Source of the DNA: Candidatus Omnitrophota bacterium
Lineage (GTDB): Bacteria > Omnitrophota > Gorgyraeia > Gygaellales > Profunditerraquicolaceae
Reading direction: 5' to 3'
NCBI GenBank assembly: GCA_963805065.1
Contig: CAWDSS010000010.1
Span: 1,048,359 to 1,112,358 of the forward strand
Length of the DNA stretch: 64,000 nt
In this document: positions 1 through 64,000 of the stretch, one piece after another
Numbering within the stretch: position 1 is the stretch's first letter
How the letters are laid out: the number at the start of each line of letters is the position of its first letter
Program-made: the position numbers and the translations under genes
The notes under the pieces: generated by a model
What the model saw: only the letters and a program-made list of their open reading frames with translations
Database searches by the model: none
What the model was told of the DNA's origin: nothing

Positions 1-1
1 A

Positions 2-139
2 GTATGGTTACCGGATAAACAAATCCAGCATCAGATTCAACCCGGGATGGGGGTTGAATTCAGCAATATTCCGGCAGCTGTACAGCAAAGACTTGTGGAG
101 TTTATCGAAAGAAACCTCTCCTTTATGTCCACCGAGTAA
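2..139 (+). CDS. 3' end of an upstream gene (PilZ-like C-terminus); 5' end lies outside the window
   Basis: Frame is open from the window edge to TAA at 137-139. The tail QPGMGVEFSNIPAAVQQRLVEFIERNLSF resembles the GxGxxF end of PilZ domains. Motif-level only. Confidence 0.3.
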   Translation, partial: VWLPDKQIQHQIQPGMGVEFSNIPAAVQQRLVEFIERNLSFMSTE

Positions 140-157
140 TTAATCCGCTACTTAACA

Positions 158-826
158 ATGAAAAAATTAAAGGCAAAGCCAAAAGCAATTATCTTTGATA
201 TGGATGGGGTGATTGTAGATTCCATGCCCTATCATTTTCTTGCCTGGTACGAAGCTTTAAGGCCGTGGGGAGTGAGGGTGAGTTGTTTTGATGTTTACTC
301 CAAAGAGGGTGAACGCTGGGATAAAACGTTAAAAGATTTGCTCACTAAAAACGGAATAAAACCCAGTAAACTTCTGTTAAACAAAATTTTCCTCAGCCGC
401 CAGAAAATATTCAAACATTATTTTAAGCAGTTTATGTTTAAAGACGCAAAAGAATTTTTACTGTGTTTAAAGAATAAGGGCTATCTACTAGGCCTGGTTA
501 CCGGTACTCCTGATAACGAAATAAACAAAATTCTGCCTAAGCCCATGAAACAGCTGTTTGATGCGATAATAGCCGGTAATGATGTTAAGAACGGAAAACC
601 CCACCCCGAACCCTATCTTAAAGCTGCCAAGGCCCTGGCTGTAAGGCCTCAAGAATGCCTGGTTGTGGAAAATGCGCCTTACGGCATACAATCAGCTAAG
701 CGGGCGGGCATGTTTTGTATTGCCGTTACCACCAGCCTGCCAGAGGAGTACCTTAATCAGGCAGATTTGACGGTAAGCAAGCTATCCAGAATCATGGGAA
801 TTATAGAGAAATCCTGCCGGCTCTAA
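158..826 (+). CDS. HAD-superfamily hydrolase (beta-phosphoglucomutase-like, subfamily IA)
   Basis: N-terminal IIFDMDGVIVDS (DxDG nucleophile motif), LVTG, GKPHPEPY and a VVENAPYGIQSAKRAGM tail typical of HAD-IA. Confidence 0.75.
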   Translation: MKKLKAKPKAIIFDMDGVIVDSMPYHFLAWYEALRPWGVRVSCFDVYSKEGERWDKTLKDLLTKNGIKPSKLLLNKIFLSRQKIFKHYFKQFMFKDAKEFLLCLKNKGYLLGLVTGTPDNEINKILPKPMKQLFDAIIAGNDVKNGKPHPEPYLKAAKALAVRPQECLVVENAPYGIQSAKRAGMFCIAVTTSLPEEYLNQADLTVSKLSRIMGIIEKSCRL

Positions 827-954
827 TCTTATCTATCCTTTTGATTTTAAAGAGGTTTCTTGCCTGATAATACTTGTTGCCCCCTTGCCTTTCTTGTGCT
901 AAAATACACCCTTGCCTAGATTTGGCCTCTTAAAGCTGTTAAAACCCGTATAAT

Positions 955-1545
955 ATGAATAAATTAAAGCGTTATTTTATTACAGGCTTAATTGTCGTTG
1001 TCCCGATATCCCTGACAATCTACGTTTTGGTAATCATTTTCCAATTTCTTGATGGGATATTGGGCAGGTTTTTTAGCGGTTATTTCAAGAGCTCCTTAGG
1101 GTTTTATATTCCGGGCCTGGGTATTTTAGTATTTCTGCTATTGATAATATTAGCCGGGTTTATCGCTACCAGGTTAATCGGGCGCAGCATATTCCCTCAA
1201 CTGGAAAAATGGTTTTCTTCGTTACCTATAATCGGAAAAATTTATCCTACGCTTAGGCAAATAGTCTTATTTATCCTGTCACAGGAGCAATTCGGATTTA
1301 AAAAAGTTGTTTTGGTCGAATACCCTTCCAAGGGGATTTGGTCTTTAGGGTTCTTGACCAATGAAAACTACACTAAATTGGGAAAAATAAATGGTAAAGA
1401 ATTGGTCTCTGTTTTTGTCCCCAGTTCCCCAGGCCCGCTTACCGGTTACGTAATCTTTGTGACCAAAGAAGAACTGCGCTTCGTAGATATTTCCATTGCA
1501 GATGCCCTGAAGATTATCATTTCCGGCGGAGTTTTTAAGCCTTAA
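955..1545 (+). CDS. DUF502-family membrane protein
   Basis: Two N-terminal TM segments (FITGLIVVVPISLTIYVL; LGILVFLLLIILAGFIA) and a PSSPGPLTGY motif typical of DUF502. Confidence 0.6.
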   Translation: MNKLKRYFITGLIVVVPISLTIYVLVIIFQFLDGILGRFFSGYFKSSLGFYIPGLGILVFLLLIILAGFIATRLIGRSIFPQLEKWFSSLPIIGKIYPTLRQIVLFILSQEQFGFKKVVLVEYPSKGIWSLGFLTNENYTKLGKINGKELVSVFVPSSPGPLTGYVIFVTKEELRFVDISIADALKIIISGGVFKP

Positions 1546-1549
1546 TAAG

Positions 1550-2590
1550 ATGACTGGATACCTCTATAATTTAGCCACGGATAAGCATAAAGGTTTCGTT
1601 TCGGCAATTTTGAAATTAGGTTTATTTATTTTATCCTGTGCCTATGGGCTGGTTATCAGGTTTTTAATTTTATTTAACCGTTTACGGATTTATAAGTTAG
1701 GGGCAGTGGTAATAAGCGTAGGCAATATAACCTTAGGCGGTACAGGTAAAACTGTCATCGTAGAGTATATCTGCCGGTTTTTGCGAGAAAACAACAGGAA
1801 GGTTTCGGTGCTTAGCCGCGGTTATAAAATATCTCATAAAGCAATAGCTGATGAGCCAGGTATGTTACAGGCGAAGCTTAAAGATGTGCCTGTTTTAGTG
1901 GATCTCGACAGGATAAGGTCGGGTAACCTGGCAATAATTAATTATAGCGCCGATACCCTCGTATTGGACGATGGTTTCCAGCAATGGCGCATAGAGAAAG
2001 ATTTGGATATCGTGGTGATTGACGCCACAAATCCATTCGGCAATAATCATATGATACCCAGGGGAATCTTACGCGAGCCGTTATCCTCGCTTAAGCGTGC
2101 CAGTGTATTTGTGCTGACCAAGGTAAATTTTAGCTCTCAGATTGAATCTACGGTTGATTTTTTACGTAAGATTAATCCCTCTGCAGAAGTATTTGAGTCC
2201 CTGCATAAGCCGGTGGGGTTTTATAGCATGAGTAAGCCGCAGGAATTGTTAAGCCCGGAGCGTTTAAAAGGTAAGACTGCGGCTTTATTATGTGGTATCG
2301 GTGACCCCAGCTCATTTGAAAAAATTATCGTAAGCCTGGGGGTTAATGTCGGTTTATCCTTTAGGTTCCCCGACCATTACAATTACACTCAAAAAGATTT
2401 AGATGAAATCGCAAAGAAAATCAGCAATAAAGGCATTGATACCATAATTACTACTGAAAAAGATACAGCTAGACTTCGTAGCTTTCAGCTTTCAGCTTTC
2501 AGCTTTCAGCTTTTAGTGTTGAGGATAACTTTAGCCATAAAAGATGAACAGGGATTCCGTAACAGATTACTTAGCTTATATTCTGTTTAG
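1550..2590 (+). CDS. lpxK: Tetraacyldisaccharide 4'-kinase
   Basis: P-loop SVGNITLGGTGKT, LSRGY, DDGFQ and TTEKD motifs. Contains a GCTTTCA heptamer array near the 3' end. Confidence 0.85.
   Translation: MTGYLYNLATDKHKGFVSAILKLGLFILSCAYGLVIRFLILFNRLRIYKLGAVVISVGNITLGGTGKTVIVEYICRFLRENNRKVSVLSRGYKISHKAIADEPGMLQAKLKDVPVLVDLDRIRSGNLAIINYSADTLVLDDGFQQWRIEKDLDIVVIDATNPFGNNHMIPRGILREPLSSLKRASVFVLTKVNFSSQIESTVDFLRKINPSAEVFESLHKPVGFYSMSKPQELLSPERLKGKTAALLCGIGDPSSFEKIIVSLGVNVGLSFRFPDHYNYTQKDLDEIAKKISNKGIDTIITTEKDTARLRSFQLSAFSFQLLVLRITLAIKDEQGFRNRLLSLYSV
2481..2515 (+). repeat. Heptamer tandem array (GCTTTCA x4 plus GCTTTTA) inside lpxK
   Basis: Read directly: gctttca at 2481, 2488, 2495 and 2502, then gctttta. 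Translated as SFQLSAFSFQLLV. Confidence 0.9.
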
Positions 2591-4490
2591 GCTAATCGGC
2601 AGTATCCTAAGGAAGCTGCCGAAAGGCTTTAGCCTTTTTCTGGGAAGAAGGGTGGGGGACTTATTTTTTTGCCTTGATTGCAAACACAAAGCAATTGCCT
2701 ATTCAAATATAAAAACTGCATTAGGGGATAAGCTGTCAACCGGCCAATTACGTTTGGTTACGCGCAGGTTTTACCGGGCATACGGCCAGAATCTCGCGGA
2801 GATATTTCTTATTCCTAAAATTAACAAGCACTATTTAGATAAATATATAAATATTGAAGGACTTGATAATATTAAACAAGGCTTTGAGAAAGGCAAAGGA
2901 ATAATTTTCCTGGCTGTGCATGAAGGGAGTTGGGAGCTTTCTGGGGTTATGGCCTCTATTTTGGGTGTGCCATTTAATTTTCTATTCAGGGAACAGAAAA
3001 AATTTAAAAGGATAGCTAACCTGCTTAATCAATACCGTACTCAAAAAGGCTGCAAGATAATCCAGCGCTTGGATCAAACCAGGCAATTAATAGAAGTAAT
3101 CAAGAGTAACGAAGCAATAGGCATGACGCTGGATCAGGGAGGAAAAAGCGGCTGCCCGGTGGATTTCTTCGGCCGCAGCGCTTCCATGGCAACCGGGGCT
3201 GTAAGGATAGCCTTAAAATATGAAGCGGTGATACTGCCGATTTTCTTTTGCCGGATACGCGGCCCTTATATTAAACTTTTTATTGATCAGCCGTTTGAAA
3301 TCAAGAATACGGGGAATCGCCAAACAGACATACAGGATAACCTGCAAAGGCTGATACATGTCTTTGAAAAACATATAACCGATTATCCCAGTGAATACCT
3401 TTGGTCTTATAAGATATGGAAACATGGCTTAGACAGGAATATACTCATTTTAAACGATGGCAAGGCTGGACACCTACGCCAATCGCAGGCAGTAGCCGCT
3501 GTTTTAAGCGAATATTTTAAAGAAAATGGCTTAACGGTCAAGGTCGAAACAGAAGAAATACTGTTTAAAAGTAGATTTGCCAAAACGCTTTTGCAATTGA
3601 GCAGTTGCATATCGGGAAAATTCACTTGTCAGGGATGCCTTTCCTGCCTGAAGGTTTTGTTGCACAAAAAAGTTTACGATTCTCTGATAAAGAAGAAACC
3701 TAATGTAGTAATTTCCTGCGGGGCGAGCGTTACGCCGGTTAATTTTTTGATTTCCAGAGAAAACCTGGCAAAATCCATAGTGCTTATGCAGCCGTCAATT
3801 TTGAGTACGGCAAAATTTGATTTAGTGATTGTCCCTGAACATGACAATCCTCCCAAACGTAAAAACATTATTGTTACCGAAGGCGCTTTAAATTTAATCA
3901 ACGAGAATTATTTGAAAGAGCAGGCTGATAAATTATGCAAAACCCTTGGATTAAATAAAGGTTTTTATATCGGTTTACTAATCGGAGGAGACGCCGGGAA
4001 TTTTCACCTCAAGAAAGACACAGTCTTAGAAGTTTTACGGCAGGTCAAATCAGCCTGCGAGAATTTAGGCGCTGATATCCTGGTTACTACTTCCCGGCGC
4101 ACTTCGCGAGAAATTGAAGATACACTAAAAGAGGAACTTCGGGGTTACAGTAACTGTAAAATGCTGATTATTGCCAATGAGAAAAACATCCCTGAAGCTG
4201 TAGGCGGAATCCTCGGCTTAAGCCAGATTGTCATTACATCTGCGGAAAGTATCTCCATGATTTCAGAAGCAGCCAGCAGCAAAAAATACGTATTGGTTTT
4301 TACATCCGCTAACCTGGATAAGAAACACGCCAGGTTCCTGAAGAATTTTTCTCAAAAACAATACATACGCTTGATAGAGAACGCCTCTGATTTAAAAAAG
4401 AATATCGAAGAAGTCTGGTTTGATAAGCCAGGAATTCGCGTTCTCTCTGATAGCGCTGCCATAAAAGAGGCGGTAAAGAGAATTTTCTGA
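2544..4490 (+). CDS. Fusion: lipid A lauroyl/myristoyl acyltransferase (LpxL/HtrB-like) N-terminal half plus ELM1/DUF1022-like C-terminal half
   Basis: N-terminal half has the LpxL-like layout (AVHEGSWEL with the H-x4-E type acyltransferase motif). C-terminal half begins ILILNDGKAGHLRQSQAVA and has DLVIVPEHD, typical of the ELM1/DUF1022 family. Overlaps lpxK by 47 nt. Confidence 0.7.
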   Translation: MNRDSVTDYLAYILFRLIGSILRKLPKGFSLFLGRRVGDLFFCLDCKHKAIAYSNIKTALGDKLSTGQLRLVTRRFYRAYGQNLAEIFLIPKINKHYLDKYINIEGLDNIKQGFEKGKGIIFLAVHEGSWELSGVMASILGVPFNFLFREQKKFKRIANLLNQYRTQKGCKIIQRLDQTRQLIEVIKSNEAIGMTLDQGGKSGCPVDFFGRSASMATGAVRIALKYEAVILPIFFCRIRGPYIKLFIDQPFEIKNTGNRQTDIQDNLQRLIHVFEKHITDYPSEYLWSYKIWKHGLDRNILILNDGKAGHLRQSQAVAAVLSEYFKENGLTVKVETEEILFKSRFAKTLLQLSSCISGKFTCQGCLSCLKVLLHKKVYDSLIKKKPNVVISCGASVTPVNFLISRENLAKSIVLMQPSILSTAKFDLVIVPEHDNPPKRKNIIVTEGALNLINENYLKEQADKLCKTLGLNKGFYIGLLIGGDAGNFHLKKDTVLEVLRQVKSACENLGADILVTTSRRTSREIEDTLKEELRGYSNCKMLIIANEKNIPEAVGGILGLSQIVITSAESISMISEAASSKKYVLVFTSANLDKKHARFLKNFSQKQYIRLIENASDLKKNIEEVWFDKPGIRVLSDSAAIKEAVKRIF

Positions 4491-4494
4491 AACA

Positions 4495-4560
4495 AATAAT
4501 GGGGACGTTTCTATTTTTACGTCTCCAGGTAGGCAGAAAAATAGAAACGTCCCCATTATT
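4495..4560 (+). terminator. Perfect 24-bp inverted repeat hairpin (18-nt loop) followed by TTTTA; candidate terminator or attenuator
   Basis: AATAATGGGGACGTTTCTATTTTT (4495-4518) is the exact reverse complement of 4537-4560. 4501-4508 can alternatively pair with 4519-4526. Confidence 0.5.
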
Positions 4561-4569
4561 TTAGAGACA

Positions 4570-6660
4570 ATGAACATACTTCAAATACTTCCAGAATTAA
4601 ATGTAGGCGGAGTTGAGACAGGGACTGTTGACCTGGCAAAGTATTTAGTCAGGGCAGGGCACAAAGCAGTGGTGGTCTCAAACGGCGGAGAGCTGGTTGG
4701 TGAGCTTGAGGCAAACGGCGGCATACATTACCAGCTGCCAGTGCATAAGAAATCTTTATCCCTAATGATAAAAACAATTCCCCGGCTGGTTGAAATTATA
4801 AACAAAGAAAAAATAGATATTGTCCATGCGCGTTCCAGGGTACCTGGCTGGATTGCTTATTTTGCCGTACGCAGGACCAATGCGGTGTTTGTGACAACCT
4901 GTCACGGTTATTATAAGAAACACATCTTTAGCCAGGTTATGGGATGGGGCAAGGAAGTCATTGTATTAAGCAATGTCATAGGCAGGCACATGATTGACGA
5001 CTTTGGAGTTCCGCATGAGCGGATAAGGTTAGTGCCGCGTGGCGTCGACCTGGAAAAATTTCAATATTCAAGTCCTGCGCAGAAAAGGAAAAAAGAATTT
5101 AACATAGGTATAATCGGCAGGATTACCCCCATAAAAGGCCATTTGCATTTTATTAAGGCCATGGCAAAAGTCGTGAGGACCTTCCCGCACATTAAAATCT
5201 GGATAGTAGGGGATGCGCCTTCCTCGCGCGAGGCATACAAAGAAGAAATACAGGTTTTAGTCAGAAGATTAGGCTTGTCGCACTGCACGCAGTTCCTGGG
5301 AACCCAACGGGATATCCCCGCAGTTTTGTCAAACCTGGATTTGTTGGTACTGGCTACCACAACTCACGAGGCATTTGGCAGGGTAATTATTGAGGCGCAG
5401 GCGAGTGGTGTACCGGTTGTGGCGACTGAAGTAGGGGGTGTAATCGATATTATCGAAAATGAATTAACAGGCTTGCTTATACCGCCGGCAGATTCCGACA
5501 GGATGGCTTCTGCTGCCATAAGGATTTATAAAGACCCGCAATTCGCTAGTTTTCTGGCAGAGAATGCCTATAAAAAAGTTAAGGAAAAATATACTCCGCA
5601 GATAATGTTAAACAATACCCTCGATGTTTATAAAGAAGCCTTAAGCAATTTTAAGATTTTAATCATTAAGCTTAGCTCTCTGGGCGATATTATTTTATCT
5701 ACGGCTGCCATAAGGGCGATAAGGGAAAAATTCCTGCAGAATTATAAAATCAGCTTTCTTGTCGGCGAGCAGTCAAAAGAGGCCCTGTTAAGGTGCCCCC
5801 ATATTGACGAATTAATCGTTGCGGATTTCCAAAATAAAGATAAGGGTTTAGTAGGGCTTCTGAATATGGCGGGGGTTTTAAGAAAAAAGAATTTTGATAT
5901 AGTTATAGACCTGCAAAATAACAGAACCAGCCATATACTCTCATTTTTAAGCATGAGCCCCAACCGCTACGGTTATGATAATAAAAAATTTTCCTTTTTG
6001 CTTAATTCGCGCATAAAAGATGAACAACCTGCGCTGGACCCGGTTACGCACCAGTTTAAAATATTAAATATGCTGGGTATTGATTTAAAGGATAAACATT
6101 TGGAACTCTGGCCCACAGAGGACGATGAGCATTATATCGATGAGATGTTAAGCTCGCAGTGGCTAAGCGCGAATCAGAAACTCGTGGGGTTGAATATAAG
6201 CGCAAGCGAAAGATGGCTTACTAAGGTATGGCCGCAAAAAAACATGGCTAAGCTTTGCGAAGAATTGGCTAACCGTGATTTCAGGGTCGTACTTACGGGA
6301 ATTCACAAGGACCTGGATAAAGCTAACGAGCTGCTGAATATGGTCAGGAATTCAAAACCCATAAATGCCTGCGCGAAAACAACAATTAACCAGTTAGCCT
6401 GCCTTATAAAAAAATGCAGCGTGTTTATTTCTGCGGATTCTTCGCCTTTGCATATAGCGGCGGCAGTGGATACTCCTATTGTTGCGCTTTTTGGCCCCAC
6501 TGACCCGGCAAGGCACATGCCTCCTGCAAAAAAAAGCGTGATCATCAAGAAAGGTCTGGAATGCAGCCCCTGTTACAAGCCAAAATGTAAGAAGAATAAA
6601 TGCATGGAGATGATAATCCCGGAAGATGTGCTTTATGCCGTGAGCCAATTATTACAATGA
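4570..6660 (+). CDS. Fusion: GT4 glycosyltransferase (N) plus GT9 heptosyltransferase-like domain (C)
   Basis: N-terminal ILQILPELNVGGVETGTVDLAKYL and the E-x7-E region (EAFGRVIIEAQASGVPVVAT) are typical of GT4. From about residue 360, ILIIKLSSLGDIILSTAAIRAIREKF and SADSSPLHIAAA are typical of GT9. Confidence 0.75.
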   Translation: MNILQILPELNVGGVETGTVDLAKYLVRAGHKAVVVSNGGELVGELEANGGIHYQLPVHKKSLSLMIKTIPRLVEIINKEKIDIVHARSRVPGWIAYFAVRRTNAVFVTTCHGYYKKHIFSQVMGWGKEVIVLSNVIGRHMIDDFGVPHERIRLVPRGVDLEKFQYSSPAQKRKKEFNIGIIGRITPIKGHLHFIKAMAKVVRTFPHIKIWIVGDAPSSREAYKEEIQVLVRRLGLSHCTQFLGTQRDIPAVLSNLDLLVLATTTHEAFGRVIIEAQASGVPVVATEVGGVIDIIENELTGLLIPPADSDRMASAAIRIYKDPQFASFLAENAYKKVKEKYTPQIMLNNTLDVYKEALSNFKILIIKLSSLGDIILSTAAIRAIREKFLQNYKISFLVGEQSKEALLRCPHIDELIVADFQNKDKGLVGLLNMAGVLRKKNFDIVIDLQNNRTSHILSFLSMSPNRYGYDNKKFSFLLNSRIKDEQPALDPVTHQFKILNMLGIDLKDKHLELWPTEDDEHYIDEMLSSQWLSANQKLVGLNISASERWLTKVWPQKNMAKLCEELANRDFRVVLTGIHKDLDKANELLNMVRNSKPINACAKTTINQLACLIKKCSVFISADSSPLHIAAAVDTPIVALFGPTDPARHMPPAKKSVIIKKGLECSPCYKPKCKKNKCMEMIIPEDVLYAVSQLLQ

Positions 6661-7760
6661 ACATTCTCTATATTACAAACCATCTTAATATCGGAGGCAT
6701 TACTTCCTACGTTTTGACTTTAGGCAGGGGTTTAAAGTCTAAGGGTCATAATCTTTATATTGCTTCTAGCGGCGGAGAGCTGAGCGCTAATTTTGCGGAT
6801 AGCGGCATAGTTTACATACCAATACCCATAAGGACAAAAAAGGAAATCAGCCCCGGTGTTTTTATCAGCGCGTTAAAACTTTTAAAACCAATAAGAAAAT
6901 ATAAAATAAATATCATACATTCAAACAGCCGGACAACTTCGGTCCTGGCTTGTTTGTTAGAAAATTTATCAGGGGTGCCTTTTATTTCTACTTGCCACGG
7001 GTTTTTTAAAAAAAGAATTTCTAGAAGAATTTTTCCCTGTTGGGGCAAAAGGGTTATTGCCGTAAGCGAATCGGTAAAAGAGCATTTAATTAATGACTTC
7101 AAAGTTGACGCGAAAATAATTGATGTAATACATAATGGTATAGACGTAGAAAAATTCAAAACGCAAAACGCAAAAGGCAAAAGTGAATTAAAAACAGAAT
7201 TGGGTTTATGGGAAGGGCCGGTAATCGGCATAGTGGCACGGTTGTCGGATGTAAAAGGACACGCATATCTTATTAAAGCAATGCGCGAAGTAATAAATGA
7301 AATACCCCAGGCACAATTGCTTATAGTAGGAGATGGCAAGATTAAACAGGAGTTGGTAAATTTAACTAAAGCACTTGGCATTGGGAAAAACGTAATTTTT
7401 GTCCCATCGGTAGATGACACAATAGGTGTATTATCGGTAATGGATATATTCGTAATGCCTTCGCTAAAAGAAGGTTTGGGACTTTCGCTTATGGAAGCCA
7501 TGGCATATGGCTTGGCAGTAATCGGTTCCGATGTCGGCGGCATAAAGACGCTTATACAAAATAAAGAGAATGGTTTGCTGGTAAACCCGAAAGATACGAA
7601 GGCGTTAGCAAGAGAAATACTGGACCTGATAAGAGATCCGCAAGGAAGAGAAAAGCTAGGAGAGAATGCCAAAATCTTTATCAGCCGTAATTTTTCCCAG
7701 GAAAAAATGACCGGGGAAACCGAAGCGGTTTACTTAAAGTGCATAAAAAATGAACAATAA
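6657..7760 (+). CDS. GT4 glycosyltransferase
   Basis: Start moved to ATG 6657 (ATGA overlap with the upstream stop). MNILYITNHLNIGGITSYV and EGLGLSLMEAMAYGLAVIGSDVGG motifs. Contains an AAAANNN heptamer array. Confidence 0.8.
   Translation: MNILYITNHLNIGGITSYVLTLGRGLKSKGHNLYIASSGGELSANFADSGIVYIPIPIRTKKEISPGVFISALKLLKPIRKYKINIIHSNSRTTSVLACLLENLSGVPFISTCHGFFKKRISRRIFPCWGKRVIAVSESVKEHLINDFKVDAKIIDVIHNGIDVEKFKTQNAKGKSELKTELGLWEGPVIGIVARLSDVKGHAYLIKAMREVINEIPQAQLLIVGDGKIKQELVNLTKALGIGKNVIFVPSVDDTIGVLSVMDIFVMPSLKEGLGLSLMEAMAYGLAVIGSDVGGIKTLIQNKENGLLVNPKDTKALAREILDLIRDPQGREKLGENAKIFISRNFSQEKMTGETEAVYLKCIKNEQ
7151..7185 (+). repeat. Heptamer array AAAATTC-AAAACGC-AAAACGC-AAAAGGC-AAAAGTG inside the GT4 gene
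   Basis: Read directly. Encodes KFKTQNAKGKSE in the inter-domain linker region. Confidence 0.8.
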
Positions 7761-8772
7761 TAAGAGGATATTGATTTTTAACGTTAACTGGGTAGGAGAT
7801 GTGTTGTTTTCTACGGCAGCCATAAGAAATATCCGGCGAAATTTTCCGGATAGTTTTATCGCCTGCATAATACCCAGCCGGTGTTACCAGGTTTTAAAAG
7901 GTAACCCCTATTTAGATGAAATTATTATCTTTGACGAGCATGACCGGCATAAAGGCATTTTATCCAAGTTGAATTTTATAAAAACTTTGAAAGGAAAAGA
8001 GTTTGATACCGTATTTTTGCTGCACCGTTCATTTAGCCGCGCGCTTATCTGCAGGCTTGCAGACATACCCCACAGGATTGGTTTCTATACAAGGAAACGC
8101 GCGTTTCTTTTGACCAAAGCCATAATACCCCCTAAGAAGGATTCACTGCACCGCATAGACCATTATCTTTACTTAATCGAAAAAGCAGGGCTAAAATTAG
8201 AAGACAGATACCTGGATTTTTTTGTCAGCGATGAAGATAAAAAATCTGTGGAAGATTTCTTAAGCAGGAATTCCATTTACCCTAAGGATTTCCTGGCAGT
8301 GATAAATCCGGGAGGCAACTGGTTTGCTAAGCGCTGGCCGAAGGAGCATTGGGCGCAATTGGCAGATAAATTAGTCAAAGAGTTTAAAGCGAAGGTGGTA
8401 ATTACGGGAGGCAATTCCGACGTAGTCCTGGCAAAAGAATTACAGCATTTAATGGAAGAAGATTCCGTCGTTGCATGTGGAGCGTTAAGCCTAAAGCAGG
8501 CGGCAGCATTGTTTAAGCGCGCAGATTTGTTTATATCGGCAGATACCGGGCCTTTACATATCGCAAATGCTTGCGGAGCAAAAAAGATTGTGGCGATCTT
8601 TGGCCCGACGTCACCGGAAATAACCGGGCCATACCCCTTAAAGAATGTGATACTTTTGCGTAAAGACAGCGGATGTAAGATTCCCTGTTATGAAGCAAAA
8701 TGTAAAGATAGCCGTTGCATGAAGGCAATTTTGCCGGGTGAAATTATAAAGGCACTGAAAGATGCAGGTTAA
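7750..8772 (+). CDS. GT9 family ADP-heptose:LPS heptosyltransferase-like
   Basis: ILIFNVNWVGDVLFSTAAIRNIRRNFP, PGGNWFAKRWP and SADTGPLHIANA motifs. Confidence 0.8.
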   Translation: MNNNKRILIFNVNWVGDVLFSTAAIRNIRRNFPDSFIACIIPSRCYQVLKGNPYLDEIIIFDEHDRHKGILSKLNFIKTLKGKEFDTVFLLHRSFSRALICRLADIPHRIGFYTRKRAFLLTKAIIPPKKDSLHRIDHYLYLIEKAGLKLEDRYLDFFVSDEDKKSVEDFLSRNSIYPKDFLAVINPGGNWFAKRWPKEHWAQLADKLVKEFKAKVVITGGNSDVVLAKELQHLMEEDSVVACGALSLKQAAALFKRADLFISADTGPLHIANACGAKKIVAIFGPTSPEITGPYPLKNVILLRKDSGCKIPCYEAKCKDSRCMKAILPGEIIKALKDAG

Positions 8773-10780
8773 AAAAATACTTTTTATAACCTTAAGCAAT
8801 ATCGGAGATGCAATTCTTACGCTGCCGGTTTTGGATTATTTAAAGAAAAGCTTTGCCGGCTCCCAGATTACCGTGATGACGGGACTGCGTGCGAAGGAAA
8901 TTTTTGAAAATGATCCTCTCGTAAAAAATTTGCTTGTTTACGATAAACATGCGAGGCTCCGTGAAAAAATCAAATTATTCCGGCAATTAAAACAAAAGAA
9001 TTTTGATTTAATTGTAGATTTACGTAATAGCTTTTTGGGAAGATTGCTTAGTTTTGGGCGCAGGGGAGTTCTTAGGAGCGCTTCTTTAGTAAAATCCAGG
9101 CATATGAAGGATATACATATGTCTAAAGTCGCCACAAAAATACCTCATCTAGCCGGTAACTCTTTACATGTTACGCCCCAGGATGAAGATTATGTCACCC
9201 GTCTCCTTGAGGAAAACAATATTTCCCAGAAAGATAATTTCGCGGTTATTTCTCCGGGTGCCAGGAGCAATATAAAGAGATGGCCTGCGGAAAAATTTAT
9301 GGAATTAATTTACGGTATTACTCAAACATTTAAATTAAAGGTAGTCTTGGTGGGAGATAAGGATGATGTGCCAATTACCGGCTATATTACAGAGCGCTCT
9401 AAATATGCTGTTACGGATTTAGCAGGAAAGACCAGCATCCTTCAGTTGGCTGCTTTGTTAAAAAGGGCAAAGGCCTTAATTTGTAATGACAGCGCTAGTA
9501 TGCATTTAGCCAGTTACCTTAATATACCAGTGGTGGCATTATTCGGGCCTACAGATGAAACAAAATACGGGCCGTGGTCCAAAACTTCAGTAACCGTAAA
9601 AAAAGAAATCTCCTGCAGGCCTTGCAAAAAAGCGCAGTGTAAATTCAATACCTTAGAATGCATGCATTTGATAAAAGTCGAAGACGTAATGAGGGCTCTA
9701 AATAATGTTTTAGCCCAGAATCCAGAACCCAGAGCCCGGAACCTGGAGAATTTTAAGCGTATACTTATCGCCCGCACAGATAGAATCGGCGATGTCCTTT
9801 TGTCAACGCCCGTAATTAAAGCCCTAAGGGAAAATTACCCCAATGCATATATTGCCATGATGGTTAGCCCCTATGCAAAGGATATAGTAGAAGCTAATCC
9901 CTACCTTGACCAGGTTATAATTTATGACAAGGATACTAAACACAAGAGTTGGGCTAGGTCAATAAAGTTTTCTCAGAGGCTCAAAAATAAAAGGTTTGAA
10001 TTGGCTATTATCCTGCATCCTACAAACCGCGTGCACCTGATAACATTTCTTGCAGGCATACGCAGGAGAATAGGCTTTGACAGGAAACTGGGGATTTTGC
10101 TGACCGACAGGATTAAGCATACCAAGCAGATGGGGCTTAAACATGAATTAGAGTATACCCTGGATTTAATCAGGCATTTAGGTATAGAGCCGGAAAATAA
10201 AAATCTGTTTATACCCATAAGGCAAGAATCAGAAGATTGGGTAGATGAATTATTTAAACAGGAGAGGATTAAAAAAGAGGATTTGTTATTGGCGATTAAC
10301 CCTGGAGCAAGCTGTCCCTCAAAAATCTGGCCCAATGAAAGGTTCGCCGAGGTTGCCGACAGGCTAATTGAAAAGTACGGGTTTAAGGTTTTGGTTGTGT
10401 CCGGGCCAAAAGACACTAGCTTAGCAGCAAGCCTGATTAAACATATGCGCCATAGCGCCCTGGATTTATCCGGCAAAACTTCATTAAGCCAGTTGGCAAG
10501 CTTGTTAAAAAGAAGCAATTTGTTTATATCCAATGATTCGGGTCCCGTGCACATTGCAACTGCCGTGGGAGTGCCGGTAATCGCAATATTCGGCAGGAAT
10601 CAGACGGGTTTAAGCCCTCGTCGTTGGGGGCCGGTTGGCAGAAAAGACAAAATCCTTCATAAACAGGTAGGTTGTATTAACTGCCTGGCGCACAACTGTA
10701 AAAATGGGTTTGCCTGCCTTAAGGCAATAACCGTGGAGGATGTTTACGAAGCAGCTGACCAGATAATGCAGTGTGCTTAA
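8762..10780 (+). CDS. Tandem GT9-GT9 fusion (two heptosyltransferase-like domains in one ORF)
   Basis: Two full GT9 units. Unit 1: ILFITLSNIGDAILTLPVL ... CNDSASMHLASY. Unit 2: ILIARTDRIGDVLLSTPVI ... SNDSGPVHIATA. Confidence 0.75.
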   Translation: MQVKKILFITLSNIGDAILTLPVLDYLKKSFAGSQITVMTGLRAKEIFENDPLVKNLLVYDKHARLREKIKLFRQLKQKNFDLIVDLRNSFLGRLLSFGRRGVLRSASLVKSRHMKDIHMSKVATKIPHLAGNSLHVTPQDEDYVTRLLEENNISQKDNFAVISPGARSNIKRWPAEKFMELIYGITQTFKLKVVLVGDKDDVPITGYITERSKYAVTDLAGKTSILQLAALLKRAKALICNDSASMHLASYLNIPVVALFGPTDETKYGPWSKTSVTVKKEISCRPCKKAQCKFNTLECMHLIKVEDVMRALNNVLAQNPEPRARNLENFKRILIARTDRIGDVLLSTPVIKALRENYPNAYIAMMVSPYAKDIVEANPYLDQVIIYDKDTKHKSWARSIKFSQRLKNKRFELAIILHPTNRVHLITFLAGIRRRIGFDRKLGILLTDRIKHTKQMGLKHELEYTLDLIRHLGIEPENKNLFIPIRQESEDWVDELFKQERIKKEDLLLAINPGASCPSKIWPNERFAEVADRLIEKYGFKVLVVSGPKDTSLAASLIKHMRHSALDLSGKTSLSQLASLLKRSNLFISNDSGPVHIATAVGVPVIAIFGRNQTGLSPRRWGPVGRKDKILHKQVGCINCLAHNCKNGFACLKAITVEDVYEAADQIMQCA

Positions 10781-10798
10781 CGGTTGAGTCCATAAATA

Positions 10799-10828
10799 TT
10801 GTTGCAAAGCATATATAGATGATATAAT
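10799..10828 (+). promoter_or_regulatory. Candidate sigma70-type promoter (TTGTTG/TTGCAA ... TATAAT)
   Basis: TTGCAA at 10802-10807 with a 15-nt spacer (or TTGTTG at 10799 with 18 nt), then TATAAT at 10823-10828. GAGG RBS at 10847. Confidence 0.3.
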
Positions 10829-10858
10829 AGATAAATAAGCATTAATGAGGCGAATAGA

Positions 10859-11368
10859 ATGAAGAAAAGTAATAAAATAATCTTGATTATTTGTGCCGCT
10901 GTTGTTATCGCCCTTGGAGCATGGCAGTTCTGGCTCATATTTAAGGCATGGCAGCGCACCAAAGAACAACTTGCAAGCCTTCAAATACAATATTATAAGA
11001 CAGCAGAGGAATTAGCCGATTCACAAAAACAAATAGATTCCCTGAATCAAAAAATTATCGGCTTTAAAAAGAATAATGCCAGGCTTTCACAAGATAAGCA
11101 GAGCCTGCAAGAAAAAGTAGCAAGTTTGACGCAGGAAAAACAAGCTATAGAAGCCAAACTTCATTCATTAAAAGACCTTAAACAGGCAATTCGACAGGTC
11201 AAGATAGAGATGCATGACCAGCGGGTTAAGCAATATCTTGCCAGGGAAGAACGGCAAAAAGCAATCGATGCTCAAGAGCTAGCTTTGGGTAACCGCGGGT
11301 TTATGATAAAAGACGCTCAATCCACCTATAAACCGTCGATTAGGATAGAAGTTAAGCCTGCACAATAA
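10859..11368 (+). CDS. Membrane-anchored coiled-coil protein (hypothetical)
   Basis: N-terminal TM (IILIICAAVVIALGAWQFWLIF) followed by a long heptad-like Q/K/E/L-rich stretch. No family recognised. Confidence 0.5.
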   Translation: MKKSNKIILIICAAVVIALGAWQFWLIFKAWQRTKEQLASLQIQYYKTAEELADSQKQIDSLNQKIIGFKKNNARLSQDKQSLQEKVASLTQEKQAIEAKLHSLKDLKQAIRQVKIEMHDQRVKQYLAREERQKAIDAQELALGNRGFMIKDAQSTYKPSIRIEVKPAQ

Positions 11369-11413
11369 CTTACTTATTCCGAAGTGTCGGGATTCGTAAG
11401 TTGTGCGCTCATT
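11360..11413 (+). repeat. Modular palindromic repeat, M3 module copy (overlaps the upstream stop codon)
   Basis: GCACAATAACTTAC ... GTAAGTTGTGC outer stem with an inner CCGA-AGTG-TCGG hairpin. Homologous to 15108-15156 and 24664-24716. Confidence 0.75.
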
Positions 11414-11460
11414 AATTACAGTTGATTTACTAATAATTTATGCTAAAATTATAATTTCCC

Positions 11461-12390
11461 ATGATAGATAAAAACAAGGTAAAAACATATTCCATTAAGC
11501 ATCGGGCGAGTAAAGTAGAAACTGGCGATTTTGCCAAGGCTCCCGCTAAAAGAATCGGTTTTTCTAAATTTTATGATGCCCTTCCGAATATACTAAAAGC
11601 TAAAGATTTACGTGAAGTTGTCAGTGTGGTTATAAAGGCTCATAAGGCCGGCAAATCCGTTATTTTTATGGCAGGGGCCCACGTGATAAAATGCGGGCTT
11701 AATCCCGTATTAATTGAGCTAATCAAAAGAAAAGTCTTAAGCTGTATCTGCCTTAACGGAGCAGGCATAATCCATGATTTTGAGATTGCTTTTCAAGCTA
11801 GGACTTCCGAAGACGTAGGCGAGAATTTAAAACAGGGAAAATTCGGCATGGCTAAAGAGACCGCCGATTTTATAAACAATGCCGCCATAGAAGGAGTTGA
11901 AGGAGGCTTAGGATTTGGCTATGCTGTGGCTAAAAAAATCGCCTATTCTAAACTCAAATATAAAAACTTAAGCCTGATATTTAATGCTTATAAATATAAA
12001 GTCCCGGTTTGCGTTTTTCTGGCCATAGGTACTGATATCATACATCAGCACCCGTCTTTTAATGCCCCGCTTAGCGCAGAGGGAAGCTTAAGGGATTTTT
12101 ATTCACTGGTTGAGAATACCGCCGGGCTAAATCAGGGCGGGGTGTTGATAAATTTTGGTTCCGCGGTAATATTGCCCGAGGTTTTCTTGAAGGCATTGAA
12201 TTTAAGCCGTAACCTCGGCAATGAAGTCAAGAATTTTACCACTGCAAATTTCGATATGATTTATCATTATCGTCCTTCGCAGAATATCGTAGCTCGGCCG
12301 GTAATGTCCGGAGGCAAAGGTTTTTATATTACCGGGCATCATGAGATAATGCTGCCTTTATTGGCGCAGGCGATCATAGAGAAGTTATAA
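11461..12390 (+). CDS. Conserved hypothetical, possibly deoxyhypusine-synthase-like (DHS-like NAD-binding fold)
   Basis: VIFMAGAHVIKCGLNPVLIELIKRKVLSCICLNGAGIIHDFE resembles the DHS pattern (G-l-r ... L-i ... V-d-x-i-v-t-T-a-G-x-i-e-x-D). Weak, pattern-level only. Confidence 0.4.
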   Translation: MIDKNKVKTYSIKHRASKVETGDFAKAPAKRIGFSKFYDALPNILKAKDLREVVSVVIKAHKAGKSVIFMAGAHVIKCGLNPVLIELIKRKVLSCICLNGAGIIHDFEIAFQARTSEDVGENLKQGKFGMAKETADFINNAAIEGVEGGLGFGYAVAKKIAYSKLKYKNLSLIFNAYKYKVPVCVFLAIGTDIIHQHPSFNAPLSAEGSLRDFYSLVENTAGLNQGGVLINFGSAVILPEVFLKALNLSRNLGNEVKNFTTANFDMIYHYRPSQNIVARPVMSGGKGFYITGHHEIMLPLLAQAIIEKL

Positions 12391-12403
12391 ATACAAGAAG
12401 CTT

Positions 12404-12431
12404 GTGTAATGTGTAAAGTGTAATGTATACA
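12404..12431 (+). repeat. Heptamer array GTGTAAT-GTGTAAA-GTGTAAT-GTATACA (intergenic)
   Basis: Read directly, upstream of the heptose kinase gene. Confidence 0.7.
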
Positions 12432-12441
12432 GAAATAAGCC

Positions 12442-13455
12442 ATGAAGAATCTTAAGAAAATAATAAGCCGTTTTAGTCATGCCAATGTCCTTGTAGTAGG
12501 AGATTTGATTTTAGACGAATATATCTGGGGTAATGTTGACAGGATCTCGCCTGAAGCGCCGGTACCTGTGGTTTGGGCAAACAAAAGGACATATGTGCCC
12601 GGCGGAGCAGCCAATGTGGCAAATAATATCCGTTCCCTAGATGCAAAAGTATGTTTGGTGGGAGTTGCCGGCGCAGATACAAACAGCGAAGTCCTATTCC
12701 ATGAGCTAAAGAAAAGAAATATTGATACAAGGGGTATATTTTGTCAGCCTCAAAGGCACACTACGTTAAAGAGCCGTATTATTGCCGGGCATCAGCAGGT
12801 AGTAAGAGTTGACTGGGAACACACAGACCCCTTGCCAAGGCAATTGAATGAACGGATTATTAAATTCCTGCAGAAGAATATCGCTGATTTTGATGCTGTG
12901 ATTATCGAGGATTATGGCAAGGGCGTAATAAATATGCACCTATTGGAGGAACTTATCGGGTTAGCGCTTAAGCATAACAAGATTATTGCGGTTGACCCCA
13001 AGGAAGAAAACTTTCAGTTCTATAAAAAAGTCACTTCCATTACCCCCAACCGCCGGGAATTGGAAAATGCCATAAGGAATTTGAAGATAAAAGATACCAC
13101 AAACAGGTTTAAGGTTAATAGCGACAAGCTGTTTAGCGATAAGGATATTGATTCTGCGGCCAGGCAAATCTTAGAGTATTTAAAACTTGAATCCATGCTG
13201 GTTACGTTGGGCGAGCACGGTATGAAACTATTCGAGAAAAACGGACGGATGACGCATATACCAACGGTCGCGCAGGAAGTTTTTGACGTTTCCGGAGCAG
13301 GGGATACGGTGATAGGGACATTTAGTTTAGGGCTGTGCTGCCGGGCAACTAAGCTTGAGGCAGCGCATATAGCGAATTTTGCCGCGGGTATAGTTGTAGG
13401 AAAAGTAGGGACTGCAGTTACTACAAGAAAAGAACTAATCGAAAGGTTGCCTTAA
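12442..13455 (+). CDS. hldA: D-glycero-beta-D-manno-heptose-7-phosphate kinase (RfaE/HldE domain I, stand-alone)
   Basis: VLVVGDLILDEYIWGNVDRISPEAPVPVV and DVSGAGDTV (ribokinase-family) motifs. No adenylyltransferase domain attached. Confidence 0.8.
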   Translation: MKNLKKIISRFSHANVLVVGDLILDEYIWGNVDRISPEAPVPVVWANKRTYVPGGAANVANNIRSLDAKVCLVGVAGADTNSEVLFHELKKRNIDTRGIFCQPQRHTTLKSRIIAGHQQVVRVDWEHTDPLPRQLNERIIKFLQKNIADFDAVIIEDYGKGVINMHLLEELIGLALKHNKIIAVDPKEENFQFYKKVTSITPNRRELENAIRNLKIKDTTNRFKVNSDKLFSDKDIDSAARQILEYLKLESMLVTLGEHGMKLFEKNGRMTHIPTVAQEVFDVSGAGDTVIGTFSLGLCCRATKLEAAHIANFAAGIVVGKVGTAVTTRKELIERLP

Positions 13456-14196
13456 ATGGAAGCAATCGGAGTAATACCAGCCAGGTACTCCTCAACCAGA
13501 TTTGAGGGAAAAGTTTTGGCAGATATCCTGGGTAAACCCATGATTCAGCACGTATGGGAACACGCAAAGCAGGCTTTGATACTGGATGACCTTATAATTG
13601 CCTGCGACGAAGAAATTGTTGCCGATGCCTGCCGTAAATTCAAGGCCAAGGTTGTAATGACTTCCAAAGGTCATACATGCGGCACAGACAGGATAATCGA
13701 AGTAGTGAATCCTTTAGATGCAAAAATAATCATAAACATACAGGCGGATGAGCCGTTAATTCATCCTATGATGATTGATTCGGTTGCCAGGGCGCTTTTG
13801 GATGATAAAAGCGTTTCCATGGCCACGATTATGAAAAAAATAGAGGATGTTTCAGAACTCAAGGATCCTAACGTAGTAAAAGTCGTGGTGGATAAAAATA
13901 ATTTTGCCTTGTATTTTTCCCGTGCCCCTATTCCGCATCGGGCACATAGTTCAGAGATACAGTCTCCGGCATACTTTAAACATATCGGGCTCTATGGTTA
14001 TACAAAAGATTTTCTTTTTACTTACAAAAATTTACCGGTTTCCAATCTAGAGAAAATAGAGAAGCTGGAACAGTTAAGAGTCCTGGAAGAAGGTTTTCGT
14101 ATCAAGGTTGTTGAGACGAAGTTTGATACAGTGGGAGTGGATACTCCTCAGGATTTGGAAAAGGCCAGGTCGTATTTAGAAAAGGAAAATTTATAA
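13456..14196 (+). CDS. kdsB: 3-deoxy-manno-octulosonate cytidylyltransferase (CMP-Kdo synthetase)
   Basis: IGVIPARYSSTRFEGKVLADILGKPMIQHV, NIQADEP and GVDTPQDL motifs. Confidence 0.9.
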   Translation: MEAIGVIPARYSSTRFEGKVLADILGKPMIQHVWEHAKQALILDDLIIACDEEIVADACRKFKAKVVMTSKGHTCGTDRIIEVVNPLDAKIIINIQADEPLIHPMMIDSVARALLDDKSVSMATIMKKIEDVSELKDPNVVKVVVDKNNFALYFSRAPIPHRAHSSEIQSPAYFKHIGLYGYTKDFLFTYKNLPVSNLEKIEKLEQLRVLEEGFRIKVVETKFDTVGVDTPQDLEKARSYLEKENL

Positions 14197-15032
14197 TGCG
14201 CCAGGTTAATGTAAAGAATATTTTGATAGGAGACAAGAACCCTTTGGTTTTAATCGCCGGGCCTTGCGTTATTGAATCAGAAAGGCTTTGTTTGGAGGCG
14301 GCTAAAAAAATCAAGGATATTGCCGTAAAATTAAATATCCCGTACATATTTAAATCCAGTTTTGATAAAGCAAACAGAATGTCAATTGATTCTTATCGCG
14401 GCCCGGGCATAAAAAAGGGCTTAGAGGTTTTGCATAAGGTAAAACAGCAATTAAAAGTACCCGTGTTAAGCGACATACACTGCCAGAGGGATATCCCGGA
14501 GGCAGCCGAAGTGTTGGATATAATTCAGATACCGGCGTTTCTCTGTCGCCAGACGGATATTGTAGTTGCTGCTGCCATGACAGGCAAGGTCGTAAATATT
14601 AAAAAAGGCCAATTCCTGGCTCCTTGGGATATACTGCCGATAATCAAAAAGATTGAATCCGCAGGAAATAAATCAATATTGATTACTGAGAGGGGATTTT
14701 GTTTCGGTTATAATAATCTAGTGACTGATTTTAGGAGTTTGCAGATAATGCGCGAGTTTGGTTACCCTGTAATTTATGACGCGACGCATAGCGTACAGCT
14801 TCCGGGAGGCAAAGGAAATACTTCCGGAGGGCAGCGGGAATTTGTGGAAGGACTTTCGCGCGCAGCAGTTGCCTTTGGCTGCGACGGCTTATTCCTGGAA
14901 GTGCATCCTGAGCCGGATAGTGCCCTTTGCGATGGGCCGAATATGATTAATTTGGCTGGCTTGGAAAAACTTTTGAAACAGCTTAAGAAGATAAGCGAAG
15001 CCATAACTTATGGAGCACGTAGTGCGACATAA
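14196..15032 (+). CDS. kdsA: 2-dehydro-3-deoxyphosphooctonate aldolase (Kdo8P synthase)
   Basis: LIAGPCVIES, FKSSFDKANR, DATHSVQLPGG and CDGPN motifs. The last ~9 codons and the stop lie in repeat module M1. Confidence 0.9.
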   Translation: MRQVNVKNILIGDKNPLVLIAGPCVIESERLCLEAAKKIKDIAVKLNIPYIFKSSFDKANRMSIDSYRGPGIKKGLEVLHKVKQQLKVPVLSDIHCQRDIPEAAEVLDIIQIPAFLCRQTDIVVAAAMTGKVVNIKKGQFLAPWDILPIIKKIESAGNKSILITERGFCFGYNNLVTDFRSLQIMREFGYPVIYDATHSVQLPGGKGNTSGGQREFVEGLSRAAVAFGCDGLFLEVHPEPDSALCDGPNMINLAGLEKLLKQLKKISEAITYGARSAT

Positions 15033-15166
15033 GTTATTTGGCTGAACTTACCCAGCACTAATTTTATTTTAGCTAAGCATTTATCAAAATTAGTGCTGGG
15101 TTAATTCGCACAATAACTTACTCATCCCGACACTTCGGGATTCGTAAGTTATGTGCTCATTTAAGA
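15002..15166 (+). repeat. Modular nested-palindrome repeat, full copy (modules M1+M2+M3)
   Basis: M1 at 15002-15037 (stem ATAACTTATG/CATAAGTTAT). M2 at 15044-15107 (perfect 16-bp stem ACCCAGCACTAATTTT/AAAATTAGTGCTGGGT). M3 at 15108-15156. Ends TTAAGA directly before the kdsD ATG. Confidence 0.85.
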
Positions 15167-16135
15167 ATGAAAATTAATTGCATAAAACGCGCAAAACAAG
15201 TTTTGGAAATCGAAGCCCAAGCAATTAAAGATTTGACATCCAGGGTCGGGAAAAATTTCCAAAAAGCCCTGGATATAATTTTAAAGACCAAGGGCAGAGT
15301 GGTAGTCAGCGGCATGGGAAAAACCGGTATTATCGCCCAAAAATTTTCTGCTACGTTAGCTTCTACCGGTACCCCCAGTTTATTTTTACATACTGCGGAA
15401 GCAATTCACGGAGACTTAGGAAAGGTCATTTGTGATGATGTGGTAATTATACTTTCTAACAGCGGCACAACTGAAGAGATGAAACAGCTCCTTCCTTTGT
15501 TAAGAAAGATCGGCTGTGGAATTATTGCCCTTACGGGCAATACTAAATCTATTCTTGCAAAATATAGCGATTGTGTATTGGACGTTTCAGTAAAAAAAGA
15601 AGCCTGTCCCTTAGGCTTGGCTCCTACTGCTTCTACTACTGCTACCCTCGCTATGTCAGACGCACTGGCAGTTTGCCTTTTGGAATGCAAGGGTTTTAAG
15701 GAAAAAGATTTTGCATTCTTTCATCCTGGCGGGGCATTGGGAAAGCGCCTGCTTTTAAAAGTAGAAGACATTATGCGTACCGGCACTGCCAATCCAATTG
15801 TGCATGAGGATAAAAAAGTTTCTCAGGTTCTATTGAAGATTACCCAGGCAAGGGCAGGGTCAGCTACCGTGGTGGATAAAAACGGAAAACTAAAAGGCAT
15901 TTTTACTGACGGGGATTTGCGCCGCCACCTGGAGGATGATGCTGATTTGCCCGGACGAAAGATTAAAGAAGTAATGACCAAGAATCCCACGGTGATTAAT
16001 AAAGATATGCTGGCTGCGCAAGCCATGCGAATTCTACAGGAAAAAAAGATTGACGAGCTACCGGTGGTTGATAATAATAAGCGGCCGGTAGGCCTGCTTG
16101 ACGTGCAGGATTTATTAAAGGCCGGTTTGATTTAA
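15167..16135 (+). CDS. kdsD: Arabinose-5-phosphate isomerase (SIS + tandem CBS)
   Basis: GRVVVSGMGKTGIIAQKFSATLASTG SIS motif and a C-terminal CBS pair. Confidence 0.9.
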   Translation: MKINCIKRAKQVLEIEAQAIKDLTSRVGKNFQKALDIILKTKGRVVVSGMGKTGIIAQKFSATLASTGTPSLFLHTAEAIHGDLGKVICDDVVIILSNSGTTEEMKQLLPLLRKIGCGIIALTGNTKSILAKYSDCVLDVSVKKEACPLGLAPTASTTATLAMSDALAVCLLECKGFKEKDFAFFHPGGALGKRLLLKVEDIMRTGTANPIVHEDKKVSQVLLKITQARAGSATVVDKNGKLKGIFTDGDLRRHLEDDADLPGRKIKEVMTKNPTVINKDMLAAQAMRILQEKKIDELPVVDNNKRPVGLLDVQDLLKAGLI

Positions 16136-16662
16136 TGGATGACCTAAGAGATAAGGTAAAGAAAATTAAATTATTATTACTGGATGTTGACGGTGTTTTG
16201 ACCGACGGACGCATTGTCTATGATTCAGGCGGCCGCGACATGAAATTCTTTGACGTCCATGATGGCATGGGTGTCTATGCGCTTCATAGGTCCGGCATAA
16301 AGACCATTCTTGTTACTGCTAAAGGTTCAGCCGCCATAAAGCCCCGCGCGCGCGATATGCAGGTAGAAGAAGTATTTGTTGCCGACGGTTTTCCCAAAAC
16401 AGCGGTATTGGAAAAAATCCGCAAGAAATATAATATAGAAACAAGTGAAATATGTTTTGCGGGCGATGATTTAGTAGACCTTTGCCTTATGAAAAAAGTA
16501 GGTTTGCCTATAGCGGTATTTAATGCCTGCCCTGAAATCAAACAGGCAGCCTCTTATGTAACTATTCGAGAAGGCGGAAGGGGTGCTGTGCGTGAAATTG
16601 CCGAACTCATCCTGAAAATCCAGGGAAAATGGGAAGATCTCATAAAGCTTTATGACATTTAG
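16135..16662 (+). CDS. kdsC: Kdo-8-phosphate phosphatase (HAD-IIIA)
   Basis: LLLLDVDGVLTDGRI and GDDLVDL motifs. TAATG overlap with kdsD. Confidence 0.85.
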   Translation: MDDLRDKVKKIKLLLLDVDGVLTDGRIVYDSGGRDMKFFDVHDGMGVYALHRSGIKTILVTAKGSAAIKPRARDMQVEEVFVADGFPKTAVLEKIRKKYNIETSEICFAGDDLVDLCLMKKVGLPIAVFNACPEIKQAASYVTIREGGRGAVREIAELILKIQGKWEDLIKLYDI

Positions 16663-17566
16663 AATTAATTTTGCTGTAACTATTCTTTTTCTTTTTAGTA
16701 CGCATTGTTTGTATGCAAGCAAAACCTTGCCGCAGCAACAACAAGAATCCGACCAGCAGATAAATGAATTTTCTTTGTCAGGTTACGGTGAAAAAGGCAA
16801 AAAAAGCTGGGATTTGTCCGGCAAAACCGCGGATATATTTAACGAAATAGTGAAGTTAACCAAAGTAGTAGGTAATTTATACGGCAAAGAGGAGAATATT
16901 AACCTAACAGCTGAAAGAGGGGATTTTAACAAGAATGACGGCAAGGTACATCTGGAGCAGGACGTGGTAATCACCACGTCATCGGGGACAAAGATGACCA
17001 CAGATTCCCTGGATTGGGACAGGAAGAACCAGTTGGTAACTACAAACGACCCTGTGAATATACAAAGGGATAACATGGTGATAGTAGCGCAAGGCGCCAG
17101 GGGAGAGTCCAATTTAAAAAAAGTGGATTTGCAAAAAAATGTGCGGCTGGATATTAATCCCGCGGATAAGGCAAAAAATCATGATAAAGAAGCGGGAAAG
17201 AAAATTGTTATCACTTGCGACGGGCCGTTAGAAGTAGATTACGGCAAAAATATCGCCGTATTCAAAAATAATGTCAAGGTAGATAGAGAGGATGCCGTAA
17301 TCTATAGCGATGAAATGGAAGTGTATTTTACTACGTCAAAAAAAGAAACCAATACCTCCGCAACAAATAATGGACAGGAGATGATGAATAGTAAAATAGA
17401 TAAAATAATTTCCAAAGGCAATGTCAAGGTTGTGCGCGGTGAAAATGTGTCCTACAGCGATGAGGCAACCTACACTGCAGCGGATAAGAAGCTTGTTTTA
17501 ACGGGAAACCCTAGATTAGTAATATCCCAAACGGAGAATATAAGTAATGCACCTTTTGGAAATTAA
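16652..17566 (+). CDS. Fused LptC-like / LptA(OstA)-like LPS transport periplasmic protein
   Basis: N-terminal anchor, then two OstA-like beta-jellyroll style segments ([23 protein letters not shown]...; [11 protein letters not shown]...[16 protein letters not shown]). Lies just upstream of lptB. Confidence 0.6.
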
Positions 17567-18269
17567 AGGCCTGTCAAAATCATATGACGGAAGAGAAGTA
17601 GTTAAGGGCGTAGATATCCTGGTCAGGCGCGGTGAGATTGTGGGATTGTTAGGCCCTAACGGCGCAGGCAAGACCACAACCTTCTACATGGTAGTCGGTA
17701 TTATACCTCCTAATCGAGGAAAGATTATTTTTGACAACAACGACATTACTAACCTTCCCATACATGAAAGGGCACGCTACGGCATAGGTTATCTTGCCCA
17801 GGAGCCTTCGATATTCACCAAACTTACCGTAGAAGAAAATATCCTTTCTGTTTTGGAGACATTGCCTATAAGTAAGGCAGAGAGAAGACAAAGGCTTAAA
17901 AATTTATTGGAAGAGTTGAATATCTCGCATCTGGCAAAAAATAAGGCAGCTACGTTATCCGGCGGAGAAAGAAGGAGGCTGGAAATTACGCGCGCGCTGG
18001 TTACAAACCCTTCTTTCATATTGTTGGATGAGCCGTTTTCAGGGATAGATCCAATAGTGGTTAATGAGGCACAGGAGATTATCAAGGAGTTAAAAGAAAG
18101 AGGCCTGGGGATTTTACTGACGGATCATAACGTCAGAGAAACCCTCTCCATAACAGACAGGGCTTATTTGATAGCCGAAGGTAAGATTCTTATTTCCGGG
18201 ACAGCTGGAGAATTAATAAATAACCCCCAGGCAAGGCAAGTGTATCTGGGAGAGAAATTCAGGATGTGA
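17547..18269 (+). CDS. lptB: LPS export ABC transporter ATPase
   Basis: Walker [10 protein letters not shown], signature [11 protein letters not shown], Walker B ILLDEPF and a C-terminal VYLGEKF. Confidence 0.9.
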
Positions 18270-18270
18270 C

Positions 18271-18343
18271 CACGGATGACACGGATTATGCACGGATTAC
18301 ACAGTCCAAAGGTATATCCGTGTAATCCGTGGTTAAATCCGTG
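18271..18343 (+). repeat. Triple CACGGAT / triple ATCCGTG symmetric array (long imperfect hairpin)
   Basis: CACGGAT at 18271, 18280 and 18291. Reverse complement ATCCGTG at 18316, 18325 and 18337. The inner 12 bp CACGGATTACAC/GTGTAATCCGTG are perfect. Confidence 0.8.
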
Positions 18344-18374
18344 CGATTGAGTAAAGACTAAGAGGACAGTGGTT

Positions 18375-19253
18375 ATGAAAACAGAAGTAAAAAAAGTTGA
18401 CAGCATAAAACGGGAAATCAGCGTTGAGGTAACCGGAGATGTTATAAAGAATAAATTCGAAGAGGTATTTAAAAAAATTACCAGCGAAGCAAAAGTGGCG
18501 GGATTCCGGCCGGGACATGCCCCACGCGATATAATCGAGAAACAATATTCTTCACATGTTCATGATCAGGTCTTAAGAGAATTAATCCCCGATCTATATA
18601 ATGAAGCCATCGGGAAAGAAAAGCTCGATGTGATAGAATTGCCCCAGATTTCAGACGTTAAACTCGATAGGAACAGCATTTCTTTCAAGGCAACCGTTGA
18701 GATAAACCCGGAGATTGCCCTAAAGAATTATAAAGGCATAAAAGTTGGTTATAAACAAATAGCTGTTAGCGCCGATGATATAAAAAGAAGCGTTGATTCT
18801 TTAAAAGAGGCAAGAAAAATTGATAAAGCAGACGATGCCTTTGCCAAGTCCATAGGTTATCCGAACCTGTCTGAATTAGAGAAGGCCATGGAAAGGCAGA
18901 TTTTTATCCAGAAAGAAAACCAGCAGCGCCAAAAAATCGAAGACCAGATAATCGAGACAGTGACTAAGGATTTGGATTTTAAACTACCGCAGTCTTTAGT
19001 TAACCGTCAGGTGCAGGAAATGTTGCGGCATGCTAAGGTGGATTTAGCAATGAAGGGTGTCCCGCGAGAGAAAATCGATGAACAAGAAAAAGAATTACTA
19101 AAGAATATTGAACCCGAGGCCTTAAGGCAGGTTAAAATTTATTTGGTCCTTGCAGAAATAGCCAAGAAGGAAAATATTCCCCTGGATGACCACATGCCTT
19201 CCAGGGTAATGGAATTTTTATTAAGAGAAGCTAATTGGCAGGAATCCAGTTAA
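18375..19253 (+). CDS. tig: Trigger factor lacking the FKBP-type PPIase domain
   Basis: Ribosome-binding N domain with GFRPGHAP. The sequence then passes directly into C-domain-like helices. Start set to ATG 18375, 8 nt after AGAGGA. Confidence 0.8.
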
Positions 19254-19266
19254 TACGGAGGTGGAT

Positions 19267-19875
19267 ATGAATACTAAAGGACAGGTTTTAGTCCCCATGG
19301 TAATCGAGCAGACTGCGCGCGGTTACGAACGGGCGTATGATATTTACTCTCGCCTGTTAAAAGACCGCATAGTATTTATAGGTACGCCTATAGATGATTA
19401 TGTGGCAAACCTTGTCATCGCGCAGATGCTGTTTTTGCAGATGGAAGACGTCAATAAGGATATAAATGTTTACATCAATACCCCCGGCGGGTCGGTTACT
19501 GCAGGCCTTGCTATCTACGACACCATGCAATTTGTAAAATGCGATGTGGCTACTTACTGCGTGGGCCAGGCTTCAAGCATGGGTGCTCTTCTTCTATGCG
19601 CAGGCACCAAGGCCAAACGCCACGGTTTGCCCAATTCACGCATTATGATTCATCAGCCATGGGGAGGCATACAGGGTGCTGCAGAAGACATATCGCGCCA
19701 TGCCAAGGAAATCTTGATAATGCGCGACAGAATAAATGAAATATTATCCAACCACACAGGCCAGCCGATAGATAAAGTCCAGAAAGACACTGACAGGGAT
19801 TATTTTATGTCAGCACAAGAAGCTAAAGATTACGGGTTAATTGATGAGGTAATTGTACCGGCAAAGAAAAAATAA
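19267..19875 (+). CDS. clpP: ATP-dependent Clp protease proteolytic subunit
   Basis: [27 protein letters not shown] (catalytic Ser) and IMIHQP (His) motifs. Confidence 0.95.
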
Positions 19876-19985
19876 TTAAACACAAGTTTACACCAATCCA
19901 TCCGCCCCAGAAGGGGCGCACTTGGCATTCCTTTATGCCAAGGCGCGATAGGATTGGGTGTAAACATTTATTAAACACAAGTTTA
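19875..19985 (+). mobile_element. MITE-like or structured element: 80-nt three-stem unit flanked by a perfect 16-nt direct repeat
   Basis: ATTAAACACAAGTTTA at 19875-19890 and again at 19970-19985. Outer stem 19886-19899/19951-19965. Inner hairpins CGCCCC-AGAA-GGGGCG and CTTGGCAT-TCCTTT-ATGCCAAG. Confidence 0.55.
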
Positions 19986-20009
19986 ACTTTTGTTTATGGA
20001 GGAAGGAAA

Positions 20010-21146
20010 ATGCGTAAAATTTATTTACTTACACCAGGGCCAACACCATTACCACCCAAGGTTTCTGAAGCGATGGCGAGGCCCATTATCCATCATAGGA
20101 CGCCACAGTTTCAGGCAATATTAAAAGAAGCTACAGAAGGGCTTAAGTATGTTTTTCAGACTAAAAACGATTGTTTTATACTTGCTTCTTCAGGTACAGG
20201 TGCAATGGAAGCAGCAGTAATAAATTTACTTTCTCCCGGTGATACAGCCTTAACTGTCCAAGGCGGAAAATTTGGAGAAAGGTGGACTGAAATTTGTAAG
20301 GCCTACAACATAAATACTGAAATTATAGATGTGGAGTGGGGAAAAGCAGTAGACCCATCAGAAATTCAAAAAAGATTAAAAACTAATCCTAAAATAAAAG
20401 CGGTATTCGTTACCTTGTGTGAAACTTCTACGGGCGTGGTTAATGATATTCAGGCCATAGGAAAAGTTATAAAGGATACGCCTGCGGTTTTGGTAGTAGA
20501 TGCCATAAGTGGATTAGGGGCAATTGACCTAAAAACAGATGACTGGTCTTGTGATGTTGTGGTTTCCGGATCGCAAAAAGGCCTGATGCTTCCTCCGGGA
20601 TTAGGTTTTATTTCAGTAAGCCCGAAGGCAATGAAGTTAGTCGAAGCTTCAAAATCCCCCGGCTATTATTTCGATTTAAAGAAGGCCAAGAAAGCCATTG
20701 ATAAAACCGATACGCCATTTACCCCGGCTATCACTTTGATTGTTGCGCTTTGTGAAGCGATAAATTTGATTAAAGAAGATGGATTAGAGAGCGTATTCTT
20801 GCGCCATGCGAAAATGGCTGACGCGACCAGACAAGCTATGAAGGCATTGGGTTTGGAATTATTCGCGCCCAGCGCTTCATCGGATGTGGTTACTGCTGTC
20901 AAACTGCCGCAAGGCCTGGACGGAGAAAAGCTGGTTAAGACCATGCGAGATACCTATAATATTACAATAGCCGGAGGCCAGGATGAATTAAAGGGCAAGG
21001 TGTTTCGAATCGCTCATATGGGCTATATCGAAGAATTTGATATTATAGTTGGTATATCCTGCCTGGAAAAAGTTCTGGCTCAAATGGGGTACAAATTTAC
21101 TTTAGGGGCCGGCATTAAAGCCGCCGAAGAAATATTCTTGAAATAA
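20010..21146 (+). CDS. Class V aminotransferase (serine-pyruvate / phosphoserine aminotransferase-like)
   Basis: LLTPGPTPLPPKV N-terminus and SGSQKGLMLPPGLG (PLP lysine). Start moved to ATG 20010 after GGAGG. Adjacent to serA. Confidence 0.8.
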   Translation: MRKIYLLTPGPTPLPPKVSEAMARPIIHHRTPQFQAILKEATEGLKYVFQTKNDCFILASSGTGAMEAAVINLLSPGDTALTVQGGKFGERWTEICKAYNINTEIIDVEWGKAVDPSEIQKRLKTNPKIKAVFVTLCETSTGVVNDIQAIGKVIKDTPAVLVVDAISGLGAIDLKTDDWSCDVVVSGSQKGLMLPPGLGFISVSPKAMKLVEASKSPGYYFDLKKAKKAIDKTDTPFTPAITLIVALCEAINLIKEDGLESVFLRHAKMADATRQAMKALGLELFAPSASSDVVTAVKLPQGLDGEKLVKTMRDTYNITIAGGQDELKGKVFRIAHMGYIEEFDIIVGISCLEKVLAQMGYKFTLGAGIKAAEEIFLK

Positions 21147-21157
21147 GCGAGGGAGAA

Positions 21158-22744
21158 ATGATTAAAATTTTAGTCAGTGATCAACTATCGGAAGAAGGGC
21201 TAAAGATATTGAAGGAAGTAAAAGAGTTTCAGGTGGACGTTTTGACGGAATTGAAACCCGAGGCATTAAAAGAAATAATTAAAGATTATGATGCGCTTCT
21301 TGTAAGGAGCGCCACCAAAGTAACCAAAGACATAATCAACGCCGCAGATAAATTAAAGGTCATTGGCCGCGCAGGCGTAGGTCTGGATAATGTTGACTTG
21401 GAGGCAGCTACGCAAAAAGGCATTATTGTAATGAATACTCCGGCGGGCAACACAATTTCTACCGCAGAGCATACCTTTAGCATGATTTTAGCGCTTTCCA
21501 GAAACATTGCCCAGGCTAATGCTTCCACGAAAAAAGGAGAATGGAAACGCTCAAAATTCATGGGAGTGGAGCTGTTTGAGAAGACGCTGGGGATTGTCGG
21601 ATTCGGAAGAATCGGCTCGGAAGTGGCAAAGCGCGCTAATTCATTCGGTATGAAGGTATTGGCGTTTGACCCCTTTTTGTCTAAAAAAATTGCTGAAGGT
21701 ATTGGTGTGGAAGTGGTGGAATTAAAAGATTTGCTCCAGCGCTCAGACTATATAACCGTGCATACGCCTCTTACAGAAGAAACAAAACACATGATATCAA
21801 CGAAAGAATTCGTATTAATGAAAAAAGGCGCCAGGATTATTAACTGTGCAAGAGGCGGCATAGTTGACGAAGCAGCCTTGGTGGAAGCTATCAAAGAAGG
21901 CAAAGTCGCAGGCGCTGCAATTGATGTCTTTGAAAAGGAGCCGGTAGATCCAAACAGTGAATTATTGAAATTGGAGAATGTGGTTACTACTCCGCACTTA
22001 GGGGCATCGACCGAAGAAGCGCAGGTAAATGTTGCGATTGAAGTGGCAGAGATTACCCGCGATGCGCTTTTGGGTAAAGGCATACGCAATGCTGCAAATT
22101 ATCCCTGCATAGAAGCAGAGGCCTGTAAATTCCTAGATCCCTACATTAACTTGGCGCAAAATTTAGGCTCATTTTCCAGCCAGTTGGTAGAGGGTCGATT
22201 CCAGGAATTAAATATAAGTTATAGCGGAGATATCGTGAAATACGATTTAGGTCCGCTCACTATGTCATTGGTTAAGGGAGTGCTTTCACCAATCTTAAAA
22301 GAAACGGTGAATTTCGTTAATGCAATTTCTTTAGCCCGCGAAAGAGGCATAAAGATAAGCGAAGCAAAATCAACCAACGAAGAGGAATTCGTAAATCTTA
22401 TCCAATTACAAATAAAAACCGACCAGGAAACCAGGGTAATTTCAGGCACGCTTTCTTCCAACAAGCAGCCGCGTATAGTAAAAATAGACAATTATTATGT
22501 TGAGCTTTCTCCCGTAGGAGAAATGATTTTTATACAGAATTGGGATAAGCCGGGTATTATCGGTGCTTTGGGTACACTTTTAGGCAAGCACGATATCAAT
22601 ATTGCTGCTATGACCTTTGGCCGCGATAAGCCGGGCGGAAGGGCTATAAGCGTATTAAACGTGGATAGTGTTATTTCAGCGGATATTTTGGATAAAATAA
22701 GAAAAACAGAGAATGTATTAGGAGCTAAGGTGGTAAAACTATGA
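21158..22744 (+). CDS. serA: D-3-phosphoglycerate dehydrogenase (with C-terminal ACT domain)
   Basis: GIVGFGRIGSEVA NAD motif and the ARGGIVDE/TPHLGAST catalytic region. About 528 aa, long form. Confidence 0.9.
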   Translation: MIKILVSDQLSEEGLKILKEVKEFQVDVLTELKPEALKEIIKDYDALLVRSATKVTKDIINAADKLKVIGRAGVGLDNVDLEAATQKGIIVMNTPAGNTISTAEHTFSMILALSRNIAQANASTKKGEWKRSKFMGVELFEKTLGIVGFGRIGSEVAKRANSFGMKVLAFDPFLSKKIAEGIGVEVVELKDLLQRSDYITVHTPLTEETKHMISTKEFVLMKKGARIINCARGGIVDEAALVEAIKEGKVAGAAIDVFEKEPVDPNSELLKLENVVTTPHLGASTEEAQVNVAIEVAEITRDALLGKGIRNAANYPCIEAEACKFLDPYINLAQNLGSFSSQLVEGRFQELNISYSGDIVKYDLGPLTMSLVKGVLSPILKETVNFVNAISLARERGIKISEAKSTNEEEFVNLIQLQIKTDQETRVISGTLSSNKQPRIVKIDNYYVELSPVGEMIFIQNWDKPGIIGALGTLLGKHDINIAAMTFGRDKPGGRAISVLNVDSVISADILDKIRKTENVLGAKVVKL

Positions 22745-24510
22745 ATAGAAAAGTAAAAAGTAAAAAGCCAAAAGTAAAAAGTTTTGTTATTTTGATTTCA
22801 TTTGTCATTTGTACTTTGTGTTTTGTCATTGGCGTAGCAAATGCTAAGGAAATAGCAATCATCTACTCCGGACAGACCCACGCCATGATTTATCCCTGCA
22901 GTTGTCCTTTTGACCCCGAAGGCGGAGTTGCACGCAGGGCAACCGTGGTTAAACAGATACGAAAAGAATATCCCGATAACCTGCTTTTAGATTCCGGAGA
23001 TTTCTTTGCTGGAGGACTGATGGATGAATACACGCAAAATACCCAGCTTGACATCCAGCGTTCACTGGTAAATCTTAGGGCAATGGAGTTGATGAAATAT
23101 GACGCCGCAGCAATAGGTGACGACGAATTTAATTTCGGCAGCAAAATTTTGCGGGAGAATATTGCCAAGACGAAATTAACCTTTTTATCCTGCAATTTAA
23201 AATCCGACAAAGTATCTTCCTCTATGATTAAAGAAGTCTCTGGGGTAAAAATCGGCATTATCGCAGTAACTACGGTTTTGGCAAAACAAAAATCCGACGA
23301 CCTCGAATTTAATGATCCTAAAAGTGCAGTTTACACGGCAGTAGAAAATCTGCATAAGCAAAATGTAAATATTATTATAGTCTTAAGCCATTTGGCAGAA
23401 AACGAAAGCCTGAATTTGATTAATGATGTAGGGGGAATAGATATTTTAATCGAAGGCCATAGCGCGGCAAATAATAAGGAACCATCTACTAAGATAGGCA
23501 ATACCTTAGTGTTAAGGCCCTCTTGGGAGGGTAAGAGCCTGCAGGCCTTAATTCTTTCGGTTGAAGGCGATAAAATAAAGACATACAAACTTAGAGAGAG
23601 TAAATTATCGAATGCGGTTGCCGATGACCCGCAAATTATTTCTATATTACCCAAATGTTTTTCTGACAATAATTGTAAAAAAGAAGGGTTTGTGGGTTTA
23701 TGTAAAGACCCCGGAGATTTAAAATCCCGGTGTATTTTTAACAAAGCCAATCAGGTGAAGTTATTAATTGTTACGCCTAAAGATTGCCTTGTTTGCGAGA
23801 CAGCACCTATCTCGGATTTCTTAAAGAGGCAATTTCCCGGCTTAAGCATTTCTTACATGTATTATCCTGATAAACGCGTAAACTCACTTATAAAGGATTT
23901 TAACGTCACGGGACTACCGGCTTATTTTCTGGGAAAAGAAGTAGAAATGGAAGGAAATTTTAATGCCCTGAAAGGAAACTTAACGCTAAAAGGGCAATAT
24001 TATATGGTTGCGCCTTATTTTAGCGGGTTCTCTTATTTTTTAAACAGGCAGAAACAAAAAGGAAAATTGGACTTATTTTTAAGCTTGTTTGATAAAGCTA
24101 CGCCACAGCTTTTGACAGTTATAAAGGAATTCAATCCTCAAATACATTTTCTGGCAATTGAGGAATCAGGTAAGTTCGATGCAGCTTCGGGTAGAAGAGA
24201 AGTTGAGGAAGATATGCGTGCAGTATGTGTGCAACAATACTACCCAAAGCATTTCTGGGATTATATCAGCTGCAGGTCAAACAATATCGATAGTTCATGG
24301 TGGGAGGATTGCGCGCAAGGCATTGATTTAAGTAAAATTTTTACATGCGCCAGGGGAAACGAAGGATATTCTTTGTTGAAGGCAAATACCGCAATCACCA
24401 AAGAAGCCCACATCATGATGGGTCCGGCTTATTTACTGGATAACCTTGAAATATTCAGCTCTAGGGGTGCTCCTTCTAAGGATGAACTTAAGAAAATAAT
24501 AAAGAGGTAA
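22741..24510 (+). CDS. Exported 5'-nucleotidase/metallophosphoesterase-like protein with degenerate metal motifs; Cys-rich C-terminal half
   Basis: DSGDFFAG, IGDDEFNFG (in place of GNHEFD), VLSHLA and ILIEGHS align to calcineurin-like phosphoesterase motifs. The signal peptide is encoded by heptamer repeats. Confidence 0.45.
   Translation: MNRKVKSKKPKVKSFVILISFVICTLCFVIGVANAKEIAIIYSGQTHAMIYPCSCPFDPEGGVARRATVVKQIRKEYPDNLLLDSGDFFAGGLMDEYTQNTQLDIQRSLVNLRAMELMKYDAAAIGDDEFNFGSKILRENIAKTKLTFLSCNLKSDKVSSSMIKEVSGVKIGIIAVTTVLAKQKSDDLEFNDPKSAVYTAVENLHKQNVNIIIVLSHLAENESLNLINDVGGIDILIEGHSAANNKEPSTKIGNTLVLRPSWEGKSLQALILSVEGDKIKTYKLRESKLSNAVADDPQIISILPKCFSDNNCKKEGFVGLCKDPGDLKSRCIFNKANQVKLLIVTPKDCLVCETAPISDFLKRQFPGLSISYMYYPDKRVNSLIKDFNVTGLPAYFLGKEVEMEGNFNALKGNLTLKGQYYMVAPYFSGFSYFLNRQKQKGKLDLFLSLFDKATPQLLTVIKEFNPQIHFLAIEESGKFDAASGRREVEEDMRAVCVQQYYPKHFWDYISCRSNNIDSSWWEDCAQGIDLSKIFTCARGNEGYSLLKANTAITKEAHIMMGPAYLLDNLEIFSSRGAPSKDELKKIIKR
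22747..22830 (+). repeat. 12-heptamer block (5 A-rich xAAAAAG-type, then 7 T-rich TTTGNNN-type) encoding the signal peptide
   Basis: AGAAAAG TAAAAAG TAAAAAG CCAAAAG TAAAAAG | TTTTGTT ATTTTGA TTTCATT TGTCATT TGTACTT TGTGTTT TGTCATT. 84 nt = 28 codons (RKVKSKKPKVKSFVILISFVICTLCFVI). Confidence 0.85.
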
Positions 24511-24726
24511 GTGAGGACATAATTTATGGAGCGAACACCCGGCTTTATCGGAACAGCCGGTGTGCCGCTTGTGCGGCAAGCGAACATAAATTATTCGTCC
24601 GAACTTACCCAGCACTAATTTTGATAACAATAGACTAAAAGAAAATTAGTGCTGGGTTAAATTCGCACAATAACTTATGTCGGAGAATAGAAATTAATGC
24701 TCCATAAGTTATGTGCTCATTTAAGA
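24511..24726 (+). repeat. Modular nested-palindrome repeat, expanded copy (M1 with extra inner hairpins, M2, M3)
   Basis: GAGGACATAATTTATGG...ATAAATTATTCGTCC. M2 stem identical to copy A (24607-24622/24642-24657). M3 GCACAATAACTTATG...CATAAGTTATGTGC. Ends TTAAGA before the RBS and ATG 24736. Confidence 0.85.
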
Positions 24727-24735
24727 GGTGATTAT

Positions 24736-25974
24736 ATGGCTGACAAACCAAAGATTTATCTTATCGACGTAACTAACCGCGACGGAGTGCAGACTTCGCG
24801 CATATGCCTGTCTAAATTACAGAAGACCATGATTAATATTTACCTGAATGAAATGGGCGTATTTCAGTCGGAGTTTGGATTTCCCGTAACCCGCCACGAA
24901 ACAAATTACCTGAACGCAAACCTTGAATTAGTCAAAATGGGCGCACTTTCTCCCATCAGGTTAAGCGGCTGGATCAGGGCAACCAAGGAGGATGTATTAA
25001 CAGCATTCCATTTGGTTGCGCAAATCAAGCACCTAAACCTTTCCATTTCTACATCAGACCAGATGATTATGCATAAATTTAAGGGGAAGCTTGACCATGG
25101 GTCTGTAATACAGGAAATGACAGAAGCTGTTAAAGAGGCGCGTAAATTGAAAGCTGATTGCATTGGCGTAAACGCAGAAGATGCATCCCGCACCAGAATG
25201 GATTATTTAATTGAATTCGCCTTGGCAGCTAAAGAAGCGGGCGCCGACCGGATCCGTTATTGCGATACATTAGGATGCGATACGCCCTTTTCGATTTACG
25301 AAAGGATAAAACTTTTGGCGCAAGCCGTGAAAATGCCTATTGAAATTCATTGCCACAATGATTTGGGATTGGTAGTGGCTAATTCGATTGCCGGAGCAAA
25401 AGCAGCAATTGATGTCGGGTGCGATACCTATATAAATACCTGTGTAAACGGAATGGGTGAGCGCGCAGGAAACGCAGATTTAGTTTCAGTGATGCTGGCG
25501 CTAAAATACGGCAGCGGCATGCAGGATTATCGTTTAGATGAAAGGGTAAACTTCAAAATGGCCTGGAAGATATGTAAATATGCTTCTTATGCTTTCGGAG
25601 TGCCCATACCTATAAACCAGCCAGGCGTGGGGGCAAACGCATTTGCCCACGAATCGGGAATCCACGCAGACGGGGCATTAAAAGACAGGCGAAATTATGA
25701 GCTTTATGATTTTGAGGAACTGGGCAGGGGTGAGCCTGAAATAATTGAAACCGGCCGAAAGATCACCGCCGGAGAATACTCCGGAATAAAGGGTTTTCGA
25801 AATGTTTATGAAAAGCTGGAAGTGGTTTTTCGCGACGATGAAGAAGCCACAAAGGTGCTGGAATTAGTCAGGTATGCCAATGTCCATAATCAAAAGCCCC
25901 TGGTTGATGAGGAACTAAAGTTTATCGCTACGTATCCTGATATAGCGCGTAAAATATTCACCATGATACCGTAA
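24736..25974 (+). CDS. HMGL-like aldolase family enzyme (homocitrate / 2-isopropylmalate / citramalate synthase-like)
   Basis: IDVTNRDGVQT, HCHNDLGLVVANS and AHESGIH motifs. Start moved to ATG 24736 (AGAGG RBS). No LeuA dimerisation domain evident. Confidence 0.7.
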   Translation: MADKPKIYLIDVTNRDGVQTSRICLSKLQKTMINIYLNEMGVFQSEFGFPVTRHETNYLNANLELVKMGALSPIRLSGWIRATKEDVLTAFHLVAQIKHLNLSISTSDQMIMHKFKGKLDHGSVIQEMTEAVKEARKLKADCIGVNAEDASRTRMDYLIEFALAAKEAGADRIRYCDTLGCDTPFSIYERIKLLAQAVKMPIEIHCHNDLGLVVANSIAGAKAAIDVGCDTYINTCVNGMGERAGNADLVSVMLALKYGSGMQDYRLDERVNFKMAWKICKYASYAFGVPIPINQPGVGANAFAHESGIHADGALKDRRNYELYDFEELGRGEPEIIETGRKITAGEYSGIKGFRNVYEKLEVVFRDDEEATKVLELVRYANVHNQKPLVDEELKFIATYPDIARKIFTMIP

Positions 25975-25976
25975 TT

Positions 25977-27387
<1,411 letters not shown>

Positions 27388-27403
27388 GTAGGACATAAAC
27401 TAC

Positions 27404-27432
27404 TTGACTAAATTTATTGGTTGTGTTATAGT
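27404..27432 (+). promoter_or_regulatory. Candidate sigma70-type promoter TTGACT-17 nt-TATAGT
   Basis: TTGACT at 27404-27409, 17-nt spacer, TATAGT at 27427-27432. About 47 nt upstream of an AGGAGG-led ATG at 27480. Confidence 0.5.
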
Positions 27433-27479
27433 TAAACTCCACTCTAAAATATCAAAAATATAGACAGGAGGCAATTACC

Positions 27480-28133
27480 ATGAAAGCAAAATTTTTTACA
27501 ATCGGTTTAATAGTATTATTAACGGTTTCATTTTCCGGATGCACTTTTATTTTTCAAAAGGGACGGCGTTCTGACGTAGAAAAAATCGAAGAGTTGACAG
27601 ACCAGCTTAATGAGTTAAACAGGACAAAGAATCTGCTTGAAGACAGGCTTAGCCAGGAAATCAAAGATAAGCAGGTAAAATTGCAAATGATGGAAAAAGG
27701 CCTGGTTATTAATGTCGTGGGAGACCTTTTATTTGATTCCGGTAAAGCCAAGATCAGGCATGAGGCGTATCCTTTATTGGATAAAGTAGCAAGGGTATTA
27801 GAAGAAAATGTCCCGCAGAATAATGTGGGTATTGAGGGCTACACCGACAACCAGCCGATTAAATATTCGGGATGGAAATCAAATTGGGAATTGTCCTCTG
27901 CGCGTGCTTTAAGCGTGCTGCATTACATGGTGAATGAAAAAGGCATTTCTCCTGACCGTTTATCCGCAGCTGGTTACGGCGAATTTCAGCCGGTTGCCTC
28001 CAATGATACAAGGGAAGGCCGCCAATTAAACCGCCGGGTGGAAATAGTTATCTTACCTCAGCTTACAAAAGTAGGTAAGAATGAGGCCGCAAAGAAGCAG
28101 GATTTAGAAGAGACCGAGCAGAACCTTAAATAA
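27480..28133 (+). CDS. OmpA/MotB-family peptidoglycan-binding lipoprotein with coiled-coil linker
   Basis: Lipobox-like VSFSGC. OmpA_C motifs IEGYTDNQP, NWELSSARA and NRRVEIV. Confidence 0.8.
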   Translation: MKAKFFTIGLIVLLTVSFSGCTFIFQKGRRSDVEKIEELTDQLNELNRTKNLLEDRLSQEIKDKQVKLQMMEKGLVINVVGDLLFDSGKAKIRHEAYPLLDKVARVLEENVPQNNVGIEGYTDNQPIKYSGWKSNWELSSARALSVLHYMVNEKGISPDRLSAAGYGEFQPVASNDTREGRQLNRRVEIVILPQLTKVGKNEAAKKQDLEETEQNLK

Positions 28134-28158
28134 TTAAATTACATAATAAGAGGTAAAC

Positions 28159-28551
28159 ATGGAAGAAGCCATAAAGAATAGAATTATTTTGATCCTCTCC
28201 ATATTAAGCGCGATACTTTTTATTTCTACCATAGGTTCCTGTAGCAACGCATACAGGCAAAAAGCTGCCCGAGATAAGGAAATGGTTACCAGGCTTGACC
28301 TGGAAGAAAAGTCGGCTAAATCTTCTCAACAGATTGCTGCCTTGTCTGAAAAGTCAAAAGCACTCCAGAAGGACTTAGAGGAAGAGAAAACCGCTTGTGA
28401 AGCAACCAAGAAGGCGCTGACGCAGGAACAGTTGGTTAATAAAAGCATTAAAGAAGAGTTGGAAAAGGTAACCAAACTTAAGGAAAAACTCGAAGAAGAC
28501 CTTAAGGAAGCGCTGGTTGCCAGTAAGTCATTAAGAACTAAAATGAGATAA
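28159..28551 (+). CDS. Small coiled-coil (lipo)protein, hypothetical
   Basis: Signal/lipobox-like ISTIGSC followed by a K/E/L-rich coiled coil. Confidence 0.45.
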   Translation: MEEAIKNRIILILSILSAILFISTIGSCSNAYRQKAARDKEMVTRLDLEEKSAKSSQQIAALSEKSKALQKDLEEEKTACEATKKALTQEQLVNKSIKEELEKVTKLKEKLEEDLKEALVASKSLRTKMR

Positions 28552-28584
28552 AAGGGAGGAAAAGAACAAAGTTCAAGTTCTTTG

Positions 28585-28609
28585 AAAAGGGGATAAAATC
28601 CCCTTTTTT
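28585..28609 (+). terminator. Rho-independent terminator
   Basis: AAAAGGGGA-TAAAA-TCCCCTTTT stem-loop (9 bp) running into a T tract. Confidence 0.65.
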
Positions 28610-28625
28610 ATTGAGGCCACAACTT

Positions 28626-28671
28626 TAAGATTGAAAAATAAATGTCATCGATTCGTGCAAGGATCCAATTC
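28626..28671 (+). repeat. Partial copy of the variant M2 module (loop and right arm only)
   Basis: TAAGATTGAAAAATAAATGTCATCGATTCGTGCAAGGATCCAATTC closely matches 32931-32978. The left stem arm is absent. Confidence 0.7.
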
Positions 28672-28694
28672 ACGCTCAATAAAGGAGGTGTACT

Positions 28695-29711
28695 ATGGCA
28701 ATATTACGTAAGTTAAAAGAGAAGCTGAAAAGAATTTCAGAGAAAAAACTTAGTTTGAAAAATTACGTATCTAAATCCGCAAAGCCCAGGCAACACGAGG
28801 AAGCCAAGAAAGAAATTTTAGGAGTCCGCGAGACGGCAATTGAACAGTCTAAATTTTCACATCCCGAGGTGACGCGGCCGCGAAAGTTTATGCCCGAAGA
28901 CCTGCCTTATCAATATGAGAAAGACAGGATTATCCTGCAGGTGCGCGATACCAGATGGCTGCATGCATATTGGGAGGTAAGGGGCGCGACTTTCGAAAGG
29001 CTAAAGAGTGAATTTAACCAGGATTTTTACAATTCCAAAATGATTCTTAGGGTTTATGACGTAAGCCAGATAATATTTAACGGGCTTAATGCCCACAGGT
29101 TTTTTGACATACAGGTGAATGATTTTGCCAATAACTGGTACATTGATACAGGTGGCCCTGGCAGGTCTTGGTGCGTAGACTATGGCTTGCTCTTATCCGA
29201 CGGAAGATTTATTACGATAGTGCGTTCTAATACCGTGCATACTCCACTTGAAGGCCCTTCCTGGATTACCGACGAAGAATGGATGATCCCGGACGATATG
29301 TTTGCACGCCTTTATGGCATGGGGTTTGGCCTCGGACAAAGTTCTCCTGTCGGAAAAGCCTGGCAGGAAAGGGTGAAGCAGGTATTATTCTCGGGAGTTT
29401 TTGCTTCTCCCGGAATGGCCTCAATGGCCAGCCCCGTTAAGAAAGCAGCCAAGGAAAGAAAATTCTGGTTAAAGGTTGATTGCGAACTGATTGTATACGG
29501 AGCGACCGAGCCTGATGCAAAAGTTACTGTGCAGGATAAACCAATTAGATTACGCTCGGATGGCACATTTACATTGAGGTTTGCGCTGCCGGACGGAAAA
29601 CAAGTAATACCTGTAAAAGCAGTATCTTCAGACGATATCGAAGAGCGCACCATTACTCCTATAGTTTCCAGAGAAACCAAAAGCAGCTCACTAATCAAAT
29701 CCCAGGTTTAA
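28695..29711 (+). CDS. DUF4912 domain protein
   Basis: DRIILQVRDTRWLHAYWEV motif. This family is commonly found next to GH57 glucan enzymes. Confidence 0.6.
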   Translation: MAILRKLKEKLKRISEKKLSLKNYVSKSAKPRQHEEAKKEILGVRETAIEQSKFSHPEVTRPRKFMPEDLPYQYEKDRIILQVRDTRWLHAYWEVRGATFERLKSEFNQDFYNSKMILRVYDVSQIIFNGLNAHRFFDIQVNDFANNWYIDTGGPGRSWCVDYGLLLSDGRFITIVRSNTVHTPLEGPSWITDEEWMIPDDMFARLYGMGFGLGQSSPVGKAWQERVKQVLFSGVFASPGMASMASPVKKAAKERKFWLKVDCELIVYGATEPDAKVTVQDKPIRLRSDGTFTLRFALPDGKQVIPVKAVSSDDIEERTITPIVSRETKSSSLIKSQV

Positions 29712-29714
29712 AAA

Positions 29715-31295
29715 ATGCATAAAGGATACCTTTGTTTGGTTCTGCACGGGCACCTCCCGTTTGTGCGTCACCCGGAACATGAAGACTTTCTGGAGGAGGA
29801 CTGGTTTTATGAAGCGATAACCGAGACATATATCCCTCTGATATCGGTTTTTGAGGGTTTGATTAATGACGGGATAGATTTCAGGGTCACTATGACTTTA
29901 AGCCCTACATTAATCTCCATGCTGACGGATCCTTTGCTTCAGGGACGCTACATAAAACACATCCATAAACTGATTGAATTAGCGCATAAAGAGATTGAGA
30001 GAACAAGTTGGCAGCCGCAATTCCAGCACTTGGCAATAATGTACCTCAATGAATTCTGCAAGGCGCGCGATATTTTTGAAAAGTACGGCCGTAACCTAAT
30101 CAACGCTTTCAAAAAATTTCAGGATCTGGGTAAACTTGAAATTGTTACTTGCGCTGCTACGCACGGATATTTTCCTCTCATGGATGTATGTAGGGAATCC
30201 GTGAGGGCGCAGGTCAAGGTTGCAGTGAGCCACTACGAGAGTGTATTCGGGAAAAAGCCAAAAGGTATATGGCTGCCTGAATGCGGGTATCAGCCTGGCC
30301 ATGATGAAATTTTAAAAGAATGCGGCATACGTTATTTCTTTACCGATTCCCATGGCGTATTGCACGGTACACCCCGCCCTAAATACGGCGTGTTTGCTCC
30401 GGTTTACTGCCGGGGAACCGGTGTAGCTTGTTTTGCCAGAGACCTGGAGTCTTCTAAACAGGTTTGGTCATCAATTGAAGGTTACCCCGGAGATTATAAC
30501 TACCGGGAATTTTACAGGGATATCGGTTTTGATTTAGAATTTGATTATATAAAGCCTTATATTCATCCTGACGGCGTAAGGATAAATACCGGAATAAAAT
30601 ATTACCGTATCACAGGCACCGGGAATAATAAAGAGCCTTATATTCCCCAGTGGGCAAAGGACAGGGCGGCTGATCATGCGGGAAACTTTATGTTTAACCG
30701 TCAAAGGCAGATAGAATATTTATATGATTTTATGGGTAAGAAACCCATTATCGTTTCTCCTTATGATGCAGAGCTGTTCGGGCATTGGTGGTATGAGGGT
30801 CCGAAGTGGATTGATTTTCTTGCCAGAAAGATCGCCTGCGATCAGGATGAGATAAGCATGATTACGCCTTCTGAGTATTTAGTTTCGAACCCGCGTAACC
30901 AGGTGATAACTCCCTCATTGTCAAGCTGGGGATGGAAAGGTTACAGCGAAATGTGGCTCCAGGGTGCGAATGACTGGATTTACAAGCACCTGCATGTAGC
31001 ATCGGAAAGAATGACCGAGTTGGCAAAGAGTAATCAAAACACAAACGGTTTACACAAAAGAGCACTTAATCAGGCATTGAGAGAATTACTCCTCGCTCAA
31101 AGCTCTGATTGGGCATTTATAATGGGTACCGGTACGCATACCAGTTACGCCGTACGCCGCACAAAAGACCATCTCTTAAGGTTTACACGCCTCTATGAAG
31201 AGATAAAATCAAATTCTATTGATGAAGATTGGCTTGCTGATATCGAATACAAAGATAATTTATTCCCGAATATAGATTACCGGGTTCATCAATAA
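29715..31295 (+). CDS. GH57-family 1,4-alpha-glucan branching enzyme
   Basis: GYLCLVLHGHLPFVRHPE, WLPECGY and SPYDAELFGHWWYEG motifs. Confidence 0.8.
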   Translation: MHKGYLCLVLHGHLPFVRHPEHEDFLEEDWFYEAITETYIPLISVFEGLINDGIDFRVTMTLSPTLISMLTDPLLQGRYIKHIHKLIELAHKEIERTSWQPQFQHLAIMYLNEFCKARDIFEKYGRNLINAFKKFQDLGKLEIVTCAATHGYFPLMDVCRESVRAQVKVAVSHYESVFGKKPKGIWLPECGYQPGHDEILKECGIRYFFTDSHGVLHGTPRPKYGVFAPVYCRGTGVACFARDLESSKQVWSSIEGYPGDYNYREFYRDIGFDLEFDYIKPYIHPDGVRINTGIKYYRITGTGNNKEPYIPQWAKDRAADHAGNFMFNRQRQIEYLYDFMGKKPIIVSPYDAELFGHWWYEGPKWIDFLARKIACDQDEISMITPSEYLVSNPRNQVITPSLSSWGWKGYSEMWLQGANDWIYKHLHVASERMTELAKSNQNTNGLHKRALNQALRELLLAQSSDWAFIMGTGTHTSYAVRRTKDHLLRFTRLYEEIKSNSIDEDWLADIEYKDNLFPNIDYRVHQ

Positions 31296-31363
31296 AATTC
31301 ATCGGGTCTATAATGCATAGTCCATAGACCTCTGGCCCGTAGCTTATAAGTTTCTACCATTAT

Positions 31364-32080
31364 ATGATTGATAAAGATAAATTACCTGAACACGTAGCGA
31401 TAATCATGGATGGCAATGGCCGCTGGGCACAGGAGCGCAGATTGCCCAGGACAGCGGGGCACCGCGAAGGGATAGCCAGAGTCAGGGAGATTGTTGAATG
31501 CGGCCGTGAATTAGGCATAAAGATAATCACGCTGTTTGCATTCTCTGCAGAAAATTGGAGCAGGCCAAAAAATGAAATAAATATGTTGATGCGTTATTTA
31601 AATAATTTTTTAGACCGCGAAGTAGCTAGATTACACAAAAATAATATTAAATTTCTGGTTATCGGCAGGAAAGAGCCGATGCCTAAGAACATACAGGAAA
31701 AAATCAGAAAAGCAGAAGAAAAAACAAAAGATAACTCCCGGATGACCTTGGCTTTGGCATTAAATTATGGTTCAAGGCAGGAGATTGTGGATGCTGTAAA
31801 AAAAATTGCCCTGGCAGTGCTTGAGGATAAAGCCGCTATTTCGGATATCAATGAGGATACGTTCGGCAGTTATCTTTATACGGCAGGCCTTAAAGACCCG
31901 GACCTGTTAATCCGCACGAGCGGTGAGATGCGCATAAGTAACTTTTTGCTCTGGCAACTTTCCTATGCCGAGTTGTGTTTCCCCAGGAAATATTGGCCTG
32001 ATTTTAAAAAGAGCGATTTTAAAAAGGCAATTGAAGAATACCAAAACAGGGAAAGAAGATTTGGTAGGGTAAATGCTTAA
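31364..32080 (+). CDS. uppS: Undecaprenyl diphosphate synthase
   Basis: HVAIIMDGNGRWA, FAFSAENWSRP and IRTSGEMRISNFLLWQ motifs. Confidence 0.95.
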   Translation: MIDKDKLPEHVAIIMDGNGRWAQERRLPRTAGHREGIARVREIVECGRELGIKIITLFAFSAENWSRPKNEINMLMRYLNNFLDREVARLHKNNIKFLVIGRKEPMPKNIQEKIRKAEEKTKDNSRMTLALALNYGSRQEIVDAVKKIALAVLEDKAAISDINEDTFGSYLYTAGLKDPDLLIRTSGEMRISNFLLWQLSYAELCFPRKYWPDFKKSDFKKAIEEYQNRERRFGRVNA

Positions 32081-32867
32081 TAAAAGAGTAATCAGCGCAA
32101 GCGTCTTAACAGCGATTATTATCGCAAGCGTATTTAATGCCTGGTTGTTTAGTATTGCCATTACTTTTTTCATAGTAATGGGCCTGTATGAATTCTTTAC
32201 GATGTTAGAGAATAAGGGCATCTTAATTTACAAATATTTCGGTATTGGTATGGGTGCAATAATACCCATCTCCATATTAACGCGTTTTGAACCAACGAAA
32301 AAGTGGGAACTTTTATTTATTGTTTTAACAGTATTGTTCTTGATAATGATGCAGTTTAAACGCAGGCAGAATTCAGGAGTAATCGTAGACATCTCTACTA
32401 CGTTCTTCGGTATTCTTTATGTTTCCTGGTTCTTGAGTTTCTTAATTAAGATAAGAAGCCTTGCCGGCGGGATAGGTTTATTGGGCCTGGTTTTACTGGC
32501 GACAAAATTAGGCGACATCGGAGCCTACCTTGTTGGTTCGCGTTTTGGTAAGACTCCCCTAATGCCGCGCATCAGCCCTAAGAAATCTGTTGAGGGGGCC
32601 ATAGGCGGTTTATTGTTTAGTATTTCGGGTGCGTTGGCAAGCAAGGCTTTTACGGGTTTTAGTTACCCGCATCTTTTATTAATCGGATTTTCTTTAGGCA
32701 TATTAGGGCAACTGGGAGATCTTTCCGAATCTTTGATGAAGCGCGATTGTCAGGTTAAGGATTCCGGAAATATTCTGCCTGGTCTGGGTGGAATCTTAGA
32801 CCAACTCGACAGCCTTTTGTTTACCGCCCCTGTATTTTATTTTTACTTAAGCATTATCTTAAGATGA
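32073..32867 (+). CDS. cdsA: Phosphatidate cytidylyltransferase
   Basis: Polytopic membrane protein with the C-terminal signature SESLMKRDCQVKDSGNILPGLGGILD. Confidence 0.85.
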   Translation: MLNKRVISASVLTAIIIASVFNAWLFSIAITFFIVMGLYEFFTMLENKGILIYKYFGIGMGAIIPISILTRFEPTKKWELLFIVLTVLFLIMMQFKRRQNSGVIVDISTTFFGILYVSWFLSFLIKIRSLAGGIGLLGLVLLATKLGDIGAYLVGSRFGKTPLMPRISPKKSVEGAIGGLLFSISGALASKAFTGFSYPHLLLIGFSLGILGQLGDLSESLMKRDCQVKDSGNILPGLGGILDQLDSLLFTAPVFYFYLSIILR

Positions 32868-32978
32868 GGACATAACTTATGGAGCACATAGTGCGACATA
32901 AGTTATCCGTCCGAACTTATCCTTGACACGTAAGATTCAAAAATAAATGTCATCGAATTCGTGTCAAGGATCTAATTC
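32865..32978 (+). repeat. Modular nested-palindrome repeat (M1 plus variant M2 with a different stem)
   Basis: M1 nearly identical to 15002-15037. M2 keeps the flanks GAACTTA...TAATTC but has the stem ATCCTTGACACG/CGTGTCAAGGAT (32919-32930/32960-32971). Confidence 0.85.
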
Positions 32979-32998
32979 ATGCAAATAAATCGAGCATA

Positions 32999-34153
32999 AT
33001 GAAAAACATAGCAATATTGGGTTCCACAGGTTCCATAGGTAATAACGGGCTGGAAGTGGCAAGGCGTTTCCCGGATAAGTTCCGTGTGGTTGCTTTAACT
33101 ACGGATTCTAACATCGGCGTCTTATGCAGGCAAATCAAAGAATTCAGGCCCCTGTATGTTTGCGTGAGGGATGAAGCAAGCGCCTTAAAATTAAAAAAGA
33201 TGCCAAATGTTAAATTTAAGCTTTTTACAGGCACAAAGGGCCTGGAGGCGCTGATGGAAGAAAGAACGATAGAGAAGGTGTTGGTGGCGATAAGCGGATC
33301 TGCTGCGCTTCCCGTGCTGTTAAAGGCTTTGGATTGCCAAAAGCAAGTTGCCCTGGCGAATAAAGAAGCTTTGGTTATGGCAGGTTCCTTGATAATGAAT
33401 AAGGCAGCCAGAAAGAAAATAAAAATCGTTCCAGTTGACAGTGAACAGTCAGCTATCTGGCAGTGCCTGGAATCCCGGGATTTAAGCAAATTGAAGAATA
33501 TTTATATTACTGCTTCCGGCGGCCCTTTTAGGAAAGCCAAAAAGAAGGACCTCAAGAATGTCTCAATTAAAGATGTGCTTAACCATCCCAGATGGAAGAT
33601 GGGCAAAAAAATCAGCGTTGATTCGGCTAATCTTATGAATAAGGGTTTAGAGCTTATTGAGGCAATGTTTTTATTCGATGTGCCTTGTGATAAAATAAAA
33701 ATCGTAATACACCCACAGGCAATAGTGCACTCGATGGTAGAATTCATAGACGGTGTGGTGCTTGCACAGCTATCGGCAACCGACATGCGTATTCCCATAC
33801 AGTATGCGCTCACCTTTCCGGAAAGGTTAGCTAGCCCCTTTCCCCGGATTGATTTTTATAAATTGAACGAACTTCAATTTAGCGCTCCGGATTTTAAGAG
33901 ATTCCCTTGTTTAAAACTGGCTTATTACGCAGCTACGGAGCTTGGGACCATGCCGGCTGTCTTGAACGCGGCTAATGAGGCCTGTGTGAATGAATTCTTG
34001 AGCAGGAGAATTAATTTTCTTGCTATCCCTGAGATTATTGAGCGGGTTATCAATAGGCACAAAAATAGGCTTCATCCGGATTTAGGCGAGGTCCTTGAGG
34101 CGGATAGCTGGGCAAGACACGAGGCTTATAACGTGATTAAGGAGTTGAATTAA
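32999..34153 (+). CDS. dxr: 1-deoxy-D-xylulose 5-phosphate reductoisomerase
   Basis: ILGSTGSIG, ANKE, DSEQSA, HPRWKMG and SANLMNKGLE motifs. Confidence 0.95.
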   Translation: MKNIAILGSTGSIGNNGLEVARRFPDKFRVVALTTDSNIGVLCRQIKEFRPLYVCVRDEASALKLKKMPNVKFKLFTGTKGLEALMEERTIEKVLVAISGSAALPVLLKALDCQKQVALANKEALVMAGSLIMNKAARKKIKIVPVDSEQSAIWQCLESRDLSKLKNIYITASGGPFRKAKKKDLKNVSIKDVLNHPRWKMGKKISVDSANLMNKGLELIEAMFLFDVPCDKIKIVIHPQAIVHSMVEFIDGVVLAQLSATDMRIPIQYALTFPERLASPFPRIDFYKLNELQFSAPDFKRFPCLKLAYYAATELGTMPAVLNAANEACVNEFLSRRINFLAIPEIIERVINRHKNRLHPDLGEVLEADSWARHEAYNVIKELN

Positions 34154-34156
34154 AAT

Positions 34157-35236
34157 ATGCTTACCTTTATTTTATTTTTATTTATTTTAAGCGTGCTTAT
34201 AATTGCGCATGAATTCGGGCATTTTATTGCCGCAAGGAAAGTAGGGGTAAAAGTAGAGAAATTCTCCCTGGGATTTGGCCCGGTGTTACTGAAGAAAAAA
34301 AAGAATGATACGGAATATACCCTAAGCGCTATTCCCTTAGGTGGATTCGTTAAGCTTGCCGGAGACGATTTGGAAGAATATAAGGGAGAAAAATTCGAGT
34401 ATTATTCCAAATCTATTTTTGACAGGTTTAAAATAGTGTTTTTCGGCCCGTTCTTGAATTATGTAATGGGAATTGTTTGTTTCTGGATTATACTGGTCAG
34501 CGGCTACCCTATGCTTACCACCAAAGTCGGCGGGCTGCTTGAGGGATTCGGTGCAAAAAAAGCCGGCTTAGAGGTAGGGGATAAAATCCTTGCTATCGAT
34601 GGTAAAAAAGTAGGGTATTGGGAAGACCTGCAAAAACTAATCCAAAGTAAAGCTACAGCCAGCCAGGTCAATGTCTTAGTATTGCGGGAAAATAAGGAAT
34701 TGGCCTTTACTGTTTCTATAAAAGAAAAACAGATGAACGACCAGCTTGGCCAGAAGCGCAATGTCGGATTGCTTGGTATTAGTCCCTTTGATGAAATCGT
34801 AAGCGTAAAATATGGGCCGCTGGAGTCATTGGGCCGTAGCTTTCAAAAGGCATGGGAATTGACGGCTATGACTTATACTGCGCTTTGGCGCATGATTACA
34901 GGTAAAATGTCCATCAGCGATTCGGTTGCCGGCCCCCTAGGGATTTTCTATATAACTTCCAAGGCAGCTAGCCTCGGAGTAACTGCGGTAATCCACTTAA
35001 TCGCGATATTAAGCATAAGCCTGGCTATCTTTAACCTCCTGCCTTTACCTGTGCTGGACGGCGGGCATATTTTATTTTTAATTATAGAAAAGGTACGCAA
35101 AAAATCCCTAAGTATAAAAACCGAACGCATCGTTACCCAAATCGGATTTAGTATAATTATAACCATGGCAATCTTTGTAACTTATAATGATATATTAAGG
35201 TTATTTGGAGATAAAATATCCAAGTTTTTGAAATGA
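34157..35236 (+). CDS. rseP: RIP site-2 metalloprotease (RseP family, one PDZ)
   Basis: HEFGH zinc motif, a PDZ-like GLEVGDKILAIDG and a C-terminal NLLPLPVLDGG. Confidence 0.85.
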   Translation: MLTFILFLFILSVLIIAHEFGHFIAARKVGVKVEKFSLGFGPVLLKKKKNDTEYTLSAIPLGGFVKLAGDDLEEYKGEKFEYYSKSIFDRFKIVFFGPFLNYVMGIVCFWIILVSGYPMLTTKVGGLLEGFGAKKAGLEVGDKILAIDGKKVGYWEDLQKLIQSKATASQVNVLVLRENKELAFTVSIKEKQMNDQLGQKRNVGLLGISPFDEIVSVKYGPLESLGRSFQKAWELTAMTYTALWRMITGKMSISDSVAGPLGIFYITSKAASLGVTAVIHLIAILSISLAIFNLLPLPVLDGGHILFLIIEKVRKKSLSIKTERIVTQIGFSIIITMAIFVTYNDILRLFGDKISKFLK

Positions 35237-36303
35237 AAATTATAAGGCGAAAAAGCTTGATAGTAAAGATAGGTGATGTCAAAATAGGAGGTTGTAATCC
35301 GGTTGCCATACAATCTATGGCTAAGCATAAGACCTCTGATATTGAAAAAACAGTTACACAGTTAAATTGCCTGAAAAAATTGGGCTGTGAGATTGCCAGG
35401 GTTGCTATAAAAGATACTAATGATGCCAGGGCGATAAAACAGATTAAAAATAAAGTAAAGCTTCCGATAGTTGCCGATATCCATTTTGACTGGCATCTTG
35501 CCATAGAAGCAATTGAAAGCGGGGTAGATAAAATCAGGCTAAACCCTGGGAATATCTACAAGAAAGAAGAACTAAAGCAAATAGTCAGTGCTTTAAAATC
35601 GGCTAAAATACCATTAAGAGTAGGTTTAAATTCCGGATCGCTAAAATGCGTAAACTCTAAACATTTAAGTGTACCGGATAAACTTGTGGCATCTGCTTTA
35701 AATTATATAAGGATAATTGAAAAAATGAAATACCACGATATAGTGGTTTCACTTAAAGCTTCTAGTGTGCTGGATACCGTAGAGGCATATCGAAAAATGT
35801 CTAAGCTATGCGAGTTTCCCCTGCATTTGGGAGTAACGGCTACAGGTGCGCCGAATCAGGGAACAATAAAATCCAGCATTGCCATAGGCGCTTTATTAAT
35901 GGAAGGAATCGGGGACACGATAAGAATATCGCTTACAGAAGAACCCGGGCAGGAAGTTGCTGCAGCCAAGGCCATTTTAGAATCTTTGAATTTAAGGCAT
36001 TTCGGGCCTGAAATCATCAGTTGCCCGACGTGCGGAAGATGCGAAGTGGATTTAGTTAAGATAGTCAAAGATTTGGATAAGAAGCTATCAGTCGTCAGTC
36101 GTCAGTCGTCAGTCAAACCCTTAAAAGTTGCTGTTATGGGTTGTGTTGTGAACGGGCCCGGTGAAGCACGAGAGGCAGATGTAGGTGTTGCCTTTGGGAA
36201 ATCCGAAGGATTATTATTCAGGAAGGGAAGAGCAATAAAAAAAATAGCTTACCATGATATAACAAATTCCTTATTGAAGGAAATGGAGCAATTGAATGCT
36301 TAA
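35233..36303 (+). CDS. ispG: 4-hydroxy-3-methylbut-2-en-1-yl diphosphate synthase
   Basis: VQSM, ADIHFD, RINPGN, CPTCGR and GCVVNGPGEA motifs. Contains a TCAGTCG heptamer array. Confidence 0.95.
   Translation: MKIIRRKSLIVKIGDVKIGGCNPVAIQSMAKHKTSDIEKTVTQLNCLKKLGCEIARVAIKDTNDARAIKQIKNKVKLPIVADIHFDWHLAIEAIESGVDKIRLNPGNIYKKEELKQIVSALKSAKIPLRVGLNSGSLKCVNSKHLSVPDKLVASALNYIRIIEKMKYHDIVVSLKASSVLDTVEAYRKMSKLCEFPLHLGVTATGAPNQGTIKSSIAIGALLMEGIGDTIRISLTEEPGQEVAAAKAILESLNLRHFGPEIISCPTCGRCEVDLVKIVKDLDKKLSVVSRQSSVKPLKVAVMGCVVNGPGEAREADVGVAFGKSEGLLFRKGRAIKKIAYHDITNSLLKEMEQLNA
36088..36115 (+). repeat. Heptamer array (TCAGTCG x3 plus TCAGTCA) inside ispG
   Basis: Read directly. Encodes SVVSRQSSV between the CPTCGR motif and GCVVNGPGEA, where this protein is about 7 residues longer than E. 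coli IspG as I recall it. Confidence 0.85.
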
Positions 36304-37549
36304 AATACTGAAAAATAAAATAAAGCAAAAGCTGATTTCTGCAAGACAGGATTTATTTGCTGACGATAAAGTTAGCGATGACCAGCTAAAGAAGATGGTA
36401 GGTTTTATACTGCAGGAGATTATTGAACAGGAGCGCCTGAATGTTTCTAGCGTAGATAAGAACTCTATCATAACTGAGGTAATTAATGATTTGTTCGGTT
36501 TTGGCCCGATAGAGGAACTCCTGAAAGACCCGCTGGTCAGTGAAATCATGATTAATGGCCCTAAGAAAATTTATGTCGAGAGAGCAGGGAAAAAAGAATT
36601 ATCCGGTATAACTTTCGAAGATGAAAAGCATTTGATGTATTTAATACACAGGCTACTTGGGCCAACGCGTAAACACATAGATGAATCCTATCCTTATACG
36701 GAGACAGTTTTAAGGGACGGCTCCAGAATGAATATCATTATTCCGCCTTTGGCATTGAACGGGCCTATCCTTACCATAAGAAAGTTTTCCAAAGAAATAA
36801 CCTCTATCGAAGATTTGTTGAACTTGGAAACCCTGGATAAGCGTATGGCTGATTTTCTGATTGCTTGCATGAAAGCAAAGATTAACGTGATTTTTAGCGG
36901 CCCTACTGGTTCCGGAAAAACTACCAATTTGAACGTGTTTTCTTCTTATATAAACAATGACGAACGCATCATTACCATAGAAGATACAGCAGAATTGCGG
37001 CTGACTCAGGATAATGTGGTCAGGCTGGAAGCAAGGCAGTCTAATATTGAAGGCAAGGGCGCAGTTACTATAAGGGATTTGTTCGTGAACTCGCTGCGCA
37101 TGAGACCCGACAGAATTATTATCGGAGAAATCAGGGGAACAGAGGCATTGGATATGCTCCAGGCAATTTGTTCCGGGCACCGCGGGGCATTGGCAATAAT
37201 CCACGGTAATTCTCCCCAGGATGTCATATACAGGATTGAGACCATGATTCTGTCTTCAGGAGTGCCTATGGGTCTGGAAACAATACACAGGCAGATTGCC
37301 GCAGCAATAAATCTTATCGTACACCAGGAACAGCTTACAGGCGGCTCGCGAAAGATTATTAATATAACCCAGGTAAGCGGATTAAAAGATGGTGGTGTTG
37401 TGCTGGAAGATATTTTTTACTATGACGTTAATAACGAGCGTAATAGCCAAAAACCCGGTTGGTACGCTACCGGAGTAATCCCGGTATTCTATAACTTATT
37501 TAAAAAAGCAGGCATGAACTTGCCGAGAGAAATTTTTAATAAGGACTGA
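36296..37549 (+). CDS. CpaF/TadA-family type II/IV secretion ATPase (orphan)
   Basis: SEIMINGP, Walker A GPTGSGKTT, ITIEDTAEL and PDRIIIGEIRG motifs. No other pilus or secretion genes nearby. Confidence 0.8.
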   Translation: MLKILKNKIKQKLISARQDLFADDKVSDDQLKKMVGFILQEIIEQERLNVSSVDKNSIITEVINDLFGFGPIEELLKDPLVSEIMINGPKKIYVERAGKKELSGITFEDEKHLMYLIHRLLGPTRKHIDESYPYTETVLRDGSRMNIIIPPLALNGPILTIRKFSKEITSIEDLLNLETLDKRMADFLIACMKAKINVIFSGPTGSGKTTNLNVFSSYINNDERIITIEDTAELRLTQDNVVRLEARQSNIEGKGAVTIRDLFVNSLRMRPDRIIIGEIRGTEALDMLQAICSGHRGALAIIHGNSPQDVIYRIETMILSSGVPMGLETIHRQIAAAINLIVHQEQLTGGSRKIINITQVSGLKDGGVVLEDIFYYDVNNERNSQKPGWYATGVIPVFYNLFKKAGMNLPREIFNKD

Positions 37550-37551
37550 TT

Positions 37552-38802
37552 ATGTTTTGGACAAAATGTTTTATACCTACTTTAAAAGAAGCGCCAAAAG
37601 AGGCAGAATCCATTAGCCACAAACTATTGCTTCGTGCAGGGATGGTACGCATGCTTATGTCGGGAGTTTATTCCTACCTGCCGCTGGGCTTAAAAGTATT
37701 AAATAATATAGAAAATATCATTCGCCAGGAAATGGATAACTGTTGTGCTTACGAAGTATTGCTTCCCGCCTTGCAGCCTTTGGAATTGTGGCAGAAGACC
37801 GGGCGCGATAAAGATATAGGTGAAGTAATGATACAATTTACTGACAGAAGAGGCAGGAAAATTTGCCTGGGTCCTACCCATGAGGAAGTGATAACCGAAC
37901 TGGTCAAAAGCCACGTATCCAGTTATAAACAAATGCCTTTAATATTGTATCAGATACAGACGAAATTCCGCGATGAAATACGGCCGCGTTTTGGTTTGGT
38001 GAGAGGTTGTGAATTCATTATGAAGGATGCCTATAGTTTTGATAAAGACGAAGCTGGCTTAGATAAAAATTATAATGCGATGTATGAAGCATATAAGCGC
38101 ATATTCAAGAGATGCGGTTTGAAATTCTTAACTACCGAGGCTGATTCGGGATTAATGGGAGGAAAAGTCTCGCATGAATTTATGGTCCCGGCGCGAGACG
38201 GAGAAGATATGGTTTTGTTTTGTCCGAACTGCAAGTCCGTCAAATCCTTTAAAGAAGGAGAAAGCCAAAATTGCCCCAAGTGCAAAGAAAAGGCGGATAA
38301 GATAAGCGCAATTGAAGTAGGCCATATTTTTAAATTAGGGACAAAATATAGCCAGGCCCTGGAAGCAAATTTTCTTGATGCCCAGGGTAAACTTAGCCCC
38401 CTAATCATGGGTTGCTACGGCATAGGAGTCTCAAGGTTAATCTCGGCAATAGTTGAGCAAAATAATGATGAATTCGGGATTATCTGGCCGGATGAGGTTT
38501 CTCCCTACAAATTGATAATTTTACCCCTGGATGTTACGGATCAAAAAATAACGGAATTAGCAATGCAGGTTTACAATGAGTTATTAGATTCCGGGGTGGA
38601 AGCGATTTTGGATGACCGCGATGAGCGCGCAGGCACAAAATTCAAGGACGCCGATCTTTTAGGCATTCAATTACAGATAATTTTAGGTCGTGATGCAGTT
38701 AAGAATAATACGCTGGAATTAAAAATAAGGCGTAATCAGGAAAAGATCATAAAGCCGAAACAGGAAATTATCAATAAAATTAGAGAGTTTGTACATGGAT
38801 AA
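37552..38802 (+). CDS. proS: Prolyl-tRNA synthetase, bacterial-type but without the INS editing domain
   Basis: Class II motifs (FRDEIRPRFGLVRGCEFIMKDAYSF; GCYGIGVSRL). Only 416 aa. A short CPNC-x17-CPKC segment sits where INS normally lies. Confidence 0.85.
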   Translation: MFWTKCFIPTLKEAPKEAESISHKLLLRAGMVRMLMSGVYSYLPLGLKVLNNIENIIRQEMDNCCAYEVLLPALQPLELWQKTGRDKDIGEVMIQFTDRRGRKICLGPTHEEVITELVKSHVSSYKQMPLILYQIQTKFRDEIRPRFGLVRGCEFIMKDAYSFDKDEAGLDKNYNAMYEAYKRIFKRCGLKFLTTEADSGLMGGKVSHEFMVPARDGEDMVLFCPNCKSVKSFKEGESQNCPKCKEKADKISAIEVGHIFKLGTKYSQALEANFLDAQGKLSPLIMGCYGIGVSRLISAIVEQNNDEFGIIWPDEVSPYKLIILPLDVTDQKITELAMQVYNELLDSGVEAILDDRDERAGTKFKDADLLGIQLQIILGRDAVKNNTLELKIRRNQEKIIKPKQEIINKIREFVHG

Positions 38803-39253
38803 ACAGGAAATTATCAGCGAATTAAAGAATATAGTGGAGGGTTATCTTAGCACAAAGGACCTGGATTTAGTTGACCTGATTTACAGGTATGAAGGCCGCG
38901 ATTTAGTCGTAAGAATTTTGGCAGATAGGCCTGAGGGTGGAATAAGCCTGGGTGAATGTGCAAAGCTTAATAGTGAAATCAGCAGGATTCTCGATGAGAA
39001 AGATATCCTGCAGCAAGGCTATCTCCTGGAGGTATCTTCTCCGGGGCTGGATAGGCCGCTAAGTTCAAAAAAAGATTTTCTTCGCTGCCTCGGCAAGAAA
39101 GTTAAGATTTTCTTAAGAGAGCCCCTAAACGGAAAATTTGAACTGCAGGGTTTAATAAACAACGCAGATGATGATTCAGTCACGATAGATTATGAGGCAA
39201 GGGCAGTGAAAGTAGCGCTAAACATGATTAGCAAGGCAAAACAAATTGTATAA
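38795..39253 (+). CDS. rimP: Ribosome maturation factor RimP
   Basis: LEVSSPGLDRPL motif and the position upstream of nusA-infB. TTG at 38789 is an alternative start. Confidence 0.85.
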   Translation: MDKQEIISELKNIVEGYLSTKDLDLVDLIYRYEGRDLVVRILADRPEGGISLGECAKLNSEISRILDEKDILQQGYLLEVSSPGLDRPLSSKKDFLRCLGKKVKIFLREPLNGKFELQGLINNADDDSVTIDYEARAVKVALNMISKAKQIV

Positions 39254-39265
39254 CCGGAGAAAAAC

Positions 39266-40489
39266 ATGAGTCAGGAATTATTAGCTATAATAGAACAGAT
39301 CGAGAGAGAAAAAGGAATAAAGAAGGAAGTTTTGATTGAGGCAGTGCAAAGTGCCCTGCTTAGCGCGGCCAAAAAGGTTATTGATATTAAGCCGGATGAA
39401 GAACTTAAGGTAGAACTGGATCCGAATACCGGCAAGATTCACGCCTTCAGGAATAACGAAGAAATAACTTCTATAGATTTTGGCCGCATAGCCGCATCTA
39501 CTGCAAGGCAGGTCATAATTCAAAAGATACGGGAGGCTGAAAAGGATGTGGTGTTTAATGAATTTCAGGGCAGGATCGCAGAGATAGTCAGTGGTACGGT
39601 TTATAGATTTGAAAAAGGCAATATCGTCATTGACCTTTTAGGGAAAGCAGAAGGCATTCTCCTTAAGCGGGAACAGTCTCCCAAAGAAGAATTCAAGCAG
39701 GGCCAGCGCATACGTGCATATGTATTGGAAGTGAAAAAAGACATCAAGGGCGCCCAGATAATTCTTTCACGCGCGCACGCAAATTTCGTAAGGAAGCTAT
39801 TTGAGTTAGAGGTCCCCGAAATTTATGAAGGCATAGTGGAAATAAAAGCCATTTCACGCCAGCCCGGAGAACGCACGAAAATTTCAGTCTGGTCTAAAAA
39901 TGAAAAGGTGGATTCAGTGGGGGCCTGCGTGGGCATGCGGGGAAACCGCGTAAGAAACATCGTAAATGAGCTACAGGGCGAGAAGATTGATATCGTGCGT
40001 TTTAACGATGACATAAAGGAATATATCAAAGCAGCGCTTTCACCGGCGAAGGTTTCAGAAATTAAATTAGATAAGGAACATTTAAAAGCGCAGGTATTAG
40101 TGGATGATGACCAGCTTTCGCTGGCAATCGGCAAGCACGGACAGAATGTGCGTCTTGCTTCCAGGTTAATCGGCTGGGAATTGGATATACGCACAAAAGA
40201 AACTGCCGCCGCCGAGGCTGCAAAAGAAGAGAAGGCAAAAGAGGAAATAGTAGTAGCCGAAGAAATCGTAGAGAAACCCGCGAAGGCACAGAAGAAAAAG
40301 AAAAAAGAAGAAGTTTCCCTGGAAAGTCTGTCTGGAATCGGAGAAAAGACATTAGCTAACCTAAAGAAAGCAGGGATAAATACGATAGAAGACCTTTTAA
40401 AAGCAAAATTAGAAGATTTGACAGAGATTAAGGGCATCGGAGAAAAGAAGGCGCAAAATTTAATTGAAGAAGCTAAAAAACTAAAGTAA
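39266..40489 (+). CDS. nusA: Transcription termination/antitermination factor NusA
   Basis: N-terminal domain, S1 and KH region (GACVGMRGNRV; AIGKHGQNVRLAS) and a C-terminal HhH (LSGIGEKTLANL). Confidence 0.95.
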   Translation: MSQELLAIIEQIEREKGIKKEVLIEAVQSALLSAAKKVIDIKPDEELKVELDPNTGKIHAFRNNEEITSIDFGRIAASTARQVIIQKIREAEKDVVFNEFQGRIAEIVSGTVYRFEKGNIVIDLLGKAEGILLKREQSPKEEFKQGQRIRAYVLEVKKDIKGAQIILSRAHANFVRKLFELEVPEIYEGIVEIKAISRQPGERTKISVWSKNEKVDSVGACVGMRGNRVRNIVNELQGEKIDIVRFNDDIKEYIKAALSPAKVSEIKLDKEHLKAQVLVDDDQLSLAIGKHGQNVRLASRLIGWELDIRTKETAAAEAAKEEKAKEEIVVAEEIVEKPAKAQKKKKKEEVSLESLSGIGEKTLANLKKAGINTIEDLLKAKLEDLTEIKGIGEKKAQNLIEEAKKLK

Positions 40490-40512
40490 TTTTTAAGAAA
40501 GGCATACTCTTT

Positions 40513-42642
40513 ATGGTAAAACCCAAGAAAGAAAAAGTTGCGGTTAAAAAGGAAACTAAGCCAAAAAAGGCAGTAGCTAAGGCTGCTAAAATTAAAACCG
40601 TTGCCAAGCCGAAAAAAGTTCCTGTTTCCAAAGTTAAAAAAGTTATAAAAGAAATTCCTGTTAAACATAAGGAAATTAAAGCTAAAGAGCATATTCCTGT
40701 TGTTGCACCTCATCCTAAAGTTGAAAAGCCCGTAGAAAAGATTACAGCGCCTGCGGTTGCTACAGTTGTAATCCATAAGCCTCAAGTTAAGGCCGCGCCT
40801 AGTTTAAAGCCCGTTCAAATAAAACCTGCAGAAATAAAACCTGCGGTGGAAGTGAAACCTGCGGCACCTGCTCCTGCTGCGGTTACACTCAAAGAACTGG
40901 AATTGGAATTTCCCATTACTGTAAAAGATTTGGCAGTGAGGCTGCAGGAAAAACCTTCTAACATAATCAAATTCCTGATGGATATGCGGGTGATGGTGGG
41001 TATAAATCAGACCCTGGAAGAGCCGACAGTGGTAAAGATATGCGAGAAATACGGATTTAAAATAAAGAAAGCTTTGGGTAAAGAGGAACTGGCTTTACTC
41101 ATACATCAAAAGAAAGACGAGCCAAAAGATTTAGTCGCCAGGTCTCCTATAGTTACATTTATGGGGCACGTTGATCACGGAAAGACCTCGCTTTTGGATG
41201 CGATTAGGAAAACAAAAGTCGCAGAATCAGAACACGGCGGTATAACACAGCATATCGGCGCATATAGGGTAAATCTGGCGCACGGAGAAATTACTTTTCT
41301 TGATACCCCGGGCCACGAGGCATTTACTGCCATGAGGGCAAGGGGGGCAAGCATTACGGATATAGTTGTCCTGGTCGTGGCAGCGGATGACGGAATAATG
41401 CCCCAGACGCAAGAAGCCATAGATCATGCCAAGGCAGCAGGTGTTCCCATAATTGTAGCGGCAAATAAAATTGACAAGCCTCAGGCAAACCTGGATCGAG
41501 TTAAGAAACAACTGGCAGACGTGGATTTAAAAGCAGAAGACTGGGGCGGAAAAACCATTACTGTCCCCGTATCTGCAAAAACCGGGGATGGAATTGATAA
41601 TCTCTTAGAGATGATACTTTTGGAAGCGCAGATGTTAGAGTTAAAGGCTAACCCTAAGAAACTGGCATCCGGCGTGGTTATTGAAGCTAAGATGGCTAAA
41701 GGAAGAGGGCCGGTTGCAACGCTTATGGTAAAAAATGGGACGCTGCACCTAAATGAAAACATCATAGTCGGGAAATTCTTCGGCAAAATCAGGGCAATGT
41801 TTAATGACAGGGGCCAATCCGTTACTTCTGCAGGCCCTGGTGTTCCTGTAGAAATATTAGGGATGTCCGGCATTCCTGAAGCCGGGGAACAATTCTTCGT
41901 TATTGAAGATGATAAACAGGCAAAAGAACTGGCACAGATGCGCATGGAAGCAGAAAGGCAACAGCAGATAAAGACGGTAAAAAGGGTAAGCCTGGAAGAT
42001 TTACATGCACAGATCCAGGAAGGAAAAATCAAGGAATTAAAAATAATCATCAAGGCCGATGTGCAGGGATCGCTGGAAGCAATTAAGGAAACATTGAATA
42101 AACTCAATGTTTCGGAAATCAAGCTGGATATAATCCATACAGGAGTCGGTAATATCAACAGTTCTGATGTAATCCTGGCTGTAGCATCAAATGCGCTGAT
42201 ATTAGGGTTTAATGTTGATGCGGATGACCGTGCAAAAGAAATTAGCGCAAAAGAAGGCGTGGATGTAAAAACCTACAATATTATTTATGAATTGGCTAAT
42301 GATATTAAGGCTGCGGTTGAAGGGATGCTAGAGCCAAAGTTAAAGAAAGTTTTCTTAGGGAAGGCTGAAGTAAGAAAAGTTTTCAGGTTGACTCGGGCAG
42401 GAACAGTTGCCGGATGTTTTGTCACAAAGGGGAAGATATCACGCTCAAGTACGGTTAATCTGGTAAGAAATGGCGAAGTAGTATTTGAAGGGAAATTATC
42501 CAATCTAAAACGTTTTAAAGACGATGTACGCGACGTGCAGGAAGGTTTTGAATGCGGGATGGCTTTGGCTGGCTTTGATAATCTACAGGAAGGCGATATA
42601 TTAGAGGCTTATGAAATAGAAAAAATCGCAAGGAAACTATAA
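40513..42642 (+). CDS. infB: Translation initiation factor IF-2
   Basis: G domain: [20 protein letters not shown] and NKID. K/P/A/V-rich N-terminal region. Confidence 0.95.
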
Positions 42643-43621
42643 TGAAAAAAGTCATATTAAGCGGAATGCGGCCTACCGGGAAATTACATTTGGCCATTTT
42701 GTGGGCGCATTGGATAATTGGGTAAAGTTGCAGGATGAGTACGATTGTTTTTTTATGGTTGCTGATTGGCATGCGTTGATGTCGGAATATGAACACCCGC
42801 AAAGCTTAAAGGAAAATATGATTGATAATGTGATGGATTGGCTCGCCTGCGGAATGTCCCCTGAAAAATCCACTATTTTTATCCAGTCGCACATAAAAGA
42901 ACACCTGGAGCTATACATGGTCTTTTCCTTAGTCACGCCGTTAGGGTTGCTGGAACGCTGCCCTACTTATAAAGAGCAGCTGCGTGAAATCACCAACCGC
43001 GATTTAAGCAACTATGCTTTTTTAGGCTATCCGGTTTTACAGGCAGCGGATATCCTATTATATAAAGCAGAGGTTGTTCCCGTCGGCGAAGACCAGCTTC
43101 CGCATCTGGAGTTGACCCGCCAGATAGTAAGGAAATTCAATCATCTGTATAAAAAAGAAATTTTCCCTGAGCCAAAGGCATTATTGACTAAGGCCAACAG
43201 GCTCCTGGGGCTTGACGGAAGGAAGATGAGCAAGAGCTACGATAATTATATTGCCCTTTCTGAAGAGCCTGAGAACATACGTAAAAAAGTTATGAATATG
43301 TTTACTGACCCCACGAGAATCAGGGTTACTGATCCGGGCCATCCGGATAAATGCAATGTCCACAACTATTACGCAGTATTTGCGCCTGAAAGGAAAAAGG
43401 AAATTGATGAACGCTGTCGCAAATCAGAGATTGGTTGCACTGATTGCAAGAAAGAGCTGGCGGGTATTCTGATTAAATTCTTGGAGCCTATTCAGGAAAA
43501 ACGAAGAGACTTGCTTAAGGATAAGAACAAGATATTTGATATCCTGGATAGGGGTGAGAAAAAAGCCTCTTTCGTTTCGCATAAGACCATGGAAGAAGTC
43601 AAAGGGGTAATAGGCCTATAA
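42642..43621 (+). pseudogene. trpS: Tryptophanyl-tRNA synthetase with an apparent 1-nt deletion in the HIGH motif (true pseudogene or sequencing error)
   Basis: ATG 42642 (TAATG with the infB stop) gives [17 protein letters not shown], then goes out of frame and stops at 42723-42725. The downstream frame from 42701 is a complete TrpRS (KMSKS present). Restoring one G in TTGGCC at about 42691-42694 gives TGKLHLGHFVGALDNW. Confidence 0.8.
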
Positions 43622-44379
43622 TGAGTTATAAAATAAAACTAGAAATATTTGAAGGGCCGTTGGATTTATTGTTGTACCTGGTTAAGAAAGACCATCTTAA
43701 TATCTACGACATACCTATTTCCACAGTCACCGAACAATACCTTCAGTATCTAAACTTAATGCAGCTTTTGGATTTAAATATCGCCGGAGAGTTCCTGGTG
43801 ATGGCCGCTACTCTTATGCAGATAAAATCTGCAATGCTCCTGCCTGCACAGGAAGGCCAAACTCAAGAAGAACTCCAAGACCCGCGGCAAGAATTGGTTA
43901 AGCGTTTATTGGAATATGAAAAATTTAAACAAATAGCTGAAACGCTTCGCCAGAAAGAGACAGACCAGCGGGAGGTCTTTAAGCGGCCGCAGGTAGAAGC
44001 GGATAGGCAAGCGCTTACTGAAAAAGAAGTTTATTTTGAAGCAAGCATATTTGATTTAATCAATGCGTTTTCTGCGGCACTCAAAGACGTACCCAAAGAA
44101 GTATTTTATGAGGTCATAAAAGATGAATTTACCATAGAAGAAAAAGTCCATCAGATTCTCCATGTCTTACTGGAAGTTAATTCCCTAAAGTTATCAGATT
44201 TATTCGGCAAGGCAAAAAATAAAATTGAAATAATTGTCACGTTTTTGGCTATTCTAGAGTTAGCCAAGATGAGAGAAATTGTGGCAATTCAGTCGTCATT
44301 ATTCCAGGAAATAGAGATTACCAGAAACAAAAACAATATTACACCCTATGAGCGAAGAGATAAGACAGGCCCTGTTTAA
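43621..44379 (+). CDS. scpA: Segregation and condensation protein A
   Basis: FEGPLDLLLYLVKK N-terminus and ILELAK... C-terminal region. Confidence 0.85.
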   Translation: MSYKIKLEIFEGPLDLLLYLVKKDHLNIYDIPISTVTEQYLQYLNLMQLLDLNIAGEFLVMAATLMQIKSAMLLPAQEGQTQEELQDPRQELVKRLLEYEKFKQIAETLRQKETDQREVFKRPQVEADRQALTEKEVYFEASIFDLINAFSAALKDVPKEVFYEVIKDEFTIEEKVHQILHVLLEVNSLKLSDLFGKAKNKIEIIVTFLAILELAKMREIVAIQSSLFQEIEITRNKNNITPYERRDKTGPV

Positions 44380-45394
44380 GGGTAGCACTCCCATAAAAGA
44401 AACCAAAGAAACCGAAGAGGATGTTGTTTTAAATATTTCTCTTAGGCCCAAGAAGTTAGTCGAGTTTATCGGCCATAAGGAAATAGTGGATAACTTAAAG
44501 ATTTCCATTCAGGCAGCTAAACAGAGAAAAGAGCCATTGGAGCATGTTTTATTAAGCGGCCCTCCGGGATTAGGCAAGACTTCGCTTTCGCATATAATCG
44601 CCCATGAAATGAATACCAAGATTACCGCCACAAGCGGACCGGCTATTGAGCGCGCAGGCGACCTGATTGGCATATTAACTAACTTAGAGAATGGCGACAT
44701 CCTGTTTATCGATGAGATTCACCGGCTTTCTAAAGTCGTGGAAGAATTCCTTTATCCTGCCATGGAAAGTTTTCAGATTGATTTTGTAATAGATAAAGGG
44801 CCGTATGCCAAAACCATAAAATTTAATCTCAAACCTTTTACGTTAGTGGGCGCAACCACAAGAACCGGGCTCTTGGCAGCACCTTTAAGAGGTAGATTCG
44901 GGATATTCTATAATCTGGATTTTTACAAAGTTGAAGACCTGGCTAAAATCATCAAGAATTCTGCAAAAATCTTGGGTATTGAAATTGATGAACAAGCTTG
45001 TTTAGAAATAGGCAGGCGTGCCCGCGGAACTCCTCGCGTTGCGAATAGGTTATTACGCAGGATTCGCGATTATGCGCAGGTGGCTAAAATTAAGATAATA
45101 ACCTCTGAGGTTACGGCAAAAACCCTGGATGAATTGGGTATTGATAAGGCTGGACTTGATGATTTAGACCGCAAGGTCTTAAAACTTGTTTTAGAATCTT
45201 ATGGCGGCGGGCCGGTGGGCGTTGAAGCGCTGGCAGCCAGCCTCAATGAAGAAGTTGATACAATTGCAGATACCGTCGAGCCGTATTTGCTGAAAGCCGG
45301 TTACCTTAAGCGCACATCCCGCGGCCGACTCGCCACAAAGCTTGCATTCGAACATTTCGGCATAAAATACGAGAAACAAGAAGAATTATTCTAG
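44348..45394 (+). CDS. ruvB: Holliday junction branch migration helicase RuvB
   Basis: LRPKKLVEFIGH, GPPGLGKTSL, DEIHRL and GTPRVANRLLRR motifs. Confidence 0.95.
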   Translation: MSEEIRQALFKGSTPIKETKETEEDVVLNISLRPKKLVEFIGHKEIVDNLKISIQAAKQRKEPLEHVLLSGPPGLGKTSLSHIIAHEMNTKITATSGPAIERAGDLIGILTNLENGDILFIDEIHRLSKVVEEFLYPAMESFQIDFVIDKGPYAKTIKFNLKPFTLVGATTRTGLLAAPLRGRFGIFYNLDFYKVEDLAKIIKNSAKILGIEIDEQACLEIGRRARGTPRVANRLLRRIRDYAQVAKIKIITSEVTAKTLDELGIDKAGLDDLDRKVLKLVLESYGGGPVGVEALAASLNEEVDTIADTVEPYLLKAGYLKRTSRGRLATKLAFEHFGIKYEKQEELF

Positions 45395-45437
45395 TTTCAT
45401 TTTGCTTCAGGGTTTTGTTCGCGTGCTGAAGTTATTA

Positions 45438-45609
45438 TTTTGCGGGTCCTGCCGAGGCTTGTTTTCGCAGCATCGCTCGATTTTCCCCAGCGTGGAAAAT
45501 CTTCGCTCAAGCGGAAGCCTTCGCTCTTGGATACATATTTAACGAGGCAAACCATGCCCGCTCAGGCTTCCTTATGTGCTGCTCAAATCAAGCCTCGTCA
45601 CCCGCAAAT
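45438..45609 (+). mobile_element. GC-rich MITE-like repeat, copy G1 (about 170 bp, terminal inverted repeat GCGGGTCCTG...CACCCGC)
   Basis: Termini TTTTGCGGGT / ACCCGCAAA. The interior aligns by eye along its length with the reverse complement of 46345-46519. Confidence 0.75.
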
Positions 45610-45653
45610 TACATTCAAAAACAAATTTTAAATTACAAACAAGCAAAATAGAG

Positions 45654-46274
45654 ATGGTAGTGAGAATCTTACAAAATTGCGAGGTAATATTGAAAAAAAT
45701 AAAAATGATAGCAAAACGCCATTTAAAATCGATCATATTGCAGATAAAAGAGTTTAGAAAAAATATTCTTTTATTTCGTGAGCCAATTTTGATATCTTCC
45801 TTATTGGCAATCAATTATTATATATGGTATGTCTGGGGGCAAATAAATATTAAAAATTTCCATAATTTTATTGCTATTACAATAGTCATAACGTATTTTG
45901 TTCTAAGCCATAAATTGTCGGAATCTTTTATAATCAAGTTCTGGGAATATGTATCTCTTTCGAGAGTGCCAAATAAGCTAACTGCAACTTTAGGTGTCAT
46001 AGATAGAATTGTTTATGCAGCTTGTTTTGTAATACAACAGTATACACTTATTGGTGTATGGTTAGGCATTAAAGTAGCTGCAAGATTAGTTGAATTCAAA
46101 GGCGTTGAGCTAACTGGTGATTACAAGAAAGATGAAGAGAAAATTAGGCCATTAGGAGAAAGAAAAAACATATTTATAATCGGTAATTTGATTTCATTAC
46201 TACTAGGAATTGCTGGTGGATATTTAATTATTATTTTGTTTGGTTTCCCCGCGCCTAAGTTTTTCAAAGTTTAA
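45654..46274 (+). CDS. Orphan multi-pass membrane protein (hypothetical), in an AT-rich segment between inverted G1/G2 repeats
   Basis: About four hydrophobic segments (ILISSLLAINYYIWYVW; FIAITIVITYFVL; IVYAACFVIQQYTLIGVWLGI; IFIIGNLISLLLGIAGGYLIIILFGF). No family recognised. Start uncertain (45654 or 45705). The track start at 45576 lies inside repeat G1. Confidence 0.45.
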   Translation: MVVRILQNCEVILKKIKMIAKRHLKSIILQIKEFRKNILLFREPILISSLLAINYYIWYVWGQINIKNFHNFIAITIVITYFVLSHKLSESFIIKFWEYVSLSRVPNKLTATLGVIDRIVYAACFVIQQYTLIGVWLGIKVAARLVEFKGVELTGDYKKDEEKIRPLGERKNIFIIGNLISLLLGIAGGYLIIILFGFPAPKFFKV

Positions 46275-46344
46275 AAATGGATGGTCCATTTGTTATATAA
46301 TTTTATCTATAAATGAATCTGGGGTATTTCCGAGCGCCTTGTAT

Positions 46345-46519
46345 ATTAGCGGGTGGCTTGGGGTGATTTTGAGCGAGGCATGGAGGCGAGGAGCGGGCAC
46401 GGATGCCCCTCGTAAAACAAACCTGGCAGAGCGACGAAGCCGAGATGAGCGAAGTTTTGCCACGCCGGGGCAAAACGAGCGTCCTCGCGAAAAACACACC
46501 AAGACAGGACCCGCGTAAT
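46345..46519 (-). mobile_element. GC-rich MITE-like repeat, copy G2 (inverted relative to G1)
   Basis: The reverse complement begins GCGGGTCCTGTCTTGG and ends CCCCAAGCCACCCGC. It shares blocks with G1: TTTTCGC, CGCTCG-TTTT-CCC, GCGTGG-AAA-CTTCGCTCA, TTTAACGAGG/TTTTACGAGG, TGCCCGCTC and GCTCAAA-TCA. Confidence 0.75.
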
Positions 46520-46561
46520 GTAGGGCGCGAGAAAAACGACAGATTCATTAAATATAAATCT

Positions 46562-47104
46562 ATGAAACTACTTTTACATACTTGTTGTGCGCCGTGTTTG
46601 ATTTATCCTTTGGAGAAATTAAGGGAAGAAGGTTTCGAGGTCAAGGCCTTATTTTATAATCCCAATATTCATCCCCTGCCTGAATATAACGCCAGGAAAC
46701 ATTCAGTAGAGCATCTGAGCCAGAAAATCGGGGTAGAAGTAATTTATCCTGATTATGAGCCTAAAGAATATTTCCGGGCAGTGAATATGATGGAAGATAA
46801 ACTCCAGAGATGCCCCATATGCTGGTATCAACGATTAAAGGTCACGGCGCAACTGGCAAGAGAAAAAGGATTCACACATTTTTCTACTACTTTGTTGGTT
46901 AGTCCCTATCAGGACATTGAATTAATCCATAAGATAGGCCGTGACCTCGCGGAAATTGAGCGCGTGCAATTTTATTTTGAAGATTTCCGCCCGGGTTTTA
47001 GAAAGGCGCATGACGAGGCAAAAGCCGAAGGCCTATATTGTCAGAAATATTGCGGTTGTATTTATTCGGAATTGGAAAGATGCAGGAAATCGGGAAAGCA
47101 CTAA
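46562..47104 (+). CDS. queH: Epoxyqueuosine reductase QueH (DUF208)
   Basis: LLLHTCCAPCLIYPLEKL and YNPNIHP, with a later Cys-containing segment (RCPICW). Start moved to ATG 46562, since the track start lies in repeat G2. Confidence 0.8.
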   Translation: MKLLLHTCCAPCLIYPLEKLREEGFEVKALFYNPNIHPLPEYNARKHSVEHLSQKIGVEVIYPDYEPKEYFRAVNMMEDKLQRCPICWYQRLKVTAQLAREKGFTHFSTTLLVSPYQDIELIHKIGRDLAEIERVQFYFEDFRPGFRKAHDEAKAEGLYCQKYCGCIYSELERCRKSGKH

Positions 47105-47295
47105 TAATATTTGGAGCCATTTTACTTGGTGCAGGCTTATTACTTACATTTTTTAATAAAATACCGTATTTAGGAAAATTGCCGGGTGATATATTAATTC
47201 AAAAAAAGGATTTTACTTTTTATTTTCCTTTGGCGACCTCAATATTAATCAGCATTATCCTTTCTTTAATATTTTGGCTATGGCCTCGCCGGTGA
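47080..47295 (+). CDS. DUF2905-family small membrane protein
   Basis: IPYLGKLPGDILIQKKDFTFYFPLATSILISIILSLIFW is typical of DUF2905. Overlaps the queH end by 25 nt. Confidence 0.6.
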   Translation: MQEIGKALIIFGAILLGAGLLLTFFNKIPYLGKLPGDILIQKKDFTFYFPLATSILISIILSLIFWLWPRR

Positions 47296-47311
47296 TTTAA
47301 AATTTTACAAA

Positions 47312-48445
47312 ATGAAAATAAAACAAATTATAGGGATGATTGTGTTGGTTCTGGGTTCTGGGTTCTGGGTTCTGGGTTCTTTTGCCCTGCAGCAAAGCAC
47401 AGTAAGGGTACTTATTATAGATAAAACGCGATCTCTAAGCCTTAAACTCTTAGGGGATTATGAGATAATCAATTTAAAAGACAGCCAGATTTTATCCAGC
47501 GGCAGGGACCTTAAAACAACAGTAATGGGTTATTATAAAGGTATATTACTTGCCGGAAATAATTTCTCTGCGCAAAAACTTTTGCTTAAAGTGCAAAGCC
47601 AGGACGCAGTCATTATTAACGGCCGCTCATTCAGAGGAGATATCCAGGTGTCTCGAGACGGAGAACTCCTTTCAGTTATAAATTGTATCGATTTAGAAGA
47701 TTATATCAAGGGGATACTTTACCACGAAGCTTCGCATTATTGGCCGATGGAGGCTTTAAAGGCGCAGGCAATAGTTTGTCGTACCTACGCTATTTACGAG
47801 ATGCAGGAGAATAGAGATAAGGATTTTGATGTAACCAGCGATATATATTCCCAAGTTTACGGAGGAAAGACCTCCGAGCGTTTTCGCACCAATGAAGCAG
47901 TTGATGCTACTAGGGATGAGGTTTTAACTTATCAGGGAAAAGTTTTTCCCGCATATTTTCATGCTACTTGTGCAGGTCACACAGAAGATGCATCTCGTCT
48001 TTGGAACATTAATATAGCGCCGCTTAAAGGAGTACTGTGTGACTATTGCAAAGACTCTCCCCATTTTAACTGGCATTTGGTTTTAGACCGGGGGGAGTTG
48101 AGGCAAAGGCTGGTTAATTCAGGTTACTCGATGGGCATGATAAAAAATATCGAGATTTTAGGAAAGGATAATTCTGGAAGGATTACAGATCTAAAAATAT
48201 CCACCATAACCAAGGAAGTAAAAATATCTGCAAAGGATTTTCGTAACATCATCGGGCCCAATGAAATCAAAAGCACAAATTTTGTAGTTAGTTTCGCCGG
48301 TGAAGACTTTGTATTTGAAGGTTTTGGCTGGGGACATGGCGTAGGCTTATGCCAGTGGGGAGCTTATTTTATGGCTACGCAAGGTAAAACCGCAGAACAA
48401 ATCCTAAAGTATTATTATCCTCAAAGCAATGTTAAAACTTTCTGA
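47312..48445 (+). CDS. SpoIID/LytB-domain protein (peptidoglycan remodelling)
   Basis: DYIKGILYHEASHYWPMEALKAQAIVCRTYA, HATCAGHTE and GHGVGLCQWGA motifs. The signal peptide contains a GGTTCTG array. Confidence 0.8.
   Translation: MKIKQIIGMIVLVLGSGFWVLGSFALQQSTVRVLIIDKTRSLSLKLLGDYEIINLKDSQILSSGRDLKTTVMGYYKGILLAGNNFSAQKLLLKVQSQDAVIINGRSFRGDIQVSRDGELLSVINCIDLEDYIKGILYHEASHYWPMEALKAQAIVCRTYAIYEMQENRDKDFDVTSDIYSQVYGGKTSERFRTNEAVDATRDEVLTYQGKVFPAYFHATCAGHTEDASRLWNINIAPLKGVLCDYCKDSPHFNWHLVLDRGELRQRLVNSGYSMGMIKNIEILGKDNSGRITDLKISTITKEVKISAKDFRNIIGPNEIKSTNFVVSFAGEDFVFEGFGWGHGVGLCQWGAYFMATQGKTAEQILKYYYPQSNVKTF
47347..47381 (+). repeat. Heptamer array (GGTTCTG x4 plus GGTTCTT) in the SpoIID-like signal peptide
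   Basis: Read directly. Encodes [11 protein letters not shown] within the N-terminal hydrophobic segment. Confidence 0.9.
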
Positions 48446-49421
48446 TTTTGATTATTATTTGCCAAAGGAATTAATCGCGCAGTATCCTCTTTTAGTGCGT
48501 GATGCAGCAAGGCTATTGGTTTTAAACAGAAAAAAGCAAACCATAGAGCATCGCCTGTTTCATGGCATTTTAGATTACCTTAACAAAAATGACTTAATAG
48601 TTTTAAATGATACTAAGGTTTTGCCTTGCCGCCTTATCGGTAAAAGGTCCACAGGGGGCAGAGTAGAAATATTGCTCTTAAATAGAAAAGGCGGATTTAA
48701 TTTTAATGCCATGATAAAACCCAGCCGCCTGAATTTAGGAGAAAAAATAATCTTTAACGGTGGTGAAACCTTTGCAGAGGTTACCTCTAAGAATGAAGTC
48801 ACTTTTAATGTAGATAATTTAGACACTATTTATAATTTAGGCTCCATGCCTTTACCTCCATACATAAAAAGAGACAGCGAAGATATAGATAACATTTACT
48901 ATCAGACGGTTTACGCGAGCCGAGAGGGCGCTATTGCGTCTCCTACAGCGGGTTTGCATTTCACGAAAGAAGTACTTAAAATAATAGAAGCTCGCGGCAT
49001 TAATTTTGCTAATATAACGTTGCATGTGGGTGTCGGGACATTCAAGCCGGTAAAATCAGAAGATATAAGACAACACAAAATGGAGTCAGAATATTTTAGA
49101 ATCCCGAAAGATTCAATTCAAGCCATGGAGAAAACTAAACAAGAAAACGCTCGAATAATTGCAGTGGGAACCACAAGCCTGCGTACCCTGGAAACTTTTG
49201 CTAACGGAGTAGCAGAGGGCTTTACGGATTTATTTGTATATCCAGGTTATAAATTTAAATTAGCGGATTGCCTTTTGACTAACTTTCATTTACCCAAAAC
49301 TACGTTATTTATGCTGGTTTGCGCTTTTGCCGGAGAGGCTTTTGCCAAAAAAGCATATCAGGAAGCCATAGATAAAAAATACAGGTTTTATAGCTATGGT
49401 GATGCCATGCTAATTGTTTGA
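48429..49421 (+). CDS. queA: S-adenosylmethionine:tRNA ribosyltransferase-isomerase
   Basis: LSDFDYYLPKELIAQYP, PLPPYIKR, AGLHFT and VGTTSLRTLE motifs. Confidence 0.95.
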   Translation: MLKLSDFDYYLPKELIAQYPLLVRDAARLLVLNRKKQTIEHRLFHGILDYLNKNDLIVLNDTKVLPCRLIGKRSTGGRVEILLLNRKGGFNFNAMIKPSRLNLGEKIIFNGGETFAEVTSKNEVTFNVDNLDTIYNLGSMPLPPYIKRDSEDIDNIYYQTVYASREGAIASPTAGLHFTKEVLKIIEARGINFANITLHVGVGTFKPVKSEDIRQHKMESEYFRIPKDSIQAMEKTKQENARIIAVGTTSLRTLETFANGVAEGFTDLFVYPGYKFKLADCLLTNFHLPKTTLFMLVCAFAGEAFAKKAYQEAIDKKYRFYSYGDAMLIV

Positions 49422-49422
49422 T

Positions 49423-50667
<1,245 letters not shown>

Positions 50668-50673
50668 AATTTT

Positions 50674-50736
50674 GCTTTCAGTCATCAGTCGTCAGCTTAC
50701 AGCTGATAGCTGATAGCTGAAAGCTGAAAGCTGAAC
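50674..50736 (+). repeat. Nine-heptamer palindromic element filling the tgt-trmD gap up to the ATG
   Basis: GCTTTCA GTCATCA GTCGTCA GCTTACA GCTGATA GCTGATA GCTGAAA GCTGAAA GCTGAAC, then ATG. 50674-50697 pairs imperfectly (about 19 of 24) with 50701-50724. Confidence 0.9.
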
Positions 50737-51423
50737 ATGCGCATTGATATTATCACTATTTTCCCCAAGATGTTTGAGCCTGTATTAAATGAATCTATAA
50801 TCAAGCGGGCACAGCACAAAGGAAAGGTAAAGATTTGTCTGCACGACTTAAGAGATTTTAGCGCTGATAAGCATAGAAAAGTGGATGACCGGCCATTCGG
50901 CGGAGGTTCAGGGATGGTAATGAAGCCGGAGCCGATATTCAAGGCAGTAGAGTATATAAAAGTTAAAAGTCAAAAGCCAAAAGTCAAAACTAAGGTTGTT
51001 CTGTTATGTCCCCAAGGTAAAAAATTAACTCAAAAAACTTGTAAGAAATTAGCAAAATACAAACATTTGATTTTAATTTGCGGCCATTACGAAGGAGTTG
51101 ATGAGAGAGTAAGGCACTATTTAGCAGATGAAGAAATTTCTATCGGCGATTATGTTTTGACTGGCGGAGAACTGCCGGCCATGGTCTTGGTAGATGCTAT
51201 TGTCAGGCTTATCCCGGGAGTTTTAGGCGATAAAAATTCCTTGAATTTTGAGTCATTTGAGAGTAATCTATTAGAATATCCGCACTATACAAGACCCGCG
51301 AAATTCAGGGACATGTCAGTGCCTCGGGAACTCCTTTCCGGAGACCATAAGCAAATTGAAAATTGGAGAAAACAACAAGCCATAAACAGGACCAAACTTA
51401 GAAGACCTGATCTTCTAAAATGA
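50737..51423 (+). CDS. trmD: tRNA (guanine37-N1)-methyltransferase
   Basis: [36 protein letters not shown] and [12 protein letters not shown] motifs. Confidence 0.95.
50958..50992 (+). repeat. Heptamer array AAAAGTT-AAAAGTC-AAAAGCC-AAAAGTC-AAAACTA inside trmD
   Basis: Read directly. Encodes [11 protein letters not shown] in a variable loop. Near-identical to 58885-58923 and to the A-arm at 22747-22781. Confidence 0.85.
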
Positions 51424-51438
51424 CAAGGAGATAAACGC

Positions 51439-51795
51439 ATGGATAAACTAAAAGCCATTGAACAGGAATACACCAAAAAAGAACTCCCGAAATTTAATGT
51501 CGGCGATACGATAAAAGTCATGGTCAAAATTCCAGAAGGCCCTGATAAAGTACGCCTGCATCCTTTTGAGGGAGTGGTTATTGCCAAGCAGGGAAGTGGA
51601 ATCAGGGAGAGTTTTACCGTAAGAAAAGTTTCATACGGAGAGGGCATTGAGCGCGTCTTTCCATTGTATTCTCCCAGTATCGAGCGTATTGAGATCTTAA
51701 AGCAAGGCAAGGTCAAAAGAGCAAAGCTGTATTATCTTAGGACTAAAGTAGGAAAGCACGCCACCAAGATCGAATCTGCACAAGAAAAAGCTTAA
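51439..51795 (+). CDS. rplS: 50S ribosomal protein L19
   Basis: [11 protein letters not shown] and [21 protein letters not shown] motifs. Confidence 0.95.
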
Positions 51796-51807
51796 CATTT
51801 TTATAGA

Positions 51808-52407
51808 GTGCTCTATTTTGAGAGAAAGCTAAAAGCAAAAGGCAATGACGTTATAATCGGAGTAGATGAGGCTGGCCGCGGGCCGTTAGCCGGCCCGGTA
51901 GTTGCAGCTGCGGTAGTACTAAATTCCACCCGTTTCAAAAACCGGATTGATGATTCAAAAAAGTTAACGACACTCGCCCGTGAAAGGGCATTTCTCGAAA
52001 TCGTCAAAAAGAGCATATTCGGCATTGGAGTTGTTAACCACGTCATTATTGACCGGGTAAACATCTTGCAAGCAAGCCTTCGGGCAATGGAATATGCAAT
52101 TTACTGCGTTACCGGGAAACTTAATTCTAAACACAAGCATTTACACGTTATTGTAGATGGCAATATGGAGCTGAATATTAAATTGCCGTTTACCTGTATC
52201 GTAAAGGGAGATTCAAAATCCTTGAGTATCGCATCAGCATCAATACTGGCTAAGGTAACCAGGGACCATATCATGGATACCTATGATGAGCTTTATCCTG
52301 AGTACAATTTCAGGCAGCATAAAGGGTATCCTACAGCAGAGCACAAAAGGATTTTAAGGCGATTGGGGCCTTCGCCAATCCATAGAAAGAGTTTTTCTTG
52401 TGTCTAA
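51808..52407 (+). CDS. rnhB: Ribonuclease HII
   Basis: IGVDEAGRGPLAGPVV, DSKKL and ASILAKVTRD motifs. GTG start. Confidence 0.9.
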   Translation: MLYFERKLKAKGNDVIIGVDEAGRGPLAGPVVAAAVVLNSTRFKNRIDDSKKLTTLARERAFLEIVKKSIFGIGVVNHVIIDRVNILQASLRAMEYAIYCVTGKLNSKHKHLHVIVDGNMELNIKLPFTCIVKGDSKSLSIASASILAKVTRDHIMDTYDELYPEYNFRQHKGYPTAEHKRILRRLGPSPIHRKSFSCV

Positions 52408-52780
52408 ACAAAATATTCATTTAGGCAGTTGCGGTGAAGATCTAGCGGTCGCCTTATTAGAAGAAAACGGATATAAAATTTTAGCCCGGAATTTCAAGAC
52501 CAAAATCGGCGAGATTGATATTATAGCTAAAGACCGCGATACAATTACCTTCGTGGAAGTAAAGGCGAGAAACTCCGATAGATTTGGGCTTCCCCAGGAA
52601 GCTGTATCAATCCCTAAGCAAAGACAAATTTCCAAAGCAGCCTTAGTCTATCTAAAGGATAAAAATCTCCTAGACAGAAAAGCAAGGTTTGACGTGGTTT
52701 CTATATTGTTTTGCAATAAAGCATGCAAAACAAATTTAATCAAGAATGCTTTTGAATTGGAGACGCGTTATGTTATCTGA
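52400..52780 (+). CDS. yraN: YraN-family (UPF0102) endonuclease-like protein
   Basis: GEDLAVALLEENGYKILARNFKTKIGEIDIIAKD...FVEVKAR motif. GTG start. Confidence 0.8.
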   Translation: MSKQNIHLGSCGEDLAVALLEENGYKILARNFKTKIGEIDIIAKDRDTITFVEVKARNSDRFGLPQEAVSIPKQRQISKAALVYLKDKNLLDRKARFDVVSILFCNKACKTNLIKNAFELETRYVI

Positions 52781-54464
52781 TATAGAAATTGTCCGGAAGG
52801 CAAAAATAGAGCCAATCGAGAATATTGCCAAGAAACTCTCCGTTGATAAAAAATACCTTGTACCTTACGGTAAATATATCGCAAAAATTGATTTAAGCAT
52901 CCTGGGTAATTTAAAAAACAAGAAACAGGGTAAGTACATTTTGGTTACCGCGATTACGCCTACGCCTCTGGGAGAGGGTAAAACAGTTACCACCATCGGC
53001 CTTTCCATGGCGTTAAATAAATTAGGTAAACTTGCTTCTACCTGTATTCGCCAGCCATCTTTAGGCCCGGTTTTCGGCATAAAAGGAGGGGCTGCAGGCG
53101 GCGGATATTCCCAGGTTTTACCGATGGAGGATTTTAACCTGCATTTTACCGGAGATGTGCATGCAGTAGGGACAGCGCATAATCTGGCTGCGGCATTCCT
53201 GGACAATGCATTATTTAAGGGGAATAAGTTAAAGATTAATCCTGATAAAATATATTGGCGTAGGGCCGTTGATGTCAGCGACCGGTGTTTAAGAAATATA
53301 AAAATCGGATTAGGCTCAAAAGACGACGGTGTTCCCAGGGAAAGTGGATTTGATATTACCGTAGCCTCTGAAATAATGGCTATATTGGCATTGGCTGCGG
53401 ATTTAAAGGATTTACGTAAACGTATCGCTAGCATTGTTATGGCTGATGACATCGCAGGTAATCCCATAACCGCGCAAGATTTAAAAGTTGCAGGCGCTAT
53501 GACTGTTTTGCTTCGCGATGCCATAAAGCCCAATCTTATACAGACAATTGAAAATACGCCTTGTTTTGTGCATGCCGGGCCTTTTGCAAATATCGCCCAC
53601 GGAAATAATTCCATATTGGCTGACAGAATTGCCTTGAATTTTAGTGATTATGTAGTAACGGAGGCAGGTTTCGGAGCTGACTGCGGGGCAGAGAAATTTT
53701 TTGATATCAAATGCCGCGCAAGCGGTTTGACTCCCGACGCAGCAGTGATTGTTTGCTCTATAAGAGCGCTTAAAGCGCATAGCGGAAAATTTAAAATTGT
53801 GGCGGGAATGCCCCTGGATACATGTTTAGCAAATGAAGACCTAAAGGCCATAGAAGAAGGCCTGTGTAATTTAGAGAAACAAATTGATAATGTCAGGCAG
53901 TTTGGTATTCCGGTAGTAGTGGCTATAAACAGGTTTTCCTGCGACACGGATAAAGAAATAGATTTTGTGAAGAAAAAGGCAAAAGAATTCGGCGCGTATG
54001 ACTGCTGCGTCAGTGGTGTATGGGCTCATGGCTCAAGTGGCGGCATTGATTTAGCTAAAGCCGTAATAAAGGCAGCAGAAGAAAAGAGTAATTTCAAATT
54101 CCTTTACCCGCAAGAGTTATCTATAAAGGATAAAATTAAAACTATCGCAACAAAAATTTACGGAGCCAAAGATATAGAATATACTCACCTGGCAGAAGAA
54201 AAGATTAAGATTTATACAGAACGCGGTTATCACAAGTTACCTATCTGCATGGCAAAGACGCATTTATCTTTATCGCATGATCCTAATTTAAAGGGCAGGC
54301 CTTACGGCTTTACTTTACCGATAAGAGATATCAGGGCCTCAATAGGAGCCGGGTTTTTATATCCCTTATGCGGAGAAATGAAAACTATGCCAGGATTACC
54401 CAGTCGCCCGGTAGGAGAAAATATCGATATCAATGATAAAGGGGAAATAGAAGGATTATCTTAG
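52770..54464 (+). CDS. fhs: Formate--tetrahydrofolate ligase
   Basis: VTAITPTPLGEGKTVTTIGL, GGAAGGGY and EAGFGADCGAEKF motifs. Start moved to ATG 52770. Confidence 0.95.
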   Translation: MLSDIEIVRKAKIEPIENIAKKLSVDKKYLVPYGKYIAKIDLSILGNLKNKKQGKYILVTAITPTPLGEGKTVTTIGLSMALNKLGKLASTCIRQPSLGPVFGIKGGAAGGGYSQVLPMEDFNLHFTGDVHAVGTAHNLAAAFLDNALFKGNKLKINPDKIYWRRAVDVSDRCLRNIKIGLGSKDDGVPRESGFDITVASEIMAILALAADLKDLRKRIASIVMADDIAGNPITAQDLKVAGAMTVLLRDAIKPNLIQTIENTPCFVHAGPFANIAHGNNSILADRIALNFSDYVVTEAGFGADCGAEKFFDIKCRASGLTPDAAVIVCSIRALKAHSGKFKIVAGMPLDTCLANEDLKAIEEGLCNLEKQIDNVRQFGIPVVVAINRFSCDTDKEIDFVKKKAKEFGAYDCCVSGVWAHGSSGGIDLAKAVIKAAEEKSNFKFLYPQELSIKDKIKTIATKIYGAKDIEYTHLAEEKIKIYTERGYHKLPICMAKTHLSLSHDPNLKGRPYGFTLPIRDIRASIGAGFLYPLCGEMKTMPGLPSRPVGENIDINDKGEIEGLS

Positions 54465-54467
54465 GAG

Positions 54468-54567
54468 CTTAAAACGCAAATCGCAAAAGGCAAAACTGGA
54501 ACCCAAAACTAAAAACGTTTTAAGTTTTACGTTGCAGTTTTGAGTTTTGACTTTTTCGTTTTGAGTC
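54468..54567 (+). repeat. AAAANNN heptamer hairpin element centred on AAAACGTTTT
   Basis: The arms meet at the palindrome 54512-54521. The right arm 54516-54558 is the reverse complement (42 of 43) of 56870-56912. Confidence 0.85.
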
Positions 54568-54580
54568 AGGAGTATAAGGA

Positions 54581-55141
54581 ATGTATAAAGACAAGTCGCT
54601 AAGACAGTATCTGGATGATTTAGCTGGGAAACTTCCTGCTCCCGGAGGCGGGTCTGCCGCAGCTTTAAATGCAAGCCTAGGCGCAGCTTTAATCAGTATG
54701 GTAGTAAATTTCACTCTGGGAAAACCTAAATACGCCAAGTTTGAAAATGAATTAAAAGCAATCCTGGATAAGTCAGAAAAATTAAGGAATGATTTTTTAA
54801 ATTTAGTGGATTTGGACGTCACAGCTTATCAAAGTAAGAACGCCAGAAATGCCCTGGATGTGCCTTTTATGGTTGCCCGTCTTTGTTTTGAGGCAATTAA
54901 ATTATGCCCGCCGTTAATTACCAAGGCAAACACAAACCTTGCTAGCGATGTCGCGGTAGCTGCGATTCTTTTGGAATCAGCGTTCACCAGCGCTTATTTT
55001 AACGTGGAAATAAACCTTAAATTCATTAATGATGCAAAGTTTTCCAAGAAAATCAGAAAGGAATTGGCGCAAAAGCAAAAATCAATTAAAAAGATAAGAA
55101 TTCAAACGGAGGATAAAATTGGCAAAATTATTAGAGGGTAA
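54581..55141 (+). CDS. Cyclodeaminase/cyclohydrolase family protein (FTCD C-terminal-like)
   Basis: LRQYLDDLAGKLPAPGGGSAAALNASLGAALISMV is typical of the formiminotransferase-cyclodeaminase C domain. Sits between fhs and folD. Confidence 0.8.
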   Translation: MYKDKSLRQYLDDLAGKLPAPGGGSAAALNASLGAALISMVVNFTLGKPKYAKFENELKAILDKSEKLRNDFLNLVDLDVTAYQSKNARNALDVPFMVARLCFEAIKLCPPLITKANTNLASDVAVAAILLESAFTSAYFNVEINLKFINDAKFSKKIRKELAQKQKSIKKIRIQTEDKIGKIIRG

Positions 55142-55961
55142 ACCTTTAGCTGATAAAATTAAAGAAGAGATAAAACAGCAGGTACAGGCCATGAATAAAA
55201 AGCCTGTATTGGCAAGTGTTCTGGTGGGAGAAAATGCAGGGGCTGAAGTCTATGCAAAATCCCAGAGAAAGAATGCCGAAGGCTTAGGTATAGAATATCA
55301 ATTAAATAAATTGCCCCAAGAGACTAGCGAAACTAAGCTGATAGAGTTTATAAAAGAATTAAATCAGAATAAATCCATAAATGGTATCATCATCCAGATG
55401 CCGTTACCTGCACACATTGACTATAAGAAAATCAGCCAGTATATTCTTCCGGAAAAGGATGTGGAAGGAATGCATCCTGCCAACATCGGAAAGATTGTAT
55501 TCGGAAAGGCAAAGATTTTACCTTGCACCCCGGCAGCAGTCATGGAATTATTGAATTCTATTGGCATAGATTTATATGGTAAAGAAGTAGTTGTGGTTGG
55601 CCATAGTGAAATAGTAGGAAAGCCCTTAGCGCTTTTGTTATTGGAAAAGTTTGCTACTGTAACGGTTTGCCATATCGGAACATCCAAGGCGGGAAAATTA
55701 GAAGAGCATGTTAAAAAAGCAGAAGTTTTAATCGTAGCAGTCGGTAAAGCCGGATTAATTAAGGGCGATTTAATTAAACAAGGCGCAATTGTTATTGATG
55801 TGGGTATAAATAGGGTTGCGGATAAAATTGTAGGAGATGTTGAATTTGAAGCTGCGCAAAGGAGAGCTTCCTATATCACTCCTGTTCCCGGCGGAGTCGG
55901 GCCATTGACAGTAACCATGTTGATGCGCAATGTAGTTGAAACAGCCAAGTCACAACAATAA
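55119..55961 (+). CDS. folD: Bifunctional 5,10-methylene-THF dehydrogenase / 5,10-methenyl-THF cyclohydrolase
   Basis: GIIIQMPLP, PCTPAAV, VVGHSEIVGKP and TPVPGGVGPLT motifs. TTG start after GGAGGA. Confidence 0.95.
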   Translation: MAKLLEGKPLADKIKEEIKQQVQAMNKKPVLASVLVGENAGAEVYAKSQRKNAEGLGIEYQLNKLPQETSETKLIEFIKELNQNKSINGIIIQMPLPAHIDYKKISQYILPEKDVEGMHPANIGKIVFGKAKILPCTPAAVMELLNSIGIDLYGKEVVVVGHSEIVGKPLALLLLEKFATVTVCHIGTSKAGKLEEHVKKAEVLIVAVGKAGLIKGDLIKQGAIVIDVGINRVADKIVGDVEFEAAQRRASYITPVPGGVGPLTVTMLMRNVVETAKSQQ

Positions 55962-55989
55962 TAATATTTAATTACTTGAGGAGATTGAA

Positions 55990-56859
55990 TTGACTTTTAA
56001 AGAAAAATTACAGGCTGGGAAGTTTTTAGTGACATCCGAGATTGGACCGCCTAAAGGCATTGAAACCGCAATGCTTTTGGAAGATGCTGAGCTTATCCGC
56101 ACGCGCGTGGATGCGATTAATGTTACGGATTTACAGAGTTCAGTCATGCGTTTAGGCTCTTTGGTAGTTTGCTCGCTTCTAAAACAAAAAGGCTTTGAGC
56201 CGATATTTCAGGTAACCTGCCGCGACAGAAACCGCCTGGCTTTACAATCGGATATTTTATCCGCCGCTGCTTTAGGCATTGAGAATCTTTTGATTTTAAC
56301 CGGAGACCATACTACCTCAGGAGACCATCCGGAAGCAAAGCCTGTATTTGACCTGGATTCAGTGCAATTATTGCAGGTAGTAGGTAAGCTCCAGCAAGGC
56401 CTTGATATGAAAGATAATAAACTTGAGGGAAGAGCGCCGAAGTTTTGCGTGGGCGCTGTAGTAAACCCTGGGGCTGACCCCATAGAGCCGCAAATTATGA
56501 AGATGGAAAAGAAAATTGAAGCAGGTGCTGAGTTTTTTCAGACACAGGCTATTTATGACATTAAAATCTTCGAAAATTTCTTAAGCAAAATTAAACATCT
56601 TAAAACTACCATACTTGGCGGGATAGTTTTATTGAAATCCGCAGGCATGGCAAAATATATGAATAAAAATGTCGCAGGCGTATCTGTCCCCGACAGTTTC
56701 ATTAAGGAAATGGAAGAAACAAAAGATAAGTCAGCGAAATCCATAGAAATCGCTGCCAGATTAATTAAAGAATTAAAACCCATGTGTCAGGGTATACATA
56801 TTATGCCTATCGGCTGGGACAAGAAAGTTCCGTTAGTATTAGACGCGGCAAGGTTGTAA
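55990..56859 (+). CDS. metF: Methylenetetrahydrofolate reductase
   Basis: FLVTSEIGPPKG, INVTD, TCRDRNR and LILTGDH motifs. TTG start after GAGGAG. Confidence 0.85.
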   Translation: MTFKEKLQAGKFLVTSEIGPPKGIETAMLLEDAELIRTRVDAINVTDLQSSVMRLGSLVVCSLLKQKGFEPIFQVTCRDRNRLALQSDILSAAALGIENLLILTGDHTTSGDHPEAKPVFDLDSVQLLQVVGKLQQGLDMKDNKLEGRAPKFCVGAVVNPGADPIEPQIMKMEKKIEAGAEFFQTQAIYDIKIFENFLSKIKHLKTTILGGIVLLKSAGMAKYMNKNVAGVSVPDSFIKEMEETKDKSAKSIEIAARLIKELKPMCQGIHIMPIGWDKKVPLVLDAARL

Positions 56860-56863
56860 GAGC

Positions 56864-56964
56864 GCAAAACGTAAAAGTCAAAACTCAAAACTGCAACGTA
56901 AAACTTAAAACGTTTTGAATTTTGCGTTTAAGTTTTGCGTTTTGAGATTTGCCTTTTGAGTTTG
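56864..56964 (+). repeat. AAAANNN heptamer hairpin element centred on AAAACGTTTT
   Basis: Centre at 56907-56916. The left arm 56870-56912 matches the reverse complement of 54516-54558. Confidence 0.85.
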
Positions 56965-56979
56965 TTCAGAGGAGGTTAT

Positions 56980-58884
56980 ATGAGTGATCTCACGAATAAA
57001 TCAATAGACATAGCTACGCAAGAAGTCCTCAAGAAGGCTCAGGAAGAGAACATTAAGACTACTTGGGATAGATTGGAATTGCAGGAGCCGCAATGCGGGT
57101 TTGGGCAATTGGGCGTATGCTGCACGGTTTGCAGCATGGGCCCCTGCAGGATTGATCCTTTTGGTGAGGGTGCACAAGTCGGAGTATGCGGAGCAAATGC
57201 CGATACAATTGCCGCAAGAAACCTGGCTAGGAAGATCGCCGTAGGCGCTTCAGCGCATTCTGACCACGGAAGAGACGTTGCGCATGCTTTGTCGCATGTC
57301 GCAGAAGGCCATACGCACGATTATGAAATAATAGATGTAGAAAAACTTAAAAATGTGGCACAGGAATATGGAATTGATGTTTCTAAACCCAAAGAGCAGA
57401 TTGCCAAAGAACTCGGGAAAAAACTTAGCGAGGAATTCGGCAAGCAGGAAGGTGAATTGACATTTTGTAAACGAGCACCTAAGAAACGCCGCGATATCTG
57501 GAAAAAGTTAGGAATAACACCCAGAGGCATTGACCGGGAAGTCGTAGAATTACTGCATACTACCACTATGGGAGTTGACAATGATTACAAGAACATTATT
57601 AATACTGGTATGCGCTGTGCTTTATCAGATGGCTGGGGTGGTTCTATGATTGCCACCGACGCACAGGACATAATTCTAGGTAGCCCCGTGCCCGTAAGAG
57701 GAAAAGTTAATTTAGGCGTATTAAAAGAAAATTATGTAAATATTGTAGTGCATGGCCATGAACCGGTTCTATCTGAAATGGCAGTTAAGGCATCGCAGGA
57801 CCCGGAACTGCTGAAACTCGCGAAAGCTAAGGGAGCAGAAGGCATAAATTTAGCAGGTATATGCTGTACTGCCAATGAAGTTTTGATGCGTCATGGAATT
57901 CCTGTGGCAGGAAATTTCCTGCAGCAGGAATTGGCGATTATTACCGGAGCAGTTGAGGTAATGATGGTGGATGTACAGTGTATTATGCCGGCCTTGCATG
58001 AAATCGCAAGTTGTTTTCACACAAAACTGATTACTACCAGTTCCAAAGCGCGTTTTCCCGGAGTAGCGCACATTGAATTTGATACTAAAGATGCTTATAA
58101 AACGGCAAAAGAAATAATTAAGACCGCTGTAGAGAATTTCCCTAACAGGAATAAGGAAAGAGTGAATATTCCCAAACAGGAAATGGATTTGGTTGCCGGG
58201 TTTACCAAGGAAGTTGTTTTTCAGATTTTAGGCGGTAGATACCGTTCTACTTACAGGCCTTTGAATGAAGCAATTATTTCCGGAAGGCTGCGTGGTTTAG
58301 CAGGCGTGGTCGGTTGTAATAATCCTAAGCAGACGCATGATTATTATCATACCACTTTAGTAAAAGAGCTGATTAAAAATGACGTCCTGGTTTTACAGAC
58401 CGGTTGTTCCGCTATTGCCTGCGCAAAACAGGGTTTACTACTGCCTGAAGCAGCAAAGCAATACGCGGGAAAAGGCTTGCAGGAGATTTGCGAAGCAGTG
58501 GGAATCCCTCCGGTCTTACACCTTGGCTCTTGCGTGGATAATTCGCGCATTCTTACCGCAGCATCTCATATAATTGAAGAGGGTGGTCTCGGCCAGGATT
58601 TATCTGATATTCCTGCAGCTGGCTGTGCGCCTGAATGGATGTCTGAAAAAGCAATCACCATAGGATTTTACTTTGTTGCCTCCGGAGTCTATACCGTATT
58701 TGGCGCCAGCCCCTTTGCCACCCTGGGCAGCAAAAACCTTACGGAATATTTAACCCGTGATTTAGAATCCATTGTAGGCGGAAGGTTTGAATTTTGCGAT
58801 GATCCTCTGCAGATGGCAACGCTGATGATTGCACATATCGATAAAAAGCGTAAAGACCTGAATTTAAAGCCCGCAATGTACTAA
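56980..58884 (+). CDS. cooS: Ni-Fe carbon monoxide dehydrogenase catalytic subunit
   Basis: N-terminal Cys clusters (CGFGQLGVCCTVCSMGPCR), HGHEP, the GICCTANE region and CVDNSR. Start moved to ATG 56980 after GAGGAGG. Confidence 0.9.
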   Translation: MSDLTNKSIDIATQEVLKKAQEENIKTTWDRLELQEPQCGFGQLGVCCTVCSMGPCRIDPFGEGAQVGVCGANADTIAARNLARKIAVGASAHSDHGRDVAHALSHVAEGHTHDYEIIDVEKLKNVAQEYGIDVSKPKEQIAKELGKKLSEEFGKQEGELTFCKRAPKKRRDIWKKLGITPRGIDREVVELLHTTTMGVDNDYKNIINTGMRCALSDGWGGSMIATDAQDIILGSPVPVRGKVNLGVLKENYVNIVVHGHEPVLSEMAVKASQDPELLKLAKAKGAEGINLAGICCTANEVLMRHGIPVAGNFLQQELAIITGAVEVMMVDVQCIMPALHEIASCFHTKLITTSSKARFPGVAHIEFDTKDAYKTAKEIIKTAVENFPNRNKERVNIPKQEMDLVAGFTKEVVFQILGGRYRSTYRPLNEAIISGRLRGLAGVVGCNNPKQTHDYYHTTLVKELIKNDVLVLQTGCSAIACAKQGLLLPEAAKQYAGKGLQEICEAVGIPPVLHLGSCVDNSRILTAASHIIEEGGLGQDLSDIPAAGCAPEWMSEKAITIGFYFVASGVYTVFGASPFATLGSKNLTEYLTRDLESIVGGRFEFCDDPLQMATLMIAHIDKKRKDLNLKPAMY

Positions 58885-58923
58885 GAAAAGTTAAAAGTAA
58901 AAAGCCAAAAGGAAAAACTAAAT
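58885..58923 (+). repeat. Single-arm AAAANNN heptamer array
   Basis: GAAAAGT TAAAAGT AAAAAGC CAAAAGG AAAAACT AAA directly after the cooS stop. Closely matches 22747-22781 and 50958-50992. Confidence 0.8.
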
Positions 58924-58938
58924 CTATTGTTAAATGTC

Positions 58939-59391
58939 ATGAAGAATTTATACTATAAGGTCGACAAGTGTTTAGGCTGCAAGTCCTGTGAGATTGCCTG
59001 CGCAGTAGCGCATTCTGTAGTCCAGGATTTGTTTAAAACCATAAGAGAAGAAAATCTTTCTTTACCCAGGAAAAAAGTGCATTCTTCGAAAGGAAAAAAC
59101 TTTCCGGTTTCCTGCCGGCATTGTGAAGATCCCAAATGTGTGATGGCTTGTATGGCAGCAGCGCTTACCTATGATAAAGAGAAGGGAATGGTTCTGCATG
59201 ATGAATCCCGTTGTGTAGGCTGCTGGATGTGTGTGATGAGCTGCCCTTATGGAGCAATCCGGCCGAATATCAAAGCTAAGATTCCGGTGCGTTGTGATAA
59301 ATGCAAAGATAAGGATGAGCCGGCATGCGTAAAAGCTTGTCCCACAGGTACAATTATTTGGCAAGAGGATACAAAGATACCCCTAAAATGA
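58939..59391 (+). CDS. CooF-like 4Fe-4S ferredoxin-type iron-sulfur protein
   Basis: CLGCKSCEIAC, CRHCEDPKC, CVGCWMCVMSCP and CDKC...CVKACP cluster motifs. Confidence 0.75.
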   Translation: MKNLYYKVDKCLGCKSCEIACAVAHSVVQDLFKTIREENLSLPRKKVHSSKGKNFPVSCRHCEDPKCVMACMAAALTYDKEKGMVLHDESRCVGCWMCVMSCPYGAIRPNIKAKIPVRCDKCKDKDEPACVKACPTGTIIWQEDTKIPLK

Positions 59392-60653
59392 AACAATACA
59401 TAATTATCGGCAATTCTGCGGCAGGGATTTCGGCAATAGAGGCGATTCGTAAGCTTGATAAAACTTCTAAGCTTACTGTCATCTCTGATGAAGATTACTC
59501 AGGATATTGCCGCTGTCTGATTTCTTATTTTTTGGCACAGGACATAAAAGAAGATAAGATTTTATTCCGGCCCAAAGAATTTTATACAGAAAATAATGTC
59601 GAACTTCTGTTAAGTAAAAAAGTATCCAGGGTTGATGCGAAAAAGAACCGTGTTGTCTGTGAAGATAAAACCAGCTTAACTTACGACGCCTTGTTAATTG
59701 CCACAGGAGGTAGCCCTAAATTTCCTGATACCCCCGGCATGAAAAAAAGAGGCGTATTTGGTTTTCGTACCATAAAAGACGCCAAAGAAATCCAGGGGTT
59801 ATTACCGGTAACAAAAACCGCTTGTGTCATGGGTGGAGGGCTTATAGGCCTAAAGGCCGCCTATGCCTTAAAAAAGAATAAAATTGATGTAAAGGTAATT
59901 ATAAAGTCCAAGCAGGTATTGTCGCAGATGCTGGATTTTGATGCTGCGGCGTTTATCCAGAGGCGCCTGGAAGAAAATGGCATTGAAATAATTTTGGGCC
60001 AGGATGTTGCAGAGGTTATCGGCGAGGGCGAAATAAGAGCAGTAAAGCTTGATTCAGGAAAGGCTATAGGATGTTCCTTGGTTGTCGTCGGCAAGGGCGT
60101 ATCTGCCAATACGGGTTTAGTTAAAGAAACTGAAATAAAAATCAATGAAGGCATAATTGCCAACAATTCTTTGCAAACCAATATTGCCAATATTTATACA
60201 TCGGGAGATGTATGCGAAAGTTTTGATATGGCTATGGGTAAGCACACCATAAATGCGCTCTGGCCCATTGCAGTAGAGCAGGGCAAGATTTCCGGCAGCA
60301 ATATGGCGGGCGGGCAATTAAGCTATGAAGGCTCTTTAGGAATGAATTCCATAGAGTTTTATGGCCTACCGGTAATATCATTGGGAGTATATAAAGTAAC
60401 CGCAGGTGACCCGTCTTTTGAAGAGATGAAGATTCACGACGCAAAATCAGGAGTTTATAAGAAATTAATTTTAAAAGGAAATATGCTCATGGGAGCGATA
60501 TTCGTGGGAGATATTAAAAATAGCGGGGTATTCTTAAGGTTAATCAGAGAGAGAATAAATATCTCTTCCATAAAGAATAATTTGCTTAAAGAAAATTTCG
60601 GTTACCCCGATATTATGGATTTAGTCAAAGAACAGGAGAAGTTATATGTCTAA
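59388..60653 (+). CDS. FAD/NAD(P)-dependent pyridine nucleotide-disulfide-family oxidoreductase
   Basis: YIIIGNSAAGISA (FAD) and VMGGGLIGLKAA (NAD(P)) dinucleotide folds, plus TSGDV. ATGA overlap with the ferredoxin gene. Confidence 0.8.
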   Translation: MKQYIIIGNSAAGISAIEAIRKLDKTSKLTVISDEDYSGYCRCLISYFLAQDIKEDKILFRPKEFYTENNVELLLSKKVSRVDAKKNRVVCEDKTSLTYDALLIATGGSPKFPDTPGMKKRGVFGFRTIKDAKEIQGLLPVTKTACVMGGGLIGLKAAYALKKNKIDVKVIIKSKQVLSQMLDFDAAAFIQRRLEENGIEIILGQDVAEVIGEGEIRAVKLDSGKAIGCSLVVVGKGVSANTGLVKETEIKINEGIIANNSLQTNIANIYTSGDVCESFDMAMGKHTINALWPIAVEQGKISGSNMAGGQLSYEGSLGMNSIEFYGLPVISLGVYKVTAGDPSFEEMKIHDAKSGVYKKLILKGNMLMGAIFVGDIKNSGVFLRLIRERINISSIKNNLLKENFGYPDIMDLVKEQEKLYV

Positions 60654-62826
60654 GATTGTTGCAGAGAGCGTCATCAGAGGCGCTAATAAAATTTATAATG
60701 AGGCTTTTGAATCTTTGAATAAGGCAATTAAGGAAAAAGGGCCGACTCAAAAGGTAAGTTTTCCTGAGACCGCGTTTTATTTTCCGCTGGCTAATGCTTT
60801 ATTAGGGTCTAAAGTTGAAACGCTTAAAGATGCATCCTTAATTTTAGAGCATGCAAAATCACTTTTACCAAAACCTCCCTCGGATAAAGTGTGGCTTCCC
60901 TATTTAGGAGATGCCTTGAATGCAGGGATGTCCGCATTATTCAGCGAAGAGATAATTGTAGCATTACGCTACCTATATAATCAGGAGCCTCAGAAGGATT
61001 GCAATGGATTCTTCTCTGACACAATTATGCGTTCGTTAGGAATACAGCTCGTTGATGGGCGCATGCCGGGTTTTGCAGCCATATTGGGTGCTGCACCCGA
61101 TAATAAAACCGCAGTAGAGATTATCAGGGAATTACAGGAAAGAAATATTCTGATATTTGTGGGGTCTTCTGTAAATGGCCGCTCTATTATCGACCAGCTT
61201 CTGGAAGAGAATGTCCAGATGGGTTGGGATAACTATATTGTTCCCTACGGCCGCGATACCATCTCAGGAATTTTTGTTTTGAACTGGGCAATACGTTCTG
61301 CGCTGACTTTCGGCGGTATTAAGCCTGGCCAGGCACAGTCGTGCCTTATGTACACAAAGGAAAGGGTTTTTGCATTTGGGTTAGTATTAGGACCCTTGGA
61401 TGATATTAAATATGCCACTGGTGCCGGCGCCATAAACATGGGATTTCCCATAATTGCTGATACGGATATTCCTGAAATAAAACCTTCTGGTATTACTACC
61501 TATGAAGCGTTGGTAAAAGAATTAGACCGTAAGAAACTTGTCCCTCGTTGTATTGAAGTCAGGGGTATTAAAGTTAAAGTTACGAATATCCCTATACCGG
61601 TTCCTTATGCAGCTGCCTTTGAAGGAGAGCGTGTAAGGAAAGAGCAGTTGTGCGTGGAATTTGGCGGTAAGGCAAGTACGTCATTTGAATTCTTAAGCTC
61701 CAGGGATCCCGATCATATAGAGGACGCAAAAATTGAATTATACGGCCCGGATATCGATAAGCTGGAGCAAGGCTCTAAATCTTTACCTTTGGCAATTATA
61801 GCTGAGGTTTCCGGCAGGAAGATGCAGAAAGATTTTGAGCCGATATTAGAGCGTCAGATACACCGTTATGTAAATTATGCCATGGGGCTTATGCACGTCG
61901 GCCAGCGCGATATGAACTGGATAAGGATTTCTAATGATGCCTTCAATAAAGGTTTTCGCCTTAAACATATAGGGACCATTCTTCATGCCATGTTGCATCA
62001 GGAATATAGCGCCATAGTTGATAAAGTTCAAGTTAAGATTTATACCAAACAGCAAGATGTGCAGAATTTACTGGTAGATGCCAAAAAGAGCTATGATGAG
62101 CGTGATGAGCGCATAAGTGGAATGACCGATGAAAGCGTGGATACATTTTATTCTTGTTTATTGTGTCAATCGTTTGCCCCTAACCATGTTTGCGTAGTGA
62201 CTCCGGAGCGTTTAGGGCTTTGCGGCGCTTATTCCTGGCTGGATGCCAAAGCTTCTTTTGAAATTACGCCTACCGGTCCCAATCAGCCAATAGCCAAGGG
62301 CGCGGTTTCAGACGATAGGCTGGGGCTTTGGAATAACGTAAATGAATTTGTGAAACAAAAATCTAATAAAAGCATTGATAAAGTAAGTATGTATTCCCTT
62401 ATGGATTCGCCTCAATCTTCCTGCGGGTGTTTTGAGTGCATTGTTGCCATAATCCCCGAGGCAAATGGCGTGATGATTGTGCATCGTGATTATGCCGGGA
62501 TGACTCCTTGCGGCATGAGCTTTACCACTTTAGCCGGTTCTGTAGGCGGAGGTGTGCAAACACCAGGATTTTTAGGTGTGGGAAAATTATACATCTTAAG
62601 CAGAAAATTTATCTCTGCTGAAGGCGGCCTTAAGCGCGTAGTCTGGATGCCCAAAGAACTGAAAGAACTTTTAGGCGACAAACTAAAGCAGCGGGCAAAG
62701 GAAATAGGGGATGCAGGATTCGTGGACAAGATCGGCGATGAGACAGTGGCTACAAGCTCTGAGGATTTGGTAAAATTTCTGGGAAAAGTAAAACATCCTG
62801 CTCTTGAGATGGAGCCTTTGATTTAA
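60646..62826 (+). CDS. acsB: Acetyl-CoA synthase (CODH/ACS A-cluster subunit)
   Basis: About 726 aa, matching bacterial AcsB in size. PETAFYFPLA N-terminal region, CLLCQSFAPNHVC and SSCGCFEC (Cys-Gly-Cys A-cluster motif). Confidence 0.9.
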   Translation: MSKIVAESVIRGANKIYNEAFESLNKAIKEKGPTQKVSFPETAFYFPLANALLGSKVETLKDASLILEHAKSLLPKPPSDKVWLPYLGDALNAGMSALFSEEIIVALRYLYNQEPQKDCNGFFSDTIMRSLGIQLVDGRMPGFAAILGAAPDNKTAVEIIRELQERNILIFVGSSVNGRSIIDQLLEENVQMGWDNYIVPYGRDTISGIFVLNWAIRSALTFGGIKPGQAQSCLMYTKERVFAFGLVLGPLDDIKYATGAGAINMGFPIIADTDIPEIKPSGITTYEALVKELDRKKLVPRCIEVRGIKVKVTNIPIPVPYAAAFEGERVRKEQLCVEFGGKASTSFEFLSSRDPDHIEDAKIELYGPDIDKLEQGSKSLPLAIIAEVSGRKMQKDFEPILERQIHRYVNYAMGLMHVGQRDMNWIRISNDAFNKGFRLKHIGTILHAMLHQEYSAIVDKVQVKIYTKQQDVQNLLVDAKKSYDERDERISGMTDESVDTFYSCLLCQSFAPNHVCVVTPERLGLCGAYSWLDAKASFEITPTGPNQPIAKGAVSDDRLGLWNNVNEFVKQKSNKSIDKVSMYSLMDSPQSSCGCFECIVAIIPEANGVMIVHRDYAGMTPCGMSFTTLAGSVGGGVQTPGFLGVGKLYILSRKFISAEGGLKRVVWMPKELKELLGDKLKQRAKEIGDAGFVDKIGDETVATSSEDLVKFLGKVKHPALEMEPLI

Positions 62827-62834
62827 TATTTTTC

Positions 62835-62862
62835 TTGACGCTAAGTCCTTTAAATGTATAAT
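62835..62862 (+). promoter_or_regulatory. Candidate sigma70-type promoter TTGACG-16 nt-TATAAT
   Basis: TTGACG at 62835-62840 and TATAAT at 62857-62862. It would place the transcription start only a few nt before ATG 62875. Confidence 0.45.
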
Positions 62863-62874
62863 ATTATAAAGAAT

Positions 62875-63621
62875 ATGCAAATCCATTCTTTATCGAAGAA
62901 AATAGCCATACTGTTAGTTGTGCTATTCTCTGCTTCCTCAATCTTCGCCAAAGAGCCGAAAGAACCACGCTTAGAAGATAAATTAACAGCGCTTAAAAAA
63001 GATGCCCGGGTTTACCGCGATCAGGGTTTGGCCTGTCAACGTAGCGGAGACCTTGAAAGTGCTCTGAGTTTTTATCAGAAATCAATTCAGCTAGATCCGA
63101 CATACGTCGTAGCTTATAACGATTTGGGTGTAATCTATGAGGCAAAGGGCCAGGTTGACCGTGCTGAAGAAACATATCTTAGGGCGATAGCAACCGACCC
63201 CACTTATTTAAACAGTTATACGAATCTGGCCCTTTTGTATGAAGGTAAGCGTGACCTGCACAGGGCAGAGGAATTTTGGGAAAAAAGGGCAGAATTAGGT
63301 TCTGGTGATGATCCCTGGACAAATAAGGCAAATGAACGTGCAGAAGAAATCAGCCTGATTTTGTCCAAGAGGCCCTTAGAGGACTTAAGAGAAAAGGAAA
63401 TTTTACGTTTAACCGAAAGAGTATCCAAACCCCGGACCGTATTCACCTATGACGACAAGAGTATGTCCCGCAAGCATTTTTCAAAGGCAAATGAGTTCTA
63501 TAATAAAAGAGAATATGCGGCAGCTGTAAAGGAAGCTCTGGATGCGCAACAGTATGATCCCACTAACAAAGAAATCGAACAATTTATTGAAAAGGTCCAG
63601 TTAAGAGCGTTATCAGAATAG
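62875..63621 (+). CDS. Secreted TPR-repeat protein
   Basis: Signal peptide MQIHSLSKKIAILLVVLFSASSIFA, then TPR units (ALSFYQKSIQLDPTYVVAYNDLG...). ATG 62854 is rejected because it lies inside the promoter. Confidence 0.65.
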   Translation: MQIHSLSKKIAILLVVLFSASSIFAKEPKEPRLEDKLTALKKDARVYRDQGLACQRSGDLESALSFYQKSIQLDPTYVVAYNDLGVIYEAKGQVDRAEETYLRAIATDPTYLNSYTNLALLYEGKRDLHRAEEFWEKRAELGSGDDPWTNKANERAEEISLILSKRPLEDLREKEILRLTERVSKPRTVFTYDDKSMSRKHFSKANEFYNKREYAAAVKEALDAQQYDPTNKEIEQFIEKVQLRALSE

Positions 63622-63676
63622 TTCGCCACAAGAAAAACCTACCATAAGTGAAACTCCATGCTGATTAAATTACGTA

Positions 63677-64000
63677 ATGAGTAAGAAGCGATTATTTTTA
63701 ATTGATGCCACTGCTTTTTGTTACCGCGCTTTTTATGCGTTGCCTAGGCTAACTACTTCTTTCGGCCAGCCGACAAACGCGGTCTACGGATTTTTGAATA
63801 TATTAAATAAGATCTTAAAAGAAAACAAGCCTGATTACCTGGCTGTTTGTTTTGATGTTTCAAGGGAAACTTTTAGACAAAAGAAGTTTGCGGAATATAA
63901 AATACAAAGGCCAGCCATGCCTGATGATTTGTCTAGCCAGATACCCCTGATAAAAGAAATAATTTCTGCTTATGGTATACCGATATTCGAAAAAGAGGGG
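63677..64000 (+). CDS. polA: DNA polymerase I, 5'-3' exonuclease domain (3' end lies outside the window)
   Basis: My own translation: MSKKRLFLIDATAFCYRAFYALP...GQPTNAVYGF...LAVCFD...FR. Open to the window end and absent from the ORF track because it has no stop. Confidence 0.85.
   Translation, partial: MSKKRLFLIDATAFCYRAFYALPRLTTSFGQPTNAVYGFLNILNKILKENKPDYLAVCFDVSRETFRQKKFAEYKIQRPAMPDDLSSQIPLIKEIISAYGIPIFEKEG

What the first reader, a model, noticed from the sequence alone, without database searches (positions are those of the whole stretch)
2481..58923. Repeats with 7-nt periodicity occupy intergenic gaps, enzyme loops and signal peptides
At least fourteen loci in this window are built from tandem heptamers, in four motif groups. 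(1) AAAANNN: 7151, 22747, 25977, 50958, 54468, 56864, 58885. (2) GCTNNNA/TCAGTCG: 2481, 36088, 50674. (3) GGTTCTG: 47347, 50028. (4) GTGTAAN: 12404. Intergenic copies have an arm of one heptamer type facing an arm of roughly complementary heptamers, giving imperfect hairpins. Other copies lie inside open reading frames of conserved genes (lpxK, a GT4, ispG, tgt, trmD) without breaking the frame. Known parallels are the heptameric STRR repeats of heterocystous cyanobacteria and the in-frame Rickettsia palindromic elements. One family doing both in a non-cyanobacterial genome is not something I recognise as described.
Basis: partly seen in the sequence, partly recalled or inferred. Interest (0 to 1): 0.8.

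Follow-up and report, generated by a model that had tools for sequence, protein, structure and literature searches.

The report
Heptamer repeat arrays rewriting Omnitrophota genes
This stretch of a Candidatus Omnitrophota genome, like many of its relatives, carries many short arrays of 7-base tandem repeats that sit between genes as hairpins and also inside essential enzymes, where they create fast-changing protein loops whose length tends to change in steps of seven amino acids.

Summary
The window holds 18 period-7 arms in about 14 loci. No other period is enriched, and density is about 13 times that of 1.35 Mb of control DNA. Three intergenic loci fold into strong hairpins. Ten arms lie in frame inside LpxK, GT4, a GT9 fusion, IspG, SpoIID, Tgt, TrmD and an unknown secreted protein.

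New findings:
- The trait is common but patchy among related Omnitrophota.
- The same protein sites carry arrays in many genomes, with genome-specific units.
- Across 120 Tgt orthologues the loop is 7, 14 or 21 aa, with 7-aa internal periodicity. TrmD, IspG and LpxK show the same periodicity.
- Tgt proteins 96–97% identical outside the loop can carry unrelated loops.
- Arms are copied between loci (46/47 identity in opposite orientation).
- Clean presence/absence is seen against a syntenic relative.

Best reading: fast-turnover, STRR-like heptamer microsatellites and quasi-palindromes. They would be generated by slippage or template switching, exchanged between loci, and filtered by selection to gene gaps and sequence-tolerant protein segments. 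The mechanism is inferred, not shown.

Heptamer SSR excess and in-frame palindromic elements are each known. This combination, in this phylum, was not found in the literature searched. I rate it a new variant of a known kind.

The parts
2480..2513 (+). AGCTTTC x4.9, in frame near the C-terminus of LpxK (ORF 1550-2590; peptide SFQLSAFSFQL). It is the reverse complement of the unit at 50701.
   Evidence: Relatives carry different arrays (TTACGAG, ACAACTT) or non-repeat sequence of identical length at the same residues.
7151..7182 (+). CAAAACG/CAAAAGG x about 4.5, in frame in the linker between the two Rossmann domains of a GT4 glycosyltransferase (ORF 6600-7760, aa 183-197).
   Evidence: 26/28 identical to an arm of the intergenic element at 54468.
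9714..9743 (+). CCAGAAC x4.3 (reverse complement of GGTTCTG), in frame between the two GT9 domains of ORF 8762-10780.
12403..12426 (+). TGTGTAA x3.4, a weak intergenic array upstream of the PfkB-family kinase gene (12442-13455).
   Evidence: No significant fold.
22747..22830 (+). Two arms, AAAAGTA x4.9 then TCATTTG x4.7, forming the N-terminus of unknown ORF 22741-24510. The A-rich arm encodes the Lys-rich start and the T-rich arm the hydrophobic core (MNRKVKSKKPKVKSFVILISFVICTLCFVIGVANA).
   Evidence: No RNA structure (z +1.6). The A-rich arm is 32/34 identical to IGR 58885.
25977..26108 (+). Intergenic two-arm element (A-rich AAAAGGC/AAAAGTC arm, AT-rich spacer, T-rich GTTTTGA arm) between the HMGL-like synthase gene and purA.
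   Evidence: The long imperfect hairpin is only weakly better than shuffles (z -1.2).
36088..36114 (+). TCAGTCG x3.9, in frame in IspG/GcpE (ORF 35233-36303; loop LSVVSRQSSVKP).
   Evidence: 5 aa longer than the Aquifex IspG structure. 94 of 119 Omnitrophota IspG have a 12-aa loop with lag-7 periodicity and co-varying units. DNA confirmed as (GACTATC)x4 in L093.
47347..47380 (+). GGTTCTG x4.9, in frame in the signal peptide of SpoIID-family protein (ORF 47312-48445; [14 protein letters not shown]).
   Evidence: Orthologous signal peptides carry other arrays (L081 AAAATTC/GATTTTT, L087 AAGTTAT/ATAACTC, L089 GTTCTCT, and a degenerate AGCCTTA array in L084).
50028..50082 (+). Two-arm element GGTTCTG x4.4 + GAAAACC x3.4, in frame in Tgt (ORF 49462-50667). 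It corresponds to a 42-nt (14-aa) extra segment.
   Evidence: Fold z -2.2. Lies in a low-confidence coil between a helix and a strand of the model. Loop-length classes 7/14/21 aa across 120 orthologues.
50677..50735 (+). Intergenic array between tgt and trmD: TCAGTCN x2.5, then AGCTGAA/AGCTGAT x5. The unit contains the CAGCTG palindrome, so the array is self-complementary. It ends at the trmD start codon.
   Evidence: Hairpin z -4.7. Relatives have other arrays here or abutting genes.
50958..50989 (+). AAAAGTC-type x4.6, in frame in TrmD (ORF 50737-51423; loop [12 protein letters not shown]).
   Evidence: 33/36 identical to IGR 58885. TrmD loops of 120 orthologues show lag-7 periodicity of 0.28.
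54468..54566 (+). About 95-nt intergenic hairpin element (A-rich heptamer arm then T-rich arm) between the FTHFS stop codon and the next gene's ribosome-binding site. It is an inverted copy of the element at 56864.
   Evidence: z -4.5. 90% identity over 93 nt to 56861 on the opposite strand. Arm 46/47 identical. Absent in L084, where the genes overlap.
56864..56963 (+). About 95-nt intergenic hairpin element between the MTHFR stop codon and the Prismane/CODH gene's ribosome-binding site.
   Evidence: z -4.7. Clean insertion relative to L084 and L081. A shared exact 30-mer with 54512-54541 on the minus strand.
58885..58922 (+). Single A-rich arm (AAAAGTT/AAAAGTA/AAAAGCC...) immediately after the Prismane stop codon.
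   Evidence: Insertion relative to L084. No fold. Same order of variant units as the TrmD array.

Best explanation
The window belongs to a Candidatus Omnitrophota genome that carries a fast-turnover class of heptamer-unit microsatellites. These are short arrays (3.5-7 units) of several unrelated 7-nt units, often arranged as two roughly complementary arms (quasi-palindromes).

Shown:
- The arrays are real and specific to period 7.
- They are frequent in many, but not all, related Omnitrophota.
- They recur at the same gene gaps and the same protein positions in different genomes, with different units.
- They differ between very close relatives.
- Arms are shared between loci of one genome, in either orientation.
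- Inside proteins they lie in signal peptides, interdomain linkers, one modelled disordered loop (Tgt) and segments that vary among orthologues. Loop lengths there cluster in 7-aa (21-nt, 3-unit) classes.

Inferred:
- Arrays are born from short native seed sequences and kept homogeneous by replication slippage with a 7-nt step.
- Complementary arms and copies at other loci arise by template switching or gene conversion between arrays.
- Purifying selection then removes everything except intergenic copies (between a stop codon and the next ribosome-binding site) and genic copies that are stop-free in all three frames and change length by multiples of 3 nt.

On this reading the arrays are mainly a mutational or selfish by-product, not host machinery. 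Their visible consequences are hypervariable, 7-aa-periodic loops in housekeeping enzymes, recycled signal peptides, and long AU-rich hairpins in polycistronic transcripts that probably affect mRNA processing or stability. That last point is untested.
For: Period-7 specificity and excess: (window 25 per 100 kb, other Omnitrophota 16.7 per 100 kb, controls 1.9 per 100 kb; no other lag is enriched except 14).

Clade trait with recurring sites: syntenic loci L081-L083, L086, L087, L089, L090 and L091 carry arrays in the SpoIID N-terminus, the Tgt loop, the tgt-trmD spacer, the TrmD loop and the FTHFS-FTCD spacer, with different units. LpxK shows the same.

Quantised loops: the Tgt loop histogram peaks at 7 aa (27 sequences), 13-14 aa (28) and 21-22 aa (23). 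Amino-acid self-identity at lag 7 is 0.26, against 0.03-0.07 at other lags. Controls are unimodal at 7-11 aa. TrmD gives 0.28 and IspG 0.30. DNA periodicity was verified wherever DNA was fetched.

Baseline loops such as VFGEHRQ equal the 21-aa loops minus one 7-aa period per arm. L091's AGTTCAT x4 array looks like an expansion of the native GAGTCCATA seen in L090.

Fast turnover: Tgt pairs with 96-97% core identity carry unrelated loops. L087 and L091, at 93% nucleotide identity, differ in the Tgt array and in the presence of a 76-nt spacer hairpin.

Inter-locus copying: the arm at 54536 is 46/47 identical to the reverse complement of the arm at 56864, whereas arms within one element are only about 78% complementary. 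L087's Tgt and TrmD elements share an identical 33-nt arm. Near-identical units are about three times more frequent within than between genomes (p = 0.001).

Selection filter: all 10 genic arms are in frame. 9 of 10 genic units are stop-free in all frames, against 4 of 9 intergenic units. The Tgt insert maps to a low-confidence coil in a good model (pLDDT 85).

No mobile-element enzyme is encoded in the window.

Published precedent: heptamer SSR excess in bacteria with a polymerase-slippage hypothesis, and repeats at conserved gene neighbourhoods with variable sequence in Xanthomonas (PMC4692102).
Against: - No read-level or population data show slippage actually happening.
- In essential genes (trmD, ispG) single-unit steps would be frameshifts. 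Arrays would have to change by 3 units at once or by paired events, which ordinary slippage does not obviously favour.
- Arrays with unrelated units replace one another at fixed length (LpxK, SpoIID). That is awkward for pure local slippage and looks more like overwriting from elsewhere.
- Near-identical arms in both orientations at separate loci fit a transposition-like process at least as well as template switching.
- Why the step is 7 nt is unexplained, and one relative has a period-8 array at the TrmD site.
- Only 64 kb of the source genome could be read.
- The window's own arrays have no independent assembly support.
Confidence: 0.6

Rival explanations
1. The arrays are the internal structure of non-autonomous mobile elements (MITE-, REPIN- or RPE-like). 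A trans-acting enzyme encoded elsewhere in the genome would move them, preferring existing arrays or hairpins as targets. That preference would explain recurrent use of the same sites and overwriting by each genome's currently active variant.
For: - Dispersed copies with the same order of variant units in both orientations (46/47, 33/36, 32/34).
- Clean insertions between a stop codon and the ribosome-binding site relative to L084.
- A 76-nt hairpin is present or absent between genomes 93% identical.
- An identical 33-nt arm occurs in two genes of L087.
- Genome-specific units are shared across loci.
- A 21-nt GC-rich palindrome is inserted precisely between heptamer units in IspG, TrmD and Tgt of relatives. 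That behaves like a tiny mobile element and resembles Elhai's SDRs in Nostoc (own knowledge; cited in PMC3116915).
- Two near-identical heptamer-armed hairpins occur in a Clostridia MAG.
Against: - Many unrelated units coexist, with no common terminal sequence.
- No target-site duplication is evident at the junctions compared with L084.
- Only one arm, not the whole element, is shared between the copies at 54466 and 56861.
- At least one array looks like an expansion of local native sequence.
- Baseline Tgt loops look like one-unit versions of the long loops.
- No transposase, integrase or reverse transcriptase is encoded in the window or in the fetched syntenic loci.
Confidence: 0.25
2. The intergenic hairpins, and perhaps the genic ones, are selected RNA elements. 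They would be intercistronic processing sites (for example RNase III substrates), mRNA stabilisers, attenuators or protein-binding platforms in long co-directional operons. The 7-nt period would reflect the binding register of a partner.
For: - Very strong folds: z -4.5 to -4.7 in the window and -3.9 to -9.3 in relatives.
- A regular ladder of 5-bp helices with 2-nt mismatches every 7 nt.
- Placement exactly between a stop codon and the next ribosome-binding site.
- Every gene in the 64-kb window is on one strand.
- Periodicity in IspG loops is maintained over deep divergence while the unit co-varies.
Against: - The same gene junctions have no spacer at all in close relatives such as L084 and L088, where genes abut or overlap.
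- Unit sequences are unrelated between loci and between genomes, so no sequence-specific partner is implied.
- Most genic arrays and several intergenic ones are single arms with no structure.
- There is no Rfam match.
- The hairpins are not canonical terminators.
- Turnover between near-identical strains is too fast for a conserved function.
Confidence: 0.12
3. The arrays are phase-variation (contingency) loci that switch genes on and off by gaining or losing 7-nt units.
For: A unit length that is not a multiple of 3 would shift the frame. Heptanucleotide phase-variable repeats exist in other bacteria, for example the Haemophilus influenzae HMW adhesin promoter repeats (titles and abstracts listed).
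Against: - The hosts are core housekeeping or essential genes (trmD, ispG, lpxK, tgt), not surface or restriction genes.
- Every array is in frame.
- Across orthologues, loop lengths cluster in whole 7-aa classes (Tgt) rather than showing frameshifted alleles.
Confidence: 0.02
4. The arrays are assembly or sequencing artefacts.
For: Short tandem repeats are a known source of assembly error. The window's own assembly could not be checked against reads, and no second assembly of this species was found.
Against: - All ten genic arms preserve the reading frame of conserved genes.
- Identical arrays occur in contigs assembled independently from three samples for a related lineage, L081/L082/L083.
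- The same phenomenon appears in dozens of independent metagenome proteins from JGI, ENA, NCBI and Logan.
Confidence: 0.02

Closest known systems
Heptameric long simple-sequence repeats of bacteria, including cyanobacterial STRR sequences and the Xanthomonas GGGAATC / Nostoc GGGGAYT repeats (PMC4692102; Mazel 1990 and Mrazek 2007 as cited there)
   Same: - Head-to-tail 7-nt units, with several unit types per genome.
- A period-7-specific excess.
- Enrichment in intergenic DNA.
- Occasional inverted pairs that can form stem-loops.
- The same gene neighbourhoods are occupied in related species while length and sequence vary.
- The origin is attributed, hypothetically, to polymerase slippage.
   Different: - The host phylum is Omnitrophota.
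- More than half of the arms lie in frame inside core enzymes and signal peptides.
- Loop lengths tend to fall in 7-aa classes.
- Two-arm hairpins are the dominant intergenic form.
- Arms are demonstrably copied between loci.
- The units are not G-rich, so no G-quadruplex potential is expected from composition (not tested).
Rickettsia palindromic elements (RPEs) (PMC10969869; Ogata 2000 from own knowledge)
   Same: Small palindromic repeats found both between genes and in frame inside unrelated housekeeping genes. They add peptide segments at positions compatible with the fold and occur in a small-genome, possibly host-dependent lineage.
   Different: - RPEs are discrete elements of about 100-150 bp in defined sequence families that encode a conserved peptide. 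The arrays here are 27-100 nt, built of 7-nt units with many unrelated sequences.
- The arrays here change length in unit steps and are replaced between near-identical strains.
- No sequence relationship to RPEs was tested.
Perfect tandem repeats of Borg extrachromosomal elements (PMC9879509)
   Same: - Pervasive, genome-specific and rapidly evolving tandem repeats in both intergenic and genic positions.
- Genic copies never break the frame and create disordered, often extracellular or signal-peptide-associated, segments.
- Flanking partial repeats are interpreted as seeds.
- Nearly all genes lie on one strand.
   Different: - Borg genic repeat units are always divisible by 3 and are longer (about 18-21 nt or more). 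Here the unit is 7 nt, so only three-unit steps keep the frame.
- Borg repeats are direct only, A-rich and virtually all unique.
- The arrays here often have complementary arms and are shared between loci.
Small dispersed repeats (SDR) of Nostoc punctiforme (Elhai et al. 2008; cited in PMC3116915; details from own knowledge because the paper could not be read)
   Same: Very small (about 21-27 nt) mobile repeats that occur nested inside other repeats. In relatives of this window, a 21-nt GC-rich palindrome sits exactly between heptamer units.
   Different: - The window itself lacks the 21-nt element.
- The main arrays are tandem heptamers, not single dispersed units.
- The lineage is unrelated to Nostoc.
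REP/REPIN elements mobilised by RAYT transposases (PMC3116915; PMC3733652)
   Same: Short palindromic elements that form hairpins, occur in many copies in both orientations, and sit between genes of operons.
   Different: - REPs are 20-40 nt, GC-rich, carry conserved GTAG/CGTC tags and are extragenic.
- The elements here are AU-rich and heptamer-periodic, lack such tags and also lie inside genes.
- No RAYT gene was seen in the DNA available.

Membership tests
Heptameric long SSR / STRR-type repeats | Head-to-tail tandem units of 7 nt | tested here: met
   TRF period 7 at all loci; exact lag-7 runs.
Heptameric long SSR / STRR-type repeats | Period-7 arrays over-represented relative to other periods and to chance | tested here: met
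   9 runs against 0 in shuffles. 18 arms at lag 7 against 0-2 at other lags. About 13 times the control density.
Heptameric long SSR / STRR-type repeats | Several distinct unit sequences in one genome | tested here: met
   AAAANNN, AGCTTTC, TCAGTCG, GGTTCTG/GAAAACC and GTGTAAT.
Heptameric long SSR / STRR-type repeats | Predominantly intergenic location | tested here: inconclusive
   Strongly enriched in non-coding DNA (8 of 18 arms in 5% of the sequence), but 10 of 18 arms are inside ORFs.
Heptameric long SSR / STRR-type repeats | For the name STRR specifically: heterocystous cyanobacterial host and the canonical units (CCCCAGT, TTGGTCA, CAACAGT; own knowledge) | tested here: not met
   The host is Candidatus Omnitrophota by the closest homologues. 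The units differ.
Rickettsia palindromic elements (RPE) | In-frame insertion into unrelated conserved genes as well as intergenic copies | tested here: met
Rickettsia palindromic elements (RPE) | Discrete element of about 100-150 bp belonging to a sequence family and encoding a conserved peptide | tested here: not met
   Genic copies are 27-67 nt arrays of varied units, and the peptides differ with unit and frame.
Rickettsia palindromic elements (RPE) | Sequence homology to known RPE families | not tested
   No RPE library was available. Rfam gave no match of any kind.
REP / REPIN | 20-40 nt GC-rich imperfect palindrome with a conserved terminal tag (GTAG/CGTC), extragenic | tested here: not met
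   The elements are AU-rich, 60-130 nt and heptamer-periodic, and many lie inside genes. The tag definition is from the PMC3733652 abstract.
REP / REPIN | Associated RAYT (IS200/IS605-like tyrosine transposase) gene in the genome | not testable with these tools
   None in the 64-kb window or the fetched syntenic loci. The rest of the 1.19-Mb contig could not be read.
MITE | Terminal inverted repeats plus target-site duplication flanking a discrete insertion | tested here: inconclusive
   The elements at 56861, 54466 and 58885 are clean insertions relative to L084, but no flanking direct duplication was evident by eye. The arms are inverted repeats along their whole length.
Borg-type tandem repeats | Genic repeat unit length divisible by 3, giving perfect amino-acid tandem repeats | tested here: not met
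   The unit is 7 nt, and the peptide periodicity is 7 aa, equal to 3 units.
Phase-variable contingency SSR | Repeat located so that unit gain or loss switches expression of a dispensable, usually surface or restriction-modification, gene | tested here: not met
   The hosts are trmD, ispG, lpxK, tgt and similar genes. All arrays are in frame, and Tgt loop lengths among orthologues cluster in 7-aa classes.
Phase-variable contingency SSR | Unit-number polymorphism within a population | not testable with these tools
   No reads were available.
Intrinsic (Rho-independent) terminators | Short GC-rich stem-loop followed by a U tract | tested here: not met
   The hairpin loci are not called, and terminator-like sites are at chance level (9 found, 9.0 expected). 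The stems are long, AU-rich and regularly mismatched.
Described RNA families (Rfam 15) | Match at the gathering score | tested here: not met
   0 matches in the window.

The most novel reading that the evidence does not exclude
Certain Omnitrophota possess an active, dedicated process that writes, copies and overwrites heptamer arrays at preferred sites. It could be a specialised polymerase or primase, a hairpin-directed nuclease or recombinase, or a homing mini-element system. In effect it would be a natural engine that continually rewrites surface loops and signal peptides of even essential enzymes in 7-amino-acid quanta, with a second 21-nt palindromic mini-element that homes into the arrays. 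Array-rich and array-poor sister genomes (the window against L084/L088) would then differ by the presence of that machinery.
Probability: 0.2. Interest if true: 0.85.

Novelty: new variant of a known kind. Interest (0 to 1): 0.66.

Why it matters
Why period-7 repeats are over-represented in bacteria, and what makes cyanobacterial STRRs, has been an open question since the 1990s and 2000s. The only explanation offered so far is a polymerase-slippage hypothesis. This Omnitrophota clade offers a sharp natural experiment:
- Syntenic sister genomes are either array-rich or nearly array-free.
- Dozens of orthologous sites turn over between near-identical strains.
- A clean read-out exists: 7-aa loop-length classes in Tgt, and 7-aa periodicity in TrmD, IspG and LpxK.

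Comparative genomics could therefore look for the responsible factor, for example mismatch repair status, a polymerase variant or a nuclease.

The finding also shows that essential enzymes tolerate continual rewriting of specific loops, and that A-rich/T-rich repeat hairpins can supply ready-made signal-peptide sequence. Both points are relevant to protein evolution.

There is a practical side too. These loops will confuse orthologue alignment, gene calling and strain typing in a phylum known almost only from metagenomes.

Tried and rejected
1. Identifying the source record. Exact-protein look-ups for the window's Tgt failed. The cluster look-up gave only 'NCBI/ENA, 1.19-Mb contig', with no name. 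The species is absent from the genome contigs representatives; the best Tgt match there is 67-68%.
2. My first detection threshold made L084 look array-free. Inspection of the DNA showed degenerate remnants, so it is array-poor rather than array-free.
3. Treating every genic array as an insertion was rejected for LpxK, SpoIID and IspG, where the length is unchanged among relatives.
4. Canonical terminator function: not supported.
5. Known RNA family: none.
6. A mobile-element enzyme in the window: none.
7. The hairpin idea for the two-arm N-terminal locus at 22743 was rejected (z +1.6).
8. The first AlphaFold run, on a 15-sequence alignment, was unusable (pLDDT 49). It was replaced by a 117-sequence run.
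9. Primary papers by Mrazek (2007) and Elhai (2008) are not held in the library. Their content is cited second-hand or from memory.
10. The metagenome scan with LpxK returned only 5-6 useful relatives.
11. The 21-nt GC-rich palindrome seen in relatives was searched for in the window and not found above chance.
12. The stop-codon test is only a consistency check, because ORFs lack stops by definition.

Full report
**1.

| Test | Lag 7 | Comparison |
|---|---|---|
| Exact self-match runs of at least 12 nt | 9 | 0 in 30 dinucleotide shuffles |
| Other lags from 2 to 21, same test | – | only lags 14 and 21 (multiples of 7), plus 2 runs at lag 15 and 1 at lag 20 |
| Calibrated 15-of-21 window | 18 arms in about 14 loci | 0-2 at other lags, 0-2 in shuffles |

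The window is 95% coding, with every ORF on the + strand and GC skew positive throughout. Even so, 8 of the 18 arms lie in the 5% that is non-coding. The other 10 lie inside ORFs without breaking the frame.

Pfam confirms the hosts as LpxK, a GT4, a GT9-GT9 fusion, IspG, a SpoIID-family protein, Tgt and TrmD. One further host has no family match, and its N-terminus is built from two arms.

Several units are reverse complements of one another:
- AGCTTTC at 2480 and GAAAGCT at 50701.
- GGTTCTG at 47347 and 50028, and CCAGAAC at 9714.

**2. Hairpins**

| Locus | z-score vs shuffles |
|---|---|
| IGR 54466 | -4.5 |
| IGR 56861 | -4.7 |
| IGR 50677 (its unit contains the CAGCTG palindrome) | -4.7 |
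| Tgt insert | -2.2 |
| IGR 25971 | -1.2 |

Single arms and the two-arm N-terminal locus at 22743 have no significant structure. The hairpins are not canonical terminators, and nothing in the window matches Rfam.

**3. Source and relatives**

The closest homologues of the window's Tgt, TrmD and IspG are all Candidatus Omnitrophota. The window's own proteins are on record only from one 1.19-Mb NCBI/ENA contig, which could not be retrieved.

I fetched fully syntenic contigs from relatives, covering NusA-IF2-...-SpoIID-QueA-Tgt-TrmD-L19-...-FTHFS-...-Prismane.

| DNA set | Size | Lag-7 arrays per 100 kb |
|---|---|---|
| Window | 64 kb | 25 |
| Other Omnitrophota | 221 kb | 16.7 |
| Firmicutes and other phyla (controls) | 1.35 Mb | 1.9 |

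No other period is enriched in the Omnitrophota DNA except 14. Density varies from 0 to more than 4 per 10 kb across the same genes. L084 and L088 are almost free of arrays, and the window is closest to L084 in protein identity.

**4. Same sites, different units**

| Site | Window | Relatives |
|---|---|---|
| SpoIID signal peptide | GGTTCTG | L089 GTTCTCT; L087 AAGTTAT/ATAACTC; L081 AAAATTC/GATTTTT; L084 degenerate AGCCTTA |
| TrmD loop | AAAAGTC | L089 AAAAGTA; L081 GAGAACC; L087/L091 GGTTATC + GAnnACC (two arms); L086 a period-8 array; L084 remnants interrupted by a palindrome |
| Tgt loop | GGTTCTG + GAAAACC | L081/L086 GGTTCTC + GAACACC; L087 GGTTATC + GAACACC; L084/L088/L089 nothing |

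The Tgt extra segment is exactly 42 nt (6 units, 14 codons) in all four carriers.

In LpxK the same 12 residues are encoded by AGCTTTC (window), TTACGAG (L094) or ACAACTT (L095/L097). In L096 they are non-repeat sequence of identical length. Several genic arrays are therefore not simple insertions.

**5. Protein-level signature across the clade**

- **Tgt (120 orthologues).** The loop length is trimodal: 7 aa (27 sequences), 13-14 aa (28) and 21-22 aa (23), plus a 24-aa class (12). Amino-acid self-identity is 0.26 at lag 7, against 0.03-0.07 at other lags. Seventy-seven non-Omnitrophota Tgt loops are unimodal at 7-11 aa.
- **TrmD.** Lag-7 identity is 0.28, with length classes at 10-12, 17-19 and 27 aa.
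- **IspG.** Lag-7 identity is 0.30. 94 of 119 loops are exactly 12 aa, and the repeated tripeptide co-varies between lineages (LSTIDYR-LST, LSTVNCQ-LST, LKTENWQ-LKT).

DNA periodicity was verified wherever DNA was fetched, for example (GACTATC)x4 in L093.

Baseline Tgt loops such as VFGEHRQ equal the 21-aa loops (V-LGSRFSV-LG-EHRTPNT-EHRQ) minus one 7-aa period per arm. This suggests expansion and contraction in three-unit steps from a native seed.

Solved structures of unrelated taxa lack these residues: Tgt is 8-9 aa shorter, and TrmD and IspG are each 5 aa shorter.

In a good AlphaFold model (pLDDT 85, pTM 0.88) the Tgt segment is the only long low-confidence coil. It lies between helix 153-176 and strand 194-199.

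**6. Turnover is very fast**

- Tgt pairs with 96-97% identity outside the loop carry unrelated loops of different length.
- L087 and L091 are 93% identical in nucleotide sequence across tgt-trmD, yet their Tgt loops hold different arrays. L091's AGTTCAT x4 looks like an expansion of the native GAGTCCATA seen in L090.
- A 76-nt hairpin in the tgt-trmD spacer is present in L091 and L090 and absent in L087.
- The window's elements at 54468, 56864 and 58885 are clean insertions between a stop codon and the next ribosome-binding site or start codon, relative to L084.

**7. Arms are copied between loci**

- The element at 56861 matches the one at 54466 on the opposite strand at 90% over 93 nt.
- One arm is 46/47 identical, and the two elements share an exact 30-mer. 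Arms within either element are only about 78% complementary.
- The TrmD in-frame array and the intergenic array at 58885 list the same variant units in the same order (33/36). The N-terminal array at 22747 matches 58885 at 32/34.
- In L087 the Tgt and TrmD elements share an identical 33-nt arm.
- Units differing by at most one base are about three times more common between loci of one genome than between genomes (13.4% against 4.8%, permutation p = 0.001).

**8. Interpretation**

The best-supported reading is a clade-wide class of STRR-like heptamer microsatellites and quasi-palindromes with fast turnover. On this reading:
- Arrays are generated and homogenised by slippage with a 7-nt step.
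- Arms and copies arise by template switching or gene conversion.
- Selection confines survivors to gene gaps and to protein segments that tolerate any sequence, where only stop-free units and in-frame net changes persist. The stop-codon test is only a consistency check.

No transposase, integrase or reverse transcriptase is encoded in the window.

The main rival is a true mobile-element system with a trans-acting enzyme. Four observations favour it: the dispersed near-identical arms, the clean insertions, fixed-length overwriting by unrelated units, and a 21-nt GC-rich palindrome (CCTGCCTCACCGGCAGGCAGG) inserted exactly between heptamer units in relatives' IspG, TrmD and Tgt.

A selected RNA function is possible for the intergenic hairpins. 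It is weakened by their absence at the same junctions in sister genomes. Phase variation and assembly artefact are both disfavoured. Identical arrays in three independent assemblies (L081-L083), and frame preservation in all ten genic arms, argue against artefact.

**9. What is known**

- Heptamer SSR excess in many bacteria, its polymerase-slippage hypothesis, and Xanthomonas and Nostoc heptamer repeats at conserved gene neighbourhoods with variable sequence are all published (PMC4692102).
- In-frame palindromic elements are known from Rickettsia (PMC10969869).
- Rapidly evolving in-frame tandem repeats are known from Borgs, but their genic units are divisible by 3 (PMC9879509).
- No paper linking Omnitrophota with heptamer repeats was found in the library searched.
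- A Clostridia MAG among the controls carries two copies of a heptamer-armed hairpin. The architecture is therefore not unique to this phylum.

I rate the finding a new variant of a known kind. What appears to be new is the combination of three features: 7-aa-periodic, hypervariable loops in essential enzymes across many Omnitrophota, concerted unit evolution within genomes, and arm copying between loci.

**Limits**
- Only 64 kb of the source genome could be read.
- No reads were available.
- The sequences in the loop statistics are related to one another, so the counts are not independent.
- The mechanism is inferred, not demonstrated.

Noticed in passing
L092:780-1892 (IspG), L084:11310-11381 (TrmD); peptides in P0079, P0046, P0023, P0096, P0082, P0132, P0163, P0255, P0258, P0275, P0281, P0352: A 21-nt GC-rich palindrome (CCTGCCTCACCGGCAGGCAGG, or CCAGCCTGTCCGGCAGGCAGG) is inserted exactly between heptamer units of arrays in IspG, TrmD and Tgt of several Omnitrophota. 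It adds 7 aa (LPAGRQG, LSGRQ, PACRSGR). It looks like a separate tiny mobile element that homes into the arrays. It is not present in the window.
   Followed up: partly
L064:8095-8200 and L064:9860-9965 (Clostridia MAG, control locus): Two near-identical copies of a hairpin of about 100 nt whose arms are AATGAAT/ATTCATT heptamer arrays (z -3.7 and -3.2). They lie just upstream of tgt in an unrelated phylum. L020 (Cloacimonadota) has AATTGAA arrays without structure.
   Followed up: partly
L086:11319-11426 (TrmD loop): At the site where other genomes have heptamer arrays, this relative (46.5% GC) has a period-8 array (AACTCGCG x3.5). Some Tgt loops also show 8-aa periodicity (VTKSLGHQ-VTKSGQRQ). 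The step is therefore usually, but not always, 7 nt.
   Followed up: no
window 22741-22850; L081:7773-7985; L087:4105-4299: Two-arm arrays at gene starts encode signal-peptide-like sequence. The A-rich arm gives a Lys-rich N-region and the T-rich arm gives the hydrophobic core (for example MNRKVKSKKPKVKSFVILISFVICTLCFVIGVANA). This suggests repeat hairpins can supply or replace signal peptides.
   Followed up: partly
L081:20815-20900: After the Prismane gene this relative has a different GC-rich palindromic insert that is not heptamer-periodic (GGGACGGTTCTTAACTCAATCGGAGAACTGTCCC...GGGACACTTCTCCGAACAAATTGAGAACCGTCCC). The window has an A-rich heptamer arm at this position and L084 has nothing.
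   Followed up: no
window 1-64000: All of the roughly 59 plausible genes are on the + strand, with uniformly positive GC skew and 95% coding density. Many adjacent genes overlap by a few bases.
   Followed up: no
window 2544-4490, 4570-6660, 8762-10780, 16652-17566: Several envelope-biogenesis genes are fusions: lipid A acyltransferase + ELM1-like domain, GT4 + GT9, GT9 + GT9, and LptC + LptA-like.
   Followed up: no
window 52746-63600: A Wood-Ljungdahl-type cluster is conserved in synteny across the relatives. It comprises FTHFS, FTCD-like cyclodeaminase, FolD, MTHFR, Prismane/CO dehydrogenase family, a ferredoxin, a pyridine-nucleotide oxidoreductase and CODH/ACS. The last three are inferred only from synteny with relatives; the window copies were not scanned.
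   Followed up: no
window 56861-56965 vs 54466-54570: Only one arm is nearly identical between the two inverted copies (46/47). The other arm pair is 81% identical, and the arms within each element are about 78% complementary. L087's Tgt and TrmD elements show the same asymmetry: an identical first arm and a diverged second arm. No simple model explains why one arm is copied and the other is not.
   Followed up: partly

What the first reader, a model, noticed from the sequence alone, without database searches (positions are those of the whole stretch)
11360..32978. Modular nested-palindrome repeat family at five gene boundaries, with a stem swap and a loop flip
Five loci combine three hairpin modules: 11360-11413, 15002-15166, 24511-24726, 28626-28671 and 32865-32978. 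M1 has the stem ATAACTTATG/CATAAGTTAT. M2 has flanks GAACTTA...TAATTC around a 16-bp stem ACCCAGCACTAATTTT. M3 has GCACAATAACTTAC.../...GTAAGTTATGTGC around an inner hairpin. In copy 32865 the M2 flanks are kept but the stem is replaced by an unrelated perfect 12-bp stem (ATCCTTGACACG), so structure is preserved rather than sequence. In copy 11360 the inner M3 hairpin loop is flipped (CACT versus AGTG) while its flanks keep their orientation, as expected from intra-hairpin template switching. The M3 right end GTAAGTTATGTGCTCATTTAAGA abuts the kdsD start and lies just upstream of the HMGL-like gene RBS.
Basis: seen in the sequence. Interest (0 to 1): 0.65.

Follow-up and report, generated by a model that had tools for sequence, protein, structure and literature searches.

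The report
Mosaic hairpin repeats at Omnitrophota gene boundaries
The five loci are real copies of an apparently undescribed family of mobile, mosaic hairpin repeats, found in at least 74 Omnitrophota species, that sit exactly between the stop codon of one gene and the start of the next.

Summary

- **Modules.** M2 is an exchangeable linker hairpin.
- **Distribution.** Complete units occur in 74 species-level genomes, nearly all labelled Omnitrophota. No Rfam family matches, and three literature searches found no description.
- **Structure.** 13 of 16 stem pairs show compensatory double changes. 95.6% of cells are paired, against 78.6% in shuffles.
- **Two flavours.** F (AATTC...TCATT) faces gene starts 58:13. 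R (AGTTC...TCACT) faces gene ends 15:0 and merges with the stop codon.
- **Typical composite.** stop | R inverted | linker | F | ribosome-binding site or ATG.
- **Turnover.** The kdsA|kdsD junction lacks any insert over 15 nt in 55 of 70 relatives. No relative has the window's composite.
- **Corrections.** The "stem swap" is an exchange between linker classes that recur across species, not compensatory evolution. The loop flip is real but was the only case found.

Best reading: a non-autonomous mobile mosaic element, like BIME/REPIN or Correia elements. It is co-transcribed, so it puts stable hairpins at cistron boundaries. An RNA-level role is plausible but unproven. Its main support is that 41 of 75 start codons lie within 6 nt of F with no ribosome-binding site, often on ribosomal-protein genes.

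The parts
11355..11413 (+). Locus A: solo F-type hairpin unit with a degenerate head (AGCCT instead of AATTC). It lies just after the stop of ORF 10859-11368. This is the copy with the flipped apical loop (AGTG).
   Evidence: CM R1 34.0 bits, E 1.1e-7. Sequence. One U.G and one A.C mismatch in the stems.
14994..15048 (-). It is the same hairpin unit in reverse orientation, with an R-like tail TAAGCGAAGCC. kdsA reads through it and stops at the TAA at 15030-15032 inside its right arm.
   Evidence: CM R1 43.0 bits on the minus strand versus 21.4 on the plus strand. ORF 14196-15032 is a DAHP_synth_1/KdsA protein.
15044..15107 (.). Locus B: linker hairpin of class 'a'. Flanks are GAACTTA / TTAATTC. 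The 16-bp stem pairs 15050-15065 with 15086-15101 (ACCCAGCACTAATTTT).
   Evidence: Sequence. Fold. The same stem occurs in 11 units, including other species.
15103..15161 (+). Locus B: F-type unit (AATTC GCAC A ATAACTTAC ...apical hairpin... GTAAGTTAT GTGC TCATT). It ends 5 nt before the kdsD ATG at 15167, and no ribosome-binding site lies between.
   Evidence: CM R1 61.8 bits, E 1.9e-16. KdsD has SIS and CBS domains.
24510..24605 (-). Locus C: R-type gene-end unit (AGTTC GGAC .. GTCC TCACT on the minus strand) with a 58-nt nested insert in its apical region. The stop TAA of ORF 22741-24510 ends on the unit's first base.
   Evidence: Unit finder. The insert is also present in L109 and L029. 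The arm carries the compensatory variant ATAATTTAT/ATAAATTAT.
24601..24664 (.). Locus C: linker hairpin of class 'a'. The 16-bp stem pairs 24607-24622 with 24642-24657 and is identical to the stem of locus B. The loop is different.
   Evidence: Sequence. Repeat family D6.
24660..24721 (+). Locus C: F-type unit followed by TAAGAGGTG (ribosome-binding site) and the real ATG of the HMGL-like gene at 24737.
   Evidence: CM R1 58.4 bits. The start is supported by the ortholog in L060, whose junction is empty. HMGL-like Pfam hit.
28626..28680 (+). Locus D: decayed class 'b' linker. The loop and right arm are about 85% identical to locus E, and the left arm is degenerate. It is followed by AATTCACGCTCAAT, possibly an F unit whose hairpin has collapsed, then the ribosome-binding site and the ATG at 28695.
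   Evidence: Alignment of D with E. Sequence.
32863..32917 (-). Locus E: R-like gene-end unit. The TGA stop of cdsA (32865-32867) lies inside its tail (GATGAGGAC).
   Evidence: CM R1 53.2 bits on the minus strand versus 23.4 on the plus strand. CdsA Pfam hit.
32913..32978 (.). Locus E: linker hairpin of class 'b'. Flanks are GAACTTA / CTAATTC. The perfect 12-bp stem ATCCTTGACACG pairs 32919-32930 with 32960-32971.
   Evidence: Sequence. Fold. CCTTGACA-type linkers occur in at least 7 units of other species.
32974..32990 (+). Locus E: AATTCATGCAAATAAA. This is where the F unit should be, and may be an F remnant without its hairpin. The dxr ATG is at 32999.
   Evidence: Shared with locus D. This is inference only.

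Best explanation
The five loci belong to a family of non-autonomous, mosaic palindromic elements specific to Candidatus Omnitrophota.

**Building block.** One ~54-nt hairpin unit: a 3-bp foot, a UC x UC internal loop, a 4-bp basal stem, a 1-2-nt 5' bulge, a 9-10-bp stem (ATAACTTAY/RTAAGTTAT), a second UC x UC loop and a variable apical hairpin.

**Two flavours.** R (AGTTC..GGAC..GTCC..TCACT) lies inverted at the 3' end of a gene, and its first base completes the stop codon. F (AATTC..GCRC..GYGC..TCATT) lies directly in front of the next gene's ribosome-binding site or start codon.

**Linkers.** Between the units sits one of several exchangeable linker hairpins. All have a CCC/GGG base and are flanked by GAACTTA and TTAATTC.

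**Shown**
- The family exists and is constrained by base pairing.
- It is polar with respect to genes.
- It is gained and lost at orthologous junctions. In that sense it is mobile, or at least turns over fast.

**Inferred**
- It spreads as DNA. The inverted units act as element ends recognised by an unknown trans-acting enzyme.
- It is tolerated only where its ends restore a stop codon on one side and leave the start region intact on the other.
- It lies inside operons, so it is co-transcribed. This places very stable hairpins flush with cistron ends.
- Those hairpins probably protect or define mRNA ends and keep the A/U-rich start region unpaired.
For: **Family and distribution**
- Complete units occur in 74 species-level assemblies. 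58 are titled Omnitrophota or Omnitrophica.
- 13 hits in clearly different taxa and 12 hits in viral contigs lack the unit.

**Structure**
- On 150 model-aligned units, 95.6% of cells are paired, against 78.6% in shuffles and 21-46% in slid controls.
- 13 of 16 pairs show double changes. The pattern is already visible in a plain MAFFT alignment.
- Head and tail covary: AATTC/TCATT in 116 units, AGTTC/TCACT in 26, mixed in 1.

**M1 is M3 inverted**.

**Polarity**
- The F tail faces gene starts 58 times and gene ends 13 times.
- The R tail faces gene starts 0 times and gene ends 15 times, always as TCACT|TA, which reads TAAGTGA on the gene's strand.
- 21 R-linker-F composites of 126-254 nt all have R at the upstream gene's stop.

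**Turnover**
- The window is empty at 60600-60650, where L051 and L100 are filled. The window is filled at 24511-24726, where L060 is empty.
- At kdsA|kdsD, 46 of 70 relatives keep the 4-nt ATGA overlap and 9 more have 15 nt or less. None has the window's composite.
- At lptB|tig, 35 relatives range from no insert to about 250 nt, with units in either orientation.
- Flank duplications of 14-23 nt surround linker+F in 6 loci. Control windows reach at most 11 nt.

**Linker classes recur across species**.

**Co-transcription.** Locus E lies inside the uppS-cdsA-dxr-rseP array, and units lie inside ribosomal-protein operons.

**A DNA-level factor fits the asymmetry.** The unit's asymmetric features (5' bulge, TC x TC loops) are kept in unit orientation in both R and F, although the two are transcribed in opposite senses. 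Inverted element ends would behave this way. A single RNA-binding factor would not see both alike.
Against: - No transposase or parent element was found. tblastn with IS608 TnpA and E. coli RAYT, both recalled from memory, found nothing in 1.2 Mb. No enzyme gene lay between outward-facing units.
- Target-site duplication is ambiguous. TAA lies on both sides in 14 of 21 composites, but TAA could be part of the element's consensus end. The long 14-23-nt duplications are unlike any standard transposase.
- Such strong sequence conservation across so many species is unusual for selfish repeats.
- The strict polarity is also unusual. So are start codons 2-4 nt after F with no ribosome-binding site, and the enrichment upstream of ribosomal-protein and other highly expressed genes (9 of 70). 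These features hint at a host function rather than mere tolerance.
- Every gene in the window is on one strand. Polarity relative to transcription therefore cannot be separated here from polarity relative to replication.
Confidence: 0.6

Rival explanations
1. The elements are primarily a host RNA device that punctuates cistron boundaries, and mobility is secondary. On the polycistronic mRNA, inverted R forms a 3'-end hairpin flush with the stop codon. The A/U-rich single-stranded spacers (GAACUUA, UUAAUUC) beside the linker are endonuclease sites. F becomes a 5'-terminal hairpin that stabilises the downstream mRNA and insulates its start codon. This would allow efficient initiation without a ribosome-binding site 2-4 nt after the hairpin.
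For: - F faces gene starts 58:13 and R faces gene ends 15:0.
- The distance from F tail to start codon is bimodal. A ribosome-binding site is flush with the tail in 32 cases. The start lies within 6 nt with no ribosome-binding site in 41.
- Those starts are real. N-termini align to the start of the profiles for trigger factor, TIM, S10, L18 and S7. GlmS starts MCGIIGY.
- Downstream genes are enriched for ribosomal proteins (9 of 70), EF-Tu, RpoC, GroEL, SecY and glycolysis.
- Ascertained F units show G.U over A.C by 13:2 on the sense strand.
- Sequence is conserved across 74 species.
- The hairpins are very stable.
Against: - The same junctions have no insert in most close relatives, so the device is dispensable.
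- Non-ascertained units show G.U:A.C of 2:5, so the strand test is inconclusive.
- R and F present different faces on the mRNA: GA x GA with a 3' bulge, versus UC x UC with a 5' bulge. One RNA-binding factor cannot read both alike.
- The enrichment could come from picking exact 17-mer matches, or from insertion bias toward transcribed DNA.
- No transcript data are available.
Confidence: 0.3
2. F is a portable promoter. The right arm TAAGTT acts as a -10 element and transcription starts in the TCATT tail. This would give very short leaders, which would explain the starts without a ribosome-binding site and the position in front of tRNA and highly expressed genes.
For: - TAAGTT fits the TAnnnT pattern.
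- The tail lies 2-20 nt from start codons and 3 nt from a tRNA 5' end in L119.
- Downstream genes are highly expressed.
Against: - The right arm covaries with the left arm (TAAGTCAC, TAAGTTTG and TAACTTAT variants). Pairing is under selection, not -10 identity.
- Apical inserts of 6-60 nt move any -35 element.
- R units carry the same arms but never face a gene start.
- The consensus promoter scan finds nothing on the modules, and its counts equal the shuffles.
- Many copies lie inside operons where no promoter is needed.
Confidence: 0.07
3. The units are folded single-strand recombination sites, like integron attC sites, that shuffle genes as cassettes.
For: The anatomy resembles attC:
- an imperfect palindrome with an extrahelical bulge;
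- unpaired internal loops;
- a variable terminal structure;
- a location at gene boundaries in co-oriented arrays.
Against: - The arms (ATAACTTAY/RTAAGTTAT) do not fit the attC core RYYYAAC/GTTRRRY as I recall it.
- Flanking genes are conserved, syntenic housekeeping genes whose order is the same in relatives with and without the element.
- No integrase appeared among the roughly 80 proteins scanned.
- Two inverted units occur per junction, rather than one site per gene.
Confidence: 0.03

Closest known systems
REP / BIME (bacterial interspersed mosaic elements) and REPIN-RAYT systems of Enterobacteria and Pseudomonas
   Same: - Multi-copy intergenic imperfect palindromes.
- Units in alternating or inverted orientation, separated by a small set of conserved linker motifs (mosaic).
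- Inverted doublets that can fold into one long hairpin.
- Co-transcribed with flanking genes.
- Vertically persistent.
   Different: - The unit is longer (about 54 nt, against 20-40) and more elaborate.
- No GTAG or CGTC tag.
- No RAYT gene was found.
- Two polar flavours are tied to gene ends and gene starts.
- The termini fuse with the stop codon and abut the start codon.
- One unit sequence is conserved across at least 74 species, whereas REP sequences usually differ between genera (my recollection of the field).
Correia elements (CREE/NEMIS) of Neisseria
   Same: - About 100-160-nt miniature elements with inverted ends at gene boundaries.
- Presence/absence polymorphism.
- Co-transcribed and able to fold into long hairpins. 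In Neisseria these are cut by RNase III and alter mRNA stability.
   Different: - Correia ends are plain 26-bp inverted repeats with a TA duplication, not self-folding hairpin units.
- They have no exchangeable linker cassettes and no strict polarity.
- They are genus-restricted.
BOX elements of Streptococcus pneumoniae and ERIC/IRU of enterobacteria
   Same: - Modular (boxA-boxB-boxC) or long imperfect palindromic intergenic repeats that are transcribed and fold stably.
- The mobilising enzyme is unknown.
   Different: - No sequence relationship.
- BOX modules are not one unit used in two orientations.
- They are not systematically flush with stop and start codons.
Integron attC sites
   Same: - A folded palindrome with a bulge, internal unpaired spacer and variable terminal structure.
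- Structure is conserved more than sequence.
- Located between co-oriented genes.
   Different: - The core sequences do not match.
- The flanking genes are fixed housekeeping genes, not cassettes.
- No integrase was found.
RNase III processing hairpins between phage T7 early genes, and 5'/3' stabiliser hairpins such as the ompA 5' UTR or REP 3' stabilisers
   Same: Stable hairpins at cistron boundaries of polycistronic mRNAs. This is the functional analogy for the RNA-level reading.
   Different: - Those are single-copy, locus-specific signals, not a dispersed repeat family.
- No processing has been shown here.

Membership tests
REP / REPIN-RAYT | Short imperfect palindrome repeated many times in intergenic DNA | tested here: met
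   206 covariance-model hits in 698 kb of Omnitrophota loci and 6 units in the window. The unit is about 54 nt, longer than the classical 20-40 nt.
REP / REPIN-RAYT | Conserved GTAG or CGTC tetranucleotide tag at one end of the palindrome (Di Nocera et al. 2013, PMC3733652, abstract seen) | tested here: not met
   Unit ends are AATTC/TCATT in 116 units and AGTTC/TCACT in 26. No GTAG or CGTC lies at the foot.
REP / REPIN-RAYT | Inverted doublets (REPINs) as the replicating unit | tested here: met
   21 R-linker-F composites with tails outward, 126-254 nt long. Locus C folds as one long hairpin.
REP / REPIN-RAYT | A single-copy RAYT (Y1/HUH transposase) gene flanked by the repeats | tested here: inconclusive
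   tblastn with IS608 TnpA and E. coli RAYT sequences recalled from memory found nothing with E < 0.2 in 1.2 Mb of held DNA. No whole genome could be scanned.
BIME (mosaic elements) | Palindromic units in alternating orientation, separated by a limited set of conserved linker motifs | tested here: met
   Linker classes recur across species: CCCAGCACTAAT (11), CCTTGACA (7), CCCCGCC (11), CCCCACAC-like (17) and a long class (19 or more). This is an analogy of architecture. There is no sequence homology to E. coli BIMEs.
MITE | Terminal inverted repeats | tested here: met
   Inverted R and F are the two ends: TAAGTGAGGAC... and ...GTGCTCATTWAA.
MITE | Target-site duplication of fixed length | tested here: inconclusive
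   TAA flanks both sides in 14 of 21 composites, but it may belong to the element's ends. Variable 14-23-nt flank duplications occur in 6 loci.
MITE | A parent insertion sequence with the same ends that encodes a transposase | tested here: not met
   The outward-facing unit pairs 260-4500 nt apart in the held loci appear to be chance combinations of units from neighbouring ordinary junctions. I judged this from coordinates and did not scan the ORFs between them. Only 1.2 Mb was examined.
MITE | Presence/absence polymorphism at orthologous sites | tested here: met
Integron attC | Core sites R''/R' (RYYYAAC ... GTTRRRY), one site per mobile cassette, and an adjacent integrase | tested here: not met
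   Arms are ATAACTTAY/RTAAGTTAT. Flanking genes (kdsA, kdsD, cdsA, dxr, ribosomal proteins) keep their order in relatives. No integrase appeared among the proteins scanned.
Any Rfam RNA family | Match to a curated covariance model | tested here: not met
   No hits at gathering score over the whole window. With the E-value threshold on locus B, only far-sub-threshold microRNA-like hairpin matches appeared.
Intrinsic terminator / sigma-70 promoter | G+C-rich stem followed by a U-tract; or -35/-10 hexamers at 16-18 nt spacing | tested here: not met
   No plus-strand site falls on any module. Totals equal shuffle expectation: 53 versus 46 +/- 7 promoter-like, 20 versus 20 +/- 5 terminator-like. 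Linker stems are followed by UUAAUUC, not a U-run.

The most novel reading that the evidence does not exclude
The hairpin units are the recognition signals of a phylum-wide gene-boundary system in Omnitrophota.
- A conserved host factor would cut or bind at the unit feet. Long co-directional gene arrays would then be expressed as individually stabilised mRNAs.
- The F hairpin would also license efficient translation initiation without a ribosome-binding site, 2-4 nt downstream of its foot. This would apply to ribosomal proteins, EF-Tu, GlmS and trigger factor.
- The elements would spread by an unconventional route that copies 14-23 nt of the target, for example replication template switching or an RNA-mediated route.
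- The family would then be a domesticated or mutualistic punctuation code rather than junk.
Probability: 0.2. Interest if true: 0.85.

Novelty: new variant of a known kind. Interest (0 to 1): 0.62.

Why it matters
- Omnitrophota are an uncultured, globally distributed phylum of very small bacteria with compact genomes. Almost nothing is known about how they organise gene expression.
- In the genomes sampled, a sizeable share of the scarce intergenic space is taken by one family of structured mosaic elements.
- The hairpin unit is conserved across at least 74 species. Its ends fuse precisely with stop codons and abut start codons, even inside ribosomal-protein operons.
- If selfish, it is an unusually long-lived and precisely adapted bacterial repeat. 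It would be a good system for studying how mobile DNA survives in streamlined genomes.
- If functional, it points to a new way of punctuating polycistronic mRNAs and of initiating translation without a ribosome-binding site.
- Practically, the covariance model is a lineage marker. The repeats may also break metagenome assemblies at gene boundaries, and they shift start and stop calls. Examples are the false ATG at 24697 and the kdsA C-terminus encoded by the element.

Tried and rejected
- **Rfam.** No match at gathering score over the whole window, and none at the E-value threshold on locus B.
- **tRNA/tmRNA scan.** None in the window.
- **Promoter and terminator consensus scans.** Counts equal the shuffles and nothing falls on the modules. 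The promoter reading is therefore kept only as a weak rival.
- **Strand test by G.U versus A.C mismatches.** 13:2 in ascertained F units but 2:5 in non-ascertained F units and 1:2 in R units. Inconclusive.
- **Search for an autonomous parent element.** Outward-facing units 260-4500 nt apart look like chance pairs.
- **tblastn with recalled IS608 TnpA and E. coli RAYT.** Nothing found. The queries came from memory, so this is a weak test.
- **Viral contigs.** 12 matches to the 17-mer, and none carries the unit. These serve as a chance-match control.
- **Literature.** Three full-text searches combining Omnitrophota, Omnitrophica, Velamenicoccus or Omnitrophus with repeat, palindromic, hairpin, MITE or REPIN found no description of this family.
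- **Loop flips as a general phenomenon.** 0 of 22 comparable unit pairs.
- **Exact-protein lookup of KdsA to find the source contig.** Not on record.
- **"Stem swap as compensatory evolution".** Rejected in favour of linker-class exchange.
- **attC-like recombination sites.** Rejected because gene order is conserved and the core motifs do not match.

Full report
**1. What is in the window**

They lie in the few sizeable intergenic gaps of a 64-kb stretch in which every plausible gene is on the plus strand:

| Locus | Position |
|---|---|
| A | after ORF 10859-11368 |
| B | between kdsA and kdsD |
| C | between an unannotated 589-aa ORF and an HMGL-like synthase |
| D | before a DUF4912 gene |
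| E | between cdsA and dxr |

Kilobase-scale DNA similarity of 65-77% to Omnitrophota MAG and SAG loci places the window in Candidatus Omnitrophota. Rfam has no matching family, and the window has no tRNA.

**2. The family is far larger than the window**

- In about 100 of them the 17-mer is the right arm of a complete hairpin with the same layout as M3.
- Complete units occur in 74 distinct species-level assemblies. 58 are titled Omnitrophota or Omnitrophica, 11 are 'Planctomycet*' MAGs and 5 carry other labels.
- 13 hits in clearly unrelated taxa lack the hairpin. So do all 12 hits in viral contigs. These serve as chance-match controls.

**3. Anatomy and covariation of the unit**

The consensus is AAUUC-GCRC-NN-AUAACUUAY-(0-2 bp)-UC-[variable stem-loop]-UC-(0-2 bp)-RUAAGUUAU-GYGC-UCAUU.
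- A plain MAFFT alignment of 59 units already shows compensation: A-U 28 / G-C 27 / G-U 4 at one basal pair, U-A 46 / C-G 11 at a stem pair, and C-G 41 / U-A 15 at the stem top.
- I built covariance model R1. It found 206 hits in 698 kb of these loci.
- On the 150 best hits, many of which do not match the 17-mer, 95.6% of cells are paired. Shuffles give 78.6% and slid registers 21-46%.
- 13 of 16 pairs show double changes. That alignment is fitted to the model, so it leans toward the structure.
- Whole-arm variants such as GTGACTTA/TAAGTCAC, CAAACTTA/TAAGTTTG and ATAAGTTA/TAACTTAT make the point by eye.
- Even the 'unpaired' head and tail covary: AATTC with TCATT in 116 units, AGTTC with TCACT in 26, mixed in 1. 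This extends the stem by three pairs across a second UC x UC loop.

**4. M1 is M3 upside down**

On the plus strand it scores only 23.4 and 21.4 bits. The M1 of locus C is the same unit with a 58-nt nested insert, which is also seen in L109 and L029.

The composite is therefore [inverted unit]-[linker hairpin]-[unit], with both heads (GAACT / AATTC) facing the linker and both tails facing outward. It is one large palindrome made of three small ones (folds).

**5. Two flavours and a strict polarity**

| Unit type | Tail faces gene start | Tail faces gene end | Non-coding | Ambiguous |
|---|---|---|---|---|
| F (AATTC..GCRC..GYGC..TCATT) | 58 | 13 | 17 | 26 |
| R (AGTTC..GGAC..GTCC..TCACT) | 0 | 15 | 3 | 8 |

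- R tails are always followed by TA. On the gene's strand this reads TAAGTGA, with the third base of the stop codon being the unit's first base.
- All 21 R-linker-F composites (126-254 nt) have R at the upstream gene's stop.
- After F, the distance to the start codon is bimodal. In 32 cases a ribosome-binding site is flush with the tail and the start lies at 8-20 nt (mode 14). In 41 cases the start lies within 6 nt (modes 2 and 4), with no room for a ribosome-binding site.
- Those starts are genuine. Pfam profiles align from residue 1-5 for trigger factor, TIM, S10, L18 and S7. GlmS begins MCGIIGY.
- Of 70 genes immediately downstream of F, 9 encode ribosomal proteins (L11, L10, S10, L18, L20, S8, S11, S7, S16).
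- The others include EF-Tu, RRF, RpoC, SecY, SecG, trigger factor, GroEL, enolase, TPI, PFK, ATP-synthase subunits and GlmS twice.
- Ribosomal proteins make up roughly 3% of bacterial genes (general knowledge), so this is an enrichment. It may be inflated because the loci were chosen by an exact 17-mer.

**6. Linkers are cassettes**

The hairpin next to the F head always has a CCC/GGG base, but it falls into recurrent classes shared across species:
- CCCAGCACTAAT-type: 11 units, including window loci B and C.
- CCTTGACA-type: 7 units in other species, plus window locus E.
- CCCCGCC-type: 11 units.
- CCCCACAC-like: 17 units.
- A long structured class ending CTTCGGGAT: 19 or more units.

The 'stem swap' in locus E is therefore an exchange of linker class, not compensatory change. 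Locus D is a decayed copy of the E linker. Both D and E are followed by AATTCAYGC..AAT, which may be an F unit whose hairpin has been deleted.

**7. Gain and loss**

- At window 60600-60650 two genes overlap with no element. The ortholog in L051 carries R-linker-linker-F. L100 carries an element in the other orientation.
- At 24511-24726 the window is filled and L060 is empty.
- A metagenome scan with KdsD gave 80 relatives at 66-89% amino-acid identity. Of the 70 with both genes, 46 keep the 4-nt ATGA overlap of kdsA and kdsD and 9 more have 15 nt or less. The other 15 have different 20-194-nt inserts. None has the window's composite.
- These 358 kb hold 10 units, about 1 per 36 kb. The window holds 6 in 64 kb.
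- The lptB|tig junction ranges from no insert to about 250 nt in 35 relatives, with units in either orientation or other hairpins.
- Six loci show 14-23-nt direct repeats of the flank around linker+F, including tRNA 5' and 3' ends and one copy of a ribosome-binding site plus GTG start. Control windows never exceed 11 nt.

**8. Interpretation**

Shown:
- a structure-constrained, polar, mosaic repeat family that turns over at orthologous junctions;
- the elements lie inside operons, so they must be transcribed through.

Inferred:
- The inverted units behave as the two ends of a non-autonomous mobile element.
- Supporting this, the unit's asymmetric features (5' bulge, TC x TC loops) are kept in unit orientation in both R and F, although the two are transcribed in opposite senses.
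- That fits a DNA-level factor acting on inverted ends better than one RNA-binding factor.
- No mobilising enzyme was found.
- Several features keep an RNA-level role alive as the main rival: the exact fusion with stop codons, the starts without a ribosome-binding site behind F, the enrichment at highly expressed genes and the conservation across 74 species.
- That role could be protection or processing of mRNA ends, or insulation of the start region. It may also simply be an added layer.
- Because the same junctions have no insert in most relatives, any such role is dispensable.
- The G.U/A.C strand test is inconclusive.
- Promoter and terminator consensus is absent.
- The loop flip between loci A and B is real but unique.

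**9. Comparison and novelty**

- The architecture is closest to BIME/REPIN mosaics and to Correia-type miniature elements.
- It fails the GTAG/CGTC tag that defines the REP superfamilies. No RAYT gene or parent insertion sequence was found. It is not an attC site.
- No description turned up in three full-text searches.
- I rate it a new variant of a known kind.

**Limits**
- Gene calls are simple ORF logic.
- No complete genome or transcriptome could be examined.
- The transposase queries were recalled from memory.

Noticed in passing
window 25975-26108, 54469-54567, 56857-56962; half-arrays at 7149-7195, 22733-22801, 50956-51010, 58886-58938: A second, unrelated kind of intergenic palindrome. 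These are A/T-rich long hairpins built from heptamer repeats, (CAAAAGN)n on the left arm and (NCTTTTG)n on the right. Predicted folding energies are -36 and -25 kcal/mol for two of them. They fill other gene gaps, for example right after the HMGL-like gene. A similar A-rich heptamer run precedes the units in L043.
   Followed up: partly
window 1-64000: All ORFs that look like genes (about 58 of at least 150 aa) are on the plus strand, and most junctions overlap or are under 20 nt. This is an extreme co-directional, compact arrangement.
   Followed up: no
L133, L142, L148, L151, L181, L183 (kdsA|kdsD junction of relatives): Solitary linker-type hairpins CCCGCACCTTCT...AGAAGGTGCGGG are inserted exactly at the ATGA stop/start overlap. 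Their 3' arm supplies a ribosome-binding-site-like AAGGTG and a new GTG start for kdsD. The ribosome-binding site is thus sequestered in a stem whose 5' foot touches the kdsA stop. This looks like enforced translational coupling.
   Followed up: partly
L004, L009, L116 (tRNA 5' end); L080 (tRNA 3' end); L041; L086: Direct repeats of 14-23 nt of the flank surround linker+F insertions. They include duplicated tRNA ends and a duplicated ribosome-binding site plus GTG start. Both copies are identical within each species, even where the tRNA sequence differs between species. The lengths are unlike those of any standard transposase.
   Followed up: partly
L043 6139-6446; L015 4536-4771; L150 5767-5873; L039 503-722: Tandem arrays of two or three linker+F units in the same orientation, with periods of about 92-127 nt.
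   Followed up: no
window 18270-18340: An unrelated strong hairpin (ccacggattacacgg...ccgtgtaatccgtgg, about -40 kcal/mol) occupies the lptB|tig junction. In relatives this junction is a hot spot for the hairpin units.
   Followed up: partly
window 28586-28610: A classical intrinsic terminator (GGGGAT-AAA-ATCCCC followed by T6) lies just upstream of locus D. The consensus scanner missed it, probably because A/T pairs extend the stem into the T-run.
   Followed up: no
window 47333-47391 and 50028-50058: Tandem GGTTCTG heptamer repeats at two places, apparently inside or at the start of ORFs 47312-48445 and 49462-50667.
   Followed up: no
window 24529-24584; L109 about 1716-1835; L029 24-105: A 58-nt two-hairpin module (GCCGCACAAGCGGC plus ACCGGC...GCCGGGT) is nested inside the apical region of a unit.
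   Followed up: partly
L048 about 3560-3670; L119: F units directly abut tRNA genes. In L048 a tRNA 3' end takes the place of the linker hairpin (..GGGGTCA|TTAATTC-F-TCATTaaATG of glmS). In L119 a tRNA starts 3 nt after the F tail.
   Followed up: no
window 24697 versus 24737; window 14997-15032: The elements distort gene calls. The longest-ORF start of the HMGL-like gene (24697) lies inside the F unit, and the real start is 24737. The last 12 codons and the stop of kdsA are encoded by the inverted unit.
   Followed up: yes

Follow-up and report, generated by a model that had tools for sequence, protein, structure and literature searches.

CTCTT coding repeats reportedly lie within the leader peptide of the Neisseria opa genes (Stern et al. 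1986; Murphy et al. 1989), and other surface proteins of Neisseria have similar short repeats in the codons of their signal sequences. Hairpin-forming repeats are known from other settings: REP/BIME elements form the intercistronic hairpins of enterobacteria, and Rickettsia palindromic elements (RPE) are said to sit in frame in protein-coding genes (Ogata et al. 2000). Heptanucleotide repeats are over-represented in bacteria, as exemplified by TAACTGA in the Beggiatoaceae (PMC4679880) and GGGAATC in Xanthomonas (PMC4692102), and heptamer over-representation was also the subject of a 2007 survey, as cited in PMC4692102. A literature search linking Omnitrophota with heptamer repeats returned no paper.

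Here we analyze a window of 64 000 nucleotides from a Candidatus Omnitrophota genome, in which a gene for a phosphoesterase-like protein opens with two heptamer arrays on the + strand (within 22747–22830). Our estimate is that the segment 22741–22845 probably encodes a working signal peptide of the Sec type (signal peptidase I), whose n-region and most of whose h-region derive from the genome's heptanucleotide arrays, and that these arrays lengthened an older signal.

Gene, start codon, and mature protein

ORF 22741–24510 encodes a UshA-like/5′-nucleotidase/SoxB-like protein of metallophosphatase fold and periplasmic type, with an N-terminus reading MNRKVKSKKPKVKSFVILISFVICTLCFVIGVANA|KE. The mature part (22846–24510, + strand), Cys-rich in its C-terminal half, matched the NCBIfam models UshA_like_PCGU (2.9e-38) and SoxB (2.4e-26), both under the curated cut-offs, and gave a weak match to Pfam Metallophos. 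We found 506 homologues, and those with names belong to Omnitrophota.

The start codon ATG (22741–22743, + strand) overlaps the serA stop codon TGA (22742–22744) as ATGA, and a Shine-Dalgarno-like AAGGTGG, read directly at 22727–22733 on the same strand within the 3′ end of serA, lies 7 nt 5′ of it. Of 17 orthologous loci, 14 keep an (A/G)TGA overlap with serA whether or not they carry arrays, and an AAGGTGA/AAGGTGG context also precedes the start in L019, L020, L003, and L011. Given this conserved overlap, the ATG at 22741 is, on sequence grounds, the genuine start codon. The earlier note on this DNA had singled out a true start downstream of 22830 as fatal to its reading; from 22830 to the conserved block of the mature protein there is no start codon in frame, and the conserved ATGA overlap likewise places initiation upstream of the arrays.

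Heptamer arrays in the signal-peptide codons

The first array, or A-arm (22747–22781, + strand), consists of the five heptamers AGAAAAG, TAAAAAG, TAAAAAG, CCAAAAG, and TAAAAAG, and encodes RKVKSKKPKVK(S) in codons 3–14. TRF reported it as period 7 at 22749–22782 (AAAAGTA, 4.9 copies, 85% matches), and 23 of 29 positions match at lag 7 (p = 5e-5 under both codon shuffling and same-peptide recoding). Its lone CC unit falls at precisely the point at which TA in its place would create an in-frame TAA. The second array, or T-arm (22798–22830, + strand), comprises 4.7 heptamers (TCATTTG, TCATTTG, TACTTTG, TGTTTTG, and TCATT) and encodes SFVICTLCFVI in codons ∼20–30; TRF reported period 7 over the same interval (TCATTTG, 4.7 copies, 76% matches), with 26 of 41 matches at lag 7 (p = 0.0009–0.002 across codon shuffling and same-peptide recoding). 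Period 7 in both arms is thus stronger than the encoded peptide and its codon usage would produce.

Between the arms lies a T-rich stretch, TTTTGTTATTTTGAT (22782–22797, + strand), which encodes the start of the h-region (FVILI) and belongs to neither TRF array. From here onward, TTTG recurs at spacings of 8, 10, and then 7, 7, and 7 nt, and alignments, including a local alignment to L019, place the stretch opposite the h-region start of the closest orthologue. Because these 15–16 nt are out of heptamer register, the earlier description of codons 3–30 as exactly 12 heptamers was overstated: ∼9.6 units in 22747–22830 are truly periodic. The five A-rich heptamers proposed to encode the Lys-rich n-region were borne out, whereas of the seven T-rich units assigned to the h-region, 4.7 are periodic and the first two are out of register.

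A hairpin between the two arms had also been proposed. At this copy the arms are non-complementary, and the signal segment folds worse than the shuffle mean (MFE −11.1 versus −14.8 kcal/mol, z = +1.34), with 187 of 200 shuffles folding as well or better; the hairpin is rejected here. The T-arm and its flanks are 84–86% identical to L142 and L003 at the same position, compared with 67–70% for the mature coding DNA, which hints at nucleotide-level constraint or an ancient origin and is not predicted if the array is purely a tolerated passenger.

Features of the predicted signal peptide

The whole signal-peptide coding segment (22741–22845, + strand) spans 35 codons, with n-region MNRKVKSKKPKVKS, h-region FVILISFVICTLCFVIGV, and c-region ANA. 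The n-region carries seven K/R and no D/E (+7) at an N-terminus set by the conserved start, and the h-region holds 18 residues, none of them charged, with a mean Kyte-Doolittle value of 2.99. Positions 22831–22848 (+ strand) cover the c-region GVANA, which is free of repeats, and a predicted cleavage site for signal peptidase I between codons 35 (A) and 36 (K), placing A at −3 and −1 (A-N-A|K-E). Of 115 orthologues compared, 110 have Ala at −1 and all have a small or aliphatic residue (A/C/S/V/I/L/G/T) at −3, with K or Q at +1 and E or D at +2. The Sec signal predicted in the earlier note therefore agrees with each of these features. Export and cleavage of the product are suggested by composition and the conserved motif, with the UshA/SoxB-like mature part as indirect support.

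Other signal types were considered and rejected. The lipobox [LVI][ASTVI][GAS]C of a lipoprotein (SPase II) signal requires G/A/S before Cys, but here I and L stand in that place (FVIC, TLC), and a Tat signal is rejected for ORF 22741–24510 by the absence of RR.

Recurrence and turnover among orthologues

A signal peptide is predicted from sequence in every one of the ∼117 orthologues compared. Grouping relatives by average-linkage clustering, we found plain signal peptides of 27–28 residues in the clade-mates P0002, P0004, P0005, and P0028; the h-region FWIVISIF of the closest relative aligns with FVILISFV of ORF 22741–24510, and the alignment shows ∼18–24 extra nucleotides after the ATG in the window locus and in L020. 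Since the closest relatives carry plain signals, export appears to be older than the repeats, and the arrays would have lengthened or overwritten an existing export signal and not created export. The suggestion that repeats were exapted as export signals accordingly needs narrowing: repeat DNA accounts for the n-region and the greater part of the h-region, but every orthologue already has a signal.

Heptamer-derived N-termini recur in this family. A 7-residue periodic N-terminus is present in 34 of 117 orthologues (∼29%), versus 2% of shuffles, and differing units are used at the same place: (AAAATTC)4.6 in L020, (AAAAGTC)4+ in L004, AAATTAC/CATTTGT in L003, GTACAGR in L007, (AAGTCAG)4 in L144, (GTTTACA)4 in L145, and (GGTTATT)4.9 in L146, all within the signal-peptide region, together with a perfect (ACTTTTT)6.7 in the h-region of L143. 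The orthologue comparison called for in the earlier note thus yielded both other heptamer arrays at the same place and close relatives with ordinary signals. Heptamer arrays also occur at the N-termini of an LptC-like gene in L017 and in the unrelated metagenome contigs L031 and L083.

These segments turn over rapidly. L019 and L145 have flanks that are 89–90% identical and unrelated signal segments, and within clusters at ≥ 90% identity there are indels that preserve the frame as well as exchanges of the entire segment. Long hairpins are predicted for four of the orthologues with arrays (L003, z = −3.25; L004, −2.66; L143, −2.23; L145, −3.02), so an RNA- or DNA-level role may coexist with coding.

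Related arrays elsewhere in the window and genome

The likeness of the A-arm to two other sites in the window, as described earlier, was confirmed. Its 19-mer AAAAGTAAAAAGCCAAAAG recurs exactly at 58893–58911 and with one mismatch at 50965–50983 inside trmD, and has seven matches at ≤ 3 mismatches versus 0.17 expected. The exact copy lies in an intergenic AAAAGNN-family array (58886–58922, + strand) that starts 2 nt past a stop codon; the trmD copy lies in an in-frame array of the same family (50958–50989, + strand) that encodes 11 residues and, compared with solved TrmD structures, corresponds to a 5-residue insertion and a replaced loop. Copies of the T-arm unit elsewhere in the window are at chance level only. 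The SpoIID-like signal previously noted to contain a GGTTCTG array does so: a perfect (GGTTCTG)4.9 array (47347–47380, + strand) encodes 12 residues in the N-terminal hydrophobic segment of the SpoIID/LytB-like ORF 47312–48445.

In this Omnitrophota lineage, period-7 arrays occur throughout the genome, dominating its tandem repeats (48 arrays of period 7, plus 16 of period 14, against 22 of period 8 and 7 of period 6) and showing an intergenic bias. Nine of the 19 arrays in the window lie in non-coding DNA, which makes up 7.7% of it (p = 4e-6). About half of the arrays are intercistronic, and in many cases an A-rich array is succeeded by a T-rich one complementary to it; the intergenic arrays of the window start 2–7 nt past stop codons and fold as long hairpins (54465–54570, z = −3.8; 56860–56966, z = −5.6). 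On strand comparison for RNA specificity (G-U asymmetry), which was inconsistent, the intergenic hairpins of the window fold better on the + strand, and L019 and L020 on the − strand. Rfam gave no match at the gathering threshold across the whole 64 kb, and terminator and promoter scans of 21000–27000 found sites no more often than in shuffled sequence, with the arrays themselves giving none.

Loci in which signal peptides are encoded by arrays tend to be those with a high density of arrays. In a survey that relied on crude gene calls and a crude signal-likeness rule, arrays fell within the first 150 nt of 9/45 signal-like genes and 1/115 others in array-rich loci, compared with 0/54 signal-like genes showing such periodicity in array-poor loci. 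With the phosphoesterase family removed, the contrast is 3/38 versus 1 (or 0)/115 (Fisher p = 0.048 or 0.014, respectively), resting on three genes. In the cytoplasmic proteins TrmD and TGT, arrays persist only as short loop insertions.

Proposed mechanism and alternative readings

Because serA and the phosphoesterase gene overlap as ATGA, there is no spacer between them; the arrays at this boundary sit just inside the downstream gene, between its conserved start codon and the conserved cleavage region. Each 7-nt unit would move the frame by one, all three frames being read every 21 nt. A stop-free A-rich unit would then give a basic peptide rich in Lys, Ser, Val, and Gln, whichever the frame, and a T-rich unit, with T at codon position 2, would give Phe, Leu, Ile, Val, and Cys. 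Through this all-frame reading, an A-array followed by a T-array could be read as n-region plus h-region in any frame, provided that the total length is divisible by three and no in-frame stop occurs, with the cleavage site supplied by the non-repeat c-region GVANA|KE. Signal peptides would therefore be the one coding context that tolerates wholesale expansion, replacement, and decay of arrays. At this locus, an ancestral signal of ∼27 residues would have been lengthened by ∼8–9 residues and homogenized; the direction of change was probably expansion, and the arrays may have arisen either through slippage in place or as copies of arrays at other sites.

That the repeats form an untranslated leader before a downstream start, or that period 7 simply follows from the codons used for Lys and Phe/Ile/Val, seems to us extremely improbable. 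Signal-peptide coding DNA is naturally A-rich and then T-rich, and in-frame TTG triplets exist at codons 18 and 26, but both lack a Shine-Dalgarno sequence, and as they lie within the h-region, initiation at either would leave the T-arm translated. The next ATG falls in the conserved THAM block, and a downstream start is contradicted by the ATGA overlap retained in 14/17 loci, just as a codon-usage origin is contradicted by same-peptide recoding (p = 5e-5 for the A-arm, 0.002 for the T-arm) and by the signal-like genes of array-poor loci, which lack the periodicity (0/54). A phase-variable switch like that of Neisseria opa, with the exported protein going off or on as the frame changes whenever a single 7-nt unit is added or removed, is very unlikely at this copy. 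Its appeal lies in the non-triplet repeat within signal-peptide codons, in the perfect arrays of the SpoIID-like gene (47347–47380) and of L143, L144, and L146, in a 2-residue indel inside the array between P0058 and P0122 (≥ 90% identical), and in the downstream GTG picked by the gene caller in L146. The arrays of 22747–22830, however, are imperfect (85% and 76%) with ∼5 units each, and thus a poor substrate for slippage; arrays of the same kind occur in housekeeping genes and between genes; and all orthologues examined are in frame, as is L146 once its ATGA start is used, with no frameshifted allele seen among them.

An unlikely but more substantial competitor to array lengthening of an older signal is copy-and-paste, whereby a dispersed hairpin-forming element (REP-, MITE-, or RPE-like) was inserted into the signal codons, or gene-converted them, and was then co-opted. 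It would account for the exact 19-mer, including the odd GCC unit, in common with 58893 (and with trmD at one mismatch), for the complete swap of signal segments between genomes with ∼90% identical flanks, for in-frame hairpin arrays in TGT and TrmD, and for the real hairpins formed by several orthologue copies. Unit families are also genome-specific, being shared by 21.5% of within-locus site pairs versus 5.9% between loci (p = 2e-13), a statistic based on non-independent pairs. Against it, neither conserved termini, nor a target-site duplication, nor an associated transposase was seen, the arms of this copy are non-complementary, and the extra DNA lies at an A-rich seed (ATGAAAAAT...) able to expand locally. 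The 19-mer is weakened as proof of transposition: an 18-mer of the A-arm shared between these sites is present in >120 unrelated metagenome contigs of GC 0.26–0.69, so that identical stretches in arrays of such low complexity say little in favor of copying. Bolder still, and in our estimation quite unlikely, is that inverted heptamer arrays represent an active, genome-specific system that writes into cistron boundaries or, where no spacer exists, into downstream signal-peptide codons, so that the same DNA would serve as an RNA/DNA hairpin and an export signal, and unit gain or loss could switch the protein off. If so, signal peptides would be a recurrent landing pad for rapid N-terminal innovation in Omnitrophota and other phyla (contigs L031 and L083).

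Implications and comparison with known repeat systems

Under the favored reading, in which arrays lengthened an existing signal, this family would show, in a replicated experiment of nature, that signal peptides need very little sequence information: non-triplet repeats read in all three frames, an A-rich run before a T-rich run, and a cleavage site after them may suffice. The segment from start codon to cleavage site is a hot spot, in a poorly known phylum, where the birth, replacement, and loss of arrays far outpace the evolution of the mature protein. For N-termini of this kind, gene-calling programs will place starts wrongly and homology tools will cluster them wrongly: the call for L146 began at an internal GTG (GVG-type), and a 57-residue protein from a fungus, unrelated to P0058, fell into its cluster. 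Coding copies may also provide a handle on the long-unexplained heptamer excess of bacteria, revealing which units pass the translation filter.

Like the RPE, the arrays described here are hairpin-capable repeats translated in frame in conserved genes (TGT, TrmD, and signal-peptide segments); RPE, however, are 100–150 bp long, conserved in sequence, not built of tandem heptamers, and without a particular link to signal peptides. REP/BIME elements resemble the intergenic arrays of the window in forming long hairpins close behind stop codons, but lack a 7-nt periodicity, and no RAYT-type gene was seen here. The heptamer repeats of other bacteria (cyanobacterial STRR, Beggiatoaceae, and Xanthomonas) share period 7, a mostly intergenic location near start or stop codons, occasional inverted pairs, differences in length and sequence between close relatives at one intergenic site, and occasional overlap with the extreme start or end of ORFs. 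None of these reports describes arrays that encode signal peptides, as found here in Omnitrophota. TAACTGA of the Beggiatoaceae has stops in all forward frames, and the Omnitrophota genome carries many unit families side by side. The CTCTT repeats of Neisseria opa provide a coding parallel, being a short non-triplet tandem repeat in signal-peptide codons that rotates through the frames and supplies the hydrophobic core. Their units are pentamers and their tracts long, perfect, and demonstrably phase-variable, in contrast to the short, imperfect heptamer arrays at 22747–22830, which also pair an A-array with a T-array within a genome-wide, mostly intergenic system. The array-encoded signal peptide is thus a variation on known kinds, namely the Opa leader repeats of Neisseria and the heptamer repeats of bacteria.

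Heptamers encode a predicted signal peptide

The gene under study (22741-24510, + strand, 589 aa) lies directly after serA (21158-22744) and starts at an ATG that overlaps serA's stop codon as ATGA, with AAGGTGG 7 nt upstream. This (A/G)TGA overlap is kept at 14 of 17 orthologous loci, with or without arrays; the next in-frame ATG falls inside the invariant THAM(I/L)YPC block, and two in-frame TTGs lie within the h-region and lack a Shine-Dalgarno motif, so that translation starts upstream of the repeats, as the earlier note had assumed. The resulting peptide has seven K/R and no acidic residues in its first 14 positions, followed by an h-region of 18 uncharged, hydrophobic residues and the ending A-N-A|K-E; neither a lipobox nor twin arginines are present in this N-terminus. 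Among 115 orthologues the predicted cleavage site has Ala at -1 in 110, a small or aliphatic residue at -3 in every case, K or Q at +1, and E or D at +2. On these features, we predict a signal peptide whose n-region and most of whose h-region come from translated heptamers.

TRF reports two period-7 arrays in this segment: the A-arm (22749-22782; AAAAGTA, 4.9 copies, 85%) and the T-arm (22798-22830; TCATTTG, 4.7 copies, 76%). We split the segment between two codons, where the n-region gives way to the h-region, and counted bases identical to the base 7 nt further, using as controls shuffled codons or the same peptide recoded with the window's codon usage. Matches reached 23/29 in the A-arm against ∼12-14 in controls (p = 5e-5) and 26/41 in the T-arm (p = 0.0009-0.002). 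Period 7 is thus no by-product of Lys and Phe/Ile/Val codons. The earlier note described 12 exact heptamers forming a hairpin. The periodicity holds in both arms, but 22782-22797 is T-rich and out of register, leaving ∼9.6 periodic units, and the hairpin was not recovered: the two arms do not pair (MFE -11.1 kcal/mol, z = +1.34). The A-arm relatives that the note named are real, the 19-mer AAAAGTAAAAAGCCAAAAG having an exact copy at 58893 and a copy with a single mismatch in trmD, as is the perfect (GGTTCTG)4.9 array encoding 12 residues of the N-terminal hydrophobic segment of the SpoIID/LytB-like ORF.

The mature part is UshA-like/5'-nucleotidase/SoxB-like (NCBIfam 2.9e-38 and 2.4e-26, both under the curated cut-offs), and its Pfam Metallophos match is weak. 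Enzymes of these types are normally periplasmic. Homologues bearing a source name are from Omnitrophota. The window, from a Candidatus Omnitrophota genome, has ∼41% GC, with every long ORF, and all 59 called genes (1-64000), on the + strand and positive GC skew throughout; no Rfam family reached its gathering score across the 64 kb.

Turnover of signal segments among orthologues

A signal peptide is present in all ∼117 orthologues (median length 28 residues). Four of the six members of the window's own clade have plain signals of 27-28 residues (MKNLKF...); the array-bearing ones measure 35 residues in the window and 32 in L020, which carries (AAAATTC)4.6, and DNA alignment places ∼18-24 extra nt immediately 3' of the ATG in both genes. 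The window's h-region FVILISFV resembles FWIVISIF in the plain signal of its closest relative. Export is therefore older than the arrays. The proposal that repeats were exapted as export signals stands only insofar as they encode the signal peptide; the export function itself pre-dates them.

Different units occupy the signal position elsewhere: (AAAAGTC) in L004, AAATTAC/CATTTGT in L003, GTACAGR in L007, (AAGTCAG)4 in L144, (GTTTACA)4 with an inverted partner in L145, and a perfect (ACTTTTT)6.7 encoding the entire h-region LFTFYFLLFTFYFLL in L143. At L146 (2961-3020) the h-region is a perfect (GGTTATT)4.9, and reading from the ATGA overlap with serA gives MMRYLRISVLLVIGYWLLVITPSLYA; the public gene call begins at an internal GTG. 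Gene callers are misled by array-encoded N-termini. At the protein level, 7-residue periodicity marks 34/117 orthologous N-termini versus 2% of shuffles, mostly in long signals.

Turnover of these segments is fast. Loci L019 and L145 show 89-90% identity across the flanking serA and mature DNA but have unrelated signal segments (L145 557-660, a hairpin with z = -3.0; L019 5001-5081, plain MKNLKFWIV...). The signal segments of P0032 and P0135, and of P0035 and P0142, are likewise unrelated, each pair of proteins falling within one cluster of at least 90% identity. The 90% cluster of another orthologue, P0058 (a 599-residue bacterial protein), lists a 57-residue fungal (Cenococcum) protein and another from Logan, probably a clustering artefact.

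Hairpin folding is significant in four orthologue signal segments (L003, L004, L143, and L145). The window's T-arm and its immediate flanks (22790-22833) are 84-86% identical to L142 (10023-10066) and L003 (10011-10053), against 67-70% for mature coding DNA. This similarity may stem either from descent under a constraint on the nucleotides or from convergence towards a single stop-free unit, and a nucleotide-level role is possible.

Period-7 tracts at N-termini

We surveyed the first 150 nt of genes for strong period-7 tracts. In array-rich loci these occur in 9/45 signal- or anchor-like genes versus 1/115 others, the single positive being a mis-set trmD start, and in 1/160 mid-gene control positions; array-poor loci have 0/54. 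Without the gene family under study the counts are 3/38 versus 1 (or 0)/115 (Fisher p = 0.048 (0.014)), the three being the SpoIID-like gene, an exported protein in L006, and an LptC-like gene in L017. This contrast is suggestive but thin. The LptC-like gene (L017 1056-1260) carries inverted (TCGTATC)/(GATACGA) hairpin arrays as a ∼30-residue insertion between start codon and membrane anchor, absent from its orthologues in L004, L005, and L008. An A-arm motif scan of metagenomes returned two unrelated contigs, L031 (GC 0.48) and L083 (GC 0.62), in which a long ORF opens with a Lys-rich and then a hydrophobic stretch, encoded by an AAAAGNN array plus its inverted partner.

Heptamer arrays across the genome

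Heptamer repeats are a genome-wide system. A census of the window and 17 orthologous loci found 48 arrays of period 7 (plus 16 of period 14), compared to 7 of period 6 and 22 of period 8. Nine of the window's 19 arrays lie in non-coding DNA, which makes up 7.7% of the sequence (p = 4e-6), and intergenic ones typically begin 2-7 nt past a stop codon. Several consist of an A-rich then a complementary T-rich array folding as long hairpins (54465-54570, z = -3.8; 56860-56966, z = -5.6).

Arrays also occur in frame. The TGT (queuine tRNA-ribosyltransferase) gene contains (GGTTCTG)4.4 followed at once by (GAAAACC)3.4 (50028-50082, 17 residues), giving 8+1 inserted residues and a replaced loop when compared with solved TGT structures. 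This peptide's hydrophobic half also occurs in the SpoIID-like signal segment. The AAAAGTC-family array of trmD (50958-50989, 11 residues) is a 5-residue insertion at a loop position of solved TrmD structures, and its peptide nearly equals the n-region peptide of the gene under study. A perfect (TCAGTCG)3.9 (36088-36114) encodes SVVSRQSSV in ORF 35233-36303, and (CCCAGAA)4.3 (9714-9743), complementary to the GGTTCTG family, encodes AQNPEPRARN in ORF 8762-10780; QNPEPR recurs in the n-region of the signal in orthologue P0007. A perfect (AGCTTTC)4.9 (2480-2513) falls within the final 35 codons of ORF 1550-2590, ∼30 nt before the next ORF start. The intergenic (AGCTGAA)5 (50701-50735) is nearly its reverse complement, placing one unit family on both strands.

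In four genomes (window 25978-26108; L019 8006-8058; L143 10762-10853; L144 9447-9549), the spacer between an HMGL-like gene and purA holds inverted arrays whose unit families differ; it is array-free in L021 and L142, at only 20 nt and 2 nt. Here the array site recurs and the sequence does not.

Proposed origin of array-encoded signal peptides

A translation filter would explain the arrays most simply. All three frames of a heptamer are read within 21 nt; when free of stops, A-rich units would be translated into basic, hydrophilic peptide and T-rich ones into hydrophobic peptide, so that an A-array followed by a T-array would give a signal peptide in any frame, with the cleavage site supplied by the non-repeat c-region. 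The window's three intergenic T-arms have TGA-containing units (TTTTGAG, AGTTTTG, and GTTTTGA); the coding unit TCATTTG has no stop in any frame, and the A-arm's sole CC unit occupies the exact spot where a TA unit would give an in-frame TAA, both consistent with such a filter. Arrays may arise or land at the spacer-less serA junction and persist because a signal peptide tolerates them, having lengthened and rewritten the pre-existing signal.

They may have been copied from elsewhere or have grown by local slippage: unit families are genome-specific (21.5% vs 5.9% shared) and whole signal segments are replaced at once, as copying would predict, but an 18-mer of the A-arm is common in unrelated metagenomes and a search for element ends found none. 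In principle, the perfect arrays could vary in phase like Neisseria opa; for the imperfect array of the gene under study, phase variation is unsupported.

Comparison with known systems

CTCTT repeats supply part of the coding sequence for the opa leader peptide, and Rickettsia palindromic elements lie in frame within genes. Our literature search linking Omnitrophota with heptamers found nothing. Heptamer repeats are over-represented in bacteria, still unexplained (PMC4692102), and the TAACTGA repeats of Beggiatoaceae adjoin start codons, overlapping ORF ends only rarely (PMC4679880). The finding is real, recurrent, and mechanistically neat, and is best placed as a variant among these known kinds rather than in a new class of system.
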